From NCBI GenBank assembly GCA_031268655.1, contig JAIRWX010000021.1:4303-68302 (forward strand): a stretch of 64,000 nucleotides of DNA. The letters run 5' to 3'. This stretch comes from Helicobacteraceae bacterium (GTDB taxonomy: Bacteria > Campylobacterota > Campylobacteria > Campylobacterales > SZUA-545). A model generated the notes under the pieces. That model did not search any database. It had not been told where the DNA came from and saw nothing but the letters and a program-made list of their open reading frames with translations. The number at the start of each line of letters is the position of its first letter. Within the stretch, counting starts at the first letter, position 1. A program made the translations under genes and the position numbers. Positions 1-64,000 of this stretch are shown here, in pieces.

Positions 1-37
1 CAAAAGGCGCGGCGGTTTTGATTAGCGCGAGGCATCT

Positions 38-1513
38 GTGTATGGAGATGAGAGGCGTGCAAAAACAGGGCGCGGTTACCACCACCTCCGCTTTGCGCGG
101 CATATTTCTGAAAGATATAAGAGCGCGCGAGGAGTTTACGAGTCTGGCTGGAATGTCGCTAAAGGATCGATTCTGAAAGCGTCGCTCGCTCGCGTCCGCG
201 CCAGAATAAAAACCGCGCCGCTTGGCGCGCCTTTTGGAAGAGCGCTCAAAATTGCCTCCACGCATATTGTCGGCTCCGGACTCAAAGTCGGAATCGGCGA
301 TATGGTGCGCGTGGAAGGCGGCGGTTACAACTGCCCCGTGCTTGGAATGATCACCGCGATCGACGAAGAGGGATTTATAATAACGCCGTTTGGCTTCGTC
401 GAGGGGCTGAAAACGGGCGACGCGATATACAAAGAAGAACAGGGCATGGGAATCGGCGTGAGCAAAGCGATGCTGGGACGGGCGCTAAATCCGTTCGGCG
501 CGCCGATCGACGGCGGAAAAGAGATCGCGTTTAGCGAATGGCGACCGATGCTGCGTCCCCCGATCGCGCCGATGAAACGCGAGCCAATCCGCGAAGTGCT
601 GGCGACGGGCGTACGGGCGATCGACTCCTTTTTAACGACCGGTAAAGGACAAAAGACGGGCATTTTTGCGGGATCGGGCGTGGGTAAATCTACTTTGATG
701 GGTTTGCTGGCGCGAGGAAGCTCGGCGCAGATTAAAGTGATCGCGTTGATCGGCGAGCGCGGTCGGGAGATCCCGGAGTTTATCGAAGAATCGCTAGGCG
801 GCGATCTGACAAATACCGTGATTGTCGCGGCGACGAGCGACGACAGTCCGCTTATGCGCAAATTCGGCGCGTTCGCCGCTATGAGCGCCGCGGAGTATTT
901 CAAAGATCAGGGCTACGACGTGCTGTTTATGATGGACAGCGTTACGCGCTTTGCGATGGCGCAAAGAGAGATCGGCTTGGCGCTCGGCGAGCCGCCCACC
1001 AGCAAGGGCTATCCCCCAAGCGTTTTCAGTATCCTGCCGCAACTGATGGAGCGCGCGGGAAACGAAAAAGGCAAAGGAAGCGTTACGGCGTTTTTCACCG
1101 TGCTTGTCGAAGGCGACGATATGAGCGATCCCATAGCCGATCAGGCGCGTTCTATTTTAGACGGGCATATCGTCTTGAACCGCCGTTTGAGCGATCAGGG
1201 CTTGTATCCTCCGATCGATATTCTCTCCTCCGCTTCGCGCCTGATGTACAATCTGATTAACGACGATCATAAAGACGCGGCTAGGTCTGCCAGACGAATT
1301 CTGTCGCTGCTGCGCGATAACGAAACTCTGGTCAGGATAGGCGCTTATACGCCCGGAAACGACAAAGAGCTGGATAACGCTTTGAAAATTAAGCCTTTTT
1401 TGGAACAATTTACATCTCAGGACAAGCCCGACAAAAAGGCGTTTAACGATCTGGTCGCCGAAATGTCGGCGATCGTTTGTCCGGAAAAACAGAAAGGGAG
1501 CGTAAAAAAATGA
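38..1513 (+). CDS. fliI: Flagellar export ATPase FliI (T3SS/F1-type ATPase)
   Basis: 491-aa ORF with Walker A GSGVGKST, a Walker B region [12 protein letters not shown], and the conserved ATPase core. The start is uncertain: GTG at 38, or an in-frame CTG at 173 placed 6 nt after AAAGGA. Confidence 0.9.
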
Positions 1514-2049
1514 ACAAAAAAGCGCTGATGCCGCTTGCCAACGGATTTGAAGAGATTGAGGCGATCACTATTATAGATATTTTGCGCAGAGCGGGCGTGG
1601 AGGTTGAAATCGCCGGACTTGGGCGATACGAGGTGCTGGGCGCGCACAGCATAGCCGTAGGCGCGGAAACGACGATAGAGGACGCCGAGGGCGACGATTT
1701 CGATCTGATCGTTCTTGCCGGCGGACACGAAAACGCGATGAGTTTGTCTTCCGACGCGGCGACGCAGCGAACGCTTCGCAAAATGCGCGATAAAGGCAAG
1801 CTGATCGCCGCTATATGCGCCGCGCCGATCGCGTTGGCGCAGGCGGGCGTTATTTCAGGCGATTTTACCTGCTTTGACGGCTACGAAGGAGGCATCGAAG
1901 GCTCCTACAAGCGCGAAAGAGTGGTTGAAAGCGGCAATCTAATCACGTCGCAAGGTCCCGGAACAGCCGCCGATTTCGCCTTCGCGCTGGTTACAAGATT
2001 GCAAGGCGAGGAGATGACCGCGCAACTGAAGCGAGCTATGTATTTCTGA
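1510..2049 (+). CDS. DJ-1/PfpI (ThiJ) family protein
   Basis: [19 protein letters not shown]-terminus and an AAICAAP nucleophile-elbow cysteine. The ATG overlaps the fliI stop (ATGA at 1510-1513). Confidence 0.8.
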   Translation: MNKKALMPLANGFEEIEAITIIDILRRAGVEVEIAGLGRYEVLGAHSIAVGAETTIEDAEGDDFDLIVLAGGHENAMSLSSDAATQRTLRKMRDKGKLIAAICAAPIALAQAGVISGDFTCFDGYEGGIEGSYKRERVVESGNLITSQGPGTAADFAFALVTRLQGEEMTAQLKRAMYF

Positions 2050-2124
2050 ACGGTCGATCGCGTCGCCTTAAACGCTAAAAACGCGGCTTTGAGGCGAAGG
2101 TCAGCGCGCATATAAGTTTTTTTC

Positions 2125-2130
2125 TATAAT
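2125..2130 (+). promoter_or_regulatory. Candidate -10 box TATAAT upstream of the cytochrome c gene
   Basis: tttcTATAATaat lies 41 nt upstream of the ATG at 2171. A GAGGGGG Shine-Dalgarno sits at about 2155-2161. Confidence 0.35.
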
Positions 2131-2170
2131 AATGCCGATTACAAAATTAGAGTTAGAGGGGGTTTCTTAA

Positions 2171-2665
2171 ATGAAACAAAAAAAAATGACGATGCGGGCG
2201 GCTTCGTTCGCAATCTCTGTTGCGATCGTCGCCGCGATAAGCGGCGGATGTGAAGACAAGACCGCCTCGCAAAGCTCGGCTGGGCAAGCGGCTGCTCAGC
2301 GATCAGCCGCAGCCGCGCCCGCAACGCCCGCGCCGACGCAAAGTCAGCCCGCCGCCGCAGCCGCGCCCGTAGCGACCGCGCCGACGCCGACGCCCGCCGC
2401 CGCGGTCGCGCCAAAGCAAAAAGACGGACCCGCGCTCTTTAGATCGTGCGTGGCGTGTCATGGTCCCAAAGCCGATAAGCAGGGTATGAACAAAGGTCGC
2501 CCGCCGTCTACGATGACCAAAGACGAGATCGTTACCGCGCTTAAAAGCTACAAAGCGGGCACCAACAACGCGTACGGTACGGGCGCGCTGATGAAGGGCA
2601 ATATGTCCCCGTTCAGCGAGCAAGACATTGAAACGGTCGCCGCGCATATTAAAACGCTCAAATAG
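2171..2665 (+). CDS. Class I c-type cytochrome (c553-like) lipoprotein with Ala/Pro-rich linker
   Basis: Signal peptide plus lipobox ISGGC, about 60 aa of A/P/T/Q low-complexity linker, and a single CVACH heme motif. The C-terminal domain resembles small soluble cytochromes c. Confidence 0.75.
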   Translation: MKQKKMTMRAASFAISVAIVAAISGGCEDKTASQSSAGQAAAQRSAAAAPATPAPTQSQPAAAAAPVATAPTPTPAAAVAPKQKDGPALFRSCVACHGPKADKQGMNKGRPPSTMTKDEIVTALKSYKAGTNNAYGTGALMKGNMSPFSEQDIETVAAHIKTLK

Positions 2666-2847
2666 TTTGTCCGCTAAACCGCCGTCCTTTTTAAGGCGGC
2701 GGCTTGCCATAAACAATATGCCGTTGATCGCGCTTATTGCTCAAGACGCTCGTATTCAAAAAAACAATAAAGCCGCGTTCTTTTTTTCGCCCTTTGCGTT
2801 TGACGTCGTCAAGGCGCGTTTGCGTCCAAAATTAGGGGCTTTTCGGC

Positions 2848-2853
2848 TATAAT
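2848..2853 (+). promoter_or_regulatory. Candidate -10 box TATAAT upstream of ilvB
   Basis: cggcTATAATcc lies 36 nt upstream of the ATG at 2889. The upstream region is T-rich. Confidence 0.4.
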
Positions 2854-2888
2854 CCGCGATTTTAGCTTTATAGACAAAAAGGTTGGTA

Positions 2889-4580
2889 ATGGAGTTAAGC
2901 GGTTCGCAAATGGTTGTGGAGGCTTTGTGCGCGGAGAATGTGAAGACGGTTTTCGGATACCCGGGCGGCGCGGTGCTGAACATATACGACGCGCTATATA
3001 AGCAAAAGTATTTCGAACATATTTTAACCCGCCACGAACAGGCGGCTGTACACGCCGCGGACGGCTACGCGAGGGCGAGCGGCAAAGTCGGCGTCGCGAT
3101 CGTAACGAGCGGACCCGGATTTACCAACGCGGTAACGGGCATCGCCACGGCGCATACAGATTCGATTCCGCTTGTAATCATAAGCGGACAGGTGGCGCGC
3201 GGACTAATAGGTACGGACGCTTTTCAAGAGATTGACGCGGTGGGAATCAGCCGCCCTTGTACCAAGCATAACTTTCTCGTTGAAAGCGTCGCGGAATTAC
3301 CGTTAATCTTAAAAGAGGCTTTTTACATAGCGCGAAGCGGCAGACCGGGTCCCGTTCACGTGGATATTCCGAAAGATATTACCGCCGAGATCGGCGCGTT
3401 TCGCTATCCGAACGAAATATCGATGAAAACTTACAAGCCGACGAAAAAGGGCAATCCGCGCCAGATTCAGAAAGCGGCGCAGGCGATCAGGGAATCTGAA
3501 CAGCCGGTGTTTTACGCGGGCGGCGGCGTTATGCTCTCAAACGCGATAAAAGAAACGAGAAGGCTGATCGCTCTGACCGAAATTCCGCTGGTTGAAACTT
3601 TGATGGCGCGCGGCACGCTTCCGTTTAACCACCCAAGCCTGCTCGGTATGGTCGGCATGCACGGTTCTTACGCGGCAAATATGGCGATGAGCGAAGCCGA
3701 TCTATTGATCGCGCTCGGCGCTAGATTTGACGATCGCGTTACGGGCAGACTCGGCGAGTTTGCAAAACACGCGAAAATTATCCATATCGACGTCGATCCG
3801 TCAAGCATCGGCAAGATCGTGGAGGCGGATTATCCGATCGTGGGCGATCTCCAAATAGTGTTGGAAGAGCTTTATTCGCAACTATCGGACGGATTTGATA
3901 AAGAGCGGTTAAACGATTGGCGATCGCGCCTTAACAACTACGGCGCAATTCACCCGCTTGAGTACGACGGCGAAGGCGACGCGATCAAACCGCAGTGGAT
4001 CGTCGAGGAGGTTGGCAAACTGTTAGGCTCGCAAGCCATAATAACCACTGACGTAGGTCAACATCAGATGTGGGCGGCGCAGTTCTATCCGTTTGACGGC
4101 GCAAACAAATGGATCACCAGCGGCGGGCTTGGGACTATGGGATACGGCTTTCCGGCGGCGATCGGCGCGAAAAAGGCAAAGCCCGACAGCGTTGTGATCA
4201 ACTTCACGGGCGATGGATCGTTTTTGATGAACATTCAAGAGCTGATGACCGCCTCAGCAAACCATATAGCGGTGATCAATATCGTTCTTAACAACGGCGT
4301 CCTTGGCATGGTGCGTCAATGGCAAACCTTTTTTTACGAAAACCGTCTTTCGCACACCGATCTCAGCGCGCAACCGGATTTTGTAAAACTCGCCGAAGCC
4401 TTTGGCGCTTTCGGAGCGCGAATCTCAAAAAAAGAGGAGTTTGTAAGCGCGCTCAAGGCGGCGATCGATAGCGGAAAAACGGCGATTTTGGACGTGGCGA
4501 TCAGTAGCGAGGAAAACGTCCTGCCAATGGTGCCGACCGGCGGCAGTCTGTACAATATGATTTTAGACTACAAGGAGTAA
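2889..4580 (+). CDS. ilvB: Acetolactate synthase large subunit
   Basis: TPP-enzyme architecture with GYPGGAVLNIYDAL at the N-terminus and the TPP-binding motif GDGSFLMNIQEL. The small-subunit gene follows directly. The ATG at 2889 is preferred over the TTG at 2883. Confidence 0.9.
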   Translation: MELSGSQMVVEALCAENVKTVFGYPGGAVLNIYDALYKQKYFEHILTRHEQAAVHAADGYARASGKVGVAIVTSGPGFTNAVTGIATAHTDSIPLVIISGQVARGLIGTDAFQEIDAVGISRPCTKHNFLVESVAELPLILKEAFYIARSGRPGPVHVDIPKDITAEIGAFRYPNEISMKTYKPTKKGNPRQIQKAAQAIRESEQPVFYAGGGVMLSNAIKETRRLIALTEIPLVETLMARGTLPFNHPSLLGMVGMHGSYAANMAMSEADLLIALGARFDDRVTGRLGEFAKHAKIIHIDVDPSSIGKIVEADYPIVGDLQIVLEELYSQLSDGFDKERLNDWRSRLNNYGAIHPLEYDGEGDAIKPQWIVEEVGKLLGSQAIITTDVGQHQMWAAQFYPFDGANKWITSGGLGTMGYGFPAAIGAKKAKPDSVVINFTGDGSFLMNIQELMTASANHIAVINIVLNNGVLGMVRQWQTFFYENRLSHTDLSAQPDFVKLAEAFGAFGARISKKEEFVSALKAAIDSGKTAILDVAISSEENVLPMVPTGGSLYNMILDYKE

Positions 4581-4584
4581 CCCA

Positions 4585-5061
4585 ATGCAAAACGAAAGAA
4601 GGGCGATCTCCGTAGTAGCGCTGAACGAACACGGCGTTTTATCGCGGGTTAGCGGATTATTCGCGGGGCGGGGCTATAACATCGAAAGTCTTACGGTCGC
4701 GCCGATACCAAACAGCGAATACTCGCATATCAGCATCGTTACAATCGGCAACGCCAAAGTTTTGGAGCAGATCGTAAAGCAGCTGCATAAGTTGATTCCC
4801 GTTTTGAAGGTTATCGATCACGAAAAAGATAAAACCATAGAGAAAGAGATGGCGCTGGCGAAATTTCCGATCGCCGAATCGTTAAGCGACATCGACGCGC
4901 TATGTCGCGCCTACAACGGCAAAATCGCCAACGTGGGCGACGATTTTATCGTGGCGATGGTCGCGGACGAACCCGAGCGCGTCGGCAATTTTCTTAAAGC
5001 GATCAAAAAATACAACCCCAAAGAGATCGTGCGCAGCGGCGTGGTAGCTATGGAGCGATAG
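4585..5061 (+). CDS. ilvH: Acetolactate synthase small (regulatory) subunit
   Basis: ACT domain ISVVALNEHGVLSRVSGLFAGRGYNIESLTV. The gene lies 4 nt after ilvB. Confidence 0.85.
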   Translation: MQNERRAISVVALNEHGVLSRVSGLFAGRGYNIESLTVAPIPNSEYSHISIVTIGNAKVLEQIVKQLHKLIPVLKVIDHEKDKTIEKEMALAKFPIAESLSDIDALCRAYNGKIANVGDDFIVAMVADEPERVGNFLKAIKKYNPKEIVRSGVVAMER

Positions 5062-5136
5062 CCTCGGCGCTCGCGCAAAAACTGCGCTAGAATAAGCGGC
5101 TTGGTTTCAACAACATTATCGATTAAAGGTATTGGC

Positions 5137-6108
5137 ATGTTGCTTTCAGAAATCGCGGATGCGCTAGGCTTGACGCTTGACGCTACAGATCGAGAGATTC
5201 GCCGAATAAATACGTTGGAGCTGGCGGGAGAAGATACCATCTCGTTTATGGGATCGGATCGCGATCTGAAATTCCTGCCGAGCTCAAAAGCGGCGGCGAT
5301 CGTTTTGCGCGCAGAATATCAAAAGCTGGCGCCGATTAGCGCCGCGGCGATTGTCAGCGATAATCCTCATCTGTCTTTCGCGCGCGCCACCGCTTTTTTC
5401 GCGCCGCCGTTAATAAAACATAGCGGCAAAAAGGCGGCGATCGGCAAAGAGTGCGATATTAGCGACAGGGCGTATATCGGGTACGATTCGGTAATAGGTA
5501 GAAACTGCCTGATTATGGCTGGCGCGTATATTGGCGACGACGTTACCATTGGCGACGATACCACCATATACCCAAACGTTACGATCTACAACCGCTCTAA
5601 GATCGGTTCTCGCGTCCGTATTCACGCCGGAGCGGTAATAGGGGGAGACGGTTTTGGTTACTCGCAAACCAAAGAGCTGACGCATACGAAAGTTCGCCAT
5701 TTGGGACGCGTCATAATAGAGGACGACGTAGAGATAGGCGCAAACAGCACAATTGATCGCGCCGTACTCAGCGCGACTATCATCAGGCGCGGAACTAAAA
5801 TCGACAATCTCGTGCACGTCGCGCACAACTGCGAAATAGGAGAGCACTCGCTGATTACCGCGCAGGTCGTTTTCGCCGGCAGCGTCAAAACGGGGCGCAA
5901 CCTCGTCGTGGGCGGACATACGGGATTTAACGGACATATCGATATAGCGCCCTATGTAACTATCGCCGCAAAAAGCGGCGTAACCAAAAGTATCAAAAAA
6001 AGCGGCGTGTACGCAGGTTTTCCCGCTATTGAACATCACGAATGGCTTAAGCGGCAGGTTACGTTGGCAAAACTGCTAAGGAACGCGAAGCGAGAGCGCC
6101 AATCGTAG
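5137..6108 (+). CDS. lpxD: UDP-3-O-acylglucosamine N-acyltransferase
   Basis: N-terminal LpxD-type domain ([12 protein letters not shown]) followed by long left-handed beta-helix hexapeptide repeats. Confidence 0.85.
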
Positions 6109-6308
6109 TAGCGGCGCGATCGTAAACGCAAAGCCGACGACAGTTTTTCGCGGCGGCAAAGCTGCGATCTATGCTCTCTGCCGCGCCAGATCCGATCGCC
6201 GATTCAAGCCTCTTAGCGCGCCTTGTAAACCAAAGTCCGATCGGACTGCAAGACGCTTTGAGAGGCGAAAAAACAACCGCCGCAAAATGAAAATACAAAG
6301 CCCGTTTT

Positions 6309-6324
6309 TGCTACATTGCTACAT
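6309..6324 (+). promoter_or_regulatory. Tandem extended -10-like boxes TGCTACAT TGCTACAT
   Basis: Two abutting copies end 5 nt before the ATG at 6330, with no Shine-Dalgarno between them and the ATG. The motif resembles the recurring TGCTACAAT box in this window. Confidence 0.3.
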
Positions 6325-6329
6325 CTGTT

Positions 6330-7487
6330 ATGAAAAATCCTCATCTACTGCGCGTAAAAATTGCGCTATGGCTGCTCGCGGCGCTAACTATGCTTTCAGG
6401 CACGGCGATCGCCGCGTCGTTGCCGGGCATTTCGGCGCATTTCGTCCAAGCGGGCGAAAACGAGATTCTCTCTCGCCTGATTCTCACCATTCCCGCGCTT
6501 ACGGTCGCCGTCGTCGCGCCGATCTCCGGCTGGATAATCCACCATTTCGGGCGACTTAAACCCGTCTATTTCGCGCTTGCGCTATACGCTTTTGCGGGCT
6601 GTTCCGGACTATTTGCCGAATCGATCGTCTCGCTGTTGATCGGGCGCGTGGGGCTTGGCGCGGCGGCGGCGATCCTGATGACCGCAAGCACGACGCTGAT
6701 TGGCGATTACTACGAGGGCGAAGAGCGCAATCGGTTTTTAAGCATGCAGGGCACGTTCGTAACTTTGGGCGGCGTGTTTTTCCTAAGCGGCGGCGGACTG
6801 CTCGCCGATTATAGCTGGCGCGCTCCGTTTGGCGTGTACATCGTCGCGATCGCTTTTATTCCGCTCGCGGCGCTCGCGCTTTTCGAACCTAAGGCGCACG
6901 ACGGCGCGCAAGACGCTTCGCTGTTTGGCAAAGGCGGCTACTTCGACGCTCTGCCCGTTTTCGCCGTAGCGTTCTTTACGATGGCGATCTTTTTTATCGT
7001 GCCGACCCAGTTGCCGTTTGTGGTGATGGACTATATGGGCGGCAGCGGCAAAGAGGCGGGATTCGTTATGGGTATAGGACCTTTTTTCGCCGCGATCGGC
7101 GCGTATAGCTACGCCGCCTTGCGCCGCCGCTTTTCGATCGGAACGCTATACGTCGCCATCTGCTGCTTGCAAGGCGTCGGACTTTGCGTCGTCGGATTTG
7201 CAAGCGAGGTATGGCAGCTATACGCGCCGTTCGTGCTGGTCGGGCTGGGCAGCGGAATTGCGATGGCAAACGCGAACGCGTGGTTTCTAGAACTTGCCGC
7301 GCCGCGAAAACGCGCCAAACTTTCGGGCATTTTAGCGGGCAGTTTCTTTTTGGGGCAGTTCTGCTCGCCGCTGTTTGTGCACCCATTTTTGAATTTTATG
7401 CCGCTTCACAGCGTTTTCAGTCTCTTTGGAGGTTTCTTGCTGGCGGCAGGCGTAATCCTGCTATGCGCGATCAAAACTCAAAAGTAG
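6330..7487 (+). CDS. MFS transporter
   Basis: 385 aa with about 12 predicted hydrophobic helices and typical MFS loop motifs (GRLKP after TM2). Confidence 0.75.
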   Translation: MKNPHLLRVKIALWLLAALTMLSGTAIAASLPGISAHFVQAGENEILSRLILTIPALTVAVVAPISGWIIHHFGRLKPVYFALALYAFAGCSGLFAESIVSLLIGRVGLGAAAAILMTASTTLIGDYYEGEERNRFLSMQGTFVTLGGVFFLSGGGLLADYSWRAPFGVYIVAIAFIPLAALALFEPKAHDGAQDASLFGKGGYFDALPVFAVAFFTMAIFFIVPTQLPFVVMDYMGGSGKEAGFVMGIGPFFAAIGAYSYAALRRRFSIGTLYVAICCLQGVGLCVVGFASEVWQLYAPFVLVGLGSGIAMANANAWFLELAAPRKRAKLSGILAGSFFLGQFCSPLFVHPFLNFMPLHSVFSLFGGFLLAAGVILLCAIKTQK

Positions 7488-8326
7488 GCGCGTAATATTT
7501 CGCTCAAGTTTCCCGACAAGCCGCCCGGAAAATCGGCGATAACTTTTTTCAGCTTGCTCGCTTCGGCGTTCGCGCGATCTCGCGCCGCCTCCAACCCAAA
7601 AAGCGTTACGAAGCCGTTTTTGTTTTCGTCGTTTTGAGTGGGTTTACCCGCCGTAGCCGAATCCTGCGTAGCGTCGATAATATCGTCGCGGATTTGAAAA
7701 TAAAGCCCTAGATTCATGCCAAAATCGTAAAGTCGTTTTGCGAGCGGATCGTCCGCGCCGCCCGCGATAGCGCCCATCTGCAAACTAGCGGCAATCAAAG
7801 CGCCTGTTTTACGGCGATGAATAAACTCGACCTTTTGCGCGTCGAGCTTTCGCCCTTCAAAGCGGCAATCGAGCGCCTGCCCCAAAACCATGCCCGCCGC
7901 GCCTCCGTTTTCGGCTAGGATCGCGATCAGCTTCACCTTCGCCTCGTCGCTTATCGGCGCGTTCGCCAGATGCAAAAAGCTATGCGTGTTCAGCGCGTCG
8001 CCTACCAAAATCGCCGTAACCTCGTCGTACGTTTTATGAAGCGTCGGACGTGAGCGGCGAAAGTCCGCGTCGTCCATCGCGGGCAGATCGTCGTGAATAA
8101 GCGAATAGGCGTGAAAGGTTTCAATCGCAAGCGCGACGCTCATCGCTTTTGGCGCGCTTGTTTCGTCGATTCCCGTCGCCGTCGCCAAAACTAGCGCGGC
8201 GCGAAAACGTTTGCCGCCGGCGAGCAGCATCTCTCCAAGCGCCTTTTCATAGTACGGGTGAAAGCTGGGCGCTTTTGGCAAATGTTCCCGAAGATAGACC
8301 TCAAACGCGCTTAACAGATTGTTCAT
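7478..8326 (-). CDS. ispA: Farnesyl diphosphate synthase (polyprenyl synthetase)
   Basis: First Asp-rich motif DDLPAMDD and second Asp-rich motif RDDIID. Confidence 0.85.
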   Translation of the reverse strand: MNNLLSAFEVYLREHLPKAPSFHPYYEKALGEMLLAGGKRFRAALVLATATGIDETSAPKAMSVALAIETFHAYSLIHDDLPAMDDADFRRSRPTLHKTYDEVTAILVGDALNTHSFLHLANAPISDEAKVKLIAILAENGGAAGMVLGQALDCRFEGRKLDAQKVEFIHRRKTGALIAASLQMGAIAGGADDPLAKRLYDFGMNLGLYFQIRDDIIDATQDSATAGKPTQNDENKNGFVTLFGLEAARDRANAEASKLKKVIADFPGGLSGNLSEILRAYF

Positions 8327-9333
8327 TGCGAATCCGTTTCAATCGTAATAAAAAACTGAAAGTCGTCTCGCTGCATAAGCAGGCGAACCGCGCCTTTGCG
8401 TTCAGATAGAGCCGCCCTAGCCTCTTTTGGCGTTTTGACCGCCTTGCCGCCGATCGCCACAAGCTGATCGCCGACAAGAATCGGCAAGGTTGAGCCGCCG
8501 ATATCTCTAACGAATAGATCGCCGCTAAGATTCCAACCGATATGCTCCATAAAGGTATCCGCTTTCAGAAAGCCGCCCAGGCGCGGGAAAACTTTAGCTT
8601 TTATCGTAATGTCCGCGCCGCCTCGCCGCACCGTTACGTTAGCGTCGTCCGCTGGTATTAGAAAAAGAATTGCGCGCTCAAGCTCCCTTGGCGCCTCAAA
8701 CCTCGCGCCGTTAATCGCTTTGATCTGATCGCCCTCTTGAAACGGATTGTCCTTGATAAAAGGGTTGATATAACGCGCCTTATCGCCTTCCAACCTAAAA
8801 CCGAGATCGCCAAACGGCTCGCCGCTTGCAATAAAGCGCTCCAGAAAATCGCTTTCAATAATCGCGCCAAACATCGAAACGCCAACGACCGAATAGCAAG
8901 GCGCGCTTAACGGCGAACCGCTGACCGATCTATTCGGAACTCGCGCCGGTTTCATACCATGCTGCCGAATCAGCGACGTTACGGGGACGATAACCGCTTC
9001 CGCGTCGCTCATAAGCAGAAGGTTTTTATGCTCGTTTACGCGATCGGCTTTTCTGAAAACGATCGGAACAAGCTCGTGTTTAGCGCGGACAATCGCCATG
9101 CCCGTCATAGGATCGTAGCGCTCCAGACTCCACGTTTTGGGTAGCTTGTCCGCGCCGAGAAGCCCCAAAGGAACAAGCAGCCGCTTCTTATCGATCGCCA
9201 AGCCCGTAAAAGCGCCCTCGCGCGCGAAAGCTAAGCGGTTTTTCTCGGCGCACGGCGCGAACTCGTCTAACGGCGCGGCGCAAGCAAACGCGGCAAGCGT
9301 ACAAACGACAAAAGCCAATCGCGCAAAAGCCAT
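8323..9333 (-). CDS. Periplasmic PDZ-domain protein
   Basis: Signal peptide MAFARLAFVVCTLAAFACA and C-terminal PDZ-like segments (GDQIKAINGA, GDQLVAIGGK). It overlaps the ispA start by 4 nt, as in the Campylobacter ispA neighbourhood. Confidence 0.65.
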   Translation of the reverse strand: MAFARLAFVVCTLAAFACAAPLDEFAPCAEKNRLAFAREGAFTGLAIDKKRLLVPLGLLGADKLPKTWSLERYDPMTGMAIVRAKHELVPIVFRKADRVNEHKNLLLMSDAEAVIVPVTSLIRQHGMKPARVPNRSVSGSPLSAPCYSVVGVSMFGAIIESDFLERFIASGEPFGDLGFRLEGDKARYINPFIKDNPFQEGDQIKAINGARFEAPRELERAILFLIPADDANVTVRRGGADITIKAKVFPRLGGFLKADTFMEHIGWNLSGDLFVRDIGGSTLPILVGDQLVAIGGKAVKTPKEARAALSERKGAVRLLMQRDDFQFFITIETDSQ

Positions 9334-9340
9334 AACGCGA

Positions 9341-9349
9341 ATTGTAGCA
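9341..9349 (-). promoter_or_regulatory. Extended -10 box TGCTACAAT (minus strand)
   Basis: The minus strand reads TGCTACAAT tcgcgtt ATG. The box ends 7 nt before the start codon at 9333, with no Shine-Dalgarno. Confidence 0.3.
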
Positions 9350-9561
9350 AGCGCGCGCTATGCCAAAAACGCGGGGGCAATCGAGCGCGATCTGCGCAAA
9401 TGGGATATTTATCGGCGGCAACGAGTCTGTTTTGCGGTAATTAGCGATCCGCGCCGTAGCGACACGCGCGCCCAGTAAAAGCAAAGCGCGATCGGCAAAA
9501 AATAACAACGTTCGGCGGAGGCGACAGATTTTGATCGTAAGCGCCGCATCTTTTGGCGAGT

Positions 9562-9903
9562 TTAATCCTCGCTTTGCTTAAGGCGCGTTTTTTGGCGACT
9601 GTAACTTCTTTGACGCTCGTTTTTTTCGTATCTGTTTAGCTCGCCGCGAAGACGATCGGCTATATCGCTCAGAGCGATCGGCTCGCCGCCTGCACGGACG
9701 ATCAGGTCGTTTGCGACGCGAATCAAATCGCCGTAGCGGGCGCTGTATAGCTTCACGTCGCCGAGTTTCGGCGCGTTTCGCGTTATCGCGCAAAAACCCG
9801 CCCAATCGCCGCCGTCTTTAGACAGATAATTTGAAGCGCGAGATAAAAATCGTTCCAGCTCTTTAATGAACCTCAACCGCTTTTTTGTCTCAGGATCCTT
9901 CAT
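9562..9903 (-). CDS. Hypothetical protein
   Basis: 113-aa ORF lying 4 nt downstream of the DEAD-box helicase gene on the same strand. No recognisable motif. Confidence 0.5.
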   Translation of the reverse strand: MKDPETKKRLRFIKELERFLSRASNYLSKDGGDWAGFCAITRNAPKLGDVKLYSARYGDLIRVANDLIVRAGGEPIALSDIADRLRGELNRYEKNERQRSYSRQKTRLKQSED

Positions 9904-9907
9904 CGCC

Positions 9908-11365
9908 TCAATAACGTTTTGAGCGCGGTTTGCCGCTTGCGCGATCGCCGAAAGGCTTTCTGAATCTGGAATGACCGCCGCCCTTGCCGCCGCCGCGTTT
10001 CAAAGGGCGATCGCGCCTGTGATCGGTCAGAAGTTTTTCAAGTCTCTGCGGATTTACGCCTATGCTGTCGGGTCCGCTGATATTCTGCTTTTCGATAAGC
10101 AACGAAAGCGCTTTCAGCGCGAGTTGCTGCGCGTCGATCTGCTCCTCTAAAATCGTCAGCAACCGCCGCGCTTCGTCGCTGAGACGCGCGCCGAGAATGG
10201 AGTTGATCAGCTTGCTCGAATGCGCTTTTTTCACGTCGCCAAGCGTAGGCACCTGTTGCATTTTTATATCCGCGCCGGCGAACTTTTTGATCCGCTGAAG
10301 CTCTTTGTATTCGAGCGGCGTTACAAGCGTAATGGCGATTCCCTTTTTGCCCGCCCTGCCCGTTCGCCCGATTCTGTGAACGTAGCTTTCAGGATCGAAT
10401 GGAATGTGATAGTTAAACACATGGCTGACCTCTTTAACGTCCAGTCCGCGCGCGGCGACGTCGGTAGCGACAAGAATATCGAGCTGGCTGTTCTTGAAGC
10501 TCTTGATAACCTCCTCGCGGCTTTTCTGCTCCATATCGCCGTGTAATCCCTTCGCGCCGTAGCCTTTGGCGATCAGCATCGTGCTTAGGCGATCCGCCTC
10601 TTTTTTAGTACGCGTAAAAATGATCGACCTGCTCGGCTCCTCGGAATCAAAAAGCCGCAAAATAGCGTCGTCGCGCTCGTGTTCTTCGATGACGTAGTAT
10701 TGCTGAGCGATATCTTTGTTGGCGTTTTCGTCTGGCGGCGTTACCTTTACGTTGACGGGATCGCGCAAAATCTTGCTCGCCAGATCTTTGATCGGTTGCG
10801 GCATGGTCGCGCTAAACATAAGCGTTTGGCGCTCTACGGGCAGAAACTTAAATATCTCTTTAATGTCGTCCAAAAATCCCATATCCAGCATCTCGTCCGC
10901 TTCGTCTAATATAACGATGGACGGCGCGAAACTCTTAAGCCGATTGGAGCCTAACAGATCGAGCAGCCGCCCCGGCGTCGCTACTACCACCTGCGCGCCG
11001 CGGTTGATCAGATCGACCTGACGATACGACGACTGTCCGCCATAAACCGTAACGGTTCTTAAGCCTGCGAATCTGCCGAGCTTGAAAAGCTCGTCGCTCA
11101 CCTGCGTGGCAAGCTCTCTTGTCGGCGTAATGACAAGCAGTTCCACGCTGTCCCCGCCCTTTATTCTGCTCATTGTCGGCAAGCCGAACGCGGCGGTTTT
11201 GCCCGTACCCGTCTGCGCCTGCCCTATCAGGTCCCGACCTTCTAAAATATATGGAATAGCTTCTGCTTGAATCGGGCTGGGGGTAACGAAACCCGCCTCG
11301 TTAGCGCCTTTCAAAATTTGCGGCTTAAAACCGAACGAGTCAAACGAGTCGTGTTGATTTGGCAT
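9908..11365 (-). CDS. DEAD-box ATP-dependent RNA helicase
   Basis: Q motif, AQTGTGKT, DEAD, SAT and HRIGRTGRAG motifs, with a basic Gly/Arg-rich tail. Confidence 0.9.
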   Translation of the reverse strand: MPNQHDSFDSFGFKPQILKGANEAGFVTPSPIQAEAIPYILEGRDLIGQAQTGTGKTAAFGLPTMSRIKGGDSVELLVITPTRELATQVSDELFKLGRFAGLRTVTVYGGQSSYRQVDLINRGAQVVVATPGRLLDLLGSNRLKSFAPSIVILDEADEMLDMGFLDDIKEIFKFLPVERQTLMFSATMPQPIKDLASKILRDPVNVKVTPPDENANKDIAQQYYVIEEHERDDAILRLFDSEEPSRSIIFTRTKKEADRLSTMLIAKGYGAKGLHGDMEQKSREEVIKSFKNSQLDILVATDVAARGLDVKEVSHVFNYHIPFDPESYVHRIGRTGRAGKKGIAITLVTPLEYKELQRIKKFAGADIKMQQVPTLGDVKKAHSSKLINSILGARLSDEARRLLTILEEQIDAQQLALKALSLLIEKQNISGPDSIGVNPQRLEKLLTDHRRDRPLKRGGGKGGGHSRFRKPFGDRASGKPRSKRY

Positions 11366-11399
11366 TGATTGTTTCGCCTTCGTAGTAAATAAGGCGCGT

Positions 11400-11408
11400 A
11401 TTGTAGCA
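11400..11408 (-). promoter_or_regulatory. Extended -10 box TGCTACAAT (minus strand) for the helicase operon
   Basis: The minus strand reads TGCTACAAT, then 34 nt containing GAAGG, then the ATG at 11365. Confidence 0.4.
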
Positions 11409-11463
11409 AACCGCGCTAAAATTGGCGTTTGGGTATGATAGCGATTGGAATTTGGAGCTGTTT

Positions 11464-11961
11464 TTGAAGATTGGTCTGCCGTTTGTTTTGATCGCTTTCG
11501 CTCTGATCGGTTGCGGGCGATCGGCTTTTTTTGATTTTACCGGAAGCGCCGCGTACGCGGAGGCGTTGCCGCATACAAAGCGCGGCGAGATCGTCGATCG
11601 GTTTGAGAGCAAGGCGTTAATTAGCGCGAGCTATCTCAACGCGATCTACCCCGACAATAAAGACTACAACGCCGCCGAAACCTTTTTGATCGGGCTTTAT
11701 ATAGCAAACGATTTCAGCGCGAAAGAGAGAGCGGGGCTGAACAATCCAAACTACTCGCTCGCGCTCAACGGCGAAAAATATCTGAACGTCGAAATCGTCG
11801 ATAAAAACAGCGTCCTGTTAAAACTGATGCCGTTAATCAATCGCTGGAACAAATATTATATCGTTCGTTTCGCCAAAACAAGCGAAACGCTTAACCTGAC
11901 GTTATACGAATCGGACGCGAATCTCTCCGCGACTATTTCGTTTCAAAAATCGACTCCATAG
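11464..11961 (+). CDS. Hypothetical lipoprotein
   Basis: A TTG start 6 nt after GGAG gives MKIGLPFVLIAFALIGC, a signal peptide plus lipobox. The ORF track start at 11422 is less likely. Confidence 0.5.
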   Translation: MKIGLPFVLIAFALIGCGRSAFFDFTGSAAYAEALPHTKRGEIVDRFESKALISASYLNAIYPDNKDYNAAETFLIGLYIANDFSAKERAGLNNPNYSLALNGEKYLNVEIVDKNSVLLKLMPLINRWNKYYIVRFAKTSETLNLTLYESDANLSATISFQKSTP

Positions 11962-13540
11962 CGATCGGCGCTCCCAGCAGACGGCGGTAAACGATATAGT
12001 TTGCCAGCACGCTTTTGCCGTACTCGCGCGGTTCTTCAAGGGGCATTCGCTCCATACTTAAAAACGGCTCGTACTCGCCCTCTTTGAACAGCTTGTAGCT
12101 TTCGATCGTCCGCGTGGCGAAACCAAGCCCTCCGTTATAGGCGTAGGCGACATACAACGGATTATGCAGCTTACTTCGCAGCCACTTTATATGTCCGATC
12201 GCGTACGGCGCTTGACGATACGGGTCAAAAAAACTCCAAACGTCGCTCTTATCTTTGCGCGCTTTGGTCATATCTTCGATCAGAAACGGCATCATCTGCA
12301 TGGAACCAACCGCGTAGCTGACGGATAGCGCCGCCGGAATATAGCGGCTCTCCTGCCGCATAATCGCCAGCGTCATCGCAAGTTCGTCGATCGACAGATC
12401 GCTAAGAGCCTCCGGATACGGATTGAGATAATATATGGGCGGCTTGCCTGTTGAAGCTAAAGCGTGATTGATCGCGGCGCGATACGGTTCGGCGTTTTTG
12501 TGTCCGAGCTTGTTCAGTTCGGCTTTCAGCGCCGTCTCGTCTTGATCGGCTATTTTCTTGCTTAACTCGCTCCAAAAAAACGGATCGAAAAGACGCTTGT
12601 CGTCGTAGGTCGGCTTCATATTTCTGGCCGCGGGGACTTCGGCGACGATTGTCGGAAGCGCCCTAGCGGCGCTCAACCGCGTGTACAGCGCGTAAAAGTT
12701 GATTTCCGTACTCGAATAGAGACGATACAGATAGACGTCGTTTTTGCTCGTTAAATGAAGCCAGAACAGGGCGCGATCTTTTTCATACCGCGTCGCGGCG
12801 GCGGCTTCCGCCCTTTCAAAGGCTTTTATCGCGTTTGGTCCGTCGTCGCGCATAATTCGGATAACGCCCAGATAGAACGCGCCTTTGAAACCTAGCGTGG
12901 ATTCGTCCGCGGCGGCGAGAGACTCCAACAGTCTGGCGTTTTTGTTCAGCCGCGAAACGCGCTCGAGCAACAACGAAAATCTCTCGTCCGACTGCAACTT
13001 GCCGACCGCCTCCGAAGCAAAATAAACGTCGGACTGCTTTTGCAAAAATGCGCCCGACGCGCCAAGAGCGATCGAGTAAAAAACGTCTAAATCCGCAGCC
13101 GCCGCGCCGAGCGGATTGTTTTTAGCCATCGCCTTAAAAATCGCGGCTTCGAACGGATCGATCGCCTCTACTTTTTGCGCAATTTTCAGGCGATCGGCAG
13201 TCGAAAGCGACTCGGCGCTCGCGGCGGACAGCGTAATGGCGAGGCAGGCGGCGGAGGCGTTTGTCAACGCCTTGGTCTCGATATTCCGACAAGCCATAAG
13301 TTTTTTTATCGCTTTGCTTCTCGCGGCGAAAGCCGTTAAATGCGGCGCTTTCGGCGCTTTGAGCGAATAAAAAACCGCTCTGTTCTGCGCCGCGTTTCCC
13401 GCGTTGGATCGCAAAAAAAGCAACGAGGCGAAATCGCGCGCGCGCGAAGGCGATCTTTTCTGCAACTCCTCAAAACCATAGGGCGGCTGCGCGGCAAACG
13501 GCGACGAAAGCGCAAACAGCGCCAAGAAAATCAGTCGCAT
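11933..13540 (-). CDS. slt: Soluble lytic murein transglycosylase (Slt family)
   Basis: Signal peptide MRLIFLALFALSSPFAA, a superhelical N-terminal region, and an SLT catalytic domain (MRQESRY, GSMQMMP, AYNGG). Confidence 0.8.
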   Translation of the reverse strand: MRLIFLALFALSSPFAAQPPYGFEELQKRSPSRARDFASLLFLRSNAGNAAQNRAVFYSLKAPKAPHLTAFAARSKAIKKLMACRNIETKALTNASAACLAITLSAASAESLSTADRLKIAQKVEAIDPFEAAIFKAMAKNNPLGAAAADLDVFYSIALGASGAFLQKQSDVYFASEAVGKLQSDERFSLLLERVSRLNKNARLLESLAAADESTLGFKGAFYLGVIRIMRDDGPNAIKAFERAEAAAATRYEKDRALFWLHLTSKNDVYLYRLYSSTEINFYALYTRLSAARALPTIVAEVPAARNMKPTYDDKRLFDPFFWSELSKKIADQDETALKAELNKLGHKNAEPYRAAINHALASTGKPPIYYLNPYPEALSDLSIDELAMTLAIMRQESRYIPAALSVSYAVGSMQMMPFLIEDMTKARKDKSDVWSFFDPYRQAPYAIGHIKWLRSKLHNPLYVAYAYNGGLGFATRTIESYKLFKEGEYEPFLSMERMPLEEPREYGKSVLANYIVYRRLLGAPIAMESIFETK

Positions 13541-13541
13541 A

Positions 13542-15473
13542 TCAGCGCCCGCGCGGACTTTCTTGGTCAAGCGGCGATCGATCAAAACCGAGCGGACCGA
13601 AATCGTCGAAACCGCTCTCGATCAAACTTTTAAGCTCTCGTATCTTTTTCTCGGTTTCGCCGACTCGAAATTTTTTATTGCTGGCGGCGCTGACGAGATC
13701 GCGCGCCATTTTGGAGGTACGCGACGCGATCAGATGCGTTTTTTGCGCCACCATCTCGGACTCTCGAGTCATTTTTCCAATAGTCTCCACAATCTCGTTG
13801 ATACGTTCGATCGCGCCCATCTCGTCCCCGCTAGATCGCGCCACCTGCGAAACCAGCGCGCTCGTCTCTTTGACCTTCGATCTTAACTTATCGTAACCGC
13901 GCATCATCTGCGCCGAGATTAGCTTGCCCTCTTCCGCTCTGCGCTGGCTCTCTTCGCTAAGCTCTTTGATTGTCCTTGCCGCGTCGGCGCTTCTTGCCGC
14001 CAGATTTCTCACCTCGCCCGCCACGACCGCGAAACCTTTGCCGGCTTCGCCCGCCGTAGCCGCCTCTACCGCGGCGTTGAGCGATAGAATGTTGGTTTGA
14101 AACGCAATCGCGTCGATCGCGTCGATCGCTTCGCCGATCGCGTTAGCGCCGCTTACAATCTGCTCCATCGCGTTAAGCGTGTCTCCGGCTAACGCCGCTC
14201 CCTCTTTGGCGCTGTTTTGCGTATCGTCCGCTATGCTCGCCATAAGACTCGCTTTTTGCGCGGTGTCTCTGATCGCCGCCGTGATATTGGTCATCGCCTC
14301 GCCCGTCTCCCGCAAAGCGTTCGCCTGCTTCGACGTGGCGACGGAGAGCGAATGAACGTGCGCGTCGAGCTCCCTCGCGTTATTTTCAAGCAGTTTGCCG
14401 TTTTCCAAACTTGCGTAGAGCATCGCGCCGATCGATTCGCCTAGTCGGTTTATGCCGTCATGCAGAGCGCGAAGCTCGCCGCGCAACGTCTCCGGATTTG
14501 TCTGCGCCGTATAGTCGTCGCTCTCGTACGCTCTCATAACGCGCAAAATCTCTTCGATATTGCGCTCCAGCGCGGCGCTCATGGCGTTTATCGTCTCCTT
14601 CAACGCCGCGAGAGCCGGACTATTGGCGGCGATCTGCAAACGACCGCCGACGTGCCCGTTATTTACTTTTGAAACGATTCTCGTCGCCTCGCCGATAAAC
14701 TTGCGATCCTGCTCCAAACCTCTTTCGATATTCGCTATGTTGTCGTTGATCGCCTTAGCCATCTGTCCCAGCTCGTCGCCGCCGCCTATTTTCAATCGAT
14801 TGGCGCGAAGTTTGGACTGATTAAGAAAGCCAAAAAAGTCCAGCAGTCCCGCTTGCAAAGCTCTAAGTTTGTCGTTCAACGCGCGCGTGAACAGAGAGGC
14901 GAATAGAATCGCAAACAGCAGAGCGGCGCATATAAAGATGCCGAGCTTTGCCTGCGACGATTTAATAACCGCCTCGCTCCAGCGGGTCGAAACGTCCAGA
15001 TCCATCACGCCCAAAACGTCGTTTACGCCGTTCAGCGTATGGCAACGAACGCAGATTGGCTCCGCGATCAGCGGCTTGAGCAGCCTAACGTGAGGTCCGT
15101 CGTCGCGCCGTATCTCCCGCCAAAGCGACTCTTTTGTCGCAAACGCGCGCAAAACGTCGCGATCTTCGGTAGCCTCTTTCGGCATATCAAACGTGGCGAT
15201 AACCTCTTTATCGGGAACAATGTTTAGCGAATGCACGCCCTCTATGCCGCTTGCTCGCTCAAGCGCCTCGCCGATAACGATCCGATCGCCGCTGAACATC
15301 GAGAGGCGTAAAGTTTGAAAGATAGCTTCGCCGGTCATAGCGAGAGTTTTGCGCGCGCTGCGATCGGACAGCTCCTTATAGCCCAAGCTGGTTACGACAT
15401 AGACGATCAGCGCGCCCGCTAACGCGGCGCTCAGGATTACGACCAACATTTTCGAGCCGAACGTTTTAAGCAT
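13542..15473 (-). CDS. Methyl-accepting chemotaxis protein with periplasmic CxxCH (heme c) sensor module
   Basis: Layout is TM, about 145 aa extracytoplasmic domain with CVRCH (nt 15039-15053), TM, HAMP. The highly conserved MCP signalling hairpin is present: [32 protein letters not shown]. Confidence 0.85.
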
Positions 15474-15528
15474 CGCCCCTTCTTTGAACGTTTCTCAAGA
15501 AGCGAAACGACCGTTGCGCGCCGCTAAA

Positions 15529-15831
15529 TTAGCCATTGAGCGATCTGGCAAAATCTATAAGCAGTTTAACGAGAGTCAGGTTGATAAACTGCAACGCGAA
15601 AATCACGATGATCGGAGCGAAATCAAAGCCCTGAAAATTTGTCCTTATAAAGCGGCGAATCAAGGCGTAAAGCGGTTCGGTTAAACGATATAAAACCTGA
15701 ACGATCGGGTTAAACGGATCGGGACGAACCCAACTGATCAGCGCCGCTATAATGATCGCCCATATATAAATTGTGATAACTTGACTTAAGATAATGGCTA
15801 CGGCGTTAATAACTGTGGCTAGAATACCCAT
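15529..15831 (-). CDS. YggT family membrane protein
   Basis: 100 aa with two hydrophobic helices and a YggT-like PIVQVLYRLTEP segment. Confidence 0.7.
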   Translation of the reverse strand: MGILATVINAVAIILSQVITIYIWAIIIAALISWVRPDPFNPIVQVLYRLTEPLYALIRRFIRTNFQGFDFAPIIVIFALQFINLTLVKLLIDFARSLNG

Positions 15832-16003
15832 ACTATTCCTTTTGCGACTTAAATTTTAGCAGAGGCGGCTAAATTGGACGTATGGGAAGACTTTGCCGTT
15901 TTTGACTCTTTGATTTTTTAAGCAAAAGCGCCGACAAAAAATAAGATTGCGCGGACGCGAAAAACGCCGCTCAAGCCAAGAGCGAGATCAGACGACTCTT
16001 GCG

Positions 16004-17107
16004 TTACGCGCTAAAGCGAAAATGCATAACGTCGCCGTCCTGCACGATATAATCCTTGCCCTCCAATCGCATCGCTCCCGCCTCTTTTGCCTTCGCTTCG
16101 CCGCCAAATCGTATAAAATCGTCGTAACCAATCACTTCGGCTCGTATAAACCCTTTTTCAAAGTCGTTGTGGATTACGCTCGCCGCTTTGGGCGCTTTCC
16201 AGCCTCTGCGAATCGTCCACGCGCGCGCCTCTTTCGCGCCCGCCGTAAAAAAACTTTGCAACCCGAGAAGCGAAAAGCCTTTGCGGATAATCAAATCAAG
16301 CCCGCTCTCGCTCGCGCCAAGCGCGGCTAAATACTCGCTACGCTCGTCGTCGGTAAATCCCGCCATCTCCTCTTCGGCTTTCGCGCAGATCGCGATTGTC
16401 TCCGCGCCGCGATCGGCGGCGTAGCGCTCCACCGCCGCCACATAGTCGTTTTTATTCGCGACGGAGCTTTCGTCCATATTCGCGCCGAAGATCACGGGCT
16501 TGGAACTAAGCAGTCTCGCCTCTTTTATCAGCGCCTCCAACGCGTTTGCGTCGGCAAAACTAAAGCTCGACGCTCGTCCGCCTTCGTTCAGATGGTTCAA
16601 GAGAGCCTGCGCCGCGTCTAACTGCGCCTTCGCCTCCTTGTCCAGACTGCGCGCTTTTTTAGCGATCGCGTCGATCTTTTTGTCCAAAGATTGAATGTCG
16701 GCGAGAATCAGCTCCGTTTCGATCGTCTCTATATCGCGGATCGGATTGACAGAGCCGTCAACGTGGGCGACGTTCGCGTCGTCAAAACAGCGCACCACGT
16801 GCAGTAGCGCCTCGCACTCGCGGATATTGGACAGAAACTGATTGCCAAGCCCTTCGCCCGCGCTCGCGCCCCGCGCAAGCCCCGCAATATCGGTAAACTC
16901 GGCTTGCGCGTTGACCACCCGAGCGGGATTAACGATTTTTGCCAGCGCCTTTAGCCTCGCGTCCGGCACCGCCGCGATCGCTTTGTTTGGCTCGATCGTG
17001 CAAAACGGATAGTTCGCCGCCTGAGCTTTTTGCTCTTTGATCAGCGCGTTGAAGGTCGTGGACTTGCCCACGTTGGGAAGCCCGACAATGCCTATGCTAA
17101 ACGCCAT
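16004..17107 (-). CDS. ychF: Ribosome-binding ATPase YchF
   Basis: [13 protein letters not shown]-loop, Obg-like GTPase core, and a C-terminal TGS-like [16 protein letters not shown]. Confidence 0.9.
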
Positions 17108-18543
17108 TACAACCTCTCAAGCCAATCGACTACCCAGCGTACCGCCGCGCCGCTCGCGCCAAATTGATTAACGCCCCACGCTTTTTCCACGTAGCTTGGT
17201 CCCGCTACATCAAGGTGCGCCCATTTATCGCGGTTTTTCTCCTCGATAAACTCGCTTAAAAATAACGCCGCCGTGATTGCGCCGCCGTAACGAACCGAAG
17301 CGCAGTTGCTTATATCCGCGATCTCGCTTTTGAGCAGCTTTTTCAGATGTCTGTTAAACGGCAGTTTCGCCGCCAACTCGCCGCTATGTTCGGCGGCTTT
17401 CAAAAGCGACTCTTTTAGATCGTCGTTAAAGCCCATCACGCCGCTTGTGTATTCGCCAAGCGCCACTACGCAAGCGCCCGTCAACGTGGCGAGATCGAGT
17501 ATGCGATCAAGATTTGAAACCCGCTCCTGCGCGTAACATAGGCAATCGGCGAGGACTAAACGCCCCTCGGCGTCCGTGTTTTTCACCTCGATAGTTTTGC
17601 CGTTTTTCGCTCTAAGCACGTCGTCGGGTTTATAGGCGTTGCCGCCGATCATATTCTCGGTCGCGCCCACGACGACGTGAATCTCGACGGGCAGTTTCAG
17701 CCGAGCCGCGATTGTAATAACGGCGATCGCCGCCGCGCCGCCGCTCATATCAGCCTTCATCGTCGTCATATAATCGGCGGGCTTCAGGCATAGCCCGCCG
17801 CTGTCGTAAGTAAGCCCCTTGCCTACGATCGCGATCGTTTTTTTAGGCTTGTTCGGCTTGTAGGTCAGATGTATCAGGCGCGGGGCGCAAGCGCTCGCTC
17901 GGCTTACCGCCAAAAACGCCTCCATGCCGTTTGCTCGCAGATAGTTTTCGTCGCGAATCTCGCACACGATCTTATATTGTTCGGCGACCTTTTGCGCCTC
18001 GTTGGCAAGCGCCGACGGAGTCATATCGTAGGGAGCGCGATTTACGAGATCGCGCGCGAAATTCACCCCTTCGGCAACAATCGCGACATAGTCTATAGCC
18101 GCTTTAACGGCGTTCTCGTCGATCTTCGCGCCGTAATAGTTTTCCGCGTCAAAATAGATCGTTTCAAGCGATCGCTCTTTTGGTTTCGATTTGTACTCGA
18201 CAAACTCGTAAGCGCCAAGCGCCAGACCAAAGGCGATCGCTTTGGCTACGTCCGCTCCGCTTTTATCGTAAACGCCGATCGACGCGCTTTTTATCTTAAG
18301 CGTTTTCAGAACGCCGACGGCTTTCGCCGCCGCTATGCGAAAACTTTCGAGGTCGTTCTCGTCTTCCACGCCAACATACAGCTCGCCTTTTTCGGCAAAC
18401 AGCGCCGCGCTTTCGTCCGCGCCGTCGAAGCCAACCTTCTCAAGCAGCTCGCGATCGCCGACAAACGAACCGTTCAGATCTTTTTTTAAGGTAAAAATAA
18501 CCCGTATGTCCGCCTTGGCGCGAGCGTTAAACTCAATTTTCAT
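17107..18543 (-). CDS. pepA: Leucyl aminopeptidase (M17)
   Basis: NTDAEGRLVLAD signature and VGKGLTYDSGG. The start is taken at the internal ATG (MKIEFNA). The upstream 72 codons of the ORF-track ORF look like read-through. Confidence 0.9.
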   Translation of the reverse strand: MKIEFNARAKADIRVIFTLKKDLNGSFVGDRELLEKVGFDGADESAALFAEKGELYVGVEDENDLESFRIAAAKAVGVLKTLKIKSASIGVYDKSGADVAKAIAFGLALGAYEFVEYKSKPKERSLETIYFDAENYYGAKIDENAVKAAIDYVAIVAEGVNFARDLVNRAPYDMTPSALANEAQKVAEQYKIVCEIRDENYLRANGMEAFLAVSRASACAPRLIHLTYKPNKPKKTIAIVGKGLTYDSGGLCLKPADYMTTMKADMSGGAAAIAVITIAARLKLPVEIHVVVGATENMIGGNAYKPDDVLRAKNGKTIEVKNTDAEGRLVLADCLCYAQERVSNLDRILDLATLTGACVVALGEYTSGVMGFNDDLKESLLKAAEHSGELAAKLPFNRHLKKLLKSEIADISNCASVRYGGAITAALFLSEFIEEKNRDKWAHLDVAGPSYVEKAWGVNQFGASGAAVRWVVDWLERL

Positions 18544-18648
18544 CACATATCTCTCCGACAAAAATGCGCCGATCTTACTCAAAAAGCGATTACGACGGCG
18601 ATTAACGCTATGAAACAAGGCTTTTGCCTGAGATAAAAAGCGCCTATT

Positions 18649-18657
18649 TGCTAGACT
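18649..18657 (+). promoter_or_regulatory. Extended -10-like box TGCTAGACT upstream of ilvE
   Basis: The box lies 31 nt upstream of the ATG at 18688, with an AAGGAAAG Shine-Dalgarno between them. Confidence 0.3.
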
Positions 18658-18687
18658 AGCGAAACTTTTTACGAAGGAAAGCTTGTT

Positions 18688-19614
18688 ATGGCTCTCAAGG
18701 AATCGCAGTATATCTGGCTCGACGGCGAATTTGTCGCGTGGAAAGAGGCGAAGATTCACGTCTTATCGCACTCGTTGCACTACGCCAACTCCGCTTTCGA
18801 GGGAGTTCGCGCCTATCCAACCGATAAAGGGCTAGCGATCTTTCGTCTGAAAGATCACACCAGGCGGCTGCTAAACACCTGCAAAATGTCGCTCTTGAAC
18901 TGCCCGTACGATTTTGACGCGCTTAACGCCGCGCAGATCGAGTTGCTACGCAAAAACGTTTTCGCTCCCAAAACCAGCGTCTATATTCGTCCGATCGTGT
19001 TTGTCGGCTACGGAGTGATGGGAGTCTATCACCTCAACTCTCCCATCAGCGCGGCGATCGCGGCGTGGGAGTGGGGCGCTTACCTTGGCGACGAGGGGCT
19101 GGAAAACGGCATTCGCGTAAAGATCAGCTCCTGGGCAAGAAACTCCGTCAAATCAATGATGGGCAAAGCTAAAGTCGCCGCCAACTACCTCAATTCGCAG
19201 ATGGCTAAATGCGAGGCGATCGAGGCGGGTTACGACGAGGCGTTGCTGCTCGATAGCGAAGGGTTTATCGCCGAAGGCAGCGGAGAGTGTTTTTTTATCG
19301 TCCGCGACGGCGTCTTGATCACGCCGCCAAGCGACAACGCGCTTGAGTCGATTACGCAGGATAGCGTTATTAACATCGCCCGCGAGCTTGGCGTTTCTAT
19401 TGAACGCCGCCGTATAACCCGCGACGAGGTATATATAGCCGACGAAGCGTTTTTTACAGGAACGGCGGCGGAGATCACGCCTGTGCGCGAAGCGGACGCC
19501 CGTCCGATCGGCGAAGGAAAACGGGGAGAATTAACGCAAAAATTACAAGAGGCGTATTTTGACGTCGTTTATGGCAGAAACGACAAGTTCTCGCGCTTCT
19601 TGACTTTGATATAG
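18688..19614 (+). CDS. ilvE: Branched-chain amino acid aminotransferase (class IV)
   Basis: Class IV aminotransferase pattern (SHSLHYANSAFEGVRAY, EGSGECFF). Confidence 0.9.
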   Translation: MALKESQYIWLDGEFVAWKEAKIHVLSHSLHYANSAFEGVRAYPTDKGLAIFRLKDHTRRLLNTCKMSLLNCPYDFDALNAAQIELLRKNVFAPKTSVYIRPIVFVGYGVMGVYHLNSPISAAIAAWEWGAYLGDEGLENGIRVKISSWARNSVKSMMGKAKVAANYLNSQMAKCEAIEAGYDEALLLDSEGFIAEGSGECFFIVRDGVLITPPSDNALESITQDSVINIARELGVSIERRRITRDEVYIADEAFFTGTAAEITPVREADARPIGEGKRGELTQKLQEAYFDVVYGRNDKFSRFLTLI

Positions 19615-19626
19615 GAAAGGAACAAA

Positions 19627-20691
19627 ATGCCCGCGGATATGAACGATTATTTTAAGAGGAATCCAAACGGCGGAGGTTCTAAACCCCGCCCACCCGGTTT
19701 AGCGCCCGATTTTTTTAAGAATTTCGGCGGAAAAGGCATCGCGGTTTATATCGCGATCGCGGTTATCGCTTTGCTGATTTTCGCGCGTCCGTTTGTGATT
19801 ATCAATTCGGGCGAAGTCGGTATTTTGGCGACGCTGGGAAAATATCAGGAAACGCCGCTTAATCCGGGTTTTCACATCATCGCGCCCTTTATTCAAGCGG
19901 TGATCGTGCAGGATACAAAAACTCGCGTCGTTAATTACAGCGCGTCGGAATCTTTAGCCGATCGGCGCGGAATCAACGAACGGGAAATGATAAAAGTTTT
20001 AGACTCTCGCGGTCTTGAAGTGAGCGTAGAACTTACCGTGCAGTACGCTCTTCGTTCCGAAAGCGCGCCCGCGGCGATCGCCTCTTTGGGCTTAAACTGG
20101 GAAGATAAGATGATCAATCCCGCAGTGCGCGACGTGGTGCGAAGCGTGATCGGCGCTTACGCCGCCGAAGAGCTGCCGCAAAGACGCAACGACATCGCTA
20201 CGGCGATCGAGATGAGTTTGAAAGAGACGATCGGCAAGATCGGAGGCGATCCGATCGAGCTTAGAGGCGTTCAATTACGCGGGATCGTTTTACCGCCAAA
20301 AATTAGAGACCAGATAGAACAGGTTCAGCTTGCTAGACAAGAGGCGGAGCGATCGCTAAATATGGTCAAACAAGCCGAACAAGAAGCGCTTCGTAAAGCC
20401 GCCGAAGCGAAAGGTTTGGCCGACGCTATGCGGATTCAGTCGCAAGGTATCGCCGATCGCACGCGAATTGAAGCCGACGCGCAGGCTAAGGCGAACGCGC
20501 TGATCGCCGCCTCGCTGACGAGTAATCTGCTTGTTTTGCGCCAGATCGAGGTACAGGGCAAATTTAACGAAGCGCTGCAGGCGAATAAAGACGCGAAGCT
20601 GTTTTTAACGCCGGGCGGCGCGGTGCCGAATATATGGGTCGATACAAAAGACGCGCAACGCGCAAGCTCGGCGGCTTCGTCGGCAAAATAG
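19627..20691 (+). CDS. SPFH/band 7 (prohibitin-like) membrane protein
   Basis: N-terminal TM, an SPFH domain, and a coiled-coil Ala/Glu/Gln-rich C-terminus. Confidence 0.8.
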   Translation: MPADMNDYFKRNPNGGGSKPRPPGLAPDFFKNFGGKGIAVYIAIAVIALLIFARPFVIINSGEVGILATLGKYQETPLNPGFHIIAPFIQAVIVQDTKTRVVNYSASESLADRRGINEREMIKVLDSRGLEVSVELTVQYALRSESAPAAIASLGLNWEDKMINPAVRDVVRSVIGAYAAEELPQRRNDIATAIEMSLKETIGKIGGDPIELRGVQLRGIVLPPKIRDQIEQVQLARQEAERSLNMVKQAEQEALRKAAEAKGLADAMRIQSQGIADRTRIEADAQAKANALIAASLTSNLLVLRQIEVQGKFNEALQANKDAKLFLTPGGAVPNIWVDTKDAQRASSAASSAK

Positions 20692-21356
20692 TGGCGATCG
20701 ACTGGGCTAAAAATCCGCTTGTGCCCGTAGCGGCGCAAGATTACGACTCAAAAGAGGCGCTGATGATAGCCTACGCCGACAAACAGGCGTACGACCTGAC
20801 GCTGAAAACCGGTTTTGCGCACTACTTTTCGCGCTCTCGCAATCGGATCTGGAAAAAAGGCGAGCAAAGCGGGAACACGCAAAAAATCGTCGACGTTCTG
20901 TGCGACTGCGATCAAGACAGCCTGCTTTATATCGTCGAACAAAAAGGCGCGGCTTGTCATACGGGACACAAAAGCTGTTTTTTCACAAAAGCGGCGAACG
21001 GCGAAATAATCGACGAGCGCATAGCCGATCCCGCGAAGTTGTACGGCGTAGTCGATCGTCTCTACCATACGATCTTGGAGCGCAAAAAAGCCGATCCAAA
21101 CCTCTCCTATGTCGCCTCGCTGTTTATCGGCGGCGAAAACGCGATACTGAAAAAAGTAACCGAAGAGGCTGGCGAGCTGATCTTGTCGGTTAAAGACCGC
21201 GACAAAGAGCAAATTGTACGCGAAGCCGCCGATCTGTTGTTCCATACGCTGATCGCCCTCGCGTCCAAAGAGATCGCGCCCGATCTTATCCGCGCCGAGC
21301 TGACGCGCCGCGAAGGGATAAGCGGCGTTGTCGAAAAGTCTCTAAGAAAGCGCTAG
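20691..21356 (+). CDS. hisIE: Bifunctional phosphoribosyl-AMP cyclohydrolase / phosphoribosyl-ATP pyrophosphatase
   Basis: HisI motif GAACHTGHKSCFF and a HisE helical domain (EEAGELILS, EAADLLFHTLI). The likely GTG start overlaps the upstream stop (TAGTG). The ORF-track start at 20634 is an alternative. Confidence 0.85.
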   Translation: MAIDWAKNPLVPVAAQDYDSKEALMIAYADKQAYDLTLKTGFAHYFSRSRNRIWKKGEQSGNTQKIVDVLCDCDQDSLLYIVEQKGAACHTGHKSCFFTKAANGEIIDERIADPAKLYGVVDRLYHTILERKKADPNLSYVASLFIGGENAILKKVTEEAGELILSVKDRDKEQIVREAADLLFHTLIALASKEIAPDLIRAELTRREGISGVVEKSLRKR

Positions 21357-21358
21357 AG

Positions 21359-21934
21359 GTGCAAGAAAAACTTGCCGACGCGCTCGACAAACTCTCCTCT
21401 AATCCCGAAATAGCCCGCCTGATCGAGTTGTGCGACGAGACGCTATACTCGCTTACAAGCTGGCATATAGCCGTTTTCGGCGCGGCGTTCGCGCTGACAA
21501 TCCTGTGTCTGGTCGCCGCCGTCGCGCTCTCAAGAACGCCGACGCTCTCTCTGATATTGCAGACGATCGCGCTCGGCGTTTTGGTTATCGGACCGATGGC
21601 GGGATACTTCTGGGTTGAACGCCGCTTTAAGCCGACGATCATCGAAAACGTAACGATTATGCCGCTTTACTATCAGGAGAAATCGCTTGTTTTCGGCGAA
21701 GTTGCAAACGCGGGCGATCGTCCGCTAAACGAGTGTCGCGTAAAGGCGATCGCTTACGAGCCGCCAAATGGAACGCTGGACTACCTCTACAAATTGGCGC
21801 GTCCGACGGCGATCGGCGAAACGAAACTGAACGGAGCGATCGATCCAAACGAAAGCCGTCGTTTTGAGATCGAGCTGCGCGGCGCGAAGTACGATCAGAA
21901 TCTTACGCTCTCCATAAGCCTGCGCTGTCGCTAA
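21359..21934 (+). CDS. Hypothetical membrane protein (two TM helices plus C-terminal beta-rich domain)
   Basis: 191-aa ORF starting at GTG 2 nt after hisIE. It has two hydrophobic helices and no catalytic motif. Confidence 0.5.
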   Translation: MQEKLADALDKLSSNPEIARLIELCDETLYSLTSWHIAVFGAAFALTILCLVAAVALSRTPTLSLILQTIALGVLVIGPMAGYFWVERRFKPTIIENVTIMPLYYQEKSLVFGEVANAGDRPLNECRVKAIAYEPPNGTLDYLYKLARPTAIGETKLNGAIDPNESRRFEIELRGAKYDQNLTLSISLRCR

Positions 21935-22325
21935 CGCTTACGGCGGTTACTGAATCGCCAAAATAAACAAGCCAGAAGACGATCGCCCATACCAAGCTTG
22001 TGATTACCAGCGCGACGAAAACGACGGCGCTGCCCGCGTCTTTGGCGGTTTTAGCCAGATCGTGATAATCCTCCGTAACCAGATCGACGACTCGCTCAAT
22101 CGCGCTGTTGATAAGCTCGGCGAATATCGGCAGAAGAAGCGAAACGAATAAAACGGCGCGACGGGTAAACGAAATGTCCCAAACGATCAGGATCGCGCTT
22201 CCTGCGATCAAGAGCAAAATATCCGCCTTCATAGGCGTTTCGTTTCTCGTTACCTCGATTATGCCATGGATAGAGTGCGTGAGATTGCGCCAAAGGCTAA
22301 AGCGGCGCGACTTTTCTCGTTTCAT
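21903..22325 (-). CDS. dgkA: Diacylglycerol kinase (DgkA family)
   Basis: Small 3-TM protein with the ELINSAIERVVD motif. Confidence 0.75.
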   Translation of the reverse strand: MKREKSRRFSLWRNLTHSIHGIIEVTRNETPMKADILLLIAGSAILIVWDISFTRRAVLFVSLLLPIFAELINSAIERVVDLVTEDYHDLAKTAKDAGSAVVFVALVITSLVWAIVFWLVYFGDSVTAVSVSDSAGLWRA

Positions 22326-23041
22326 AGCGTTAACAGTCTGATTCCGTCGTAGATATAGCTAACTCCTATCGCGCCCAGCAAAACTCCGCCTGCGATCTCG
22401 ACATAGCGAAAATAGGGCTTGATCGCGTCTAGCGCGTTCAGCGTCCAAGAGGCGAAAAAAGCTATCAGCAAAAACGGCAGTCCAAGCCCCAGCGAAAACA
22501 GAGACATCAGCGTCGCCGCGTCGCCGCGAGCGCCCTCTTCCAAGCTCATCGTAATGATCGCGCCAAGCACCGGACCCGCGCACGGAGTCCAGCCCAGCGC
22601 GAAACTTACGCCCAGCGCAAAAGGCGATAAAAACGCGGCTTTGGCGGTGAAATTCGCCCGCTTTTGCATATTCAAAAACGGGATATTGATCGCCCGCGCG
22701 AAATGCAATCCAAACGCGACGATAATCGCGCCGCCAATAACGCGCGCCCAAGGATTAACAATCAACCCGCTTAACGCCAGATCGCCAAAAATACCGATCG
22801 CGACAAAAACGCACGAAAAACCCAAGACAAACAAAAACGCCGTCGCCACAAGTTTAGCGTGCTCTTTTACGCCGATCGTTTCGGAGAGCTGAATCTGCTT
22901 AAGCGAAAGCCCCGAAATATAGGATATATAAGAGGGGGCTAGCGCCAAAACGCAAGGAGCCAAAAAGCTTAAAATCCCCGCCGCGAAGCTGACAAAAAAC
23001 GGCGCGGCGGAAAACAGCGAGTATAGCTCCTCCTCAAACAT
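22322..23041 (-). CDS. ccdA: Cytochrome c biogenesis thiol-reductant transporter CcdA/DsbD-like
   Basis: Polytopic membrane protein with conserved cysteines in LAPCVL and TPCAGPVLG. Confidence 0.8.
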   Translation of the reverse strand: MFEEELYSLFSAAPFFVSFAAGILSFLAPCVLALAPSYISYISGLSLKQIQLSETIGVKEHAKLVATAFLFVLGFSCVFVAIGIFGDLALSGLIVNPWARVIGGAIIVAFGLHFARAINIPFLNMQKRANFTAKAAFLSPFALGVSFALGWTPCAGPVLGAIITMSLEEGARGDAATLMSLFSLGLGLPFLLIAFFASWTLNALDAIKPYFRYVEIAGGVLLGAIGVSYIYDGIRLLTL

Positions 23042-23046
23042 ATGCC

Positions 23047-24405
23047 CTACTTCAATTTGCTCAACGCGGGATAGATAAACACAGCCTCCCTCTCGACGCT
23101 GATATTTCGATCGTCCTCGGCATAGGCGCGAATTTGCGCTTTGAACTTCGCGTCCTCCGTCGAATTATCGGCAAGAATTGTATCCGAATACAGGGTAACT
23201 ATCTCTTTGCTCTTCGCGCCGGCGCCAATTTGAAAAGCGCGGCTTGGCGAAAGTATCTTCAATCCTTCGGGCGAAACGACCTCGAAATAGTAGCTGTGAG
23301 GTTTGTCGTCGGTGTTGGCGAACAAAAAGATATAGTCGGCGCTGACGCGATTAACGTCGCCGACCTTTTCAATCTTGTAGAGTCGGCTGGATTTGGTTAT
23401 GTCCAGCAACATTCCCTCTTTTGCGCCGCTCATCGCCAAAACCGCCGTCGCGATCAACGTAAGTAAAACGGCGTAAGCGATCGTTCTGAAGCGCAGAAAA
23501 CGGGTTTTGCCCTCGCCCGCGTCGGCTCTGGCGCTAGTCCACTTGATAAGCGAGGATCTGTTCAATCTGTTCATAACGATTCTACAGGCGTCGGAGCACT
23601 CTAAGCAATTGATGCATTCAAGCTGCAATCCCTTGCGAATATCGATATGCGTAGGGCAAACGAGGACGCACGCGTCGCAGCCCGTACACTCGTCGTTCGC
23701 GCCGAGCGGTTTTTTGCCTATTTTGACCCCGCCGTCAAAAAGTTTGCCGCCGCGCTTTTCGTCGTAGATCGTATAGATCGTGTCCCGATCGTACATTGAA
23801 GACTGAACGCGCACGTAAGGACAGATAACCGCGCAAAATTTCTCGCCCAGAAAGGTTACGTCGAATATCAAAAAAAGCGCGATGATCGTAATCATTCCGA
23901 TCAGGACGGGGTGTTCGGACGGATTTTGAATGTAAACGAAGAACTCTTCCGGCGGCACGAGAAACCAACTGAAATTTGACGCCGCCAAAAACGCTAGCGC
24001 AACCCATATCAAAAACGCCGCCGCTTTTTTTATCTTGTTGATCGGTTTGGAATAATCGATCGCTTTTTGCCTATTGGTTCGTCTGTGCAGACCAAAGATC
24101 AACCCCTCGATCAGATCGCGGTAGATAACGCGATAGATGGTCTGAGGACACCCCCAGCCGCACCATACGCGCCCGCCGATCGTAGTTACGGCAAAGACAA
24201 ACAAAAAGCCGAACATTAACAGAAACGGCATCAGGTAAAATTCCTGCGTATCAAACGCCACGCCGAGCAGTTCAAGTCGTTTGTGATCAAACGACAGCAG
24301 AAATATATGACGATCGTTGATCGTTATGAACGGAACCGCGATTGTCAAAGCGGTGGCAAACGCCATAACGCAATATCGCAACTTGTGGTAAGAAGGTAAG
24401 TTCAA
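23047..24405 (-). CDS. ccoG: Cytochrome c oxidase accessory protein CcoG/FixG (4Fe-4S)
   Basis: CGWGCPQT motif and two ferredoxin-type clusters (CTGCDACVLVCP, CINCLECSDAC). Confidence 0.85.
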   Translation of the reverse strand: MNLPSYHKLRYCVMAFATALTIAVPFITINDRHIFLLSFDHKRLELLGVAFDTQEFYLMPFLLMFGFLFVFAVTTIGGRVWCGWGCPQTIYRVIYRDLIEGLIFGLHRRTNRQKAIDYSKPINKIKKAAAFLIWVALAFLAASNFSWFLVPPEEFFVYIQNPSEHPVLIGMITIIALFLIFDVTFLGEKFCAVICPYVRVQSSMYDRDTIYTIYDEKRGGKLFDGGVKIGKKPLGANDECTGCDACVLVCPTHIDIRKGLQLECINCLECSDACRIVMNRLNRSSLIKWTSARADAGEGKTRFLRFRTIAYAVLLTLIATAVLAMSGAKEGMLLDITKSSRLYKIEKVGDVNRVSADYIFLFANTDDKPHSYYFEVVSPEGLKILSPSRAFQIGAGAKSKEIVTLYSDTILADNSTEDAKFKAQIRAYAEDDRNISVEREAVFIYPALSKLK

Positions 24406-24464
24406 GGCTTGCTCCTTTTAAGATATAGCGATGATTGTACTCGTATTTTAATTATTAAAATTTG

Positions 24465-25574
24465 TTAAGCGCCTAATATTGTATCGACGCGCTCGAATAG
24501 CTGATCGTATGTAAAAACCTCTTTGAAATCTTTAATTCTGCCGCCCGCGGCATTGACGTGTCCGCCGCCGCCAAACAGCTTTGCCGCCGCCGCGCTAACG
24601 TCGAACTTGTCGTTGGCGCGAAGGCTGATCGAACCAAACCTGCCGACGTCGAGAAAAAAGTGGTATTCGGGGCGCTCGCTTAGAAAGGCGTTGCCAAGTA
24701 CGGAGACGTTGCCAATCGCGTACGTCAACAACCCTTTATGCCCGTCGTAATTTACGCTCATGCGATCTCTGTTTTTCACAAGCAATTTCGTTACGAATCT
24801 AGCCGATAGATTATCGATGGAATCGGTCTCGCCGCCGTCTCTCAGATACCGTTTTTTGATGGCTAATATATTATCGTCAAGCTCGATATTCCGATAACCG
24901 TCAAGGTAAAAAAGCGCGTCGCCTAAGACGCTTATGCGATAAGCGCTGTCCTCGTCGCCGAACATTATAGGGTTTATCTCTCTCGAATCTAACGTCAGAC
25001 GATTGAGCGTTTTACCAAACTCAAAGCGGGCGCGATCCTCTTGCAGCCACAGATCGTAGGCGTTCACGCACGCGACGTAGTCGGCTAAGGCTTCATCGGC
25101 GGCGGCTTGCTTGTTTTCGCCGCGATCAACGCACCAATCATATACGATTTTGGTCGCGCACCGCGTTACGTCCAGAAAATACCAATCGAACTCCTTTGCC
25201 AAGGCTTCGCCGCTTTTGTGGTGATCGAGCAGTTGAATCTCTATCTTATGCCCCGCCTCTTTCAGCCGATCGCGGATCTTTTCGACCTGTTTGCAATCCT
25301 CTCTCGTTATGTTCAGATCGCTGATTAGTATGATTTTCTCGTCTCGCGTCGGTTCGCGCTCGATTAGCGATCGAATCAGCGACAGCTTCGCGCCCACCTC
25401 CAAACCGTAGCCGGAGTTAAACCGCTTCGTCTCGCCAAAAAACCGCTTCGCGACCAGATGCGCGCTGTATCCGTCCAGATCGTTGTGCGACAGATGATAA
25501 ACGGCTCTTTTTGGCGGCGCGTTTTTAACTATCTCCAGCTCGTTTAAGCGCTCTCGCAGATCGCTAAAAGTCAT
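24465..25574 (-). CDS. DHH/DHHA1 family phosphoesterase
   Basis: [13 protein letters not shown] and GGGHVNAAG motifs. Confidence 0.75.
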
Positions 25575-26583
25575 CGAAGTTCAGACTTCCTTTGGAGTAG
25601 TTGCCAACCGTCGCCTCGAAAAAGTTGCTTTTTTGCTCGTTGAACGAGCTGAACTTATCGACCCATTTGATCGGGTGCTGCGCGTTGTACAGCGGTTTAA
25701 GCTGAACGGCTTTCAGTCGATTATCGGTCAGATATTTAATGTACTGATCGATAATCTGATCGGTAAAACCCAAAATGCTGTTATTGGAGATATGCTGTCC
25801 CCACTCAATCTCCAGCTTGGTTGCCTCGTCAAACATCTGATAGGCTTTCTCCTCGATCTCTTTGGAGAACAGATCGGGACGATCTTTACGAAGCGAATTG
25901 AGCATATTCTGAAACATAAGCAGGTGGCTGATCTCGTCGCGCTGAATAAAACGGATCATCTGCGCGCTGCCGAGCATTTTGCCAGCCCGCGCAAGCGTGT
26001 ACATAGCGGTAAACCCGCTGTAAAAATAAACGCCCTCAAGGATTTGCACTGCGTACATAGCCAGTACTTTCATCTCGTCGGTGGGGTTATTGACAAGCGC
26101 GTCGTACACGGAGGCGATGTAGCTGTTTTTCTTGTAGAGCAGCGCGTCTTTGCGCCACATATCGTAGATTTCTTCCGTGTTTTCGCTGATGCTCTCCACC
26201 ATCACGGCGTAACTTGAGCTGTGCAAAGCCTCCTCGAAGCTCTGTCTAGCGACCAGGACGTTGATTTCGGGAGCGGTTATAAAAGGATTTATATTGTCTT
26301 GAAGCTGATTGGTCTGAATGCTGTCCATAAAGATAAGCTGACTTAGCACCAGATCGTACATACGCTTCTCTTCGGCGCTTAAGACCTTATAGTCCTTAGC
26401 GTCCTGCGTCATATCCACCTCTTTTGGAAACCAAGTGTTGGCAAGCATCAAATCCCATAGATTGATCGCCCATTGATACTTTACCTTCGTGAGTTCGACA
26501 AGACCCGTAGGATTGCCCGAAATGATCTTGCGATCGTCAACGCCCTCTTTGGACAGCGGATTGTAAATGATCTTGCGGCTCAT
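25564..26583 (-). CDS. nrdB: Ribonucleotide reductase class Ia beta subunit
   Basis: Di-iron ligand motifs ([15 protein letters not shown]) and a C-terminal acidic tail ending in DDF. Confidence 0.9.
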
Positions 26584-26680
26584 CTTCGCCCTCCCCGTAG
26601 AAAATAAGTTATGATCTTATACTACTCAAGGTAAAAAACGCTATTTTTATTATCAATCAAGCGTTAAAAAGGAGCTTTGA

Positions 26681-27388
26681 CTGTATTCGCGTCCGTTCAA
26701 AAGTTTTGCGATCGCCGTAGTCGTTTATCTACCGATGATCGCGGCTTTTTTTCTCTCGTTCAAATCGCTTGATCGCGGTTACGAAAGCGATAGATTAACG
26801 CTTATTCCGCTCAGTCTCTTTGAAGAACGGGCGACGATCGCCGCGCCAATCGAGCCGATCGTTCCCGCCGCCGCGAGCCAAGCGACGATCGGCGCGAACG
26901 ACGCTCCAAATACGGTCGAAGAACAAAACGCGAGCTCGGCGCTAAGTTTGGCGGATCTAAACGCCATATTCGCGCCAAATCCCGCCGCGCCGCAAACGCC
27001 CGCGATGGAAACTTTGCCAAAACGCGAAGCCAAAACGGCGAGCGACGCCGATCTAATCGACCTGTACGGCTTAACGATCTACGATCTGTCGCCGCGAGAA
27101 CGCGAGTTTTTGGAGCAAAATCTTAATCCGATTCAGGTGATTACGCAGCGCTATCTGTGGCGGAGGGGCTATCCGAGTTTAGCCGCGATGAAAAGCATGC
27201 AGGGAGAGGTTGTTCTGGCTTTTACGCTGCAACCAAACGGCGATATATCGACGATCGAGGTTATCAGAAGCTCCGGCTGGAGCTTGCTCGACGATCACGC
27301 CATAGATACTATACGCGTAGCCTACAAGGATTACCCGCATCCTATCGAGTCTGTTCGGGTGCGAATGCGCGTTATTTACCGATTGTAG
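26681..27388 (+). CDS. TonB-family energy transducer (C-terminal TonB domain)
   Basis: Hydrophobic N-terminal helix, Pro/Ala-rich spacer, and a TonB_C-like GEVVLAFTLQPNGDISTIEVIRSSG. The first ATG (26735) would bisect the TM helix. An in-frame CTG at 26681 lies 6 nt after AAGGAG and directly after a TGA stop. Confidence 0.6.
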   Translation: MYSRPFKSFAIAVVVYLPMIAAFFLSFKSLDRGYESDRLTLIPLSLFEERATIAAPIEPIVPAAASQATIGANDAPNTVEEQNASSALSLADLNAIFAPNPAAPQTPAMETLPKREAKTASDADLIDLYGLTIYDLSPREREFLEQNLNPIQVITQRYLWRRGYPSLAAMKSMQGEVVLAFTLQPNGDISTIEVIRSSGWSLLDDHAIDTIRVAYKDYPHPIESVRVRMRVIYRL

Positions 27389-28031
27389 CGAGCGCCAACC
27401 TTAAATCCTCCATCGTCTCTTTTTTAGCGCTTTGATTGGATCGCAGACGTCCTATCGAGTGGCTTGGCACTACGACGGCGCGCTCGAACGCGCAGCGCCA
27501 CAGCCGCCCGCGCGCGGCGGCGATCGGATCGTCCGCGCCGCACAACGCGCTAAACGCCCGCTTGCCCAGCGCGACAATCACGCTTGGCTTCAGCCGCTCC
27601 ACTTCGGCGGCTAAGTAGTCTCTGCACGCCGCCAAAGCCGCTTGTCCGTCCTCGCCAAACGCGTGGCATTTGATCGCCGCCGTTACGTAAACTTCGTCAG
27701 TATCTAATCCCATAGCGCGTTCGATCATATTTTTCAACATCTCTCCGGAGCCGCCGCAAAACCATCTGCCCGCCTCGTCCTCGCGCGCGCTCGGTTCGTC
27801 CGTTACCAGCATAAGCGCGCTCCTCATAGCGCCTACGCCGATCAGCGAATGCGTACGCCGCTTGGATAAAGCGCACAGATGACAGCCCGCGATCATCGCG
27901 TTTAACCGCTTGGGGTCTTGCGGCAGCTCGTCGCGGACGACAATCGGCTCGTCTTGATAATAGCCCGTCCCCAATCGCTGCAGCCGATACAATTTTGAAA
28001 GCCGTTTAAGCAAAACTAACCTGCGTCGCAT
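27372..28031 (-). CDS. Uracil-DNA glycosylase superfamily protein (family 4-like, variant motif A)
   Basis: Fe-S type cysteine pattern (CHLCAL, FCGG, IKCHAF, AACRDY) and the EDEAGRWFCGGSGEML segment typical of family 4 UDGs. The position usually read as GEAPG reads TDEPS here. Confidence 0.6.
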   Translation of the reverse strand: MRRRLVLLKRLSKLYRLQRLGTGYYQDEPIVVRDELPQDPKRLNAMIAGCHLCALSKRRTHSLIGVGAMRSALMLVTDEPSAREDEAGRWFCGGSGEMLKNMIERAMGLDTDEVYVTAAIKCHAFGEDGQAALAACRDYLAAEVERLKPSVIVALGKRAFSALCGADDPIAAARGRLWRCAFERAVVVPSHSIGRLRSNQSAKKETMEDLRLALATIGK

Positions 28032-28109
28032 AAGCGTATTTTACCCGCCGCTTACTGCCGCGCGAAAAGCCGACAAAAGCGAGGCGCGTACAACGGCGAC
28101 GGATCGCGA

Positions 28110-29447
28110 TTACAGATTTTGCCCGAACCAGCGCGAAATATCAGATCTGATCGTGTTGCGAAGCTGAATGCCCGCGACAAAATCGCTGATATGCGCTTTT
28201 TTAAGCAGCGTTACCAGTCCGTTGCGATCCTGCGTCAGATAGGGGTTGTCCACCTGTTCCAAATCGCCCAGAAACACAATGCGCGATCCTTTGCCAAGCC
28301 GCGTGCCAAGCAGTTTGATATCGGCGGTGGAGGCATTTTGCGCTTCATCAAAAATAACGAATTTTCGCGAGATGGTAACGCCGCGCGCGTGCGCCAGATC
28401 GACCATCTCGATGTTGTTTTTCTCCATAAAACGCTTTGTGGCGGCTTTGCTCTCCATCGTGTTTACGTCGCCGCTGTATTCAATCGCGTTTTTGATCGAC
28501 TTTTTGCGAAGCTCCTCGATAATCAGATTGATCGCGCTAAACAGCGGATACATAAAATAGCTCAGTTTTCTCTCCTCGTCGCCGGCGCGATAGCCCAGCC
28601 GCTCGACGCTGGATACCGCTTCGACGGTATTGCGCAGATAGACGATCCCGTCTACGATCTCCCGCTCGCACAGCATAAGTCCCGCCTGTAAAGCCATCAG
28701 CGTTTTACCGCTGCCCGTGCTGCCGCTCACCGCCGTCGCTTTGTTTTGCGGGTGGGTCAGTATGCCGAGCATAAACTTCTGCTCGAGATTGTGCGGCGCG
28801 ACGACAAGCGCAGAGCTTTCGTAGAGTTTGTCGAAATACAGCTCTTCTTTGCGCCCGCCAAGGTCGATATAAAAATGCGGTCGCCCGTCCTCGTCGGACG
28901 TTTCGTATTGCGCCCATTTTGTTTTGCTTGCGTTTAGGCTGTTTGCGCCGTCTTTGTGAAAAAACTCCAGACTTTTATAATCGCTTACCGTATCTTCGTA
29001 GAACGATTCGGTTTTTACGCCCCGCGTAAGCGCGATGATTTTCAGCGAAATATCGTTGGTAATCAATCTAAGTCCGTAGCTTTTTGCGATCTCCAGTATT
29101 TTCAGATCGTTTCGATCGCTTTGCGTCTCGTAACGTTCCCTGTGAATAACAATCAGTTTCAGCCCGCCTTTGTCGCCGCCGCGATCGCAGGCAAACTCGT
29201 AAAAGTAATCGCCCTCTATTATTCCGCCTTTGAACTTGACGCCCGCTTTGGCTACGCTGCCGATAAAGATGCGAAAAAAGGCGCGCGCGAAAAAGCCGAC
29301 GTTAGCGCGTTCGGTCTTTTTGCGATCAAGCTCCTCTAAGATCGCGTCGGTAATATAGAGGCTGTTTTCGCCCTCTTTAGCCAACAGGTAAAGATTATCG
29401 GGATTATCGAGTATGATCGAAGTGTCGATCAAAAAGTGTTTTCGCAA
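28110..29447 (-). CDS. PhoH-like ATPase with N-terminal PIN domain
   Basis: N-terminal PIN-like FLIDTSIILD...ILEELD, a Walker A GSTGSGKT, and a PhoH core (FVIFDEAQN, FLGDLEQVD). Confidence 0.8.
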   Translation of the reverse strand: MRKHFLIDTSIILDNPDNLYLLAKEGENSLYITDAILEELDRKKTERANVGFFARAFFRIFIGSVAKAGVKFKGGIIEGDYFYEFACDRGGDKGGLKLIVIHRERYETQSDRNDLKILEIAKSYGLRLITNDISLKIIALTRGVKTESFYEDTVSDYKSLEFFHKDGANSLNASKTKWAQYETSDEDGRPHFYIDLGGRKEELYFDKLYESSALVVAPHNLEQKFMLGILTHPQNKATAVSGSTGSGKTLMALQAGLMLCEREIVDGIVYLRNTVEAVSSVERLGYRAGDEERKLSYFMYPLFSAINLIIEELRKKSIKNAIEYSGDVNTMESKAATKRFMEKNNIEMVDLAHARGVTISRKFVIFDEAQNASTADIKLLGTRLGKGSRIVFLGDLEQVDNPYLTQDRNGLVTLLKKAHISDFVAGIQLRNTIRSDISRWFGQNL

Positions 29448-30007
29448 CGCGATCCTTCTTGACTTTTATCTTTTTTAGCAATTCTTGTTCCGCTTAACGC
29501 CGCGAAAAGAAGCGCGGCGATCGGAAGCGAAGCGAGCGCGATCAGAAACGGCGCGGGCATAAATCCGCCGTTTGTATGAAGCGCGAAAAAGCCCAGAATC
29601 AACGGGAGATAACCAAGCGCCCTGATCGGCGAAAACGACTTTGCCGCGAAAGCGGCTTTGGTCGCGAACGTTGTTTCGGGCGATTTTTCCTCTTCCGTCG
29701 GATCGCCTTTTGTCTCGTTCGCCTCCGCAAGGTCGCCTGTTAGCGGCGCGTCCTCCTCGTATAACTCCAGCCTATCGTCGATCGCGGACAAAACGCCGTC
29801 GCTTTGCGCCGTAGCGCGCAAAATCGCGGAGCGATAGACGATAAACGAGCCGATCGCCGCGCAATACGATCCAAAAGCCGCCGCGAGCGCGTTAGCCAGC
29901 CACCAAACGCCGCCGACGCAAGTAAGAGCGATCGCGATCGCGATCGCGGCGGCGATAAACAAAAGAGTGAATCGTCCGACGACTCCGTCGTTTGGCGTTA
30001 CGATCAA
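29429..30007 (-). CDS. Hypothetical membrane protein
   Basis: 192 aa with 4 hydrophobic helices separated by an acidic loop. It is translationally coupled to its neighbours. Confidence 0.45.
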   Translation of the reverse strand: MIVTPNDGVVGRFTLLFIAAAIAIAIALTCVGGVWWLANALAAAFGSYCAAIGSFIVYRSAILRATAQSDGVLSAIDDRLELYEEDAPLTGDLAEANETKGDPTEEEKSPETTFATKAAFAAKSFSPIRALGYLPLILGFFALHTNGGFMPAPFLIALASLPIAALLFAALSGTRIAKKDKSQEGSRCENTF

Positions 30008-30291
30008 TCCTCCTCCTCGTCGTCGTCGCGCTCGCTCTGTTTCCGATAGCGCGGATTGTTTTCAAGCTCTTTCATCGATCTGCCGAGTTTTCTAATCGCC
30101 TTGACAAGGTTTAAGATCGCCGCGCTTACGCCCCAAAATACGCCGAGCCACAACAGCCACTCGTAACCGAGCCACGATCGCAAGCCATAGCCGATTCCAA
30201 AGCCAATCGCCACGGCGGCTGCCATCGATAACGCCAAACTCAAATCGCCAGCGCCTTCGATAATCTGCTTGATCGGCGGTTTGTCGCTCAA
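30004..30291 (-). CDS. AtpZ/AtpI-like small membrane protein
   Basis: 95 aa with two helices rich in G/A/W ([31 protein letters not shown]) and an acidic tail DDDEEED. Confidence 0.5.
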
Positions 30292-31562
30292 TACGCGCTC
30301 CTCGCGGCGGCGATCGTCTCGTCGATCATTTCATCGTTTACGGCAATTGAGATAAAGCCCGTTTCAAACTGGCTAGGAGCTAAATAAACGCCTTTTTTAA
30401 GCATGGCGCTATGGAATTTCACGAACCGCGCCGAGTCGCTCGCAAGCGCGTCGTCAAAATTGCGAACGGGTTTTTCGTTGAAAAAGAAGCCGAACATAGA
30501 GCCGCGAAACGCGGTTTCCAGCGCGACGCCTCTATCGTTTGCCGCCTCCTTAAAGCCGCGAACGAGCTTTGCCGCTCTCGCGCCCAGCGTTTCGTACAGA
30601 TTTGGCGTATCTATAATCGTTCTTAGCGTAGCTATGCCCGCCGCCATCGCCACCGGATTGCCGCTTAAGGTTCCGGCTTGATAGATTTTACCGATCGGGG
30701 AGAGATGGTCCATAACGGCTTGTTTGCCGCCGATCGCCGCGACGGGCAGCCCGCCGCCGATTACCTTGCCAAGCGTTACTATATCGGGGCGAACCCGCGT
30801 GAAACCGCACGCGCCGTTTTTAGCGGCGCGAAAGCCGCTCATCACCTCGTCGAAAATTAAGATCGCGCCGTATCTGTCGCAAAGCGCTCTTAAACCGCGC
30901 AAAAACGACTCTTCGGCTGGCACAAGCCCCATATTGCCGGCGATTGGCTCGATCGCTACGCACGCGATCTCGCCGCCGCGCTCGGCGAACAGTTTTTCCG
31001 CGCCCGCCGCGTCGTTGTATTCGGCGATCAAGGTATGTTTCGCCAGATCGAGCGGCACGCCCGGCGAGCTTGGCGCGCCGAATGTCGCCGCGCCGCTGCC
31101 CGCTTCCGCCAGCAGACTGTCGCTATGCCCGTGGTAGCACCCTCTGAACTTGACTATATCGGAGCGTCCGGTTACGCCGCGCGCCAGACGCAAAGCGGTC
31201 ATTACCGCCTCCGTTCCGGTGCTTACGAAACGCAGTTTCTCCAAAAAATCGTAAACCGAAAGTATCAGCTCCGCCAGCTCGTTCTCAAGCGTCGTCGGCG
31301 CGCCGAAACTTAAGCCTTTTCTCGCCGTCCGAACGACCGCCTCTATTACGGCTGGGTAGGCGTGTCCCAAGATAAGCGGACCCCAACTTTGCACAAAGTC
31401 GATATAGCGGTTATTCTCTATGTCGTAAATATAGCCGCCCTCGCCGCGATCGATAAACGGCGGAACGCCGCCGACGCTCTTAAACGCGCGTACGGGGCTG
31501 TTTACGCCGCCCGGAAAAAACCTGTTCGCCGTCTCAAACGCCGCCTGATTGCTCAAACCCAT
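30288..31562 (-). CDS. hemL: Glutamate-1-semialdehyde 2,1-aminomutase
   Basis: [12 protein letters not shown], a class III aminotransferase core, and TLGKVIGGG with the PLP lysine. The start is taken at MGLSNQAAF. Confidence 0.9.
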
Positions 31563-31609
31563 TGACAAGTCCTCGATAGATGTCGTTATAGCCATAGAAC
31601 TTTTATCTA

Positions 31610-31618
31610 TGATAAAAT
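31610..31618 (+). promoter_or_regulatory. Extended -10 box TGATAAAAT upstream of the signalling operon
   Basis: The box fits TGnTAnAAT and sits in the hemL-divergent intergenic region, 16-34 nt before the candidate TTG starts at 31634 and 31652. Confidence 0.3.
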
Positions 31619-31633
31619 GCATTATATGATCGA

Positions 31634-32488
31634 TTGATTAAGGATTGTCGTTTGAAGCGTTTTTTTATTAGCCTGACGCTGATCGCTCTGAATCTTTTCG
31701 CGGACGATATCGACGAGCGCAAAACTATTCGCTTTGGCATCGCTCCGTTTAACTCCGCCTCCGGCATTGTGAAAACTCACCGCCCTTTGAGAGATTACTT
31801 GAGCGAGAAATTAGACGAGACCGTTACCATATACACCTCGGTCAACCATGAGAAGTTTTTGAGCGACGGAATTGAAAAACGTTTCGATATGATCGCCACT
31901 CCCGCTCACTTCGCCCCGTTTTTCTACGAAAAAGGCTATATCCCGCTGGTTAAGTACAAAACGCCGCTGGATTTTATTTTCGTCGTTCAAAAAGATAGTT
32001 CCATCAGAAAAATAAGCGATCTGAAGGGAAAACGAATCGGAATACCGGACTATCTTTCGCTCTACTACGTGGTCGGTTTACGCTGGTTAAAAGAGCGCGA
32101 GAATGAAATAGGCGGCGCGTACGCGCTGGTCGAGGAGCCAGGACACGCCGCCGCGATAGCGGCGGTCGCGGCGAATAAGATCGACGCGGCTATAACGGGA
32201 TCGCCGCCGTTTACGTTTTTGGAAGCAAACGTTCAATCTCGGCTCAGTTGGATAGAGCTGGAAAAGATCGAGCTTCCGTCGCTGATTACTATGGTTGACA
32301 AATCGCTGGGCGACGAGCGGATTGAAAAAATACGGGAGGCGCTTGAAACCTTTCACGCCACCGAGGCGGGCGCGGCATTTTTTCGCTCTTCAGGCTACAA
32401 CGGATACCTCAAGGCGACCAAAAAGGACGTAAACGCGGCGGATTCTTTCAAATACGACGTCGAGCGGGCGCTGAAGGATAAGCGATGA
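31634..32488 (+). CDS. Periplasmic substrate-binding protein, PhnD/phosphonate-ABC-like family, with no ABC partner genes
   Basis: Signal peptide ([16 protein letters not shown]), then [11 protein letters not shown] and a type 2 periplasmic-binding-protein-like layout. The TTG at 31652 after AGGA may be the true start. No permease or ATPase gene is nearby. Confidence 0.6.
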
Positions 32489-34857
32489 CCGGTATCTGGA
32501 ACAACTCTATACGCGCCAGGCTGCTTGTCGGGATCGGGGCGATTTGCGTTATCGTTTTTATCGCTTCCACGATCAACGCCGCGCGCTTGACCAACAATAG
32601 CATGACAACAGAGTTCGACGCGAGAATTCGCGCGATAGAGCACGCCTATCACACCGCCGCGGTTGGACCGCTGATTATACGCGACTATGCGACGCTGCGC
32701 GATATTTTTGAAACTTTCGCCGAAGCCGAACACATAAACTATATTGTCGTCGCCGACGCGGACGACCTCTCCGTGGCGGCAATTGGCAGAGGTCTTAGCG
32801 ATCCGTTGCCGATAGCGGGCGTTTACGATCGGGACAACGCGCTGATCAAACGAATTCCCGTTGAGTTTGAGGGTCAGACCTACGGCTACCTGTACATCTC
32901 GTTTTCGACGACCTTCATCGCGGAAGCCAGAAAAAAAATGCTGGAACAAGGCGTAGCGATCAGCGCGATTGGATTGATCATAATGCTGGCGGGAGTAGGT
33001 ATTATCGTGTTTTACTTGACGCGCAGCTTGAAACTGCTTATATCGGCGGGACATAGGGTCGGCGAAGGCAAATTTGACACCCGCATCGCGTTTAGCGGCA
33101 AAGACGAGATTGCCGCGCTCGCGCATAGCTTCAACGTTATGGCGGATAAAGTTCAAACGCACATTTACGCTCTCAGAAGAAACGAACAGAGATTTCGCGC
33201 GATCGCCGACTACACCTACGCTTGGGAAAGCTGGTTTGGCGTGGACGGACAGCTTAAATGGGTCAATCCCGCGGTCGAGCGGATCGCCGGTTACACGCCG
33301 AGCGAATGTATGGGAATGGCTGATTTTCCGCTTCCGCTTACGCACCCGCACGATTTAATGATTGTCAAACGGCAGCGGCAGCAGGCGCAGAACGGACAGA
33401 GCGGGCAGGATTTAGAGTTCAGAATTCGCAATAAACGCGGACAGGACGCATGGGTCGCCGTCTCTTGGCAGCAGATCTTCGCCGAAGACGGCAGGAAGCT
33501 GGGCTACCGTTCCTCGATACGCGACATAACCGTCCAGCGCAACACGACGGAAGAGCTGATCTATCAAGCCGATCACGACTCGCTTACCGGTCTCAACAAT
33601 CGCCGCGCTTTCGAGCGACAGCTTAAAACTACGCTTGACTGGGCGCGAAACGATAAGCGATCGGTGACGGTTTTATATATCGATCTTGATCAGTTCAAAG
33701 TGATCAACGACGTAAGCGGACACGTGGCGGGCGATCAACTGCTAATCAACGTGGCAAAGCTGCTGGCAAGTCATACCTCCTACGGATTTTTCTCTCGAAT
33801 GGGCGGAGACGAGTTTGCGATTTTGTTCCGCGATCTGGACTACGCGGAGGCTATGCGGCGCGCCAACGCCATTATAGACGAGATGCGCGGCTACATTTTT
33901 GTCTTCGGCGGTCGGACGTTTAAGATCGGCGTGTCGATCGGCGTCGTTATCGCCAGCGTCAACGTCAATACCTTAACGAAAATTCTTATTGCCGCCGACA
34001 CCGCCTGCTACGCCGCCAAAGAACGCGGCAGGAATCAGGCGGTCTTTTACGACGAAAGCGACGAATACTTCAAAATCCGCAACGAAGAGTTTAGCTCCGT
34101 AACCAATATCAACACGGCTCTGGCGCAGGGACGCTTTATGCTCTATTTTCAGCGCGTCGAGCCGATCAAAGACAACGAGACCAAGCATGCGGAGATACTG
34201 ATTCGACTAAGAGACTCAAGCGGCGCTATTCAAACGCCGGATCGATTCATCGGCGCCGCCGAGCGGTTTAATCTGATGCCCTATATCGATCGCTGGGTGG
34301 TGGACAGCGTTTGCCGCCAGATAGCGGAGTGGGACGCAAACGGCGTTATTTACGACGTGTATCGCTTCGCGATCAACGTTTCGGGCGCGAGTATTTCGGA
34401 CAGGGATTTTCCAGAATACGTAGCCGGTCGCATAAAAAAATATGGGATCAAACCCGATCGGCTGGTCTTTGAGATTACGGAATCCTGCGCCGTTACGCAG
34501 GTGGATCTCGCGCAGATCTTTATCGATCAGATGCACCAGTCAAACGCCTATTTGGCGCTGGACGATTTCGGAAGCGGTCTGTCGTCGTTTGCCTACCTGA
34601 AACAGTTTAAGGTGGACTATCTCAAAATAGACGGCAGATTCGTCAAAAATATCGACAAAGACAAATACGATCGCGCCGTCGTGGAATCGATGATCCAGCT
34701 TGCCAACGCATACGACTTGAAAACCGTCGCCGAATATGTGTGGAGCGACGACATTTATAAGATTGTCCGCGAGCTTGGCGTAACCTACGCGCAAGGATAT
34801 GCGTGCCATATTCCCGAACCGCTGATCAATCTTGCCGCAAGCGAGGAACGGCTATGA
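32485..34857 (+). CDS. Transmembrane sensor: TM-periplasmic domain-TM-HAMP-PAS-GGDEF-EAL
   Basis: Two TM helices flank about 140 aa, followed by HAMP (EIAALAHSFNVMADKV) and PAS. The GGDEF motif is intact (RMGGDEF). The EAL domain has EILIR and DDFGSGLSSFAYLKQF. The ATG overlaps the upstream stop (ATGA). Confidence 0.85.
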   Translation: MTGIWNNSIRARLLVGIGAICVIVFIASTINAARLTNNSMTTEFDARIRAIEHAYHTAAVGPLIIRDYATLRDIFETFAEAEHINYIVVADADDLSVAAIGRGLSDPLPIAGVYDRDNALIKRIPVEFEGQTYGYLYISFSTTFIAEARKKMLEQGVAISAIGLIIMLAGVGIIVFYLTRSLKLLISAGHRVGEGKFDTRIAFSGKDEIAALAHSFNVMADKVQTHIYALRRNEQRFRAIADYTYAWESWFGVDGQLKWVNPAVERIAGYTPSECMGMADFPLPLTHPHDLMIVKRQRQQAQNGQSGQDLEFRIRNKRGQDAWVAVSWQQIFAEDGRKLGYRSSIRDITVQRNTTEELIYQADHDSLTGLNNRRAFERQLKTTLDWARNDKRSVTVLYIDLDQFKVINDVSGHVAGDQLLINVAKLLASHTSYGFFSRMGGDEFAILFRDLDYAEAMRRANAIIDEMRGYIFVFGGRTFKIGVSIGVVIASVNVNTLTKILIAADTACYAAKERGRNQAVFYDESDEYFKIRNEEFSSVTNINTALAQGRFMLYFQRVEPIKDNETKHAEILIRLRDSSGAIQTPDRFIGAAERFNLMPYIDRWVVDSVCRQIAEWDANGVIYDVYRFAINVSGASISDRDFPEYVAGRIKKYGIKPDRLVFEITESCAVTQVDLAQIFIDQMHQSNAYLALDDFGSGLSSFAYLKQFKVDYLKIDGRFVKNIDKDKYDRAVVESMIQLANAYDLKTVAEYVWSDDIYKIVRELGVTYAQGYACHIPEPLINLAASEERL

Positions 34858-36962
34858 AAAACGCTCGCGCTAAATTTTTTAAAACTATCAGACTAGGCGG
34901 TTCAAACAAGGGCGCTATGGAGACCCTGCTGTTTGATCGCTGCCCTTTGCCCGCGTGCGTCGCCAAAGCCGACGACGGACGATTTCTTGCGATCAACGAC
35001 GCTTTTGCGAAACTATTCAAACTTGATCGGGACAACATATCAAAGATTAGCGTCCGCGACTTAAATCTCTGGATCGACAACAGAGTCGCGTCGGATTTCG
35101 TAAACGAAACGAGCGTAAGCGGACAGGCGACGAAGTTTGTCGTAGAGGTTGGCGGCGACGAAAAGAGAGACCTATACGAGATTTCTTCCGAGATTGTCGC
35201 GGTTAGTTCCGAGCGCGCGGTCGTCTCTTATTTGACCAATATAACCGATAAAAAGGCGCTCGACCTGAATTGCGATCAAATTTCCAAGCGATTCAACGAA
35301 CTGACCGACGTAATAAACGACTCCTATTTCCGCTGCGACGCAAGCGGCAAATTTACCAAAGTAAATCTCGCGTTCTGCGCGTTGCTCGGATACAGCGAAT
35401 ATGAACTGATTTCGACCTCTATAGACGGCATTTTGTCCTCCGGTCAGTATAAGCGCGATATAGAGACGCTGTATGCGAGAGAGGGCGATCGCGGCTACGC
35501 CGAGCCGATCGCGCAGGAGTGGATCAAAAGAGATAAAACCGCAGCGCAGATGGAGGTTTGCCTATTCGTATCTAAAAACGACAGAGGCGAACCAAACGGC
35601 TTCTGGGGCGTGGCAAGAGAAACAAACGAGCGCGTTAATATCGCGGAGGAAGAGGCGCTCAGGTACAACATGTATCACGATCCGCTAACCGAGCTGCCTA
35701 ACCGCTCGTGGCTTATCGATCGTCTTTACAGAATGACTAAACGCTCGCGCATCGCCGACGAGCAGATCGCGCTTTTATTTGTGGACGTATCAAAGTTCAG
35801 ACTTATTAACGACGCGCACGGCTATCTTTTTGGCGATTCGGCGCTTAAGGAGATCGCGAGGCTGATGGAATCGACGCTTAGATCGACGGACCTGCTTGTC
35901 CGCTTTGGCGGCGACGAATTTGCGATCGCGGTCTGCGCGCAACCAATCAATCGAAGCGCTTTCAGCGTTATAAGAAGATTGCTGCGCCTGTTCGACAAGC
36001 CGATCGCGATCAAGGACAAGCAGATTACGCTTTCGGCGCATATAGGCGTTAGCGTTTTCCCCAACGACAGCGCCGACGCGGATTCGCTGATCGCAAACGC
36101 TAAAGAGGCTTTGGCAAAAATTTCGACGAAAAACGAAAGCGCGTTCCATTTCATATCCGCCGAATTCGACAAACAATTTCACGAACGGATCGAGCTGGAA
36201 AAAGCGTTCGGAAACGCGCTCGCATCCAACGAGATCATCGCTTGCTACCAGCCGATCAACGAGTTTTCAGCGGACGGCAAACCGCGCCTTATAGGCTTGG
36301 AGGCGTATGTCAGATGGCTAAGTCCTACCTTTGGCGAATTAGCGCCAGACAACTTTATGGATATGGCGGAGGAGCTTGGCTTGGCGACCGATATCGATCG
36401 TAAAATATATGAGATTGCGTTAAGCAACCTATCGGAATGGATTAAAGAGGGACTATCGATCAAAGTTACCGTTAATCTGTCAAAAAACTCGCTTGAAGAC
36501 TCATCGTTTGCCAAGTGGGCGATCACTCTGGCGCAAAAGAAAAATATTGATCCGAAGCTGATATGTTTCGACGCGCGATACGGCTACTTTGTCAATGCGG
36601 AACGGGTGATTTACAAAACCGTTTCGCAGTTAAGCGAGGCGGGTTTTTACTTTTGCGCGGACGATTTCGGCGAAGGTATACTTCTGCTGGCGCGATTAAA
36701 ACAGATCGGGATTAACGCCGTCAAAATCGCGCCCAAACGGCTGCTGTTAATAAAAGAGTATGAAAACGACGAGTTTAACTCCCTGCGCTCGATAGAGCTT
36801 GCGGCGCGAACGATGGGATTCGAGTTTGCCGTCGCGGGCGTGGAGAGCGAATGGCTGGATCGTAAAGTCGGCGCGGCGGGCGCGAACATAAGGCAGGGCT
36901 TTTTGTACTCAAAGCCGCTTAACCCCAAAGAAGTAAAACAATACGCGCAAGGACTGAAATGA
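34854..36962 (+). CDS. Cytoplasmic PAS-PAS-GGDEF-EAL protein
   Basis: The GGDEF motif is intact (RFGGDEF), preceded by an RSTD I-site-like RxxD. The EAL domain has variant motifs EAYVR and DDFGEGILLL. ATGA overlaps occur at both ends. Confidence 0.85.
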   Translation: MKNARAKFFKTIRLGGSNKGAMETLLFDRCPLPACVAKADDGRFLAINDAFAKLFKLDRDNISKISVRDLNLWIDNRVASDFVNETSVSGQATKFVVEVGGDEKRDLYEISSEIVAVSSERAVVSYLTNITDKKALDLNCDQISKRFNELTDVINDSYFRCDASGKFTKVNLAFCALLGYSEYELISTSIDGILSSGQYKRDIETLYAREGDRGYAEPIAQEWIKRDKTAAQMEVCLFVSKNDRGEPNGFWGVARETNERVNIAEEEALRYNMYHDPLTELPNRSWLIDRLYRMTKRSRIADEQIALLFVDVSKFRLINDAHGYLFGDSALKEIARLMESTLRSTDLLVRFGGDEFAIAVCAQPINRSAFSVIRRLLRLFDKPIAIKDKQITLSAHIGVSVFPNDSADADSLIANAKEALAKISTKNESAFHFISAEFDKQFHERIELEKAFGNALASNEIIACYQPINEFSADGKPRLIGLEAYVRWLSPTFGELAPDNFMDMAEELGLATDIDRKIYEIALSNLSEWIKEGLSIKVTVNLSKNSLEDSSFAKWAITLAQKKNIDPKLICFDARYGYFVNAERVIYKTVSQLSEAGFYFCADDFGEGILLLARLKQIGINAVKIAPKRLLLIKEYENDEFNSLRSIELAARTMGFEFAVAGVESEWLDRKVGAAGANIRQGFLYSKPLNPKEVKQYAQGLK

Positions 36963-37519
36963 GTTTGCACTCGTCGTTTAACCTGCCGCCAAAGGTGTGG
37001 CGCAGAACCCCAATCGGCAAATATCTAAGGCTGATTCCGCGCAAGAAACAGCTAAAAGGTACTTGGCTGCATAGAAAGCTGGGCGACAAGCTGCTAAGAA
37101 CCGAATATTGGGAGCCTAGTATAGAGTCGATCTCCAAAGGTTTTGCCATTGGTTCTTTCTGGGCGATGATTCCAATGCCCTTTCAAATGGTCCCAAGCGG
37201 AATATGCGCCGTCTTGTTTCGCGCAAACGTGCCGCTGGCGCTGCTTGGCGTATGGGTTACAAACCCGATAACGCACCCGTTTGTGATGGTTTTTCAGCTA
37301 TTCTTGGGAGAGTGGCTGCTAAACGCGCCAAGCTCGTTGAACGTTTTAGAAAATCAAGGATTTATAGCTCTTTTGCATCACGCGCCCGCGCCGTTTTTAA
37401 CCGGCGTGCTTGTATGCGCCGTAGTCTGGTCGACCGCGGGATTTTTCATATCGCGGCTATGTTACAAAATAGCGACCGCTCTGATCGCCAAATCCTACGA
37501 AAGGCGACGCGCCAGATGA
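36959..37519 (+). CDS. DUF2062-family membrane protein
   Basis: KGFAIGSFWAMIPMPFQMVPSGICAVLFRANVPLALLGVWVTNPITHP fits the DUF2062 pattern as I remember it. Confidence 0.6.
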   Translation: MSLHSSFNLPPKVWRRTPIGKYLRLIPRKKQLKGTWLHRKLGDKLLRTEYWEPSIESISKGFAIGSFWAMIPMPFQMVPSGICAVLFRANVPLALLGVWVTNPITHPFVMVFQLFLGEWLLNAPSSLNVLENQGFIALLHHAPAPFLTGVLVCAVVWSTAGFFISRLCYKIATALIAKSYERRRAR

Positions 37520-37728
37520 AAGCTTTTATGCTCGCGGCATGCGCGGCGGCGCTTTGCGGCTGCGTCGGCTTCAACGAATGCGGCGTCTCTTCAAGTTACT
37601 ACGGCGACTGCGTAGAGGGCTACGACGCGCAAGGCGCGTATTTCAAAAAATGCCCGCATAACAACATATACGATAGTTGCAAGCAAGACAAAGAGTTAGA
37701 TTTTGAGGACTGCCTGAATTGCAACTAG
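37516..37728 (+). CDS. Small Cys-rich lipoprotein (70 aa)
   Basis: An internal ATG overlaps the DUF2062 stop (ATGA). The product starts MKAFMLAACAAALCGC (signal plus lipobox) and the mature part has 7 further cysteines, ending in CLNCN. Confidence 0.5.
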   Translation: MKAFMLAACAAALCGCVGFNECGVSSSYYGDCVEGYDAQGAYFKKCPHNNIYDSCKQDKELDFEDCLNCN

Positions 37729-38567
37729 AGCCGCGCTTCGACGCGCTATTTGGGGCGATCAAGGCGCTAAATCCCCGCGTAACGGACGTTGAGATAGGCG
37801 ACATTATTCGCGTTCAAACCGACAAAGCCGAAAATTACGAGCCGCTTGCGAAATCGCTTAAACCTTGGCGCAAAGGTCCGTTTATGATCGACGATCTGTT
37901 GATTGACAGCGAGTGGAGAAGCTACGTTAAATACAATCTGATCGCGCCGCGCCTCTGTCTGGAAAATAAAAGCGCGTTGGATCTGGGTTGCAACAACGGC
38001 TACTATCTTTTAAGAATGTACGAGCTAAAGCCACGCGAGCTGTTTGGCTTTGATCCAAGCGAGCGGTTTTTTCTGCAGTTTTCGTTTATCAACCGATTTT
38101 TGAACGCGCCGATCGACTATTTTCTAAAAGGCGCGCAAAACTTAGACGAATTTTTGGAGCGTTTTGATACGATCGTATGTCTGGGCGTTTTGTATCACAG
38201 AAGCGATCCGATCGCGACGCTCAGAGCGATTAACGGCGCGCTAAGAAAAGGCGGCGAGCTGATTTTGGACACGCTGATTATAGAAAACGAAGCGAGCGTC
38301 GCGTTCACGCCTTGGAAACGCTACGCAAAGATGTCCAACGTTTGGTTTATCCCAAGCCTTAAAGCGCTGGGAGCATGGCTTGAAAGAACCGGTTTTTGCG
38401 ATATAGAAACGATTGCCATAAAGCCTACGAATAGCAGCGAACAACGCAAAACCGACTGGATCGACGGGGAAAGTCTGGACGATTTTTTAGACCCCGACGA
38501 CAAAAGTCGCGCGATCGAGGGGTACGCCGCTCCCGTTCGCGCTTACCTGCGCGCAGCAAAACGATAA
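37719..38567 (+). CDS. cmoB: tRNA U34 carboxymethyltransferase CmoB
   Basis: LKPWRKGPFMIDDLLIDSEWRSYVKYN signature and the SAM-MTase motif LDLGCNNGYY. Confidence 0.85.
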   Translation: MQLEPRFDALFGAIKALNPRVTDVEIGDIIRVQTDKAENYEPLAKSLKPWRKGPFMIDDLLIDSEWRSYVKYNLIAPRLCLENKSALDLGCNNGYYLLRMYELKPRELFGFDPSERFFLQFSFINRFLNAPIDYFLKGAQNLDEFLERFDTIVCLGVLYHRSDPIATLRAINGALRKGGELILDTLIIENEASVAFTPWKRYAKMSNVWFIPSLKALGAWLERTGFCDIETIAIKPTNSSEQRKTDWIDGESLDDFLDPDDKSRAIEGYAAPVRAYLRAAKR

Positions 38568-38577
38568 AGGAAAAACG

Positions 38578-39054
38578 ATGGCGGAAGAGACGGCGGAAGA
38601 AGAACTTGGCGAGGAGAAGCGTTCGACTCGAACGGACGCGGGCAAAGAACGTTTAGAGCTTAAAGCCTACAATCTGATCAATCAGGAGTTATGCGGATAC
38701 GTGGAAGAGATTCAAGACGGATACGCGAAAGTCCGCTTGATCGCCTCGGACGATATGGTTGTGGACAAGCGCGGTCTGATTCATTCGGGCTTTATTTTCT
38801 GCGCGGCGAATTTTGCGGCGGCGGCGGCGATCAACAAGCCAAACGTGCTATTGGCGGCGGCGCGTTGCAATTTTCTCGCGCCGCTTAAGGTCGGGGACGA
38901 AGTGGTGTTTGAAGCCTCCTCGATGCAAAATGCGACCAGAAAGCGCGTCGTAACCGTCTCGGGGTTAATCGGCAAGATCAAGGTGTTCGACGGCGAGTTT
39001 TCCGCGGTGGTAACGGAAAAGCATGCCCTAAGTTTGAATATAATGGATCAGTAA
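38578..39054 (+). CDS. Hotdog-fold thioesterase (PaaI-like)
   Basis: 158 aa with a GLIHSGFIFCAANFAAAAA hotdog helix region and an acidic N-terminal extension. Confidence 0.6.
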   Translation: MAEETAEEELGEEKRSTRTDAGKERLELKAYNLINQELCGYVEEIQDGYAKVRLIASDDMVVDKRGLIHSGFIFCAANFAAAAAINKPNVLLAAARCNFLAPLKVGDEVVFEASSMQNATRKRVVTVSGLIGKIKVFDGEFSAVVTEKHALSLNIMDQ

Positions 39055-39120
39055 CGTTGGCTTGCCTCTTACGCGCAAAGCGCAAGGGGTTTTATGAAAC
39101 GCAAGGCTACAGAACTTGAC

Positions 39121-39169
39121 GCAAAATGCGGCTAGAAAGCGCGTCGTAATCCTTGCGGGCTTGATTGTC
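39121..39169 (+). pseudogene. Diverged partial duplicate of the thioesterase gene 3-prime region
   Basis: About 38 of 49 nt are identical to 38925-38973. The translations are QNAARKRVVILAGLIV versus QNATRKRVVTVSGLIG. Confidence 0.4.
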
Positions 39170-39317
39170 CCGCCTTGTAAACGCGACGCGACGTTAATAA
39201 GATTTATTCCGCGCCTGCGGCAATTTTGTCAAATACCTTCTAAAATTTCTCCCGTCCCCTTACAAATTATGCGGCGCGATCAAAGATTAAAATTTAGGGG
39301 ATTGCGTCGCCCGATAG

Positions 39318-39560
39318 CTAATTCGTTAAGCGGACTAGATTGATCGCGCCCGTTATATCGTCAAAGCTTTTTTTGCCGGCCGCCGCGATCTTCCTGTATT
39401 CGTTTTCCCAACGGACGGGCTGTCCCCTGTCTTGAAGTATCCTCAGCGCGGATACGGGCAGCTGATCGCCGTAATAGTAGCGGTAGTGCGTTCTCGCTTC
39501 CTCGCGGCTTGTCTCGCTCTCCGTTATCGCTTCCTGTAACGATTCCCATAAATCTATCAA
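39318..39560 (-). pseudogene. Portal-protein-like N-terminal fragment (80 aa)
   Basis: YRYYYGDQLPVSALRILQDRGQPVRWENEYRKI resembles the YYxGxQW...L..RGQP...N..I motif near the N-terminus of several phage portal families. The ORF stops after 80 aa and there is no continuation in any frame. Confidence 0.35.
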
Positions 39561-39561
39561 C

Positions 39562-42500
39562 TCAGTTCCTTTGACTCGATATAAACATTCTCGTAAAACT
39601 CGGAGCCAACGGCGGTCTTTCGCGCAAGCCGAATAGTTTAACGACGCCGACGCTTCCTATCGCTCCCATCGCTCCTCGCCTAGGGTTATAGCTTATGTTC
39701 CCGTCCTCGTCCGTTTCAAACCCGGTCATACTTCCCAATATCGCCCCGCCGATATGCGGACTAGAATAAAGCGTCGTTCCCTCTTTTACCGCCTTCTCTT
39801 GACTTCTCGCCGCGCCCGCTGTAAAATTCTTCTTCTGAACCCCAAGCGGAAGAGCTTTTATGGTATCGATCCGCTTCCCTTGTTCCGCAGGGGCTTGCGC
39901 ATCGCCGATTGTCTGCGCATAGGGGTTCTTTTTATTCCTCGCGTCTTGATACGCGGTCAACAGCCAAGCGTCCCTTTCGTTTCGCTCCAAAGCTATAATC
40001 GCCGTCGTTTTTGTATCGACCAGCGCGATCTTGCCGCCTTGGCTTCGCGTCGGATCAACCGCGCTATTCGCTATCGTTTCGGGCAGCTTTCTAAGAAACT
40101 CCGTCGTCTTTGCCATATCGCCCTTATATTCCGAGCGCCGCTTTTCGATAATATGCGCCAAGCCGTAACCATTCGCTCCCTCTTTTCCCCAAACAAGATC
40201 GATATAGCCCGTTTCGGGGCGATAAAACGCGCCGCTTACTTCGCCCTTTCCAGCCTTAAGCATAAAATCTATTGAAAAGCGTCCCAGCCGTAAACGTTTA
40301 GATTTAAGACGATTGGTTAATCTTTCGGCTAACTCCGGATCGCCGTTCTCCGCGATTATCTCTTTAATATGCGTTTCAGTATTCGCAACGTCGTCTTTAA
40401 GCTGTCCTATCGTCTCTTTATCGATATAGAGCGGATCGGCTTTTATCCTTCTTGCCATCTCCGCTCTATCGACGCTTCCCTCGCGTTGCATAAGAGAGTC
40501 AAGCATAATAACGCCGTCGTCGCGTATTACTTCGTAATGACCCCTAAATCTTTCGTCCTCGATTAGTTCGGGATTCTTCTTGAATATCTCGTCCGTCTGT
40601 TTCGCCGTCCGCTTAGAGGCTAAACGGCTCTCTATATCCGCTTTGGTTAAGCCGTTGAGCTTAACGTCGTAAAAGTTCGTTTTGTTGTAACGTTTGCTGG
40701 TATGATGCCATTCTTTCATATCTAACGTTAATTGTTTCAGCAAGGGCGTGGGAAGTTTTTCAAGATCGGCTATTTCAATATCGGTATCTTCCGCGTCTTT
40801 TAATACCTCTTTCGCCCTATCTAATATATCTTTCCGCGTCCATTTAGAAAGAGGTTTTTTACCTTCGCCGTAAGCGGCGAGCGCGTTATTACTCATAGAG
40901 TAGTCGGGGCTGTAACCCGCTTTGATAATATCCGCGCCTCGCTCTTGTAAGTTAGCCGCCTTGTTAAAGCGCGTATTTGCTCTTGACGTTTGCGCGCCGA
41001 TCGGCGCTCCCTCTTTGGATAAACGAAACAGCTTAGGCGCATATGATACGCCAATCGCTCCAGCCAGCCCTTTCGCGGGGTTATAACGCAAAGCGCCCTC
41101 GTCGTCCGTTTCAAATCCCAAGCCAGAGCCGACTATCGCCCTAGCGGTTAGAGGATTAACAAAGCCTTTTCTCGCTTCCAACTCCGCCTCGCGCCGTTTA
41201 ATTATCCGCTCGATAACGCGGGCGTTAGGATACGGAGAGGTATTGCCCTCGAATAGCTCCGCCGCTTCTTGCGCGATATTAACGATTTCGCCGTCGTCTC
41301 TGTAATGCATCTCTTTCAAAGCGCGGTTAATCGCCGCGCTATCGCCCTCTTTTATATGCTCGATTATCTTGTCGTAGGCGTTGGGAGCGCCGCGTTTATC
41401 CGCCAGCTTTTGTATTTGTTCCGTAAAAGGCAGGGCGGCTTTATATATCAGCGTCTGTTCGGCTATCATTCGATCGTTGAGAGAAATAGACCCCGACGCG
41501 ATCGCCTCTTTGAACCTCTTTTGATTATCCAATCCCGCGAGCCGTATCAGTTTAACGTCCGAATCAAACTGCGCCGCTTCTTGAGTTAGTTTCTCATTTT
41601 GCGACGGCTCGCCCGCCTTTGCCGCCCCGTCCTTTTCGCGCAAATCTCTCGCCACCGCCTCGTCTATCTCTTGACTTCTCGCTCCCTCTTGCGCTATAGT
41701 TTCATTTCGGGCGGTCTGCGAGAGAGCTTGGTCATCTCGCGGGGCAACGGCGTTAGTGTCGATCCTCTTAACGCCGCCGTCTGTTTTATCAAACGCCGTT
41801 AAAAGCCACGTTTTTTTATCGCCCTTAAAATTAAGCTGAACGACCGCCCTATACCTATCATTCTGCAACACGACTCTATTATCCGTTACGCTTGTTATAG
41901 GCAGTTCGTTGATGATCTCCAGCTTATCCAGCATTTCGGGGTGAAACCGCTCTAGTTTCGCTATGCCCCAGCCGTCGCTATGCCCCGTTCCCGCTTCGCC
42001 CCACACAAGATCGATCTCGCCTATACGCCCGTCGCGCAGCGCGGCGGGCGCTTCGCCCTCCCGCGTTTGCAGCAGATGCGCCACAGCTTCGTTGGGTCTG
42101 CCCTCGAAGCCGCGCCAGATAGTTCCAAACGCCCCTTTTTCAGCGTCGGTCGTCTCGGCGCGGGGCGCGTTCATTCCCCGCTCCGCGTTCGCCGCGTCGT
42201 CTATCGCCCTTACTTTATTTGCAAGCTCCGCCAGCGCGATACTATCCCGCTCGCCGTAAAACTCCAGCGCCGCGTCGATACGATCAAACGGCGCGATCTG
42301 CTCTCCGAATAGGCTGCCCTGCCTGCTCTCGTCCGCCGCCTCGATAATCCTCTCTATGCCGCGTCCAAAATCCTCTACGCCGCCGTCTTTTAATCCGTTC
42401 AGCCGACGAAGCGCGACTCCCAGAATATCAGCCGCGAATTCGTCGCGTCCAATGATATTACCTTCTATGTCTTTTCCGTTGTAAGAGTCGATTAGCTCGT

Positions 42501-42666
42501 TGTATTCGGCGATAATCTCGTTGACGTTTTTGCGGGCGTTAGCTCCAGCCGTATTCATTCTATCCAGAGCCGTCGGCAGTATCGGGGTTATATCTATGTC
42601 GGCGTTCTCCGTCCGCTCCGCCATCTTGCGCAGGTTGAACAATTTGTGCGCGTTGCGGTTGATCAT
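39562..42666 (-). CDS. Giant multidomain protein of the phage/ICE polyvalent-protein type, internally duplicated
   Basis: 1034-aa uninterrupted ORF. It carries two copies of an IDLVWG...G(W/Y)G(I/L)A...WLLTA(F/Y) module (aa 178-296 and 806-908). It carries two copies of GFETD(D/E)xG..YNP..G..GAIG.....KLF (aa 512-547 and 973-1012). A SMSNNALAAYGEGKKPLSKW segment is also present. Confidence 0.55.
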   Translation of the reverse strand: MINRNAHKLFNLRKMAERTENADIDITPILPTALDRMNTAGANARKNVNEIIAEYNELIDSYNGKDIEGNIIGRDEFAADILGVALRRLNGLKDGGVEDFGRGIERIIEAADESRQGSLFGEQIAPFDRIDAALEFYGERDSIALAELANKVRAIDDAANAERGMNAPRAETTDAEKGAFGTIWRGFEGRPNEAVAHLLQTREGEAPAALRDGRIGEIDLVWGEAGTGHSDGWGIAKLERFHPEMLDKLEIINELPITSVTDNRVVLQNDRYRAVVQLNFKGDKKTWLLTAFDKTDGGVKRIDTNAVAPRDDQALSQTARNETIAQEGARSQEIDEAVARDLREKDGAAKAGEPSQNEKLTQEAAQFDSDVKLIRLAGLDNQKRFKEAIASGSISLNDRMIAEQTLIYKAALPFTEQIQKLADKRGAPNAYDKIIEHIKEGDSAAINRALKEMHYRDDGEIVNIAQEAAELFEGNTSPYPNARVIERIIKRREAELEARKGFVNPLTARAIVGSGLGFETDDEGALRYNPAKGLAGAIGVSYAPKLFRLSKEGAPIGAQTSRANTRFNKAANLQERGADIIKAGYSPDYSMSNNALAAYGEGKKPLSKWTRKDILDRAKEVLKDAEDTDIEIADLEKLPTPLLKQLTLDMKEWHHTSKRYNKTNFYDVKLNGLTKADIESRLASKRTAKQTDEIFKKNPELIEDERFRGHYEVIRDDGVIMLDSLMQREGSVDRAEMARRIKADPLYIDKETIGQLKDDVANTETHIKEIIAENGDPELAERLTNRLKSKRLRLGRFSIDFMLKAGKGEVSGAFYRPETGYIDLVWGKEGANGYGLAHIIEKRRSEYKGDMAKTTEFLRKLPETIANSAVDPTRSQGGKIALVDTKTTAIIALERNERDAWLLTAYQDARNKKNPYAQTIGDAQAPAEQGKRIDTIKALPLGVQKKNFTAGAARSQEKAVKEGTTLYSSPHIGGAILGSMTGFETDEDGNISYNPRRGAMGAIGSVGVVKLFGLRERPPLAPSFTRMFISSQRN

Positions 42667-42780
42667 CAGTTTGAAGTCCTGATTTAACGGGTTGTCGCGG
42701 ACAAAGCGATCTAGGGCGGGGGCGACTTTACGATCGCAAAGCCTAGTCGTAAATCAGGTTTGATAAAATCGGCGCGACCG

Positions 42781-44457
42781 TTATAGTTCCGTTTTCAAAA
42801 CCGCGCCGCAACTCGCATTGCTTACAAGCAGGCTGTAACGCTTAAGCCAGCTTGATTCGATAGGCTTTTTTAGCGGAACAAATCGCGCTCGACGCTTTGT
42901 GATCTCCTCGTCGCTCAAGTTTGCTTTGATAATGTTTTGATTGACGTTGATATAGATTTCGTCGCCGTCTTGCAACAGGGCGATCAGTCCGCCCTCGGCG
43001 GCTTCGGGCGAAATATGTCCGATTGCGGCGCCGCGAGTAGCGCCAGAAAATCTGCCGTCGGTAATCAACGCCACTTTGTCGCCAAGTCCCATTCCCATAA
43101 TAAGGCTTGTCGGCGACAGCATCTCTTGCATTCCAGGTCCGCCTTTTGGACCCTCGTAGCGCACAACCACGACGTTGCCCGCTCCTACCCTGCCCCGCGA
43201 AATTCCGTCGCTCGCCTCCGCTTCGGAGTTGAAACAGATCGCCGCGCCCGTAAATTCGCGCATTTTTGGATCGATCGCCGCCGTTTTAGCCACCGCGCCC
43301 TGTTCGGCGAGATTGCCAAATAAAATCGCTAGTCCGCCGACGGGCGAATAGGGATTATCCAGCGCGCGAATCACGTTCGGATCTTTCACAACTTTGCTCT
43401 TAATTCTTTCGCCCAGCGTCCCGCCTTCGATCGTAAGCGCGTCTAAGCGCAAGAAACCCAGATTGGATATTTCGTTCATAATCGCGCTAACTCCGCCTGC
43501 GTTGTGAACGTCCTCCATATGCACGCTGCTTAACGACGGCGCAATCTTGGCGATATGCGCCGTCTGTTTGCCGATCTCGTTGATCTTGCTAAGATCAAAA
43601 TCTACGCCCGCCTCGCGCGCGATCGCCAGCATATGCAAAACTGTGTTTGTGCTGCCGCCCATCGCCATATCTACGACGAATGCGTTATGAACGGCTTTTT
43701 CGGTTACAATCTCGCGGATTTTCGGCGCGCCCTCTTTTGCCATCCGCGCGATTCGCCGCGCCGCCTCGCGTAGCAGCGCCTCGCGTTCTTTCGTGAGCGC
43801 CAAAATCGTGCCGTTGCCGTCAAGGGCTACGCCCATCGCCTCGCACAAAGTATTCATGCTATTGGCGGTGAACATTCCGCTACAGCTGCCCCCGCTCGGA
43901 CAAGCGCGACACTCTATGTCTTTTAGCTCCTCGTCGCCGATCAACCCAAGCGTTTTTTTGCCCACCGCCTCAAATACGGAGTTGAGATCGATCGCCGTCC
44001 CGTCTTTAAGTCTGCCCGCTTTCATCGGACCGCCCGAAATAAAAACCGTCGGAACATTTACGCGCAACGCGCCCATAAGCATTCCGGGAACAATCTTGTC
44101 GCAGTTTGGAATGCAAAGAAGAGCGTCGAATTGGTGCGCGTTCATCATCGTCTCGACCGAGTCGGCGATCAGTTCGCGGCTTGGCAGCGAGTAGCGCATT
44201 CCGTCGTGAGCCATAGCGATGCCGTCGTCAACGCCGATCGTGTTAAACTCGAACGCGACGCAGCCAGCCTTTTCAATCTCTTCTCGCGCGATCTTAGAGT
44301 ACTCGCGCAGGAAAAAATGACCCGGAATAATATCCACCACGCTGTTTGCTATGCCGATAAACGGCTTGTCAAAATCCTCGTCCTTCAGTCCCGTCGCCCG
44401 CAAAAGCGCGCGATGCGGCGCTCTCTCGTAGCCTTTTTTGATAATATCGCTTCGCAT
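42781..44457 (-). CDS. ilvD: Dihydroxy-acid dehydratase
   Basis: IlvD/Edd signatures ([20 protein letters not shown]-type region as [14 protein letters not shown]). The start is taken at [11 protein letters not shown]. Confidence 0.95.
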
Positions 44458-44545
44458 AGAACAACCTCGTTTTGATTTACGCGGCAAATTATAGCCTTGC
44501 CTTAGTAACGGCGCGTTATGCGAAGTTGTATTTTTAATGTTGCTT

Positions 44546-44554
44546 TGCTACAAT
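44546..44554 (+). promoter_or_regulatory. Extended -10 box TGCTACAAT upstream of the tRNA cluster
   Basis: The box lies 51 nt upstream of tRNA-Gly. It is the same 9-mer as upstream of the helicase and PDZ genes. Confidence 0.4.
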
Positions 44555-44605
44555 TTCGCCTTTGCGACGAAGGTTTGACAGCTAAAGAATCTTCGTGGCG
44601 ACCAC

Positions 44606-44680
44606 GCGGGAATAGCTCAGGGGTAGAGCACAACCTTGCCAAGGTTGGGGTCGCGAGTTCGAATCTCGTTTCCCGCTCCA
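44606..44680 (+). tRNA. tRNA-Gly (GCC)
   Basis: Cloverleaf readable by eye: acceptor gcgggaa/ttcccgc, anticodon loop ttGCCaa, T-loop ggttcgaatc-like, encoded CCA. Confidence 0.9.
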
Positions 44681-44805
44681 ACGTAAACCGCGAAAGCGGG
44701 TAGCTTTGATTGCATTTGCGGCGTTGTTCCCAAGCTATTTGAGCGCGCCGACTAACCTATCCGCGCCGCGAGTAACTTAAGAATTAAAGCCTAGCGGACA
44801 AAAGC

Positions 44806-44893
44806 GCCCGAGTGGTGAAACGGTAGACACACAGGACTTAAAATCCTGAGGACGAATGCGTCCGTGCCGGTTCAAGTCCGGCCTCGGGCACCA
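44806..44893 (+). tRNA. tRNA-Leu (UAA)
   Basis: Acceptor gcccgag/ctcgggc, anticodon loop ctTAAaa, long variable arm, encoded CCA. Confidence 0.9.
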
Positions 44894-44938
44894 GACCTTT
44901 TACAATTGGAGGTTGTTCGTAACGCGCTAGACGTTTGC

Positions 44939-45012
44939 GGCGGCGTGGCCAAGCGGTAAGGCAAGAGCCTGCAAAGCTCTGACCCCCGGTTCGAATCCGG
45001 GCGCCGCCTCCA
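44939..45012 (+). tRNA. tRNA-Cys (GCA)
   Basis: Acceptor ggcggcg/cgccgcc, anticodon loop ctGCAaa, T-arm ccggttcgaatccgg, encoded CCA. Confidence 0.9.
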
Positions 45013-45104
45013 AATATTGTTTAACGCTCAAGTCCGCAGAACTTCGTTCTCGCCCCAATCGATTCGCCGTTAGCGACTTGGCGACAACGTTTGTTTAAGC
45101 GATT

Positions 45105-45194
45105 GGACAGATGGCCGAGCGGTTGAAGGCGCACGCCTGGAACGCGTGTATAGGATAAAACCTATCGAGGGTTCGAATCCCTCTCTGTCCGCCA
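45105..45194 (+). tRNA. tRNA-Ser (GGA)
   Basis: Acceptor ggacaga/tctgtcc, anticodon loop ctGGAac, long variable arm, encoded CCA. Confidence 0.85.
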
Positions 45195-45297
45195 CGGCTG
45201 AGACTTCCGCAAAAATATCGCCCGTTAAGTATCGCCTGACAATTCGCTAACCAATCTAACTGCGTCGATCATAATGCTTATATTTCATATTTTGAAG

Positions 45298-46293
45298 CTA
45301 AACTTGCGACGAAAACGGCAGAGTTTGAACGAAGTTTGTCATAAAATCCCAATCGGGCTGGCGGTTTTTGGTGGGAAGTTTTAGAAACGATACTTTCATA
45401 CGGTTGCTGTCCCATTTGCGACCATAATTAAAACGATATTTTTCTTTACGAATAATGACTGCCAAAAACAGAGCAATACTTGGTACAAGCTTGAATTTTG
45501 GATAAAGCACATTTATATCATCAGAAGCATAAAATGGTTTTGGTTGGTAAAATGCTTCGCCAACAGAGCCGTTATAACTAACTGTGATTGTGTTCCCTTC
45601 GTGAATTGCGTCTTGTCCAATGTGATCGCGATAGCCGTTATTTTTATCTATGGCGGCAACGAATGGCGTGTCGCCTTGTTCAAAATCGGCTTCTACAAGA
45701 CGCTTGCCTTTTTTGACTTCAAAAAGCTCATCAAATCGGTATGTTGCCCACTCGGCAGTTTTTAATTCTGGCGTTGGTAAGTTTTGAGCTGGTTTTGTGA
45801 TTTTCGCTATCGTCTCAATATTTACTACTTGCTTCCATTCGTTTGGCATTAACGCTGGTACGAGAACCTTTTTTATACGGTCGCCTTTTGGCTTGCGATT
45901 GTAATTAAAACGGTATCTGTTTTTAGTAATGCAAAATGCGTAATAAAGTTTTTCTTCAATGGACATTTTTTGTTTTGGAAGTAAAACATAAATATCGCTA
46001 TTTGGCACAAATACCTCAGTGGAAACATAAGAGAAAGTGTGACTGCCTTGTCCATTAGTAGAAACATAAATTGTATCTGCTGGAAAAATATATTTGTCGT
46101 CAATAAAACGCTTATCAACAAACGCATCTATTGAAGTGTTTTGTTTGTGTGAAGGACGAATAAAATGTATATGGTTTTCTGATATTTTGGAATGTTCGCG
46201 TTCAACAGAATTAGACGCAATGCCCGACTTGAAGTTAAACAATTTTTGCAATTCTATTAGTTGCGTATTACTCATAATTGCCATGCGTCTCAT
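45298..46293 (-). CDS. Restriction-modification specificity subunit (two half-TRDs, BcgIB-like size)
   Basis: 331 aa with an internal duplication: KNRYRFNYNRKPKGDRIKKVLVP versus KEKYRFNYGRKWDSNRMKVSFLKLP. It overlaps the upstream methylase-nuclease gene. The real start may be MSNTQL at 46275. Confidence 0.75.
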   Translation of the reverse strand: MRRMAIMSNTQLIELQKLFNFKSGIASNSVEREHSKISENHIHFIRPSHKQNTSIDAFVDKRFIDDKYIFPADTIYVSTNGQGSHTFSYVSTEVFVPNSDIYVLLPKQKMSIEEKLYYAFCITKNRYRFNYNRKPKGDRIKKVLVPALMPNEWKQVVNIETIAKITKPAQNLPTPELKTAEWATYRFDELFEVKKGKRLVEADFEQGDTPFVAAIDKNNGYRDHIGQDAIHEGNTITVSYNGSVGEAFYQPKPFYASDDINVLYPKFKLVPSIALFLAVIIRKEKYRFNYGRKWDSNRMKVSFLKLPTKNRQPDWDFMTNFVQTLPFSSQV

Positions 46294-48133
46294 CTAAACC
46301 GCTAACCTTGAAAACAACAAATTTTTTTACTGCTTTAGCAAAATCATCGATCGTCAAATTGCTATAATCGGTTTCCATATAGGCTTCAGCGCACCATTCG
46401 TTATTGGCGGTTACATTTTTTAACACCGACAAGCCGGCGATATCTTTGTGATTGCGATAATTGGTAATCCATTGGCGTTTGATTTCGTTTTCAAATTTTC
46501 CGAATAGGTCAATACGTCCTTTGTTTTTACGCTTCACAAAGCCGTCGTTTTTATAGTAGCCAAAATAGACTTCTTTGTCGGCGGGGTGCGGACGCTTGGC
46601 GGTGAAAACTATAATACAACTAACGACGCCGACTTTGGAATTGAAAAACAACTCGTCGGGCATTGAAAAGACGGCTTCCAGCGTGTGATTTTTCAAAATC
46701 TTTTTCTTATATTCCCAAACTTTGCCGCTCGTTGCTAGGGCTTCTTGCATTGGCACAATGGCAACGCACTTTCCGCCTTGCGTTAAGCATTCCAAGTTAG
46801 CGAGAATAAACTCATATTCGTCCGTATCAGTTTTCTTATCTGCTTTGTATGGCGGATTAAGCAAACCGACATTAGGGTTTTGTTTTTTTACGGCAGATTT
46901 TATTTCATCATCGAAACAATCGCCCAAATAAATGTTGGTCTTACCATCTTGGTGTATGAACATATTTGAACAAGCAAGCGCAAAAATTTTATCGGAGTAT
47001 TCCACGCCGATAAGTTGATTTTGCTTGACGTTTTTAATTTTTTCGCTATCGCCTTTGGCGTCTTTAATCATTAAATTCATCGCCGATACCAAAAAACCGC
47101 CCGTGCCGGTGCAGTTGTCATAAACAATACTATCTTTATTAACTTCGGCGACTTCCGCCATAAACTCGGTGATATGCGGCGGAGTTAAAACAATTCCCAA
47201 ACCCTTATCGGAATTTGCATAGCGCAAAAACTCAATATAAAGCTGCCCCAAAACGTCAAAATATTCATGCGTTTTTATAAAATCTTTAATATTATCGTTA
47301 ATGTCGGCGATCACTTCTTTAAGCGCATCCTTTTTATTTGAAAGCGTAGAGTTTGTTTTTAAAAACGAAAAGCGCGCGTCTAAAACTTCAAGTTTTCTAT
47401 CGCCGACTTTACCATTTTCAAATTCGTTATGAACAGTTTTGACAAGATATTCTGCAAGTTGTTTTGCTTCTTTATAACTCGCGTAGGTTTTTACAAATCC
47501 TTCGTTTTCCAAAGCAATTAAAACGCAACTGATTAACAGCGCGCGCTCGTCTTCGGCAATTTTCCAGCTATGTAATTTTTCGTTAAGCGTTTTGGAAAAT
47601 ACCATTAAAGTTTGATAATCTTGACGGAACTTTTCGGGGCTTTTGATATAACCGTCGTATAAATCGCTTAGCGACAGAAGTTTGTCGGCGAAAATTGGCG
47701 TGGCGGTTTGTTCGCCTTTTAATTGGAGAAAATAGGAAACCTTGAGGGTTTGCGGGGTTTCGCCGCTTACGGCAATAGAGAGTACATCGTAATTTTTTGA
47801 GAGAAATGAACTATAAAGTTTTACGCCGTCCGCCGCGTAATCGTCGTATTGATCGCCAGTTTTGCTTTCATGATATTTAGTATCGGCTTTGCACTCGACG
47901 GCGACGATAAAATCAGAGTTTTTGCGAGATTGAATAATAAAATCGGGGCGACCCTTGCCGGAACCGTCTTTTTTGGAAGCCCCCGCAAGCGATTTTTTGA
48001 TTTTCTCGTTTTGGCTAGTTTGGCGTTCATAAATATAATCATGCAAATTAGCGCCGAGAGCTATGGCATCAGCGTGGTTTTTGACAAAATCTTCAAAGAT
48101 CGTTTCAGTATTAGCTTCATTCTTTGTAGACAT
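46268..48133 (-). CDS. Fused PD-(D/E)xK endonuclease / gamma-class N6-adenine methyltransferase (BcgIA-like RM subunit)
   Basis: The N-terminus has GRPDFII...VAVECKAD (a PD...ExK motif). SAM motif I is VYDNCTGTGGFLV and the catalytic motif is LLNPPYK. At 621 aa it has no TRD of its own. Confidence 0.8.
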   Translation of the reverse strand: MSTKNEANTETIFEDFVKNHADAIALGANLHDYIYERQTSQNEKIKKSLAGASKKDGSGKGRPDFIIQSRKNSDFIVAVECKADTKYHESKTGDQYDDYAADGVKLYSSFLSKNYDVLSIAVSGETPQTLKVSYFLQLKGEQTATPIFADKLLSLSDLYDGYIKSPEKFRQDYQTLMVFSKTLNEKLHSWKIAEDERALLISCVLIALENEGFVKTYASYKEAKQLAEYLVKTVHNEFENGKVGDRKLEVLDARFSFLKTNSTLSNKKDALKEVIADINDNIKDFIKTHEYFDVLGQLYIEFLRYANSDKGLGIVLTPPHITEFMAEVAEVNKDSIVYDNCTGTGGFLVSAMNLMIKDAKGDSEKIKNVKQNQLIGVEYSDKIFALACSNMFIHQDGKTNIYLGDCFDDEIKSAVKKQNPNVGLLNPPYKADKKTDTDEYEFILANLECLTQGGKCVAIVPMQEALATSGKVWEYKKKILKNHTLEAVFSMPDELFFNSKVGVVSCIIVFTAKRPHPADKEVYFGYYKNDGFVKRKNKGRIDLFGKFENEIKRQWITNYRNHKDIAGLSVLKNVTANNEWCAEAYMETDYSNLTIDDFAKAVKKFVVFKVSGLDETHGNYE

Positions 48134-48399
48134 ACTTAAAATTATATCACACTATATTTATCAGTTTCATCTCTGTTTTTACGGGCTTCGCCATCAGTCT
48201 GTTCGCAATTTTCAAAAGCTGAAAGACTGCGTTCAAAGGACGTTATCAGGCTCGCGTCGCCTTTTGTGGTCGAGGGAGCGATCATATCTTTTGCCGTCGC
48301 AAGACGAGCGCGGCGCGCCTAACAATTATCGCGCTAGCGCTAAAATGATTTGAGCGGTTTTCAAAAATCGCGCCATATCGTCAAATATTGGGTTTTACG

Positions 48400-48488
48400 C
48401 GGGCAGGTGGCAGAGCGGTTGAACGCATCGGTCTTGAAAACCGACGAGGGCAAAACCTCCGTGGGTTCGAATCCCACCCTGCCCGCCA
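48400..48488 (+). tRNA. tRNA-Ser (UGA)
   Basis: Acceptor gggcagg/cctgccc, anticodon loop ctTGAaa, long variable arm, T-arm gtgggttcgaatcccac, encoded CCA. Confidence 0.85.
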
Positions 48489-48618
48489 AACTACTCGCGT
48501 ATAAGCGCCCGTCCCGCCTTGAACGAAGCCTCATGCTCCCGCGAAATACAAGAAACGACGCGATCATTCCAAACGAACGACGTCCGTTAGCGTTGATCGT
48601 TATTTTTTGAGCGACGGG

Positions 48619-49287
48619 CTAAAGCGCGTATCGGGCGAAAAACGCGTACCGCGCTTTATCAAACTCTTTCGAATCTGGGCTGTATAGCTCCGCGCTCGCG
48701 CCGACGCGCAGCTTGCGCCAAAAGGTTTTGTCGATTGAAAGGAACAGATTCAGCGGCGAGTCGGCGGTGCGATCGTTTGGCAAGCCGTAACCCGCGCCAA
48801 AACCAATATTGATCAAATCCCAAGCCTCTTCAAAACGCGCCGCCGCCTCTATATAGCGATCGTTTTCATGATTCGCGTCCTCCGCCGAAACCGCATCGTA
48901 GTAAGCTAAACTGAAAACGCCGTAGCCAACCGCGAACAACGCTTCAATATAGTTTGCGTCGTCGATCGAAAAGTTGCGGCCGATCGCGCCCGCCTCAAAC
49001 CAAGTATCGCCCGCTTCGCCTAAATAGCCGCCGAAAAAATCGTACTCGATCGCGTCGGCTTTATCGCTTTTGGGATCGTAAACGTTTGAGCCAAACGCGC
49101 CGAGATAAAAACCGGCGCTAAAGCCGTACCTAAGCCTCGCCTGCAAAGCGCTACGGCGATCGGTCTGCGTAACGCCGCGAAAAATATAATCGCTTTTATA
49201 CTCAAGCCCGCCGCTAAAACCTGCCGCGACTAGATAGTTTGCCGCGATCGATAGCAAAAGCACAAACCTAATCATCGCGCTAATCAT
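48619..49287 (-). CDS. Outer-membrane beta-barrel protein (TIGR02001/Gcw_chp-like)
   Basis: Signal peptide, then GGLEYKSDYIFRGVTQTD, alternating beta-strand pattern, and a C-terminal aromatic (ARYAL). Confidence 0.65.
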   Translation of the reverse strand: MISAMIRFVLLLSIAANYLVAAGFSGGLEYKSDYIFRGVTQTDRRSALQARLRYGFSAGFYLGAFGSNVYDPKSDKADAIEYDFFGGYLGEAGDTWFEAGAIGRNFSIDDANYIEALFAVGYGVFSLAYYDAVSAEDANHENDRYIEAAARFEEAWDLINIGFGAGYGLPNDRTADSPLNLFLSIDKTFWRKLRVGASAELYSPDSKEFDKARYAFFARYAL

Positions 49288-49295
49288 ATCTGACT

Positions 49296-50459
49296 TTATT
49301 GTTTCGCGTAACGCGCCGTCTTTTTGTCGAGCCATTTCACAAAGAGCATAATAACCGCGACTTCGGCTACGCTCGCCACGATAAACGACGAGTACTCGTT
49401 TTGGTTCAGCAATTCGCCCTCGTATCCGATCGTGGCGACCGCCACCAGAAACGTTAACGGCATCGATTGCGACAAGCCGACGCGCAATCTGTCAAGCGCG
49501 GTAAAAACGCCGCGAAAGGCGATCAGCGAGGCTGAAATTCGTATCGCCGTCATGGCAAAGAATATCAGCGCCGCGGCGAGCGCTATATCGGCTTGCAAAA
49601 TCAGCCGCAGATCTAGCGTGCCGCCGACGTGCAGAAAGAAAATTGGCGTTAAAAAACCAAAGCCCAAAGAACCGAGTTTTTTCGGCAGATCGGTTTTGTG
49701 GTTAAAATAATTGGCTATAAACATGCCCGCCACAAACGCGCCTAAAACATGTTCCAAGCCCAGATATATCATCGCGGCGACAAGCGCGAAAAACAGCGCG
49801 AACGCGATGCGAACATCCTCGTCGAGACTATCTTGCTCCGGCATAATCAGCTTTTTTAGTTTTGGAAACCACCAAAACAGCGCGGCGGAGAGGTAAAAAA
49901 ACATCCAGACGCATATCAGCACAAAAAGCAGCGTCGCCATAGTTTGCAAAAACTCTAAGTTAAAGCCGCCAAGCTGCACCGCGCCGCTTAACACCGTCAA
50001 TACGCAGATGCTGATAAGCTCGCCTACCACGCCAAGTTTCATGCCAAAACTTAACCACTCGCTCCTGCCGCGCGCACGAATCAAAACGACGATCATGCCG
50101 ACCGAGATCGTAGGCAGAGCGGCGATATAGATCGGCGGAAGGTTAAACGAGAAGACAATCGCGATCGCAAGAGCGTAGAGCGTTATTAAAAACGCGGCGA
50201 TCCTGCGCCACAAGGAACGCTTAATCGCGCCAAACTCTCTTAGATCGATCTCCATTCCCGCCAAAAACATCAAATACAAAAAGCCGACTCTGGCAATCGA
50301 ATCAAACAGTTCGCCGCCTTCGGCGAAAAACCCGAAAAACGCCGCTAGAGCGCCAAGCGCGATCTCGGTTATCGCCACGGGCAGACCGCTTAAGCGCGAC
50401 GCAAACGGCGAAATCATAATTAACAGCGAGAGCGCCGCTAAAAGAACGAGATTTTCCAC
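49296..50459 (-). CDS. Cation:proton antiporter (CPA2-like)
   Basis: 387 aa with about 11-12 TM helices and a Kef/NapA-like N-terminal pattern. Confidence 0.75.
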   Translation of the reverse strand: MENLVLLAALSLLIMISPFASRLSGLPVAITEIALGALAAFFGFFAEGGELFDSIARVGFLYLMFLAGMEIDLREFGAIKRSLWRRIAAFLITLYALAIAIVFSFNLPPIYIAALPTISVGMIVVLIRARGRSEWLSFGMKLGVVGELISICVLTVLSGAVQLGGFNLEFLQTMATLLFVLICVWMFFYLSAALFWWFPKLKKLIMPEQDSLDEDVRIAFALFFALVAAMIYLGLEHVLGAFVAGMFIANYFNHKTDLPKKLGSLGFGFLTPIFFLHVGGTLDLRLILQADIALAAALIFFAMTAIRISASLIAFRGVFTALDRLRVGLSQSMPLTFLVAVATIGYEGELLNQNEYSSFIVASVAEVAVIMLFVKWLDKKTARYAKQ

Positions 50460-51239
50460 CTAATCGGCGACCAGTCTGAGCGCGAAAAGCAGAACGGGAG
50501 CGGCAAACAGATAGCCGTCTATACGATCTAGCGCGCCGCCGTGTCCGGGCAAAATAGAGCCGCTGTCCTTGACCTGCGCCTTGCGCTTAAGATAGCTTTC
50601 AAACAGATCGCCAAACACGGAGGCGATCGCGCATGCAATTGTGATCGCTAATATCGTCCAAAACCCAATCGAAAATGGCGCGATAACGCCCGCGATCGTC
50701 CCAAATATCGCCGCCGCGGTGATTCCGCCGGCTACGCCCTCAATCGTTTTGTTTGGGCTTGACGGGCTGAAAGGGGTTTTGCCCAGCGCCTTACCCGCGT
50801 AATAAGCCCCCGCGTCGCAAGAAAGCGTGATCGCCAGCAGCCAGATATAAGCGCCGATTCCAAAGTCCGTGTACAATGAAAATAAAAACAGCATTGGCGC
50901 GGTCGGATACAAAATTGGCAAAGCGACTTTAAGATCGCGTTTTTGATCAAGCGCCACGATAGCCGCTAAAACAAGAATCGCAAGAGCTACGACCTCGATC
51001 GGACGCGGATAGAAAATCGCCGCGAGCCACGCGACGGCGCTCGCGCACCAGAGCCTTAGATTGCCTCTGTACCCAAACAGCGCGATCGCTTCCCACGAAG
51101 CGACGGCAAAAATAATCGTCAACAGCGCGCCGATCGCCCAAACGGAATGGAACGCGATCGCGATCGCCGCAACCAAGAGCAATATCAAAGCGGTGCGCCA
51201 TCTTTTGGCGTCGCTTTTTAACCGCGCTAACAGACCCAT
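50460..51239 (-). CDS. cdsA: Phosphatidate cytidylyltransferase
   Basis: C-terminal signature DLFESYLKR...KDSGSILPGHGGALDRIDG. Confidence 0.9.
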   Translation of the reverse strand: MGLLARLKSDAKRWRTALILLLVAAIAIAFHSVWAIGALLTIIFAVASWEAIALFGYRGNLRLWCASAVAWLAAIFYPRPIEVVALAILVLAAIVALDQKRDLKVALPILYPTAPMLFLFSLYTDFGIGAYIWLLAITLSCDAGAYYAGKALGKTPFSPSSPNKTIEGVAGGITAAAIFGTIAGVIAPFSIGFWTILAITIACAIASVFGDLFESYLKRKAQVKDSGSILPGHGGALDRIDGYLFAAPVLLFALRLVAD

Positions 51240-51247
51240 AACTTCTC

Positions 51248-51556
51248 CTAAACTCTTATATCGAGCAGACGCGAGGGAATCATCGCGTCTTTTTCAGGCA
51301 AAGCCGCGCGTTTTTTGCGCGCGCGCGCCTTCTCCTCCTCTTCTTTCTCTTTCTCTTGGCTGTCTTGATCGGGATTGATTCCGGCGCTTGCCTCGGTCGG
51401 TCTCGTCTCCTCGATCGTCTCGCGTTCATCTTGCGCGATCGCGCCTGAAACCAGCGCCTGAAAATCCGCCCTGCTTTGCGCCTGCTGTTGCGTTTGAGCG
51501 GCGGCGGGCGCGCCCTGATTGGCGTAAATCACGCCTCCAATCGGAGTTATCGACAT
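51248..51556 (-). CDS. Hypothetical Gln/Glu/Lys-rich protein
   Basis: 102 aa with a low-complexity EKEKEEEEKARARKK core. Its position between cdsA and the NFACT gene mirrors the Campylobacter cdsA / coiled-coil ORF / fibronectin-binding-like ORF order. Confidence 0.5.
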   Translation of the reverse strand: MSITPIGGVIYANQGAPAAAQTQQQAQSRADFQALVSGAIAQDERETIEETRPTEASAGINPDQDSQEKEKEEEEKARARKKRAALPEKDAMIPSRLLDIRV

Positions 51557-51564
51557 ATTGCCTC

Positions 51565-52866
51565 CTAATCCAACCGAACCGCGACGCTTTTTTGACGCGA
51601 ATAGGTTACGCGAGCGCCGCTGACGATTCTGACGAATTGCCGCTTGGTATAATCGACTAAATAATCTCCTTTTTCACTTAGCGAAAATCGCGCGCAGAGT
51701 TGCGCCGCTCGCTTCAGCGTCTCGCCGGGCAGCTCCTCTTTGGCGGTTTGTACGATCAGGTGCGCGCTCGGTCTGCCTTGCAAATGAAACCATATATCGC
51801 CGCCTTTGGCGCGTTTTAACAGCGCGACGTTGCCTTTTTCGTTGCGTCCGAGCAAAGCTTTGAAGCCGCCGATGATAAACTCCGCGATCGGTTCGTTCGC
51901 GCGATCGGTCGCTATGCGTCTTTGTCGTCCGCTTGGCAAAGCGCTTGCAAGCTCGCCCGCCGTTTTCGCTTCTTTGATCGCCAAAATCAAACGATCGTAA
52001 AAAGCCGCGCGCTCCTCTAGGTTTTGGCGCTCTCTAAAAACGCCCTTCGCTTTGGCGCGGCGCTTTTTGGCGCGGGCAAACTTGCGCTCCGCCTCCCGTT
52101 GCGGCGTTTGCAGACGCTCCAAAACGATCGTTCGCGATCCGCCCGTAAAATCTTCGAGCGTCGCGCTCGCGCTGTATGGCGCAATTTTGATCAAGTTAGC
52201 CAAAATCAGCGTCCCCTCCTCGCTAAAACTCTCGGCTTCCGCGTCTAACGTTCGCGGCTCGCTTAGATCGTTTAACAGCCGCTTTATTCTATCGGATTTC
52301 TCGCGGGCGGCGGCGATCGCGGCGGTTTTGGCGCATTGTAGTTCGGCGCTATTTTTCTCTTCAAGCCTTGCTTTCATCGCCGCGCGAATGTCCTCGATCG
52401 GCTCTATTATGGGCTTGCGCGGCGGCTTTGGCGGCGGCTCGTAACTAGTTTGAAGCCGCGTCGTCCTGCGAAGGCTCTCTAAAACGAGATTGTTTTCGTC
52501 CAGCAGAAGCGCGTTAAGGCGGCGCGGCGCAAACTCTAAAACCAACGTCGTCGCGATCGCTTTCCACCCGTCGCTTTTAACCGCGCGGATCGACAAAATT
52601 TTATCGTCCGGATCGAGCGCGATACGTTTTATCTCGCTTTGATTTAATCGCCCGACCATCAGCCTGTCGAAAGGCGCGTTAAACTTCGCGCACAGATCCT
52701 CGCCGTCAAAAGGCGCTAAAATCGGTTTCGCGCCCGCAAAATCCGCGATCCATCGCTCGTTTTCAAAACGAAGCTCCAATCGGTTTTCGCCGACGCGCTT
52801 GCATCGAATCAGACTTCGCGTTGTTTTTAATATATCCGCGATCGCTTTAAGTTCGCTATACTTCAT
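51565..52866 (-). CDS. NFACT-family (FbpA/DUF814) RNA-binding protein
   Basis: N-terminal NFACT-N-like region, coiled coil, and the DUF814 motif DIWFHLQGRPSAHLIV. Confidence 0.75.
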   Translation of the reverse strand: MKYSELKAIADILKTTRSLIRCKRVGENRLELRFENERWIADFAGAKPILAPFDGEDLCAKFNAPFDRLMVGRLNQSEIKRIALDPDDKILSIRAVKSDGWKAIATTLVLEFAPRRLNALLLDENNLVLESLRRTTRLQTSYEPPPKPPRKPIIEPIEDIRAAMKARLEEKNSAELQCAKTAAIAAAREKSDRIKRLLNDLSEPRTLDAEAESFSEEGTLILANLIKIAPYSASATLEDFTGGSRTIVLERLQTPQREAERKFARAKKRRAKAKGVFRERQNLEERAAFYDRLILAIKEAKTAGELASALPSGRQRRIATDRANEPIAEFIIGGFKALLGRNEKGNVALLKRAKGGDIWFHLQGRPSAHLIVQTAKEELPGETLKRAAQLCARFSLSEKGDYLVDYTKRQFVRIVSGARVTYSRQKSVAVRLD

Positions 52867-52905
52867 CGCTTTTCATTTTGAGTTTGTTAAGGGCGATTTT
52901 ACCAG

Positions 52906-54117
52906 ATGCTTTACCGCCGCGCATTAAAGCCTTTCGCCGATCGACTAGGCGCGTTAGCGCTACTGATCGCGCTCGCGCCGATCTTCGCGCTAGTCGCGCT
53001 CGCCGTCCGCGTTAAGCTAGGAAGCCCCGTCCTGTTCAAACAGATCCGCCCGGGACTAAACGCGAAGCCGTTTGAAATTTACAAATTTCGATCTATGAGC
53101 GAAGAACGCGACGAAAACGGACGGCGTTTAAGCGACGAAGAGCGGCTTGGGCGGTTCGGGCGCGCTTTACGATCGCTAAGTTTGGACGAGCTGCCTCAGC
53201 TATTCAACGTGTTGCGCGGCGATATGAGTTTTATCGGACCTCGTCCGCTTTTGATGGAATATCTGCCGCGCTACAACGTTTCGCAAGCGACTCGACATAA
53301 CGTAAAACCGGGCATAACGGGACTGGCGCAGATAAACGGACGCAACGCGCAAAGCTGGCAAAAACGTTTTGAGAGCGACGTTTTTTACGCGCAAAATCTC
53401 GGTTGTCGGCTCGATCTGAAGATCGCGGCGCTATCGATTGTTAAAGTTTTGAAGCGAGACGGCGTAAGCGACGGAACCGCCGCGACAAAAGAGCCGTTTT
53501 TAGGCAACGGCGATCGCGTTTTTATCTATGGCGGCGGCGGACACGGGCGCGTAGTCGCGGATACGGCGAGACGCGCCGGGTTTAGGGTTGAAGGCTTTAT
53601 AGACAAAGATCCGTCAAGAGGCGTAAACCGCGAAATCTTTTTAGAAAAAGCGCGAGCGGAACGTTTTGCCGTGGCGCTTGGCGTTGGTAATAATGAAGCG
53701 CGTCAAGCAATCGCTAAATTTTTGCGCAAAGAGGGAGCGGAGATCGTCGCACTGATCGATCCCTCGGCGATTGTAGGTTCGTCGGCGCGTATCGGCGCGG
53801 GCGCGGTCGTCCTGCCAAACGCCGTCGTCAACGATCGCGCGCAAATAGAAGAGGGCGCGATCGTAAATTCCGGCGCGATCGTCGAGCATGAGTGCGTCGT
53901 CGGCGAGTACGCGCATATCGCCCCCAACGCGACGCTCGCGGGCGGCGCGAAAGTCGGGGCGCTGGCGAACGTGGGGATCGGCGCTTCGTTGATTCAAAAC
54001 GCCATTGTCGGCAGATCGGCGACGATCGGCGCGGGCGCGGTCGTTTTAGGCGAGATCGCCCCGTTTGCCGTCGCGGTTGGCGTTCCGTCCCGCGAGATCG
54101 ACAAAAAGCCGACCTAG
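52906..54117 (+). CDS. Fusion of PglC-like phosphoglycosyl transferase and PglD/NeuD-like hexapeptide acetyltransferase
   Basis: Residues 1-200 carry the bacterial sugar transferase motifs (FKQIRPGLNAKPFEIYKFRSM, DELPQLFNVLRGDMSFIGPRP). Residues 205-403 carry the NeuD-type Rossmann stub IYGGGGHGRVV plus hexapeptide repeats. Confidence 0.75.
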   Translation: MLYRRALKPFADRLGALALLIALAPIFALVALAVRVKLGSPVLFKQIRPGLNAKPFEIYKFRSMSEERDENGRRLSDEERLGRFGRALRSLSLDELPQLFNVLRGDMSFIGPRPLLMEYLPRYNVSQATRHNVKPGITGLAQINGRNAQSWQKRFESDVFYAQNLGCRLDLKIAALSIVKVLKRDGVSDGTAATKEPFLGNGDRVFIYGGGGHGRVVADTARRAGFRVEGFIDKDPSRGVNREIFLEKARAERFAVALGVGNNEARQAIAKFLRKEGAEIVALIDPSAIVGSSARIGAGAVVLPNAVVNDRAQIEEGAIVNSGAIVEHECVVGEYAHIAPNATLAGGAKVGALANVGIGASLIQNAIVGRSATIGAGAVVLGEIAPFAVAVGVPSREIDKKPT

Positions 54118-54121
54118 CGCG

Positions 54122-54970
54122 TTACGCAAATAACGTCGTCTCGCCGACCTCGCGTCGCATGTTTATAGCGCCGATCGGATAGTTCGCTATAAACAATTCT
54201 CTGCCGTTTTGATCGGAGGCTTCGGTTATATTGCGCATGCCGTAGATTTGCGTCCAAGATCTGATATTAGCGAAAGAAAAAAGCTCTCGTATGTATCTGC
54301 AATCGTCATAGGTGATCAGCCATTTATACGAGCAGTTTCTCATAATGTCGGCAAAACGTATATGATCAAACGATTTATGTAACTTTCCGTTCTTGCCGTA
54401 AAGCGAAGATTTTGCCGTAGAATAATATGGCGGGTCAAGAAATATAAAAACGTTTTCGCCGCTCTTTTTGACAATCTCTTCATAGTCCTTATTTGCAATC
54501 GCCGCATTGTCTAAAACGCCGTTTAAGTTGCGTAGCCTTTCGATGCTGCTATATGTAAATCTGCCCTTGAAAGCCGCCTCGCTGAACCCGCCGCTTAAGC
54601 TCGTGCCCGAAAAGGTAACGCGGTTATAAATAAAAAACGCCGCCGCCCGCTCTAAATCATTAAAGCCCTCTGTGTTTTCGTTTAGAAACCGATACAGCTC
54701 TTTGCCTACGCTGTATTCGTTTTTCCATTCAAGTATCTTTTCTATTAAACAATCGCCGTTTGCCTGTACCGCTTTCCAAAATAGATAAAGCTCCGCATAG
54801 AGATCGTTTATCCAGTATTTTTTATTAGGATACAGCTGTTTAAGATATATAAATACCGATCCTCCGCCCAAAAAAGGCTCTCTATACTCGTCAAATGGAG
54901 GAATCAGGTTTGCGATTGTCTTAATCGCCCTGCTTTTGCCGCCAGGATAACGTAGCGGGCTTTTGATCAT
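54122..54970 (-). CDS. Dam-like (alpha-class, D12) N6-adenine DNA methyltransferase
   Basis: LRYPGGKSR, motif I EPFLGGGSVF and motif IV FLDPPYY occur in the alpha order. Target specificity cannot be read from the sequence. Confidence 0.85.
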   Translation of the reverse strand: MIKSPLRYPGGKSRAIKTIANLIPPFDEYREPFLGGGSVFIYLKQLYPNKKYWINDLYAELYLFWKAVQANGDCLIEKILEWKNEYSVGKELYRFLNENTEGFNDLERAAAFFIYNRVTFSGTSLSGGFSEAAFKGRFTYSSIERLRNLNGVLDNAAIANKDYEEIVKKSGENVFIFLDPPYYSTAKSSLYGKNGKLHKSFDHIRFADIMRNCSYKWLITYDDCRYIRELFSFANIRSWTQIYGMRNITEASDQNGRELFIANYPIGAINMRREVGETTLFA

Positions 54971-55755
54971 GACGCGCCTTTTATTTCAACTATAAATCCG
55001 TTTTCTCGCGCTTCGCAAAAAAGCGTTTCGATCAGTTGCTCCGTATTGGGAGACATTTTGTTATCGGCGGCGAACGTTCGCGCCGATTCCGGACTGTCCG
55101 ACGATACGCCGCCTTTTATCTTTGTCGACATAAGTCTCAGAACCGCTATATGCTTTATCTTTTTGCCGTTTAGAGTTGTTTCGCGCAAATTGGCGTACAA
55201 AATCATTTTTAACAGTCCGTCTTTTATATCTCCTTTGCTTGGCAAAACGGCGTTCTTGGCATGTTTGCTTTCGATCAGATAAAGTAGTTCGCTATCGACG
55301 CGCGTTTCATCAACGGTAAAATAATAAAGTCCGCCTAGGTAATTACCGATTGTTATTTTCGATTTTGTATTGGTCGTCAAAAACTCTTTTGGCTGCGTCG
55401 CGGCAAGCTCTCTTGCCTGCGCCTCTTTTGCTTTAAGCCGCGAGAAACTCATAAATTCTGCAATGTCTTTGTCAATTTTTGCTTTGAAACCTTCCATTCC
55501 GCTTGCGCTATGTAAAACGATCTTGGTTTTTTGCTCTATTAGCGCGTAACTGTCCTTTGCTTTACCGATTAAACATGGCAGACTGCTTTTTAACTCGTTT
55601 AAGTTCCAATGCAACGCAGAACTATGGCATTTCTTGATTTCTTTGATTTTCGATACTATGTATTCATTGTCAAACTTTTGATCCGTTATTTTTGTACCAT
55701 TTGCCTTCGCGTCGGAATAATAGGCGAGTATAACGAAAACGTCAAGCAAAGACAT
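54967..55755 (-). CDS. Putative restriction endonuclease, C-terminal part or subunit (PD-(D/E)xK-like)
   Basis: 262 aa with VDETRVDSELLYLIESK (D...ExK) at nt 55264-55311. An ATGA overlap joins it to the methylase gene. Confidence 0.5.
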   Translation of the reverse strand: MSLLDVFVILAYYSDAKANGTKITDQKFDNEYIVSKIKEIKKCHSSALHWNLNELKSSLPCLIGKAKDSYALIEQKTKIVLHSASGMEGFKAKIDKDIAEFMSFSRLKAKEAQARELAATQPKEFLTTNTKSKITIGNYLGGLYYFTVDETRVDSELLYLIESKHAKNAVLPSKGDIKDGLLKMILYANLRETTLNGKKIKHIAVLRLMSTKIKGGVSSDSPESARTFAADNKMSPNTEQLIETLFCEARENGFIVEIKGAS

Positions 55756-56056
55756 AAAAGAAACGCTCCCGCTGCAAAAAATCTCGATCGCCGTCTTTTC
55801 CTTCGTCTTTAACTATGGGAATAACGGCGATTTTTTTAGCGTAATTAAGCGAGTTATAGACTCTTTCGTAGGGATACGATCGCGTTCGTTTGGGCGATAC
55901 CCATTTTGAAACGGCGGCGACGTATGTTCCGTCCTTTACGGCGCAACAAGAGGGCGATTGGTTCACGTCAAACGAGACGAGATCGCGTTGCGGTAAGGAT
56001 TCGCCAAGAAACGTTTTATATTTAATAACGCCCGTAACCCGCCCTTGAACTCCCAT
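55742..56056 (-). CDS. Putative restriction endonuclease, N-terminal part or separate small subunit
   Basis: 104 aa with a strong Shine-Dalgarno (GGAGGGA 5 nt before the ATG). It overlaps the next ORF by 14 nt in another frame. That fits either a frameshifted single gene or a coupled pair. Confidence 0.4.
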   Translation of the reverse strand: MGVQGRVTGVIKYKTFLGESLPQRDLVSFDVNQSPSCCAVKDGTYVAAVSKWVSPKRTRSYPYERVYNSLNYAKKIAVIPIVKDEGKDGDRDFLQRERFFYVFA

Positions 56057-56121
56057 AACGTCCCTCCGCTAAAATTTAGTTGTTTATTGTATGCTATCAA
56101 CAATTTATCGGACGCAAAGCA

Positions 56122-57228
56122 ATGAAAAACAAACGGATTTTTTTGTCGCCTCCGCATATGGGCGGATCGGAACTCGATTTTATACATAGCGCGTTCGAAC
56201 GCAACTACATAGCGCCGCTGGGCGAGAACGTAAGCGGCTTCGAGGAGGATGTGGGAGCCTTTGTCGGCGCAAAATACGCGCTCGGCGTATCAAGCGGCAC
56301 CGCGGCGCTTCACCTAGCTCTGCGCGTTCTGGGAGTCGGTGCGGGCGATAGAGTCGCGGCAAGCTCGTTTACCTTTATCGGGTCGGTTTCGCCGATCGTT
56401 TATCAAAATGCCGAGCCAATTCTGATCGACAGCGACGAAACAAGCTGGAATCTCGATCCAAACCTGCTTGAAGATCTTTGTAAACGGCGTAAGCCAAAAG
56501 CGCTTGTCCTTACGCACCTGTACGGGCAGTCGGCGGATATGGACGCGATTTGCGAAATATGCGAACGTTACGACGTAACTTTGATCGAAGACGCTGCGGA
56601 AGCGCTCGGCGCGACTTACCGCGACAGGTTTTGCGGCGCGATCGCGCGCTGCGGCGTATATTCGTTTAACGGCAACAAGATTATCACCGCAAGCGGAGGC
56701 GGCATGCTGGTTTCAAACGAGGAGGCGCTTATTAAAAAAGCGCTGTTTTACGCGACGCAATCCAGAGAAAACGCGCCGCACTACGAGCACAAGGAGATAG
56801 GCTACAACTACCGAATGAGCAATATCTCGGCGGGTATAGGGCGGGGGCAGGCGCGGGTTTTGCCCGATCGGATCAGAGTAAAACGCGAAATTTTTGATTT
56901 CTACCGCCGCGCCTTAAGCGATCTGCCCGTAAAGTTTATGCCCGAACTACCGCCGTCGCGGGGCAGTCGCTGGCTTACGACGATTACGATCGAGGATAAA
57001 AGCGTTACGCCTGAAAAGCTGCGGCTGGCGCTCGAGCAAGAGAACGTCGAATCGCGTCCGCTCTGGAAACCTATGCATCTGCAACCCGTTTTTAAGGACG
57101 CGGAAAAACTGATAAGCGGCGTAAGCCAAAAGCTCTTTAACAAAGGCTTGTGTCTGCCAAGCGGCACGGCTATGAGCCGCGACGATCTCGGGCTTGTCGC
57201 GGGGACGATCAAAAAAGCGTTCGCGTAA
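56122..57228 (+). CDS. pglE: DegT/PglE-type sugar aminotransferase
   Basis: MKNKRIFLSPPHMGG N-terminus and SFNGNKIITASGGGML with the PLP lysine. It lies in the pglC/pglD neighbourhood. Confidence 0.8.
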   Translation: MKNKRIFLSPPHMGGSELDFIHSAFERNYIAPLGENVSGFEEDVGAFVGAKYALGVSSGTAALHLALRVLGVGAGDRVAASSFTFIGSVSPIVYQNAEPILIDSDETSWNLDPNLLEDLCKRRKPKALVLTHLYGQSADMDAICEICERYDVTLIEDAAEALGATYRDRFCGAIARCGVYSFNGNKIITASGGGMLVSNEEALIKKALFYATQSRENAPHYEHKEIGYNYRMSNISAGIGRGQARVLPDRIRVKREIFDFYRRALSDLPVKFMPELPPSRGSRWLTTITIEDKSVTPEKLRLALEQENVESRPLWKPMHLQPVFKDAEKLISGVSQKLFNKGLCLPSGTAMSRDDLGLVAGTIKKAFA

Positions 57229-57328
57229 CGTTGATTGCGTCTTGTCAAGCATGGCGCCGATCGAACGGGCTCTTTGAAACTTTGAGTTTTCCGCTGATAT
57301 AATTGGATCGCAAAGGGAGTTTGGTTCT

Positions 57329-58582
57329 TTGAACGCAAGTCGTATTGGTTTTATCATGTTTTCGCTTGCCGCGCTTATGGCGGCGGGCTTTAGCGCGTGG
57401 TTTTCGGAGCGCGTCAACGCCAACATGTTGCTTGTGTTCGCGCACTTTTTTTTCTTTATCGCGCTCGCTCTGTCCGCGCGTTTTGGGCGGCTAAATCCGC
57501 TTTACGCGCTTCTGCTTGCTTGGATTATAGGCTCGCTATTGACAAATAGTTTCGTCTTCGCCGATCGCGTCGATCCCGAAGCGGCTCGTCTATTGCGGCT
57601 TGCCGCGTGGTATCTCGCGCCGCTTAATTTTGCGGTTTTCGCTTGGCTCGAAGAACGTTCGCCGCTTTCCGCATCCACGTTAATCAGGGTTCTGATGGTA
57701 GCGCTAGAGCTGGGCGTTATTTTATTTATCGCCTTCGGCGAATGGGCGCCGGGGGCTTTCGACGCGCTCGCCGCAACGCCTTTTGAATCGATCGGAACGT
57801 TTGACGGCATTCCGCAGATCGCGCTTATTTTCATCGCGCTCGCCGTAATCGCGCTGATCGTTAAGATATTTATGGAACGTCATAAAACGCTTGCGATCGC
57901 TATGCTGTTCGCTTTTCTGGATATGATCGGCGCGCTTTCTTTCTACCCAAATCGCGGCGTTGAAGCCGCCTTTTTGCTAGCCGCCGCCGTAGTAGTCGCG
58001 GCGGGATTTGTACATCTGTCCTACAGGCTCGCGTATTACGACGAACTCACCGGAACGCTTGGTCGGCGCGCGCTGTCTGAAGCTCTGTCCAAACTTTCGG
58101 GACGTTACGCGATCGCTATGGCGGATATAGATCATTTCAAGAGGTTCAACGACGAGCACGGGCACGACGCGGGCGATCAGGCGCTTAAGATGGTCGCGTC
58201 GAAACTCGCGCAAATTCGCGGCGGCGGAAAAGTCTATCGCTACGGCGGCGAGGAGTTTGCGATCATATTTAACGGCAAAACCAAAAGCGAAGCCGCGCCC
58301 TACTTGGAAGAGGCGCGCAAAGCGACGGAGGAGTCGCCCTTTATTAAACGATCGCTCAGGCGTCCTAAAGCAAAACTCAAAAATTATCGCAAGGTTCGCG
58401 GCAAAAGCGACGGCTATACGCGAATACCCGTAACGATCAGCGTCGGCGTAGCCGACAACGAAAACGGATTCGCGCAAAATAACGCGATCAAATTAGCCGA
58501 CAAGGCGCTGTATATAGCCAAAGAGATGGGGCGCAACCGCGTCGTTATACAAGGAAAATGGTGTTCAAAATCGCGATCATAG
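57329..58582 (+). CDS. Integral-membrane diguanylate cyclase (GGDEF)
   Basis: About 7 N-terminal TM helices followed by a GGDEF domain with RYGGEEF. TTG start. Confidence 0.8.
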   Translation: MNASRIGFIMFSLAALMAAGFSAWFSERVNANMLLVFAHFFFFIALALSARFGRLNPLYALLLAWIIGSLLTNSFVFADRVDPEAARLLRLAAWYLAPLNFAVFAWLEERSPLSASTLIRVLMVALELGVILFIAFGEWAPGAFDALAATPFESIGTFDGIPQIALIFIALAVIALIVKIFMERHKTLAIAMLFAFLDMIGALSFYPNRGVEAAFLLAAAVVVAAGFVHLSYRLAYYDELTGTLGRRALSEALSKLSGRYAIAMADIDHFKRFNDEHGHDAGDQALKMVASKLAQIRGGGKVYRYGGEEFAIIFNGKTKSEAAPYLEEARKATEESPFIKRSLRRPKAKLKNYRKVRGKSDGYTRIPVTISVGVADNENGFAQNNAIKLADKALYIAKEMGRNRVVIQGKWCSKSRS

Positions 58583-59895
58583 GCAGACCAAACGCGGGCA
58601 AAAGCGCGCTGTTCAATCGGTTTATAAAAAAGAACGAGGCGATTGTAAGCGAAGTCGCGGGCGCGACGAGAGATATTAAGATCGCCCGCGCTATCGTCGG
58701 CGGATTCGAGGTCGAGGTTATGGATACGGGCGGGCTGGAAAACCGCGACGAAACCTTTGCCGTCGTTTGCAGAAAGGCGATCGAGGCGGCAAAAAACGCC
58801 GATCTGGCGCTGTTTTTAGTCGACGGACAGCTGCCGCCGAGCGACGAGGATAAACGGCTGTTTTACGAGGCGCAAAAGCAAAATCCCGCGATCGCGCTTG
58901 CGCTGAATAAGATAGATAACGCGGAACTTGAAAATCAACGATACGAGTACGCGAGTTTCGGCGCTAAAGAGCTTTACGCGATCTCATGTTCGCACAAGCG
59001 GGGTTTCGACGATCTGGAAAAACGAATTGGCGAGATTGTTCGCAAATCTCAAAAAGCCAACGTCGCGGAAAGAGGCGGCGAGGCGCTTTCAAGCGACGGC
59101 GAGGCGATCAGAGTGGCGATTATCGGTCGCCCCAACGCGGGCAAAAGCGCGCTGTTAAACGCGCTCGTAGGCTTCGAACGCTCCGTGGTAAGCCAAATCG
59201 CCGGCGCGACGACGGACCCCGTAGACGAGAAAATCGTTTACGGCGGGCGCGAAATCGTTTTTGTGGATACCGCCGGCGTTCGTAAGCGGGGCAGAATCAA
59301 AGGCATCGAGAAATTTGCCTTTGATCGCACGGAAAAAGCGCTGGAGATCGCCGATTTGGCGCTTATCGTTCTCGACGCAAGCGAGGAGTTCGCCGAGCTT
59401 GACGAGCGTATAGCCGGACTGACGAGCAAACACAAAACGGCGGCGATCATCGCGCTGAACAAGTACGATATTGCCCGAGATAGTTATAAAGCGCTGGAAA
59501 AAGCCGTGCGCGATCGCTTCGCGTTTCTAAGTTACGCGCCGATTATCTCTTTGAGCGCGACGACAAAAAAACGGGTCGATAAATTGGGCGCGTTGATTAT
59601 CGAGATTTACGAAAACTACTCGCGGCGCGTGCCGACGGCGCAGCTCAACAACATCGTATCCGAAGCCGCCGCCAGACATAAAACGCCGTCCGATCGCGGC
59701 AAGACGGTCAAAATTTATTACGCGACGCAATATGAAACCAAACCGCCCAAAATCGCGCTTATCTCCAACCGCCCAACGTCAATTCACTTCAGCTATTTGC
59801 GGTATTTAACCAATAAATTACGAGAAAATATCAATTTTCAGGGGTCGCCGATAGTAATCGAGGCAAAACTTAAGCAAAAAAACGGCGTAACTTAA
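58558..59895 (+). CDS. der: Ribosome-associated GTPase Der (EngA)
   Basis: Two tandem G domains, each with GRPNAGKS, and a C-terminal KH-like domain. Confidence 0.9.
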   Translation: MVFKIAIIGRPNAGKSALFNRFIKKNEAIVSEVAGATRDIKIARAIVGGFEVEVMDTGGLENRDETFAVVCRKAIEAAKNADLALFLVDGQLPPSDEDKRLFYEAQKQNPAIALALNKIDNAELENQRYEYASFGAKELYAISCSHKRGFDDLEKRIGEIVRKSQKANVAERGGEALSSDGEAIRVAIIGRPNAGKSALLNALVGFERSVVSQIAGATTDPVDEKIVYGGREIVFVDTAGVRKRGRIKGIEKFAFDRTEKALEIADLALIVLDASEEFAELDERIAGLTSKHKTAAIIALNKYDIARDSYKALEKAVRDRFAFLSYAPIISLSATTKKRVDKLGALIIEIYENYSRRVPTAQLNNIVSEAAARHKTPSDRGKTVKIYYATQYETKPPKIALISNRPTSIHFSYLRYLTNKLRENINFQGSPIVIEAKLKQKNGVT

Positions 59896-59954
59896 AGCGT
59901 CAAAATAGTAGGATAACGACAACTCTATACTTATCAGGGGGGTAGGCAACTATA

Positions 59955-61271
59955 ATGAAACAGTTGGGCTTTTTCGGAAAAATCCGCAATCGCTTTATTC
60001 TGTCGTTTTCGGTAATAGTCATTGTCCTTACTGTGGCTATTATCGGATTGCTGTGGCTCGACTACAGAGACATGACCAATAAAGCGGCTGAAGAATCGAT
60101 GACGCGCCTTAGCGACTCTATATTCCAGACGCTGTTTGTATCGATGAACTTCGGCGGCAGCGAACAAGTGCACAAGGCGCTTCAAGACGCGCAGGATAAA
60201 AATATCGTCGACCGTCTTGAGCTGCACGTATCCAAAGAGATCATCGACATTTTCCGCGTCGGCGAGCGGTTTAACCCGCCCGCCGAGATCGCCGAGGTTT
60301 TTTCGAGCGGTAAAGACGTGTTTCAGCCCGTCGAAAACGTAGGTTCCGTCAAGCGCGGCGCGCGCTACATTAAGCCGTTCAAAGCCGAAAGCGAATGCGT
60401 TCAGTGTCATGTCAACATTCAGGTTGATCAGGTGCTGGGCGTTATGGACTTGACGCTTTCGCAGGATAAATACGACGACATATCGAAGGCGTCGATTCAA
60501 AAGGTCGTTTTAGTAATGTTGGGCCTGATTGTGATCAGCGGCATTATTATGAACCTGATATCTACGCGCCTCATATTCTCGCCGCTTTACGAATTGCGCG
60601 ACGCGGTTAAGAGACTCGCCTCCACCGCCGGCGATCCCGACGTGAGACTGCAAGAACGCGGTTACAACGAGTTTGGCGAAGTCGCGCACCACTTCAACCG
60701 CTTTATCGACAAGGTTTACGTGATCAATCGTCGCCTCGGCGCCGAACAAAAGAAGACGCAAAAACTGCTCGAGGAACGCGAGATCGAGTTCCAACGCCGC
60801 GTGGACGAAGTGCGCAAATCCGATCGCGAGCAACGACGCTACGTTGAAATTGTCGATAACAACGTGATTATCTCGAGAACCGATCCGAGCGGCGTAATTG
60901 TCTCCGTGAGCGAAGCGTTCTGCCGCGCTTCAGGTTACTCCAAAGACGAGCTGATCAATATGCCGCACAACATTGTGCGCCATCCGACCACGCCTGCGCA
61001 AACGTTTATCGAGTTGTGGCACACCATTAAAGCGGGCGCGATCTGGCAGGGCGAACTCAAGAATCGCAAAAAAGACGGTTCGCCATACTGGGTGCGCATA
61101 GTGATCTCGCCGCTGTTTGACGATAAGAACGAGATCAAAGGTTACGTTGCGGTCTGCCTTGACATCACCGAGCAAAAAGAGCTTGAGGCTATGATGATCA
61201 GACCAACCGATCAAGACGTTGAAGCCGCGACGCCCGCGCCGTCGGCTAAAAAAACCTTCCGTTTTGAATAA
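59955..61271 (+). CDS. Sensor protein: TM-CxxCH periplasmic module-TM-HAMP-coiled coil-PAS, with no output domain
   Basis: CVQCH at nt 60396-60410. It is a paralogue of the next gene over its full length but ends after the PAS domain (DITEQKELE). Confidence 0.75.
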   Translation: MKQLGFFGKIRNRFILSFSVIVIVLTVAIIGLLWLDYRDMTNKAAEESMTRLSDSIFQTLFVSMNFGGSEQVHKALQDAQDKNIVDRLELHVSKEIIDIFRVGERFNPPAEIAEVFSSGKDVFQPVENVGSVKRGARYIKPFKAESECVQCHVNIQVDQVLGVMDLTLSQDKYDDISKASIQKVVLVMLGLIVISGIIMNLISTRLIFSPLYELRDAVKRLASTAGDPDVRLQERGYNEFGEVAHHFNRFIDKVYVINRRLGAEQKKTQKLLEEREIEFQRRVDEVRKSDREQRRYVEIVDNNVIISRTDPSGVIVSVSEAFCRASGYSKDELINMPHNIVRHPTTPAQTFIELWHTIKAGAIWQGELKNRKKDGSPYWVRIVISPLFDDKNEIKGYVAVCLDITEQKELEAMMIRPTDQDVEAATPAPSAKKTFRFE

Positions 61272-61293
61272 CGCGTCCCTCGACGCCGTCGGC

Positions 61294-61340
61294 TCCCGCC
61301 TCTGCACGGGCGGGGGGTCGGCTTGTTTGACGTTTTCTTT
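61294..61340 (+). terminator. Candidate intrinsic terminator
   Basis: GC hairpin cccgcc-tctgcac-gggcgg followed by T-rich cttgtttgacgttttctttgtttt, 23 nt after the stop at 61271. Confidence 0.45.
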
Positions 61341-61362
61341 GTTTTAGAGCTAGAGGATTGTA

Positions 61363-63183
61363 ATGGTTCGCACTGGAAAGCGAGGTATCCGAAAAGAAGA
61401 GTTACTTTTTTTTCAGAAGCTTCACGTAAGATTTGCCATCTGCGCTATCGTGGTGGTTGTAATTATGACCGCCGCCATTCTTATCATGTTCACCGAAGAC
61501 TACCGCGCAATGATCAACGAATCGGCAAAGACTTCTATGGAGAAGTTAAGCCGATCCATTTTTCAGACTTTGTTTGCGACTATGAGCAACGGCGGCTCGT
61601 CCGAACAGGTACTCAGCGCGCTCGAGCTGGTTAAAGGCGAAAACTACGTTGAAAGTCTGGAACTGTACGTTTCAAAAGCGGCGTTCATTGATCACAACGC
61701 AAGGCGAGACAAGCTTCCAGACGAAATTAAACATCTCATATCAAGCGGCGGCGATCGCGATCTTATTGTCGTCGATGAAGACGGCGTTAGAAGAATTCGA
61801 CATCTAAAGCCGTTTGTGGCGACAGAAAGCTGCATGATATGTCATACCAGAGCCAAAGTCGGCGATATGCTCGGCGTGATGGATTTAACTTTTTCGCTTG
61901 CCGAATACGACAAAATGTCAAGCGACTCGATCAAGCGGGTCGCGCTAATTATTTTAGCGCTTGCGATCGGCGGCGGCGTTCTTTTATTTCAACTCTCCTC
62001 AAGGCTGATCTTCGCGCCTATCAAAGACCTTGAAAACGCCACCGATCGCCTTGCAAAAAACGCGGGCGATCCGAACGTAAGGCTTGGCGAATGGGGCAAA
62101 AACGAGTTTGGGGTTATTGCCGATCACTTTAATCGTTTTATCGAGGCGGTTTATGAGATTAACCGCAAGCTAGAACAAGAAGAGACCAAAGTTAAGCGAC
62201 TATTAGAAGATCGCGAAGCGGAGATTGAAAGACGTACGGCGGAGATACGCGAGCTTAACCGCGAACTCAGCCGCCATCTGGAGCTGGTCGACGAGAACGT
62301 GATCACCACAAGAACCAATGCAAGCGGCGTTATCACCTATGTTTCCACCGCGTTTTGCAACATCTCCGGCTACTCCAAAGAGGAGCTTTTAGGGCAGACG
62401 CACAATATCGTGCGCCATCCCGACATGCCTGGCGAAGTTTTTACGGATCTCTGGAATACGATCAAACAAGGCGCGACTTGGAGCGGCGAAATTAAAAACC
62501 GCAAGAAAAGCGGAGGTTTTTTCTGGGCTCAAACCGCGATCTCGCCTATCTTTTCCGATACAAGCGCTATCAAGGGCTATCTCGCGATCAGACACGACAT
62601 CTCGTTGCAAAAAGAGCTGGCGGATACCTTGCAGAAACTAAGCGAGGCGACAAAGCAGTCGCACACGGACTCGCTGACGGGTATAATGAATCGTTTGAGA
62701 ATCAACGAGCTGTTGCAGATGGAGATAGATCGCGCGGCAAGATACGAGGAACATTTGAGCGTGGCTTTGCTGGATATAGACCATTTCAAAACGGTCAATG
62801 ATACCTACGGACACCTCGTAGGCGATCAAACGCTTAAGACGCTCGCGCAGATTCTTACGGCGCGAACCCGTAAAACGGACTTGGCGGCGCGCTGGGGCGG
62901 CGAGGAGTTTTTGCTCATATTGATCAATACTCCGCAGGAGTGGGCGACGCGTAAAATGGAGCAATTACGCGCAACCGTCGAATCGCACGATTTTGGCGGC
63001 GCTCCGAAAATAACGGTCAGCATCGGCGTATCCTCCTATAAGCGCGGCGACACGATTGAAAGTCTGGTCGGACGCGCCGACGTAGCTTTGTACCTAGCCA
63101 AAGAGAGCGGCAGAAACCGCGTGGAGAGCGCATCGAGCGACGAACTAAAACAGATTGACGTCGATTTATCGACGGAAACGTAG
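61363..63183 (+). CDS. Sensor diguanylate cyclase: TM-CxxCH periplasmic module-TM-HAMP-coiled coil-PAS-GGDEF
   Basis: CMICH at nt 61831-61845. GGDEF domain has RWGGEEF preceded by an RKTD I-site-like motif. Confidence 0.85.
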   Translation: MVRTGKRGIRKEELLFFQKLHVRFAICAIVVVVIMTAAILIMFTEDYRAMINESAKTSMEKLSRSIFQTLFATMSNGGSSEQVLSALELVKGENYVESLELYVSKAAFIDHNARRDKLPDEIKHLISSGGDRDLIVVDEDGVRRIRHLKPFVATESCMICHTRAKVGDMLGVMDLTFSLAEYDKMSSDSIKRVALIILALAIGGGVLLFQLSSRLIFAPIKDLENATDRLAKNAGDPNVRLGEWGKNEFGVIADHFNRFIEAVYEINRKLEQEETKVKRLLEDREAEIERRTAEIRELNRELSRHLELVDENVITTRTNASGVITYVSTAFCNISGYSKEELLGQTHNIVRHPDMPGEVFTDLWNTIKQGATWSGEIKNRKKSGGFFWAQTAISPIFSDTSAIKGYLAIRHDISLQKELADTLQKLSEATKQSHTDSLTGIMNRLRINELLQMEIDRAARYEEHLSVALLDIDHFKTVNDTYGHLVGDQTLKTLAQILTARTRKTDLAARWGGEEFLLILINTPQEWATRKMEQLRATVESHDFGGAPKITVSIGVSSYKRGDTIESLVGRADVALYLAKESGRNRVESASSDELKQIDVDLSTET

Positions 63184-63189
63184 TCTTAC

Positions 63190-64000
63190 ATGATCGATCT
63201 TAAAAGAGTCGAGCGGGACTACGAGACGTTTTATGCGCAGATCAGCCGTAAAATGGTCGAACGGACGCTTCTGGAATCGTTGAAAACCAAACTGCTCGAA
63301 GCTAAACGACTAAGGCGCGAGCTCGAGGAAAAGCAGACGCTGCAGAATCGCCTCAGCAAGGAGTTCGGCGCGCTTAAAGTAAGCGGCGGGGACGTTTCCG
63401 CATTGAACGCCGAGGTCGTCGAAAACAAGGGGACGATTATCGCGCTTACCGATCTGTTGCGATCGGCGGAGAACGCGCTCGACGTCGAGTCGCTGAATCT
63501 GCCAAACCCGCCCGATCCCGACGCGCCAAACGGCAGGGACGAAAACGACAACGTAGAACTAAAAAGAGTACTATCGCCGCGCATTTTTGATTTCAGTCCA
63601 AAACCGCATTACGAGCTTGGCGTAGAGCGCGGCTGGCTTGATTTTGAGCGCGCCGCCAAGATCGCGGGGGGTCGATTTACCGTTATGCGGGGTTTCGCGG
63701 CAAAGTTAGAACGCGCGCTGATCGCCTATATGATCGACTTTAACGAGGCTCGCGGTTTCAAGGAGGCATGGCTGCCTGTGCTGGTTAATCGCAGATCGCT
63801 TATCGGCACGGCTCAACTGCCCAAATTTGAGGCGGATTTATATCTTGCGGAAACGGGCGATCTGCCTGAAAACGATCTCTTTTTAACGCCCACCGCCGAA
63901 GTGCCGCTTGTTAATCTGTTTTACGACGAAATTATCCCCGAAGAGGAGCTGCCGATCAAACTGACCGCGCACACGCTATGTTTTCGCAAAGAGGCTGGCA
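63190..64000 (+). CDS. serS: Seryl-tRNA synthetase (5-prime part, truncated by window end)
   Basis: My own translation from the ATG at 63190 gives an N-terminal coiled-coil arm, then GGRFTVMRG, LPKFEADLY, LTPTAEVPL and CFRKEAG class II motifs. No stop occurs before 64000. Confidence 0.9.
   Translation, partial: MIDLKRVERDYETFYAQISRKMVERTLLESLKTKLLEAKRLRRELEEKQTLQNRLSKEFGALKVSGGDVSALNAEVVENKGTIIALTDLLRSAENALDVESLNLPNPPDPDAPNGRDENDNVELKRVLSPRIFDFSPKPHYELGVERGWLDFERAAKIAGGRFTVMRGFAAKLERALIAYMIDFNEARGFKEAWLPVLVNRRSLIGTAQLPKFEADLYLAETGDLPENDLFLTPTAEVPLVNLFYDEIIPEEELPIKLTAHTLCFRKEAG

Follow-up and report, generated by a model that had tools for sequence, protein, structure and literature searches.

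Genome signatures in the sense of Karlin are dinucleotide relative-abundance profiles, allied to context-dependent codon bias, and very-short-patch repair of the Vsr/Dcm type in E. coli raises CCWGG and lowers CTWGG. The octamer GCGATCGC is the identical 8-bp word to HIP1 (Highly Iterated Palindrome 1) of cyanobacteria, and in HIP1 cyanobacteria its observed-to-expected ratio (O/E) over trinucleotides ranges from 15 to 300 (PMC5861425). In another described system, that of CbeI/M.CbeI and Anabaena DmtB, the methyltransferases M.CbeI and DmtB recognize GGCC, M.CbeI being an N4-cytosine methyltransferase (PMC3425538). Here, we analyse GCGATCGC in a 64-kb stretch of a termite-gut Helicobacteraceae MAG (hereinafter, the window), for which membership in the Campylobacterota is supported, in agreement with the original prediction. 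The original prediction, which interpreted the abundance of GCGATCGC as a HIP1-type signal, is partly supported overall: the excess probably represents the palindromic peak of a family of CG-rich words generated by the compositional grammar of this high-GC lineage, rather than a discrete iterated element.

Abundance and placement of the octamer

A scripted exact search recovered 42 copies of GCGATCGC in the window, compared to 1.14 expected from base composition, a 37-fold excess at a density of 656 per Mb; the 42 start positions originally listed were all exact, with none missing and none extra. Because overlapping copies were counted, five of the 42 fall in two tandem runs of GCGATC, namely, (GCGATC)3GC at 29928..29947, with three overlapping copies inside the minus-strand ORF 29429-30007, and (GCGATC)2GC at 51154..51167, with two, so that there are 39 independent loci. 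The densest run, 11 copies within 16662..21753, covers ychF, pepA, class IV aminotransferase, HflK-like, hisIE and DUF2393 genes, with a unique coding context for every copy, and a second run of 11 copies (50161..53517) covers Na/H exchanger, cdsA-like, NFACT-like and sugar transferase genes. Comparison of the flanks of all 42 copies showed that they are all unique, with no longer repeat. Among palindromic octamers, GCGATCGC is the most frequent by far (42 versus 16 copies for the runner-up), and among all 8-mers of the window it ties with CGATCGCG (42) and CGCCGCCG (40). Its count is 5.4 times the mean of its one-mismatch neighbours, which reach at most 22 copies each; near-misses, originally described as commoner than GCGATCGC, are so collectively but not individually.

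Dinucleotide and word counts over the whole window (1..64000) delineate a pronounced compositional signature. At a GC content of 52.1% (rather than the ~55% first estimated), CpG (odds ratio 1.75x), GpC (1.49x) and AA/TT (1.45x) are over-represented, and TG/CA (0.69x) and CC/GG (0.72x) are under-represented. GATC is present in 687 copies, 2.76x over base composition; this amounts to one per 93 nt, not one per ~60 nt as had been claimed, although the expected spacing from composition (once per 257 nt) held up and a recount of 20041-21000 gave the same 16 copies. CGATCG is found 198 times in the window (11.7x over base composition), and GGCC is almost absent, with eight sites (0.03x).

Null models and codon choice

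Markov models of orders 1-6 predict 9.1, 17.3, 28.1, 41.6, 41.3 and 41.8 copies of GCGATCGC, respectively, versus the 42 observed, and under these nulls, which the original prediction had proposed as a check, no excess is left at order 4 and above. From order 4 upwards, the models draw on pentamers that themselves contain the signal, and the agreement accordingly shows only that nothing is octamer-specific, not that selection is absent: GCGATCGC adds no information beyond its pentamers. At order 2, the O/E of GCGATCGC is 2.4 in the frame-blind model and 2.13 in the frame-specific one, compared to a frame-specific value of 2.58 for the unrelated octamer CGCCGCCG. The maximal-order excesses of the sub-words are 1.38 for GAT/ATC, 1.23 for GATC, 1.19 for CGATC and 1.13 for GCGATC, whereas CGATCG (0.87) and GCGATCGC (1.00) are not in excess.

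The caveat attached to the original prediction, namely, that codon usage contributes, accounts for part of the excess but not for all of it. In frame 0, 30 of the 41 coding copies encode Ala-Ile-Ala (29 of 40 in native-looking genes), GCG, ATC and CGC are preferred codons (60% of Ala, 52% of Ile and 43% of Arg codons, respectively), and most of the 37-fold excess disappears under codon-aware nulls. However, synonymous shuffles that keep the protein and the per-gene codon counts yield 15.5±3.3 copies versus 41 in the CDS, with none of 500 reaching 41, so that, as originally anticipated, codon-preserving shuffles do not reproduce the excess. Codon-permutation shuffles yield 7.7 copies and synonymous dinucleotide-preserving shuffles 23.5±3.4. 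The explanation of the excess purely as a by-product of amino acid content and codon usage is already contradicted by the synonymous shuffles and also runs counter to the non-coding enrichment of GATC and CGATCG; we consider it highly improbable. The residual over the shuffles is 1.7-2.6-fold (z 5-8), and the excess is of equal fold for two control words, CGATCGCG and CGCCGCCG. Codon choice depends on the junction: 29 of the 33 Ala-Ile-Ala tripeptides are spelled GCG-ATC-GC as GCGATCGC, where codon usage predicts 10.2; GAT makes up 90% of Asp codons before C but 4% before G; and four-fold codons preceding ATC have G as the third base in 70%.

The GATC core, the methyltransferase and imported DNA

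Under maximal-order Markov models, GATC and CGATC each attain ~1.2x expectation and rank as the second most over-represented tetramer and the top pentamer, respectively, the GATC/YGATCR excess having a z of ~8. Over order 2, YGATCR hexamers are enriched 1.7-1.9x, whereas RGATCY hexamers are depleted. The genomic sample comprised 64 kb of the host and ~107 kb from relatives, and a crude ORF rule supplied the gene calls and the 'non-coding' set. Within the 11 kb of DNA so classed as non-coding, taken together, GATC stands at 1.8x, and CGATCG at 11x relative to base composition and 3.3x relative to order 2, and eight related MAG loci (L001-L006, L008 and L024) show GATC at 2-3x and CGATCG at 7-18x, an enrichment not seen in unrelated loci with ~50% GC. 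By contrast, AT-rich Campylobacterota loci contain ~0 GATC, indicating a reversal of GATC usage within the phylum. The genome-wide process originally invoked is borne out in the form of a DNA-level, lineage-wide bias, present in non-coding DNA and related MAGs. The signature of very-short-patch repair, proposed along with it, is absent, given that the deamination products TGATCG/CGATCA are enriched (1.86x over order 2) rather than depleted. Orthologous sites of GCGATCGC are conserved in 11 of 51 cases, a ratio to the null of 1.4, compared to 1.0-3.9 for other CG-rich octamers; GATC ranks sixth in conservation among 62 abundant tetramers and is matched by CGAT, GCCG and CCGA.

These observations are probably accounted for by four stacked layers. 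The first is the strand-symmetric neighbour bias seen here, with CpG/GpC common and TpG/CpA and CpC/GpG rare, presumably caused by a lineage-specific mutation or repair bias. This neighbour bias would set codon usage and the unusually strict codon-junction choice; Ala- and Ile-rich proteins would then provide Ala-Ile-Ala, mostly spelled GCG-ATC-GC; and a modest additional preference for the GATC core would act at the DNA level, because it is also observed in non-coding DNA and in relatives. Such layers would suffice, making a GCGATCGC-specific process unnecessary, and the shuffle residual would be attributable to lower-order context effects rather than to GCGATCGC itself.

Alternatively, the residual GATC/YGATCR excess might reflect a weak system analogous to the cyanobacterial one and arisen by convergence, in which an orphan GATC (perhaps CGATCG) methyltransferase is encoded elsewhere in the genome and the sites are kept common by selection or methylation-linked repair; such sites could help to discriminate strands, control replication or take up DNA. 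The ranks of GATC and CGATC in the maximal-order models, the persistence of the excess in non-coding DNA, its presence in all eight related loci together with the flip within the phylum, and the conservation rank of GATC are consistent with this possibility. However, the effect is only ~1.2x over trinucleotides, CGATCG at 0.87 of the pentamer expectation implies half-sites without palindromic synergy, the deamination products are enriched and other tetramers are conserved as well as GATC. Furthermore, neither a methylase for GATC or CGATCG nor Vsr or MutH was found within the 64-kb window, the sole D12-class enzyme of which is of the GGCC type. We therefore regard this alternative as rather unlikely, and the compositional reading as the better one.

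The D12-class enzyme (54122..54970, minus strand) had been taken for a Dam-like methyltransferase. Its product matches PDB 7M6B with an E value of 1.3e-82, aligns with M.CbeI end-to-end at 49% identity over 271 residues, contains a DPPY motif and scores below the NCBIfam Dam cut-off. Judging from this homology, the supposed Dam gene most likely encodes a methylase of the M.CbeI/DmtB type, with N4-methylcytosine predicted at GGCC; belonging to this type and scoring below the Dam cut-off, it provides no evidence for GATC methylation. Adjoining it on the same strand is a candidate nuclease gene (54967..56056), split by a frameshift: in the homologue alignment, ORF 55742-56056 corresponds to residues 1-95 and ORF 54967-55755 to residues 102-360 of intact homologues. 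In the relative L024, an intact 361-aa gene of this kind is paired with a D12 methylase.

The original counts in the putatively imported segments were all confirmed. The AT-rich islet (45298..48133, minus strand; 39% GC), located between tRNA genes and encoding Type IIB-like proteins of 621 aa (N6-methylase domain) and 331 aa (specificity domain), carries no GCGATCGC and shows a strong deficit of GATC, with five copies versus ~31 at host density. The giant ORF (39562..42666, minus strand; 1034 aa, with a PBECR1 nuclease domain) has a single GCGATCGC, at 41498, and a moderate deficit, 17 GATC versus ~34 (5.5 per kb, half the host density), whereas the methylase cassette (54122-56056), also without GCGATCGC, has 15 versus ~21, no clear deficit. 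As a marker of native versus imported DNA, low GATC is thus useful for the islet and the giant ORF, but the absence of GCGATCGC is uninformative in itself because only ~1.3-1.9 copies are expected at host density in an islet of 2-3 kb. The islet is bordered by a plus-strand cluster of tRNA-Gly, -Leu, -Cys and -Ser genes (44606..45194), and another tRNA-Ser gene occupies 48401-48488. These tRNAs hold three of the eight GGCC sites of the window.

Comparison with known systems

The window resembles HIP1 genomes not only in the word itself but also in its raw density (0.66 per kb, compared to 0.64 in the Synechocystis plasmid pSYSM and 300-2700 per Mb published), in its singly scattered copies in unique coding contexts, in its prominence among palindromic octamers and in its rarity in apparently imported DNA. 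Its 656 copies per Mb and order-0 O/E of 37 are in or near the range of cyanobacteria with weak or 'imprecise' HIP1, overlapping the low end of cyanobacterial values (Elhai, 2015; PMC4390886), and among its genes is one for a DmtB-type methylase, a type that in cyanobacteria belongs to the orphan set. Nevertheless, all octamer-specific tests set the window apart, contrary to the 'HIP1-type' designation. In two cyanobacterial plasmids used as positive controls, S. elongatus pANL and pSYSM, the order-2 O/E is 36-100x (2.4x in the window; 2.1-2.4 over trinucleotides across our models), 58-62% of CGATCG hexamers are extended to GCGATCGC (21% in the window) and GCGATCGC exceeds its mean one-mismatch neighbour 25-27x (5.4x in the window). 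Moreover, the window octamer is fully predicted from pentamers, lacks dominance among 8-mers, as it ties with non-palindromic CG-rich words, and shows no excess site conservation; the host belongs to the Campylobacterota, and no GATC/CGATCG methylase was seen in the window. The target of DmtB/M.CbeI is GGCC, not HIP1, and GGCC is avoided here, whereas an orphan enzyme would leave it tolerated. A genuine HIP1, that is, a selected, methylation-linked octamer acquired by or independently evolved in Helicobacteraceae, is therefore the least probable explanation, to which we attach next to no weight.

With CbeI/M.CbeI and Anabaena DmtB, the window shares the end-to-end methylase alignment and DPPY motif, the adjoining candidate nuclease gene and the near-absence of GGCC, but in the assembly the partner gene carries a frameshift, and no function is annotated for its family; such a system, with its predicted specificity, would concern GGCC and not GCGATCGC. 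Vsr/Dcm exemplifies the type of mechanism originally proposed, a methylase-linked repair bias raising the recognition site genome-wide; however, the TGATCG/CGATCA deficit that it predicts is not seen and the window contains no vsr-like gene. The Karlin genome signature is likewise a strand-symmetric, genome-wide and lineage-specific bias in short words, common to coding and non-coding DNA and to relatives and weaker in recent islands. The present case differs from it in its unusual size, as exemplified by CpG and by the swing in Asp codon choice with the next base, and in the opposite GATC usage of the AT-rich relatives of the lineage.

Octamer counts, base composition and codon choice

The genes of the window are typical of Campylobacterota, including those for FliI (PRK08472), acetolactate synthase (PRK08527), and chemotaxis and c-di-GMP proteins. 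One of its proteins is 100% identical to LBI57_03095, the product of a Helicobacteraceae MAG. The nearest genomes according to PepA are MAGs of uncultured Helicobacteraceae and Campylobacterales with a GC content of 48–58%, and a termite gut is the probable origin, judging from isolates named, for example, Nm470_bin29 and Cc175_bin116. Our literature searches returned no report on the composition of termite-gut Helicobacteraceae.

A scripted search recovered exactly 42 copies of GCGATCGC, the octamer known as HIP1 in cyanobacteria, each at the position where the original prediction had placed it. With 1.14 copies expected from base composition, the raw excess in the window is 37-fold. Two accompanying estimates had been too high: the GC content of the window is 52.1% rather than ~55%, and the GATC core has 687 copies, one per 93 nt rather than one per 60 nt, which corresponds to 2.76 times the expectation. 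The inner hexamer CGATCG (198 copies) reaches 11.7 times the expectation. Because five of the 42 octamers are overlapping counts in two tandem runs of GCGATC (29928–29947 and 51154–51167), the independent loci number 39. Since the sequences on either side of the 42 copies are unique, the octamers do not belong to a longer repeat or mobile element, nor were any repeat families found.

Cyanobacteria with HIP1 carry 300–2700 octamers per Mb, at 55–228 times the order-0 expectation (PMC4390886). The density in the window, 656 per Mb, lies inside this range, and the order-0 ratio of 37 is under the typical one, comparable to that of the ‘imprecise’ or weak HIP1 cases. In a genome with CpG at 1.75 times its expectation, an order-0 model yields enrichments of CG-rich palindromes that are roughly tenfold too high, and a raw octamer density like that of Synechocystis can occur without any octamer-specific process.

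The original prediction cautioned that codon usage must contribute to the excess. Of the 41 octamers in the ORF set, 30 are in frame 0, encoding Ala-Ile-Ala. Synonymous shuffles that keep the protein and the codon counts of each gene gave 15.5±3.3 octamers, codon permutation 7.7, and synonymous shuffles that also preserve all dinucleotides 23.5±3.4, versus the 41 observed, a number reached in none of 500 shuffles. The control words CGATCGCG and CGCCGCCG, two other CG-rich 8-mers of the window, exceed the shuffles by the same factor as the octamer. Codon usage thus accounts for most of the octamer excess, but not for all of it, given that the codon-preserving shuffles fall short of 41.

The window is enriched in CpG (1.75x), GpC (1.49x) and AA/TT (1.45x) and depleted of TG/CA (0.69x) and CC/GG (0.72x). 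Synonymous choice in its coding regions follows the neighbouring base: the share of GAT among Asp codons is 90% before C and 4% before G, that of ATC among Ile codons 64% before G and 19% before C, and that of GCG among Ala codons 82% before C, where GCA is essentially unused; the third base of four-fold codons preceding ATC is G in 70%. As a result of this neighbour-dependent codon choice, GCGATCGC encodes 29 of the 33 Ala-Ile-Ala tripeptides of native-looking genes, compared with 10 predicted from independent codon usage. Relative to published dinucleotide ranges, a CpG excess of 1.75x combined with near-deterministic, neighbour-dependent synonymous choice is unusually strong for a bacterium. 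We infer that a mutation or repair bias underlies this compositional grammar. A family-4 UDG-like gene (27372–28031), considered as a potential cause of CpG retention, is of an ordinary housekeeping type, and nothing was concluded from it. The lineage signature as a whole, comprising very high CpG, near-deterministic codon choice, enrichment of a GATC word that sister lineages lack, and near-loss of GGCC, is unusual and of modest interest.

Residual GATC bias and the AT-rich islets

Maximal-order Markov models place GATC second among the over-represented tetramers of the window (1.22x, z ~8) and CGATC first among the pentamers. The bias extends to non-coding DNA (11 kb pooled from the window and its relatives, delimited by a crude ORF rule), in which GATC is enriched 1.8-fold, and CGATCG 11-fold over base composition and 3.3-fold over order 2. 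Eight loci from related MAGs show GATC at 2–3x and CGATCG at 7–18x, the latter being 0.6–1.8x in unrelated loci of similar GC. Two AT-rich Campylobacterota loci, L007 (1–9318, 29% GC) and L009 (1–5265, 36% GC), contain one and no GATC, respectively, and the observed/expected ratio of GATC therefore differs more than 50-fold between branches of one phylum. The GATC-level bias that remains acts on DNA.

Examination of the GATC flanks in the window and its relatives indicates that the enrichment is not specific to CGATCG, as TGATCA, TGATCG and CGATCG are all 1.7–1.9x over order 2 (YGATCR). RGATCY words are depleted relative to the same model (GGATCC 0.07x, AGATCT 0.34x, AGATCC/GGATCT 0.38x), likewise in the eight related loci, a pattern that may reflect the avoidance, throughout this clade, of sites for a BstYI/XhoII-like restriction enzyme. 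The signal had been attributed, among other processes, to very-short-patch repair bias; TGATCG and CGATCA, which would arise by deamination of methylated CGATCG, show no depletion, and this speaks against such repair at CGATCG. In 28 gene pairs, the conservation ratio of GATC is 1.40 (median 1.16), on a par with that of CGAT, GCCG and CCGA. The GATC residual is unlikely to stem from a methylation-linked process. Also unlikely is the broader proposition that the high-GC termite-gut Helicobacteraceae clade independently evolved a methylation-linked enrichment of GATC-centred (YGATCR) sites, a weak convergent analogue of HIP1 with GCGATCGC as its most visible product. Such an analogue would sit in a phylum whose AT-rich members nearly eliminate GATC.

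The same signal had been put forward as a marker of native versus imported DNA. The underlying counts were reproduced: there is no octamer in the AT-rich islet (45298–48133, minus strand), which contains five GATC, none in the methylase cassette (54122–56056, minus strand) and one in the giant ORF (39562–42666, minus strand). Given a host density of one copy per 1.5 kb, finding no octamer in 2–3 kb is not significant. As for GATC, it sets apart the islet (5 versus ~31 sites at host density, observed/expected 0.5, 39% GC) and, more weakly, the giant ORF (17 versus ~34), but not the methylase cassette, where it occurs at twice the expectation from the cassette's own composition. The CpG excess is kept in all three segments (1.5–2.0x), whereas the GATC excess is lost in two. 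These segments may derive from donors whose dinucleotide signature resembles that of the host, or may be partly ameliorated.

The 45298–48133 islet interrupts a tRNA cluster (flanking tRNAs at 44606–45194 and 48401–48488). It codes for a protein of 621 aa whose C-terminal part is an N6-methylase domain, and for one of 331 aa bearing Type I specificity domains. The islet lacks a separate restriction subunit, and the architecture fits the Type IIB (BcgI-like) assignment made earlier. The 1034-aa product of the giant ORF has no NCBIfam match and contains a nuclease domain of the PBECR1 type (phage Barnase-EndoU-ColicinE5/D-RelE-like). GATC is half as dense in this ORF as in the host DNA, which points to descent from a mobile element or phage.

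The D12 methylase cassette and GGCC

The gene originally taken for a Dam-like methyltransferase (54122–54970, minus strand) matches Pfam MethyltransfD12, scoring 101.8 bits against TIGR00571, below the Dam cut-off of 114.85, and 46.9 against PRK10904 (cut-off 441). The E values are 1e-7 for Escherichia coli Dam, 1e-12 for DpnM and 1e-82 for M.CbeI. The best solved relative is PDB 7M6B (E 1.3e-82), with residues 1–272 of the two proteins aligning at 49% identity over 271 residues, and the DPPY catalytic motif is present (FLDPPYY). The 7M6B structure is that of M.CbeI from Caldicellulosiruptor bescii, an alpha-class N4-cytosine methyltransferase which guards GGCC against CbeI, a HaeIII isoschizomer (PMC8616854, PMC3425538); DmtB of Anabaena is 57% identical to M.CbeI and has the same specificity (PMC3425538). 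Judging from this full-length match, the ORF most likely encodes a member of the GGCC N4-cytosine methylase family, predicted to modify the inner C of GGCC, rather than Dam, a reassignment that alters what a methylome experiment should seek. An EcoRV-like specificity, considered in view of GATATC at 0.25x, was dropped after the M.CbeI match.

No other word of the window is as strongly biased as GGCC, which has eight sites versus ~290 expected (0.03x; z ~−22 versus synonymous shuffles). The sites are at 12626, 20418, 39378, 44880, 44947, 45113, 48978 and 60522, three of them in tRNA genes, and the methylase cassette itself has none. Among the related loci, GGCC is depleted (0.00–0.13x) in L001, L002, L004, L005, L008 and L024, but not in L003 and L006. 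The near-absence of GGCC fits a GGCC-type identity of the D12 methylase.

The gene upstream of the methylase, of an unannotated family of ~363 aa, is a candidate nuclease split by a frameshift near 55760–55790 into 55742–56056 and 54967–55755 (minus strand); it yielded no matches in PDB sequences, Pfam, NCBIfam or the plasmid collection. The related locus L024 has an intact gene of this family that forms a pair with a D12 methylase beside ilvD, and this different location of the intact pair indicates that the cassette is mobile. The frameshift either turned the methylase into an orphan or is an assembly error. Beyond the N6-methylase-domain protein of the islet, no further DNA methylase, Vsr or MutH gene was found in the window. 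Other palindromes are also avoided relative to their sub-words, including TTTAAA (0.05), GGCGCC (0.15), GATATC (0.25), AAGCTT (0.34), CCGG (0.40), TCGCGA (0.45) and CGCGCG (0.49), as is CCAGG (0.21). Such widespread word avoidance would agree with a large number of restriction systems, a situation also seen in other Helicobacteraceae.

Comparison with cyanobacterial HIP1

HIP1 is a long-standing puzzle and, to our knowledge, is regarded as confined to cyanobacteria; our literature searches found no report of it elsewhere. A HIP1 system would be expected to come with the orphan methyltransferases DmtA (GATC) and DmtC (CGATCG); no gene of either type is encoded within the 64 kb of the window, the part of the genome covered here. 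The original prediction described the octamer as HIP1-type, a description that the octamer-specific tests (enrichment over order 2, dominance among 8-mers, extension of CGATCG and site conservation) do not bear out.

The Markov expectation for GCGATCGC rises from 9.1 copies at order 1 to 17.3, 28.1 and, at order 4, 41.6, staying at 41–42 at higher orders. Judged against their own sub-words, only GAT/ATC (1.38), GATC (1.23), CGATC (1.19) and GCGATC (1.13) are in excess; CGATCG reaches 0.87 of the count predicted from its pentamers, and the octamer 1.00 of that predicted from its heptamers. Under the published HIP1 null, a frame-specific second-order model, the octamer is 15–300-fold enriched in HIP1-rich cyanobacteria (PMC5861425). 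The corresponding value for the window is 2.13 (2.42 without frames), short of the ~15-fold that marks HIP1 and versus 2.58 for the unrelated word CGCCGCCG. Conservation was found at 11 of 51 orthologous sites (a small sample, pooled over 28 gene pairs), and the ratio to the shuffle null, 1.4, is within the range of six other CG-rich octamers (1.0–3.9).

A genuine HIP1 in Campylobacterota would have made a striking natural comparison; the tests say otherwise and give no support to a HIP1 reading of the window octamer. The octamer is best explained as a peak that emerges when a CpG-rich compositional grammar, itself dependent on context, is combined with a mild preference for the GATC core, both of which are shared across the lineage. 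In the cyanobacterial control plasmids pANL of S. elongatus and pSYSM of Synechocystis, the octamer exceeds the order-2 expectation 36- and 100-fold, respectively, versus 2.4-fold in the window, and 58% and 62% of the CGATCG hexamers lie inside it, versus 21%. Rather than being the single dominant 8-mer, GCGATCGC (42 copies) is tied in the window with CGATCGCG (42) and CGCCGCCG (40), and it outnumbers its mean one-mismatch neighbour 5.4-fold, compared with 27-fold in pANL and 25-fold in pSYSM.

Follow-up and report, generated by a model that had tools for sequence, protein, structure and literature searches.

Two adjacent minus-strand open reading frames (ORFs) lie between a hotdog thioesterase gene and ilvD in the window examined here, the whole 64-kb stretch of DNA that was analysed, which comes from a metagenome-assembled genome whose junctions are known from assembly alone (Table 1). 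The larger ORF runs for 3.1 kb without interruption and, as had been proposed from the letters alone (hereafter the sequence-only reading), carries no housekeeping motif: it matched no NCBIfam model and was a singleton among 5.8 billion proteins, its sole full-length match being itself, and a housekeeping family was rejected on these two grounds. A single nucleotide (39561) separates its stop codon from the start of the 80-aa ORF, again as first described. That reading had also placed the large ORF co-directionally between its two neighbours, which is correct for ilvD but not for the thioesterase gene, with which it is convergent.

The spacer between the ilvD stop codon and the ATG of the large ORF contains an in-frame TGA (42754-42756), and no promoter-like or terminator-like site was found on its minus strand; an AGGA lies 10 nt 5' of the ATG. 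All 22 ORFs put through Pfam in the 26.7-55.8 kb interval were chromosomal or restriction-modification genes, with integrase, terminase and capsid families unmatched, bearing out the claim that such genes are missing; the integrase, terminase, capsid and tail genes that would mark an intact or inducible prophage were likewise not present among the ORFs scanned at 26-56 kb. In the closest genome (CmoB 75% identical) the order GGDEF-DUF2062-lipoprotein-cmoB-thioesterase is the same, and its contig, which does not include ilvD, stops 458 nt beyond that gene, with a single short unrelated ORF in between. An empty site was not found in any relative.

Table 1. Features of the locus (position 1 is the first nucleotide of the window).
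Feature	Position	Strand	Details
Hotdog thioesterase gene	38578..39054	plus	
Thioesterase pseudo-copy, 51 nt	39115..39165	plus	80% identity to codons at 38919-38969; repeat search; blastn-short E 4e-6 within the window
Small ORF, 80 aa	39318..39560	minus	TTG start
Non-homologous 20-codon stub tail to stop	39318..39380	minus	Compared with L027 and H. pullorum portals
Portal stub, first 60 codons of P22-like portal gene	39381..39560	minus	
Large ORF, 1034 aa	39562..42666	minus	ATG start, uninterrupted; ORF list
Gly-rich motif 2, residues 978-1004	39655..39735	minus	GSMTGFETDEDGNISYNPRRGAMGAIG; near C-terminus
PBECR1 copy 2, residues 796-912	39931..40281	minus	Pfam best stretch 813-911
WHHTS domain, residues 583-690	40597..40920	minus	Unannotated; low-GC patch (0.44)
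Gly-rich motif 1, residues 513-539	41050..41130	minus	GSGLGFETDDEGALRYNPAKGLAGAIG; regex and BLAST
PBECR1 copy 1, residues ~176-300	41767..42141	minus	Pfam
N-terminal region, residues 1-175	42142..42666	minus	GC 0.56
Spacer, 114 nt, ilvD stop to ATG of large ORF	42667..42780	minus	
ilvD	42781..44487	minus	Pfam ILVD_EDD_N, E 4e-127

Module structure and composition of the 1034-aa protein

From its N-terminus the protein comprises an N-terminal module, a PBECR1 domain, a helical region, a Gly-rich motif, an unannotated domain that we call WHHTS, a second helical region, a second PBECR1 domain and a second Gly-rich motif. PBECR1 (Pfam PF18809) was detected in two stretches (71.4 bits against a cut-off of 27.6, E 9.9e-20). 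This domain is typical of phage polyvalent proteins and is an RNase by prediction, its endoribonuclease activity being a prediction of the literature only (Iyer et al., 2017, PMC5512222).

Copy 1 belongs to a subfamily marked by 'GEIDLVWGEAGTGxSDGxGLAKxxxxHPE', the whole of which, in alignment, has Lys at the position of the canonical helix His and a conserved His five residues later; the conserved Thr in WLLT is present. It is 50% identical to Bbp10 of Bordetella phage BPP-1, which is encoded in that phage's structural cassette. An AF2 model of this copy (pLDDT 82.7) found YoeB/ParE and RelE toxins as its top PDB matches, all of them weak (E 0.12-0.4, target-normalised TM 0.37-0.45). Copy 2 has both the canonical His (GYGLAHIIE) and Thr (WLLTAY) and is 37% identical to both PBECR1 copies of the giant protein of an H. 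pullorum prophage. Since the two copies share just 27% identity in self-comparison, a recent internal tandem duplication was rejected.

Residues 32-357, which include the first PBECR1 domain, resemble an internal segment of gp21, a DarB-like virion protein of 4877 aa that Agrobacterium phage Atu_ph08 encodes near its portal (31.7% identity, E 5e-21, tblastn against phages). Bbp10 and gp21 are thus the best phage matches to copy 1 and to residues 32-357, respectively, and both are encoded among structural genes. Unlike the 1034-aa protein, however, they are much larger (Bbp10 has 2052 aa), carry many other domains and come from intact phages of unrelated hosts. No homologue was found for residues 1-31, nor for residues 1-180 in a word-indexed search, and solved structures searched by sequence gave no meaningful match to the protein. 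Neither ORF matched a PADLOC-DB 2.0 defence model at E<=0.01.

The WHHTS domain has the consensus YSMSNNAxxAYxxGxKPLSKWT...EWHHTSxxYNxTxFY, with an invariant W-H-H-T-S..Y-N.T.F-Y placed on a beta-hairpin. We found it in at least 913 representative proteins or clusters at E<=1e-3, mostly stand-alone and 130-250 aa long, and it had no counterpart among the models of Pfam, PHROG, NCBIfam or PADLOC. Its AF2 model (pLDDT 74) had no fold match in the PDB beyond weak winged-helix-like hits (E>=0.22), and its single match in BFVD was an uncharacterised viral homologue. Elsewhere the domain co-occurs with ART-PolyVal, LPD3 and SAM lyase; with it, a large unannotated family of phage domains joins the network of polyvalent-protein domains. 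The conserved Gly-rich motif recurs in P0007, in two polyvalent proteins of C. upsaliensis and in the H. pullorum giant protein; it brackets modules in polyvalent proteins of the Campylobacterota and may serve in processing or in interaction with membranes. Both the domain family and the motif may prove useful beyond this locus.

Polyvalent proteins combine at least two conflict-related domains in one polypeptide, and here there are two divergent PBECR1 domains and the further WHHTS domain. Those of the phage type are encoded among virion, portal or terminase genes, and here a portal gene, if only a stub, starts 1 nt downstream. Together with homologues that reside within giant virion-associated phage proteins, these features support the view taken in the sequence-only reading that the large ORF encodes a polyvalent-type protein, as judged from its domain content.

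Base composition varies along the gene, from 37% GC (at 40762) to 70% (at 42012) in 100-nt windows and from 42% to 65% in 300-nt windows, the 1st-99th percentile of 300-nt windows over the whole 64 kb being 37-63%. The GC mosaic reported earlier is therefore real, but its low point of about 35% was slightly overstated, the lowest values being 37-43%. The shifts follow the modules (compare the N-terminal region with the WHHTS patch, Table 1), as would be expected of a shuffled mosaic gene, and in this respect support derivation from a phage. Taken over the whole gene, codon usage resembles that of the host (B = 0.248, GC 0.519), and both GC and codon usage match those of the flanking genes, whereas a restriction-modification island 3 kb away is clearly foreign. 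The GC3 of the gene is the lowest of the window's long genes.

The portal stub and its breakpoint

The 80-aa ORF is preceded by AAGGA 6 nt upstream of its start codon, within the end of the polyvalent gene. Profile search, the check proposed with the sequence-only reading, identified Pfam P22_portal (PF16510) in this ORF (E 4.2e-7, 29.3 bits against a cut-off of 26.1) just as it had identified PBECR1 in its larger neighbour; the match covers profile positions 3-54 of 594. PHROG 156 'portal protein' was also matched (E 1.8e-7), and residues 2-60 are 68% identical (E 1e-26) to the N-terminus of a portal on a metagenomic contig (L027; JGI 3300042652, Ga0466708_033938) that is itself recognized as P22_portal (E 1.3e-32). 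A tblastn search of 50,697 phage records gave no match to the stub. Neither form of counter-evidence named with that reading was seen: the 80-aa ORF does resemble portals, and the large ORF belongs to no housekeeping family and was missing from all other sequenced genomes that were searched.

Portal homology ends at nt 39381, after codon 60, and the body of a full-length portal (about 550-700 aa, forming a dodecameric ring) is absent. A portal that is frameshifted yet otherwise present was rejected, as neither three-frame translation of 39055-39420 nor tblastn with two portals against the whole window detected anything past nt 39381, in agreement with the earlier remark that the portal has no continuation. 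These comparisons support identification of the 80-aa ORF as a gene fragment, the N-terminal stub of a P22-like portal, and by the same alignments its 20-codon tail is sequence from beyond the deletion breakpoint. The polyvalent-portal junction is the native one, and the position of the breakpoint is resolved to a few bases.

The contig that carries this portal is also the closest relative of the module. The C-terminal 483 aa of its polyvalent protein are 34% identical to residues 502-986 (485 residues, E 1e-52), and the order of Gly-rich motif, WHHTS domain, PBECR1 and then portal is the same in both. Unlike the stub, its portal extends past residue 64; the polyvalent and portal genes there are separated by an insert of two minus-strand genes, one of them bearing a Panacea antitoxin-type domain (SocA_Panacea), and the one PBECR1 present belongs to the copy-1 subfamily, in contrast to the two found here. 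The polyvalent-then-portal order recurs in the H. pullorum prophage, whose 3628-aa protein is matched by both PBECR1 copies and the Gly-rich motif and is encoded two small genes upstream of a P22-type portal. Scans of viral contigs and metagenomes returned no intact relative phage.

Between the thioesterase stop codon and the portal breakpoint sits the 51-nt thioesterase pseudo-copy, which is probably a scar of rearrangement or integration. A simple att-site model was not adopted for it, since both copies are on one side of the phage fragment, and no flanking direct repeats (att) were found around the fragment.

Origin and fate of the fragment

Mosaic PBECR polyvalent proteins of Helicobacter prophages have been described by Iyer, Burroughs, Anand, de Souza and Aravind (2017, PMC5512222), and the jhp1044 group of Helicobacter and Campylobacter phages and prophages is among the closest known comparisons. 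As in that group, multiple PBECR1 domains occur in one large polypeptide, mosaic modules differ in GC, the Gly-rich motif is present, and the gene lies just 5' of a P22-type portal in a Helicobacteraceae host. In contrast to the 1600-3600 aa of jhp1044-group proteins, the protein here has only 1034 aa and is without DdrB-ParB, MPTase, PBECR2-4, RelA/SpoT and LPD3, carrying the WHHTS domain instead; outside PBECR1 and the Gly-rich motif, similarity to H. pullorum or H. pylori phage proteins was undetectable.

We interpret the locus, with a probability of about 0.8, as a ~3.3-kb fragment of the virion region of a P22-portal-type Helicobacteraceae tailed phage that became stranded in the chromosome of an uncultured Helicobacteraceae bacterium. 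The 'survivor of a decayed prophage' put forward in the sequence-only reading fits, because the polyvalent-portal order is kept, the portal breaks off at codon 60 and the ORFs scanned nearby include no further phage gene. The rest of the prophage would have been deleted, so that the polyvalent gene survives complete with the first 60 portal codons, and the remnant would retain the native junction and its ribosome-binding site. In the parent phage the polyvalent protein was presumably loaded into the head close to the portal and ejected along with the DNA, whereupon its PBECR1 domains, predicted metal-independent endoRNases of the barnase/EndoU/colicin/RelE fold, may have cleaved RNAs of the host or of the phage at an early stage of infection, in counter-defence or host takeover. 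At its present site the protein would have no virion to deliver it, and we infer that the gene is most likely inert cargo, or cargo transcribed only incidentally, perhaps when transcription of ilvD reads through, and not part of a working system. Several observations count against reading the locus as a remnant. The 1034-codon frame is fully open, with family-typical PBECR1 residues and host-like codon usage, which is also compatible with selection; and neither att repeats nor an integrase mark the integration, the sole scar being the pseudo-copy, whose geometry simple integration does not explain.

Polyvalent genes left in host genomes by decayed invasive elements make up a 'third context' in the scheme of Iyer et al. 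(2017, PMC5512222), and here too ordinary chromosomal genes surround a polyvalent-type architecture that is not accompanied by a functional mobile element. The locus is therefore a fresh example of a described kind and not a new system, and the suggestion that it was the window's best candidate for an undescribed system went too far. It differs from those cases in that the portal stub is direct proof of phage origin, while use by the host is at most a candidate, and it offers a clean, datable example of phage virion effectors becoming stranded in bacterial chromosomes.

Such remnants are raw material for host recruitment of phage weapons, although recruitment at this locus is a candidate only. 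Domestication would mean that the host keeps and expresses the protein (for instance, with ilvD) as an RNase-based weapon or as a defence against incoming elements, a role proposed for chromosomal 'third context' proteins (Iyer et al., 2017, PMC5512222). The intact frame, the residues retained in both PBECR1 copies and the host-like composition would suit this role, as would the AGGA before the ATG and the lack of a visible terminator after ilvD. We nevertheless consider domestication unlikely. With no orthologue among 5.8 billion proteins there is no sign that the gene has been retained over time, and a useless portal stub is still attached together with its ribosome-binding site, pointing to a recent, unpolished deletion. 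The lowest GC3 among long genes and the module-wise GC mosaic indicate a gene that is not fully ameliorated; no promoter-like site precedes it on its own strand, and known defence families were unmatched. Nor does an immunity partner or small antitoxin gene adjoin it, the sole adjoining small ORF being the portal stub, which has no antitoxin domains. The fuller proposal, that an RNase weapon or defence co-transcribed with ilvD is kept by the host and that WHHTS is a new phage-host conflict module acting with PBECR1, we regard as improbable.

An assembly artefact, with phage sequence placed in a chromosomal contig by mistake when the metagenome was assembled or binned, might be suspected from the nature of the source genome, from the abruptness of both fragment ends and from the lack of relatives at this locus. 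It is very improbable, since it needs two independent chimeric joins inside a 72.5-kb contig, the fragment resembles its flanking genes in GC and codon usage, as the nearby restriction-modification island does not, and the diverged thioesterase pseudo-copy on the left flank is the mark of a real genomic rearrangement and not of assembly. Origin in a conjugative or integrative element has a precedent in the PBECR domains of some conjugative elements, including T4SS-delivered polyvalent proteins (Iyer et al., 2017, PMC5512222), but its likelihood is negligible, as the Pfam-scanned ORFs (26.7-55.8 kb) contained no T4SS, relaxase or ArdC-N domain, all of the closest homologues reside in phages, prophages or phage-like contigs, and a P22-type portal gene is directly attached.

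A polyvalent gene joined to a portal stub

The locus is most simply explained, with a probability that we put at about 0.8, as what a deletion left of a Helicobacteraceae phage with a P22-type portal: a whole polyvalent effector gene together with a stub of 60 portal codons. The sequence-only reading had proposed the survivor of a decayed prophage, and this is supported by the pairing of the two genes and by the absence of any other phage gene among the ORFs scanned nearby. The uninterrupted 3.1-kb ORF that it described, with an 80-aa ORF one nucleotide later, is likewise seen in the ORF list.

Positions in the window of the ORF pair, its flanking genes and the protein features
Feature	Position	Strand	Remarks
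Large ORF, 1034 aa	39562..42666	-	open throughout (ORF list)
Small ORF, 80 aa	39318..39560	-	1 nt from large ORF
ilvD	42781..44487	-	upstream of large ORF; Pfam E 4e-127
Hotdog thioesterase gene	38578..39054	+	convergent with ORF pair
WHHTS domain	40597-40920	-	residues 583-690; members P0008-P0177
Gly-rich motif, copy at residue 513	41050-41130	-	
Gly-rich motif, copy at residue 978	39655-39735	-	

The 1034-aa protein (LBI57_03010, annotated as hypothetical on a 72.5-kb contig of an NCBI metagenome-assembled Helicobacteraceae genome) matched Pfam PBECR1, a predicted RNase domain, at 71 bits (cut-off 27.6) and, among the PHROGs, only families without known function whose members are very large phage proteins. 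Among 5.8 billion proteins no other is related to it over the full length; all remaining matches cover a PBECR1 domain only (11-16% of the query). The homologues lie inside giant phage proteins, bearing out the polyvalent-like character first suggested for the ORF. For residues 32-357 the match is internal to the 4877-aa 'DarB-like antirestriction' gp21 of Agrobacterium phage Atu_ph08, PBECR1 copy 1 (residues ~176-300) is 50% identical to Bbp10, a 2052-aa protein in the structural cassette of Bordetella phage BPP-1, and each of copies 1 and 2 (the latter residues 796-912) has matches in two Helicobacter (pro)phage proteins, one of 3628 aa from an H. pullorum prophage and the other, the DdrB-ParB polyvalent protein, from H. 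pylori phage Pt11061_1. Judging from the family literature and the structural-cassette position of the homologues, the polyvalent protein of the parent phage would have been packaged and ejected with the DNA, and its PBECR1 domains would have served as RNases against RNA of the host or of phages.

The portal-like nature of the small ORF also held: its residues 7-58 match positions 3-54 of the 594-position P22_portal profile (29.3 bits, cut-off 26.1) as well as PHROG 156 'portal protein'. The decisive comparison is with a metagenomic contig found through protein P0007 (L027; JGI 3300042652, Ga0466708_033938), in which the first 64 residues of the portal share 68% identity with residues 2-60 of the stub (E 1e-26) and the 205 available portal residues match P22_portal at E 1.3e-32. 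Of its polyvalent protein this contig carries the C-terminal 483 aa, 34% identical to residues 502-986 (E 1e-52), in which Gly-rich motif, WHHTS domain and PBECR1 follow one another as in the window. It differs in two minus-strand genes (1549-2477) inserted between the polyvalent and portal genes, one for a SocA_Panacea-domain protein and one for a 130-aa protein without known function. These two genes are morons; in the window, which lacks them, the polyvalent and portal genes abut. The H. pullorum prophage shares the order of the window, with a giant protein, two small genes and then a P22-type portal.

Where the two genes meet, the polyvalent stop, an AAGGA and the TTG start of the portal have the layout of a native coupled junction. 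Portal homology stops at '…ENEYRKIAA' (nt 39381), the last 20 codons being unrelated; as had been noted, no frame carries the portal on, and the 64-kb window holds no further piece of it.

Modules of the 1034-aa protein

The two PBECR1 copies share only 27% identity, which rules out a recent duplication as their origin. Copy 2 shows the described active-site configuration (Iyer et al. 2017, PMC5512222), with a His in its N-terminal helix (GYGLAHIIE) and a C-terminal Thr (WLLTAY). By alignment, copy 1 belongs to a subfamily with Lys at the His position, a conserved His five residues on (…GLAKxxx[FYW]HPE…) and the Thr kept; other members are BPP-1 Bbp10, polyvalent proteins from Campylobacter upsaliensis and several metagenomic ones. 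The best PDB matches to its AlphaFold model (pLDDT 82.7) were YoeB/ParE and RelE toxins (E 0.12-0.4); though not significant, these would agree with the predicted PBECR1 fold.

The most reusable by-products of the analysis are a Gly-rich motif that brackets modules and the unannotated WHHTS domain family. The motif, G..GFETD(D/E).G…YNP..G..G.IG in both copies here, is also present in the giant protein of the H. pullorum prophage (residue 3391), two polyvalent proteins of C. upsaliensis and metagenomic P0007 (residue 18), with P0004 and P0005 carrying it at residues 1230 and 1553. Its conserved form, G..G(F/V)E.D(E/D).G…(N/D)P..(G/F)..G..G, stands on either side of modules in polyvalent proteins of Campylobacterota; it might serve for processing, or form a hairpin that interacts with membranes.

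When residues 340-800 were searched exhaustively with HMMER (E<=1e-3), 913 representative proteins (clusters) were found, nearly all matching the WHHTS domain only, for which Pfam, PHROGs, NCBIfam and PADLOC hold no model. Most are stand-alone proteins of 130-250 aa with the domain at the start, and the invariant residues are GY..SMSNNA..AY..G..PLSKW … WHHTS..YN.T.FY. In the model of the domain (pLDDT 74), which has no significant fold match in the PDB, a helical bundle is followed by a beta-hairpin that bears the WHHTS…FY residues. Some proteins fuse the domain with ART-PolyVal, LPD3 or SAM-lyase domains, which ties it to the polyvalent network; the one stand-alone member whose genomic context was examined occurs on large phage-like contigs beside DnaE, ligase and RadC genes.

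Chromosomal setting and the question of host use

The thioesterase side has cmoB-like, DUF2062 and GGDEF/EAL genes, and the other side ilvD, four clustered tRNA genes and a restriction-modification island of low GC; the remaining ORFs scanned between 26 and 56 kb are ordinary chromosomal genes. Integrase, terminase, capsid and repressor families had no match in this range, as the sequence-only reading had it. Its statement that the large ORF lies co-directionally between its flanking genes stands for ilvD but not for the thioesterase gene. No promoter-like or terminator-like site was found between ilvD and the large ORF on the strand of the ORF, so that any expression would most simply come from ilvD read-through.

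A 51-nt stretch inside the thioesterase gene (38919-38969) is directly repeated at 80% identity as a pseudo-copy (39115-39165) 60 nt past the thioesterase stop, between that stop and the portal breakpoint; this repeat is likely a scar of rearrangement or integration. Its geometry does not fit a simple att model. The sole close genome found (CmoB 75% identical) keeps the GGDEF-DUF2062-lipoprotein-cmoB-thioesterase order; for the empty-site comparison, it has another gene after the thioesterase gene and then the contig end, ilvD not being on the contig. No other relative turned up when viral and metagenome contigs were scanned. The lipoprotein, small, Cys-rich and putative (…LCGCVGFNECG…CPHNNIY…CLNCN; 37519-37728, the C-terminal part of ORF 37204..37728), lies between cmoB and the DUF2062 gene and is conserved in this relative (L005 6121-6345).

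The GC mosaic reported earlier (about 35% at 40.7 kb, about 65% at 42.1 kb) stands as to unevenness but not as to its minimum: in 100-nt windows the large ORF has its lowest GC, 37%, at 40762 and its highest, 70%, at 42012, and in 300-nt windows its GC spans 42% to 65%, against a 1st-99th percentile range of 37-63% for 300-nt windows of the whole 64 kb. The mosaic arises because GC changes module by module, from 0.55-0.57 in the N-terminal region and PBECR1 copy 1 to 0.44-0.455 in the WHHTS domain and the next helical region, which fits the domain shuffling described for polyvalent proteins (Iyer et al. 2017, PMC5512222).

That the host has domesticated the gene and actively uses it appears unlikely. 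The frame is open, family-typical PBECR1 residues are retained and codon usage is host-like (GC 0.519 and codon bias B = 0.248 overall, inside the host-gene range); however, the protein is a singleton, a useless portal stub is still attached, a partner or immunity gene, a defence-family match and a promoter of its own are all lacking, and the module-wise GC has not been ameliorated. An assembly chimera is highly improbable and derivation from a conjugative element more remote still, leaving the phage deletion remnant as the preferred reading.

Unlike the polyvalent gene, the restriction-modification island is clearly foreign (GC 0.37-0.40, B 0.45-0.59). It spans 45298-48133 between tRNA-Ser(gga) (45105-45194) and tRNA-Ser(tga) (48401-48488), adjoins the Gly-Leu-Cys-Ser tRNA cluster (44606-45194) and encodes a Type IIG restriction-methylase fusion (PADLOC E 1e-169) and a specificity subunit. 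A second restriction-modification system at 54122-55755 comprises a Dam-like D12 N6-adenine methyltransferase gene (54122-54970), overlapped by that of a 262-aa Type II restriction endonuclease (54967-55755; PADLOC E 8e-44).

Follow-up and report, generated by a model that had tools for sequence, protein, structure and literature searches.

The window analysed here, a 64,000-nucleotide stretch from a Helicobacteraceae bacterium, carries on its minus strand a giant ORF (39562..42666; 1034 aa according to the ORF list and its translation). That this ORF encodes a polyvalent protein of phage origin with two PBECR1 domains can be stated with high confidence. On balance, we favour as the best overall explanation that it is an orphaned bacteriophage polyvalent effector protein. 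Comparison with its relatives shows that the protein is a mosaic, each module of which is found again in giant polyvalent proteins of Campylobacterota-type podovirus-like prophages. Its modules are, in order, an N-terminal extension, a PBECR1 domain with a K/H/T active site, a helical spacer, a hairpin, a mid-domain, a second PBECR1 domain of the H/R/T type, a disordered linker, a second hairpin and a 20-aa tail. The same comparison shows the two-fold symmetry of the protein to be that of two "effector domain plus hairpin" cassettes of different ancestry, with no recent internal duplication.

Polyvalent proteins with repeated and shuffled PBECR domains have already been described (Iyer, Burroughs, Anand, de Souza and Aravind 2017, PMC5512222). 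The protein class is already known, and duplicated modules alone are ordinary. Polyvalent proteins are recognised by at least two effector-type domains, by genes that lie among the virion or transfer genes of a phage or conjugative element, and by entry into the host along with the DNA. The giant protein contains two PBECR1 domains, the only recognised effector domain type in it, together with a conserved mid-domain and two hairpin modules. Its mobile-element context is provided by a portal gene fragment in the window and by relatives in prophages and IMG/VR contigs, the element in the window being a decayed remnant.

Modules and ancestry of the giant protein

All the features of the giant protein lie on the minus strand, and the span discussed in an earlier sequence-only reading (39631-42135) corresponds to aa 178-1012. 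The N-terminal region (aa 1-177, 42136..42666) had no match in Pfam, NCBIfam or PHROG and is assigned to no family. Residues 32-357 aligned with residues 1671-1976 of gp21, a DarB-like protein of 4877 aa from Agrobacterium phage Atu_ph08 (31.7% identity, E = 3e-26; tblastn, BLASTP), and residues 32-177 prolong this alignment upstream of the PBECR1 domain of gp21. PBECR1 copy 1 (aa 178-300, 41767..42135) is followed by a spacer (aa 301-499, 41170..41766) for which AlphaFold predicts a short low-confidence stretch, then long alpha-helices (residues 175-361 of model m1037cc12d279, pLDDT about 55-80), and by hairpin motif 1 (aa 500-549, 41020..41169). The mid-domain (aa 556-789, 40300..41001) matched no family of Pfam, NCBIfam or PHROGs and is conserved in relatives: it is 36% identical over 250 aa to P0238, where it also stands directly after a hairpin, and 40% identical over 115 aa to a polyvalent protein of Helicobacter sp. 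CLO-3, and phage contig MT836402 matches it as well. PBECR1 copy 2 (aa 790-914, 39925..40299) precedes a linker predicted to be disordered (aa 915-961, 39784..39924; pLDDT < 50 over model residues 127-162 and 168-178) and hairpin motif 2 (aa 962-1014, 39625..39783), which ends 20 aa before the C-terminus. Searches of Pfam, PHROG and NCBIfam with the giant protein returned nothing beyond PBECR1 and unnamed PHROGs. Among the matches listed from 5.8 billion clusters, the sole full-length match was the window's own sequence (P0001), and the five foreign matches spanned just 11-16% of the protein.

Domains were counted as PBECR1 when their PF18809 score exceeded the curated gathering cut-off of 27.6 bits. 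The whole protein scored 71.4 bits over two stretches. When the copies were scanned one by one, copy 1 scored 28.2 bits, marginally over the cut-off (aa 214-296), and copy 2 scored 54.7 bits (aa 813-911), and purpose-built HMMs found exactly two domains (aa 178-298 and 797-913). The sequence-only reading had recognised two divergent copies of one module, and this was borne out by self-alignment: the Smith-Waterman score between the modules was 103, against 27.6 +/- 4.9 for 1000 shuffles (z = 15.4), and BLASTP of the N-terminal against the C-terminal half aligned them at E = 4e-9. It had rightly placed the start of copy 1 at about aa 178, but the sequence text that it quoted begins at aa 204. 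Its suggestion that the modules are BECR-fold domains like those of polyvalent proteins is supported by their family: both are PBECR1 by Pfam, and the PBECR domains of polyvalent proteins were described as BECR-fold by Iyer et al. 2017 (PMC5512222). The fold sought was a helix followed by a four- to five-stranded sheet. AlphaFold modelled copy 1 at pLDDT 96-98 and copy 2 at pLDDT > 90, with matching order of alpha and beta elements in the two copies. With Foldseek, the best PDB matches of both copies were BECR toxins (RelE, ParE, HigB, CdiA-CT and T4 RegB; E = 0.02-1, TM 0.3-0.5), matches that were individually weak, none reaching E <= 1e-3. In BFVD, copy 2 matched seven phage proteins at E = 2e-9 to 2.5e-6.

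Had one PBECR1-plus-motif unit recently been duplicated in tandem within the giant gene, the two copies would be mutual closest relatives. The halves do align over 292 aa (24% identity, E = 4e-9), and so do the motifs (E = 8e-10). However, the two PBECR1 copies are 26.5% identical to each other and 35-53% identical to domains of other proteins: copy 1 reaches 49-53% with P0021, P0003, P0002 and Bbp10 of phage BPP-1 (50% for the latter), and the foreign matches of copy 2 reach 35-39%. Motif 1 and motif 2 share 48% identity over 48 aa (BLASTP), motif 1 is 58-62% identical to the motifs of P0201 and P0258, and motif 2 is 46-56% identical to those of P0004, P0177 and P0188; the motifs are thus nearer to foreign motifs (56-62%) than to their partner. 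Moreover, the PBECR1 copies differ in active-site class, and copy 2 alone has 11 additional residues inserted after the catalytic helix. These differences make a recent duplication very improbable.

Active sites of the two PBECR1 domains

We compared 171 distinct PBECR1 domains at two catalytic-helix positions and at the Thr/Ser of the last strand. By these residues, the sampled domains divide into three active-site classes, between which the His and a cationic Lys or Arg partner swap positions on the catalytic helix: K/H with Thr or Ser (117 domains), H/H with Thr or Ser (26) and H/R/T (21), frequencies that are biased because the domain and motif sets were collected with queries seeded from the giant protein. 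Every classified domain has His in at least one of the two helix positions. Copy 1 (K237 at 41956-41958, H242 at 41941-41943 and T290 at 41797-41799) falls in the majority consensus class, K/H/T, and the position of H242 holds His in all the sampled domains except the 21 of the H/R class. Copy 2 (H838 at 40153-40155, R843 at 40138-40140 and T904 at 39955-39957) falls in the rarer H/R/T class, which recurs in P0104, P0168, P0170, P0187 and P0221; H838 lies five residues before the canonical position, which is held by R843 in this copy. In both copies the helix His is located in, or at the end of, a predicted helix, and T290 and T904 are part of a W-L-L-T in the last predicted strand, a column with 90% Thr and 9% Ser. 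A His in the N-terminal (pre-alpha, or catalytic) helix is the signature of PBECR1 (Iyer et al. 2017, PMC5512222), and in colicin-like BECR RNases this His is preceded by a semi-conserved Lys (bioRxiv 10.64898/2026.08.28.747851), an arrangement that copy 1 fits.

Based on these residues, both domains would be metal-independent endoRNases, each using a catalytic-helix His, a Lys or Arg five residues off as its cationic partner and a last-strand Thr, the His and the cation having exchanged places between copy 1 and copy 2. To our knowledge, no member of the PBECR1 family has demonstrated endoribonuclease activity, which the literature predicts. Neither copy looks dead, and their active-site residues suggest that both are probably catalytically competent.

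It had been proposed instead that copy 2, with its LAHIIEKRR cluster, is the active nuclease and that copy 1 (K...RFH) is a degenerate copy, catalytically dead or only RNA-binding. Copy 2 indeed obtained the higher Pfam score (54.7 vs 28.2 bits), and some PBECR domains are inactive, that of Mu gp30 among them (Iyer et al., PMC5512222). However, it is copy 1 that has the family-consensus configuration, shared by 117 of the 171 domains, and a His where copy 2, of a rarer but recurrent type, has Arg. Copy 1 is also 49-53% identical to many solo and fused members of the family and is modelled at high confidence (pLDDT 96-98), and the strand-4 Thr is retained in both copies. We therefore regard the proposal of one active and one degenerate copy as improbable.

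The glycine-rich hairpin and its possible roles

A purpose-built HMM found exactly two GFETD motifs in the protein, at aa 500-549 and 962-1014, with cores IVGSGLGFETDDEGALRYNPAKGLAGAIGVSYAPKLF (aa 511-547) and ILGSMTGFETDEDGNISYNPRRGAMGAIGSVGVVKLF (aa 976-1012). The pair that the sequence-only reading had noticed is real (Smith-Waterman score 108, shuffles 23.3 +/- 4.5, z = 18.8), as is the difference in distance between module and motif (about 215 vs about 68 aa), but "near-identical" was an overstatement, since identity extends to 20 of the 37 residues quoted (54%). The motif is about 50 aa long, with the consensus SNPH-GxGxxGG-x3-G-x-E-x-D-E-x-G-N-x2-F-[DN]-P-x-K-F-x2-G-x2-G-G and near-invariant positions G21, E23, D25, E26, G28, N29 and G40. 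No family of Pfam, its glycine-zipper families included, NCBIfam or PHROG matched it. AlphaFold predicts a helix, a beta-hairpin and a helix for motif 1 (pLDDT 85-92), and a helix (970-982), two strands (983-985 and 991-993) and a helix (995-1011) for motif 2 (central pLDDT about 89).

In each hairpin, an acidic E-x-D-E-x-G-N beta-turn connects two uncharged arms of 12 residues that are rich in GxxxG; in the window the arms are TARAIVGSGLGF/GLAGAIGVSYAP and IGGAILGSMTGF/GAMGAIGSVGVV. In 118 instances of the motif, Gly makes up 32-39% and charged residues 0.1-0.4% of the arms, which have a mean Kyte-Doolittle hydropathy of 1.4 and about three small-xxx-small pairs per 12-residue arm, and the loop is 37% charged. 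The arms thus display the consecutive (G/A/S)xxxG(xxxG) repeats in an apolar segment that define a glycine zipper. They fall below bilayer-spanning length and are flanked by charged or polar residues; at about 12 residues each, they are too short for a canonical transmembrane alpha-helix. The loop was also compared with the EF-hand/DxDxDG ligand pattern (loop positions 1, 3, 5, 6 (Gly), 8 (Ile/Leu/Val) and 12 (Glu)): E23-x-D25-E26-[NED]27-G28-N29-[ILV]30 fits at positions 1, 3, 5, 6 and 8, with Glu at position 1 and Pro at position 12, and Pfam EF-hand did not match it.

In an exhaustive profile search, 220 protein clusters contained the motif at E <= 1e-3, 68 of them at E <= 1e-10. Many of these are polyvalent proteins of 1000-3400 aa, mostly from Helicobacter/Campylobacter-type prophages, and the domains present in motif-bearing proteins include PBECR1, PBECR2, PBECR3, ART-PolyVal, LPD3, LPD23, LPD38 and ddrB-ParB. 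The motif typically lies 27-110 aa after an effector domain (PBECR1 or ART-PolyVal). The search for it in mobile elements was positive in phage records, with 61 Helicobacter prophage records and 12 IMG/VR contigs, and returned none of 72,556 plasmids. The GFETD motif is therefore a conserved, phage-restricted helical-hairpin module. In prophages and IMG/VR contigs, the genes of relatives adjoin capsid, portal, gp10-like and tailspike genes; those of P0150 and P0177 stand between a Phage_stabilise (P22 gp10-like) gene and the tailspike gene. Bbp10 of BPP-1 also belongs to a structural cassette, in which it adjoins Bbp11, an endolysin that contains a transglycosylase, and has the internal virion protein Bbp12 close by. 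Bbp10 and Atu_ph08 gp21 have PBECR1 without the hairpin, so the hairpin is dispensable for some virion-borne PBECR1 proteins.

In the parent phage, the giant protein would have travelled inside the capsid and left it together with the DNA at ejection, as we infer from the relatives located in the ejection-protein slot between gp10-like and tailspike genes. At the cytoplasmic membrane, the hairpin may then anchor the ejected cassette or translocate it, acting by membrane insertion or by oligomerisation, a role likened to that of the glycine zipper which the T6SS DNase Tde1 needs for entry into prey cells. By this analogy, we tentatively suggest a membrane role for the hairpin. A more speculative extension of the analogy is that the hairpin is a previously undescribed autonomous delivery module, a glycine zipper, possibly Ca2+-gated, that would insert into or permeabilise the host cytoplasmic membrane and let the RNase or ADP-ribosyltransferase cassette enter or anchor.

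Two other functions may be considered. The hairpin could be an encapsidation or docking signal: as a small helix-turn-helix, it would ensure the packaging of each cassette by binding to the procapsid interior, to the portal or to the scaffold. Analogues of such a signal are capsid-targeting sequences and, in the P22 scaffolding protein, the C-terminal helix-loop-helix. The phage restriction of the motif, its position 18-20 aa from the C-terminus in the giant protein and in three independent IMG/VR ORFs (L098, L099 and L100), the portal gene adjoining the giant gene in the window and arms too short for a true transmembrane hairpin are all consistent with docking. However, a soluble unit for protein-protein docking would not usually have arms that are almost chargeless and very Gly-rich. 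The motif is also absent from virion-borne PBECR1 giants such as Bbp10, internal in many proteins and present twice in some, so that we find a docking signal rather doubtful. Alternatively, the hairpin could be a punctuation or processing site, where a phage or host protease, or autocatalysis at Asn/Asp-Pro, frees the effector domains after delivery. Proteolytic processing of polyvalent proteins was indeed proposed by Iyer et al. (PMC5512222), the motif typically follows an effector domain, and F-[D/N]-P is conserved (Pro 93%) beside the loop resembling an acidic Ca-binding loop. Yet in the closest variants of the giant protein's motifs this Pro is replaced by I, L or A (YNI, YNL, YNA), Ser occupies the D/N position in 14% of motifs, and a cut 20 aa from the C-terminus would free nothing useful. 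Moreover, some 50 conserved residues with a predicted fold far exceed what a cleavage site needs, a domain scan of the giant protein found no peptidase domain, and the short [DE]-I-I-[PA]-Q mark, about 10-fold enriched in relatives, is a better candidate for a linker or cleavage signature. Processing at the hairpin thus seems quite unlikely.

The remnant locus and its known counterparts

An 80-codon ORF (39318..39560, minus strand), a truncated P22-like portal gene, starts 1 nt past the stop of the giant ORF. Its first 55 codons or so correspond to the N-terminus of a P22-like portal protein: they match profile positions 3-54 of 594 in PF16510 P22_portal (E = 4e-7) and phrog_156 (portal; E = 2e-7), and are 33% identical to residues 7-60 of the portal of the P0127 prophage, which has a P22_portal gene and an integrase. 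Portal homology stops near 39396, which identifies a truncated portal gene and a prophage deletion scar, and none was found elsewhere in the window. The giant gene and the portal stub neighbour a cmoB-like methyltransferase, a thioesterase and ilvD/edd, and no other phage gene was found within 10 kb on either side of the giant gene. Because the portal is cut to about 55 codons and the pair is flanked by housekeeping genes, the locus is a prophage remnant. The giant gene lies directly upstream of the portal, an order that differs from that in relatives with visible context.

The host might have domesticated the giant gene after the decay of the prophage and kept its product as an RNase for toxicity or defence (abortive infection), or for another cellular function, which would be compatible with an orphaned polyvalent protein. 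Indeed, a 3.1-kb ORF is uninterrupted beside a 55-codon portal, with every other phage gene gone. Its GC (0.519) and GC3 (0.568) are near host-gene values, unlike those of the restriction-modification island, which is clearly foreign (GC3 0.33-0.42). On the same strand, ilvD lies 115 bp upstream of the ORF. However, no immunity or antitoxin candidate is adjacent to the giant gene, no promoter-like site was found on the minus strand, and a recent deletion accounts equally well for the intact ORF. No orthologue was found in 185,579 species-representative genomes, hence there is no sign of conservation. All together, we consider domestication unlikely.

The PBECR1 polyvalents already known (Bbp10, Atu_ph08 gp21 and the Helicobacter/Campylobacter giants of the jhp1044 type) are likewise multi-effector polypeptides of phage origin with virion-gene neighbours, and they have in common with the giant protein a PBECR1 with the His and Thr signature. 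Compared with this class, the giant protein is small (1034 aa), has PBECR1 as its only effector type, is stranded in a chromosome beside a truncated portal and carries the hairpin module that Bbp10 and gp21 lack. Podovirus ejection proteins (P22 gp7, gp20 and gp16; T7 gp14, gp15 and gp16) are packaged, traverse the portal and tail, refold and insert into the envelope or inner membrane, and those of the gp16 type have putative membrane segments (PMC8954989). The hairpin-bearing P0150 and P0177 occupy their slot, from gp10-like to tailspike; Bbp10 shares in spirit this position between head-completion and tail-spike or fibre genes, and the window retains a portal stub only. No sequence or Pfam similarity was detected between the giant protein and gp7, gp20, gp16 or T7 gp14-16. 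The hairpin arms are shorter than predicted transmembrane helices, and the giant gene no longer resides in a structural module.

Entry of Tde1 depends on its consecutive GxxxG-type repeats, by which the cytoplasmic membrane of the target is permeabilised (Ali et al. 2023, PMC10240207). Tde1 and the giant protein both join a nuclease-type effector to GxxxG-type repeats, with no homology detectable between the hairpin and Tde1. Unlike that of Tde1, the zipper of the giant protein is a hairpin whose two arms flank an invariant acidic E-x-D-E-x-G-N turn; it is C-terminal to the effector, whereas that of Tde1 is N-terminal, and the delivery machine is a phage rather than a T6SS. MuF/SPP1 gp7-PBECR fusions and the MuF polymorphic toxins found in temperate phages are also phage head-associated, contain BECR RNase domains and are encoded beside the portal gene, as here. 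MuF-type genes lie downstream of the portal gene, whereas the giant gene is upstream, and no MuF (Phage_Mu_F) domain was found in the giant protein by domain scan.

The giant protein offers a natural pair for tests of mechanism, as it holds one PBECR1 domain from each extreme active-site class. Its GFETD module is a concrete, testable candidate for effector packaging, anchoring or membrane passage. If the hairpin were a delivery module, it would be the phage counterpart of glycine-zipper translocation by Tde1, and would explain how conduit and effector functions are joined in the polyvalent proteins of the ejection slot. The locus indicates that a single polyvalent gene can outlive its own prophage as an intact ORF, which matters for annotation, because such a gene otherwise resembles a mysterious chromosomal giant gene. 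It also bears on the possible domestication of phage RNase effectors: an intact 3.1-kb ORF in an otherwise deleted prophage may now have another role for the host.

The two cassettes of the giant protein

The giant open reading frame (ORF) at 39562..42666 (minus strand), taken from the ORF list and its translation, encodes a protein of 1034 aa. The sequence-only reading concerned the part at 39631-42135, corresponding to aa 178-1012, and proposed that it contains a repeated module and a repeated glycine-rich motif. Both repeats were confirmed. Alignment of module 1 with module 2 scored 103 (27.6 +/- 4.9 in 1000 shuffles, z = 15) and that of the two motifs 108 (shuffles 23.3 +/- 4.5, z = 19), both far above the shuffled controls; BLASTP of the N-terminal half against the C-terminal half recovered the modules at E = 4e-9 and the motifs at E = 8e-10. 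The Pfam PBECR1 model PF18809 (cut-off 27.6 bits) matched twice, at aa 214-296 (copy 1, 28.2 bits) and at aa 813-911 (copy 2, 54.7 bits), and HMMs built here found exactly two PBECR1 domains and two motifs. The motifs had been described as near-identical, which overstates their likeness: 20 of the 37 quoted residues match, and BLASTP gives 48% identity over 48 aa.

The family suggested earlier, predicted nucleases with a BECR fold as in polyvalent proteins, is correct: the Pfam matches place both copies, as predicted domains, in the class of Iyer et al. 2017 (PMC5512222). With the whole protein as query, a PDB sequence search returned nothing meaningful, NCBIfam gave no match, and PHROGs returned unnamed families only, over the PBECR1 regions. 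No full-length relative was present among the matches listed in 5.8 billion clusters, and none was found in the contigs of species-representative genomes. The domain identities are established. The protein belongs to an already known class, the polyvalent proteins, of which it is a new and orphaned representative.

Copies 1 and 2 share 26.5% identity, whereas copy 1 is 49-53% identical to Bbp10 of phage BPP-1 and to three proteins found by our searches (P0021, P0003 and P0002), and copy 2 is 35-39% identical to three others (P0059, P0096 and P0104). The motifs show 56-62% identity to foreign motifs versus 48% to each other. Because copies and motifs are closer to foreign counterparts than to their partners, a recent internal duplication is very unlikely and the mosaic origin is established: judging from these identities, the two-fold look comes from two cassettes, each an effector plus a motif, that differ in ancestry. 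The nearest homologues of copy 1 (P0002, P0003 and P0006) lie on short contigs that carry only an integrase and an IS21 element, portal genes being absent.

A conserved mid-domain, YSPDYSMSNNALAAYGEGKKPLSKW...EWHHTSKRYNKTNFYDV (aa 556-789, window 40300-41001, minus strand), has no Pfam, NCBIfam or PHROG match. Over 250 aa it shares 36% identity with the related protein P0238, in which it likewise comes straight after a hairpin; further matches are to a polyvalent protein of Helicobacter sp. CLO-3 and to phage contig MT836402.

PBECR domains have been assigned to the colicin-like BECR group, with a semi-conserved Lys preceding the catalytic His (bioRxiv 10.64898/2026.08.28.747851). Our alignment of 124, later 171, distinct PBECR1 domains has a helix motif G-L-A-[K/H]-I-x-x-x-[H/R]-P-E and a strand motif W-L-L-[T/S]. 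Three classes were found among the 171 domains, K/H/[T/S] (n = 117), H/H/[T/S] (n = 26) and H/R/T (n = 21), with frequencies biased by queries seeded from the giant protein; every classified domain has His at at least one of the two helix positions. Copy 1 (K237, H242, T290) belongs to the consensus K/H/[T/S] class. Copy 2 (H838, R843, T904), in which 11 residues are inserted behind the helix, belongs to the rarest class, H/R/T, and its signature and insertion are also found in the related proteins P0104, P0168, P0170, P0187 and P0221. Since copy 1 is of the consensus class and the signature of copy 2 is recurrent, neither copy looks degenerate at the sequence level. The proposal that copy 2 is active and copy 1 degenerate is thus not supported; if anything copy 1 appears canonical, the reverse of that assignment.

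Modelled by AlphaFold with alignments, the two predicted domains (both pLDDT >90) match in helix and strand order, with K237/H838 and H242/R843 at equivalent helix positions and T290/T904 in the last strand. The best PDB matches found by Foldseek for both domains were BECR toxins (RelE, ParE, HigB, CdiA-CT and T4 RegB), all weak (E = 0.02-1); in BFVD, seven phage proteins matched at E = 2e-9 to 2.5e-6.

The glycine-rich hairpin and its distribution

A word-index homologue search with a two-sequence motif profile gave no match. When a four-sequence profile (the two window copies and two from Campylobacter upsaliensis) was searched exhaustively with HMMER against 1.84 billion representative proteins, 220 proteins matched at E <= 1e-3 and 68 at E <= 1e-10. 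Many motif-bearing proteins are 1000-3400 aa long and some carry two copies. The consensus is [YF][HY]SNPH[IL]GAGL[VL]GG.L.G[VLI]E[TQ]DE[NED]GN[IL].F[DN]P.KFA.GFLGG..GSKAV, with near-invariant columns G21, E23, D25, E26, G28, N29 and G40. The proteins that carry it contain PBECR1, PBECR2, PBECR3, ART-PolyVal, LPD3, LPD23, LPD38, ddrB-ParB and DUF3519. The motif itself is covered by no Pfam model, even at E <= 10. Of 43 proteins with both a PBECR1 and the motif, 40 have the motif C-terminal of the first PBECR1; the distance to a preceding PBECR1 or ART domain is often 27-110 aa. In the giant protein and in three IMG/VR ORFs, the motif comes within 18-20 aa of the C-terminus.

AlphaFold predicts helix, beta-hairpin, helix for both window motifs (aa 500-549 and aa 962-1014; central pLDDT 85-92). 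Across 118 instances, the two arms of 12 residues each are nearly free of charge (0.1-0.4%) and rich in Gly (32-39%), with a mean Kyte-Doolittle hydropathy of 1.4 and about three small-xxx-small pairs per arm, while 37% of the loop is charged. As modelled, the motif is a predicted glycine-zipper helical hairpin with an acidic turn. Read as a canonical EF-hand, this turn gives only a partial pattern match and no Pfam match.

The sequence-only reading had pointed to phage proteins and conjugative elements as places to look for the motif, and it was indeed present in phages: tblastn with the consensus retrieved 61 Helicobacter prophage records, and IMG/VR holds it in 12 contigs of 23-49 kb, in ORFs of 570-2936 aa. 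The same search found it in 0 of 72,556 plasmids, on which count an origin in conjugative elements was rejected. Restriction to phages is established, and the named relatives come from Helicobacter, Campylobacter and Helicobacteraceae MAGs.

A prophage remnant and its relatives

An ORF of 80 codons (39318-39560, minus strand) starts 1 nt past the stop codon of the giant ORF. Its first ~55 residues correspond to a P22-like portal N-terminus (PF16510 positions 3-54 of 594, E = 4e-7; phrog_156) and are 33% identical to portal residues 7-60 of the prophage that encodes the related protein P0127, which carries capsid, adaptor, P22_portal and integrase genes. Homology ends at ~39396, and no other portal sequence occurs in the window. 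Judged by these matches, the stub is a deletion scar, by which the locus can be recognised as what remains of a prophage, and the close junction of giant gene and portal gene looks like an original feature of the ancestral phage. The two ORFs are flanked by a cmoB-like methyltransferase and a thioesterase gene on one side and by ilvD/edd, 115 bp upstream, on the other; no further phage genes were found within 10 kb either side of the giant ORF, whose GC (0.519) and GC3 (0.568) are similar to those of host genes. Remnant status is established, and the simplest reading is that the prophage kept one intact polyvalent gene. A scan for promoters and terminators found no sites on the minus strand, its output not rising above shuffled expectation. 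Compared with species-representative genomes, IlvD (42781-44487, minus strand) is 50-70% identical, best in Campylobacterota MAGs.

Relatives of the giant protein lie in virion modules, a context that is established. The hairpin giants P0150 (locus L090, 10001-15730) and P0177 (locus L092, 6165-11303), which have LPD38 with or without ART-PolyVal and no PBECR1, are encoded between P22 gp10-like (Phage_stabilise) and tailspike genes, the ejection-protein slot. This position suggests that, in P22-like podophages, a polyvalent protein can take over from, or supplement, the classical ejection proteins. Bbp10 shares PBECR1 with the giant protein (50% identical to copy 1) but lacks the hairpin; its gene lies in a structural cassette, where the adjoining gene encodes the endolysin Bbp11, which contains a transglycosylase, and a nearby gene the internal virion protein Bbp12. 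Atu_ph08 gp21 (4877 aa, DarB-like, near the portal) aligns with aa 32-357 of the giant ORF.

Elsewhere in the window, pgl-like genes fit Campylobacterota, although a GC content of 52% seems high for this phylum. A low-GC island at 45298-48133 (minus strand; GC 0.37-0.40, GC3 0.33-0.42) carries genes for a type I-like specificity subunit and for an N6-adenine methyltransferase, a restriction subunit not being evident there. On one side of the island lies tRNA-Ser(gga) (45105-45194) and on the other tRNA-Ser(tga) (48401-48488), and a Gly, Leu, Cys, Ser tRNA cluster (44606-45194) adjoins it. A second low-GC patch (54122-56056, minus strand) encodes a DNA methyltransferase of the D12 (Dam-like) type and has two further ORFs without family match. 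It is bordered by a PglC/PglD-like fusion gene (52906-54117) on one side and by a gene for a DegT-type aminotransferase (56080-57228) on the other, and may be a small restriction-modification insertion within a glycosylation locus. Two tandem PAS-GGDEF-EAL genes (32485-36962, plus strand; 790 and 719 aa, ~55 nt overlap) are unrelated to the giant ORF.

Possible roles of the hairpin

In the mechanism that we propose, the ancestral giant protein would have been packaged in the phage and ejected with the DNA, both PBECR1 domains would cleave RNA via His, Lys/Arg and Thr, and the hairpins may act at a membrane or in oligomerisation. Two precedents suggest a membrane role by analogy: podovirus ejection proteins refold and insert into the inner membrane (PMC8954989), and the T6SS DNase Tde1 needs its glycine zipper to permeabilise and enter prey cells (PMC10240207). 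We offer this function as a hypothesis; arms of only ~12 residues argue against a simple transmembrane role.

That the hairpin is instead a capsid or portal docking element seems unlikely to us, and we give even less credence to proteolytic punctuation, in which the motif would be a processing site. One form of the latter is autocleavage at the Asp/Asn-Pro of the motif, which resembles FrpC-like self-processing. The processing idea is weakened because the [DN]-P position is variable, because the motif often stands at the C-terminus and because a different mark, [DE]-I-I-[PA]-Q, is ~10-fold enriched in the relatives. In the variants nearest to the giant protein, I, L or A takes the place of Pro, and Ser occupies the D/N position in 14% of motifs, which weakens Asp/Asn-Pro autocleavage in particular. 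The enriched mark occurs 82 times (7.7 +/- 2.6 in shuffles) in the hairpin giants P0127-P0275, in 49 of 149 proteins, and could be the signature of a linker or of a protease site; the closest sequence in the window is NETIAQEG (~aa 321-328, ~41683-41706). Whether at a membrane or in oligomerisation, as we propose, the hairpin module, which matches no Pfam, NCBIfam or PHROG family, is the part of this protein worth pursuing.
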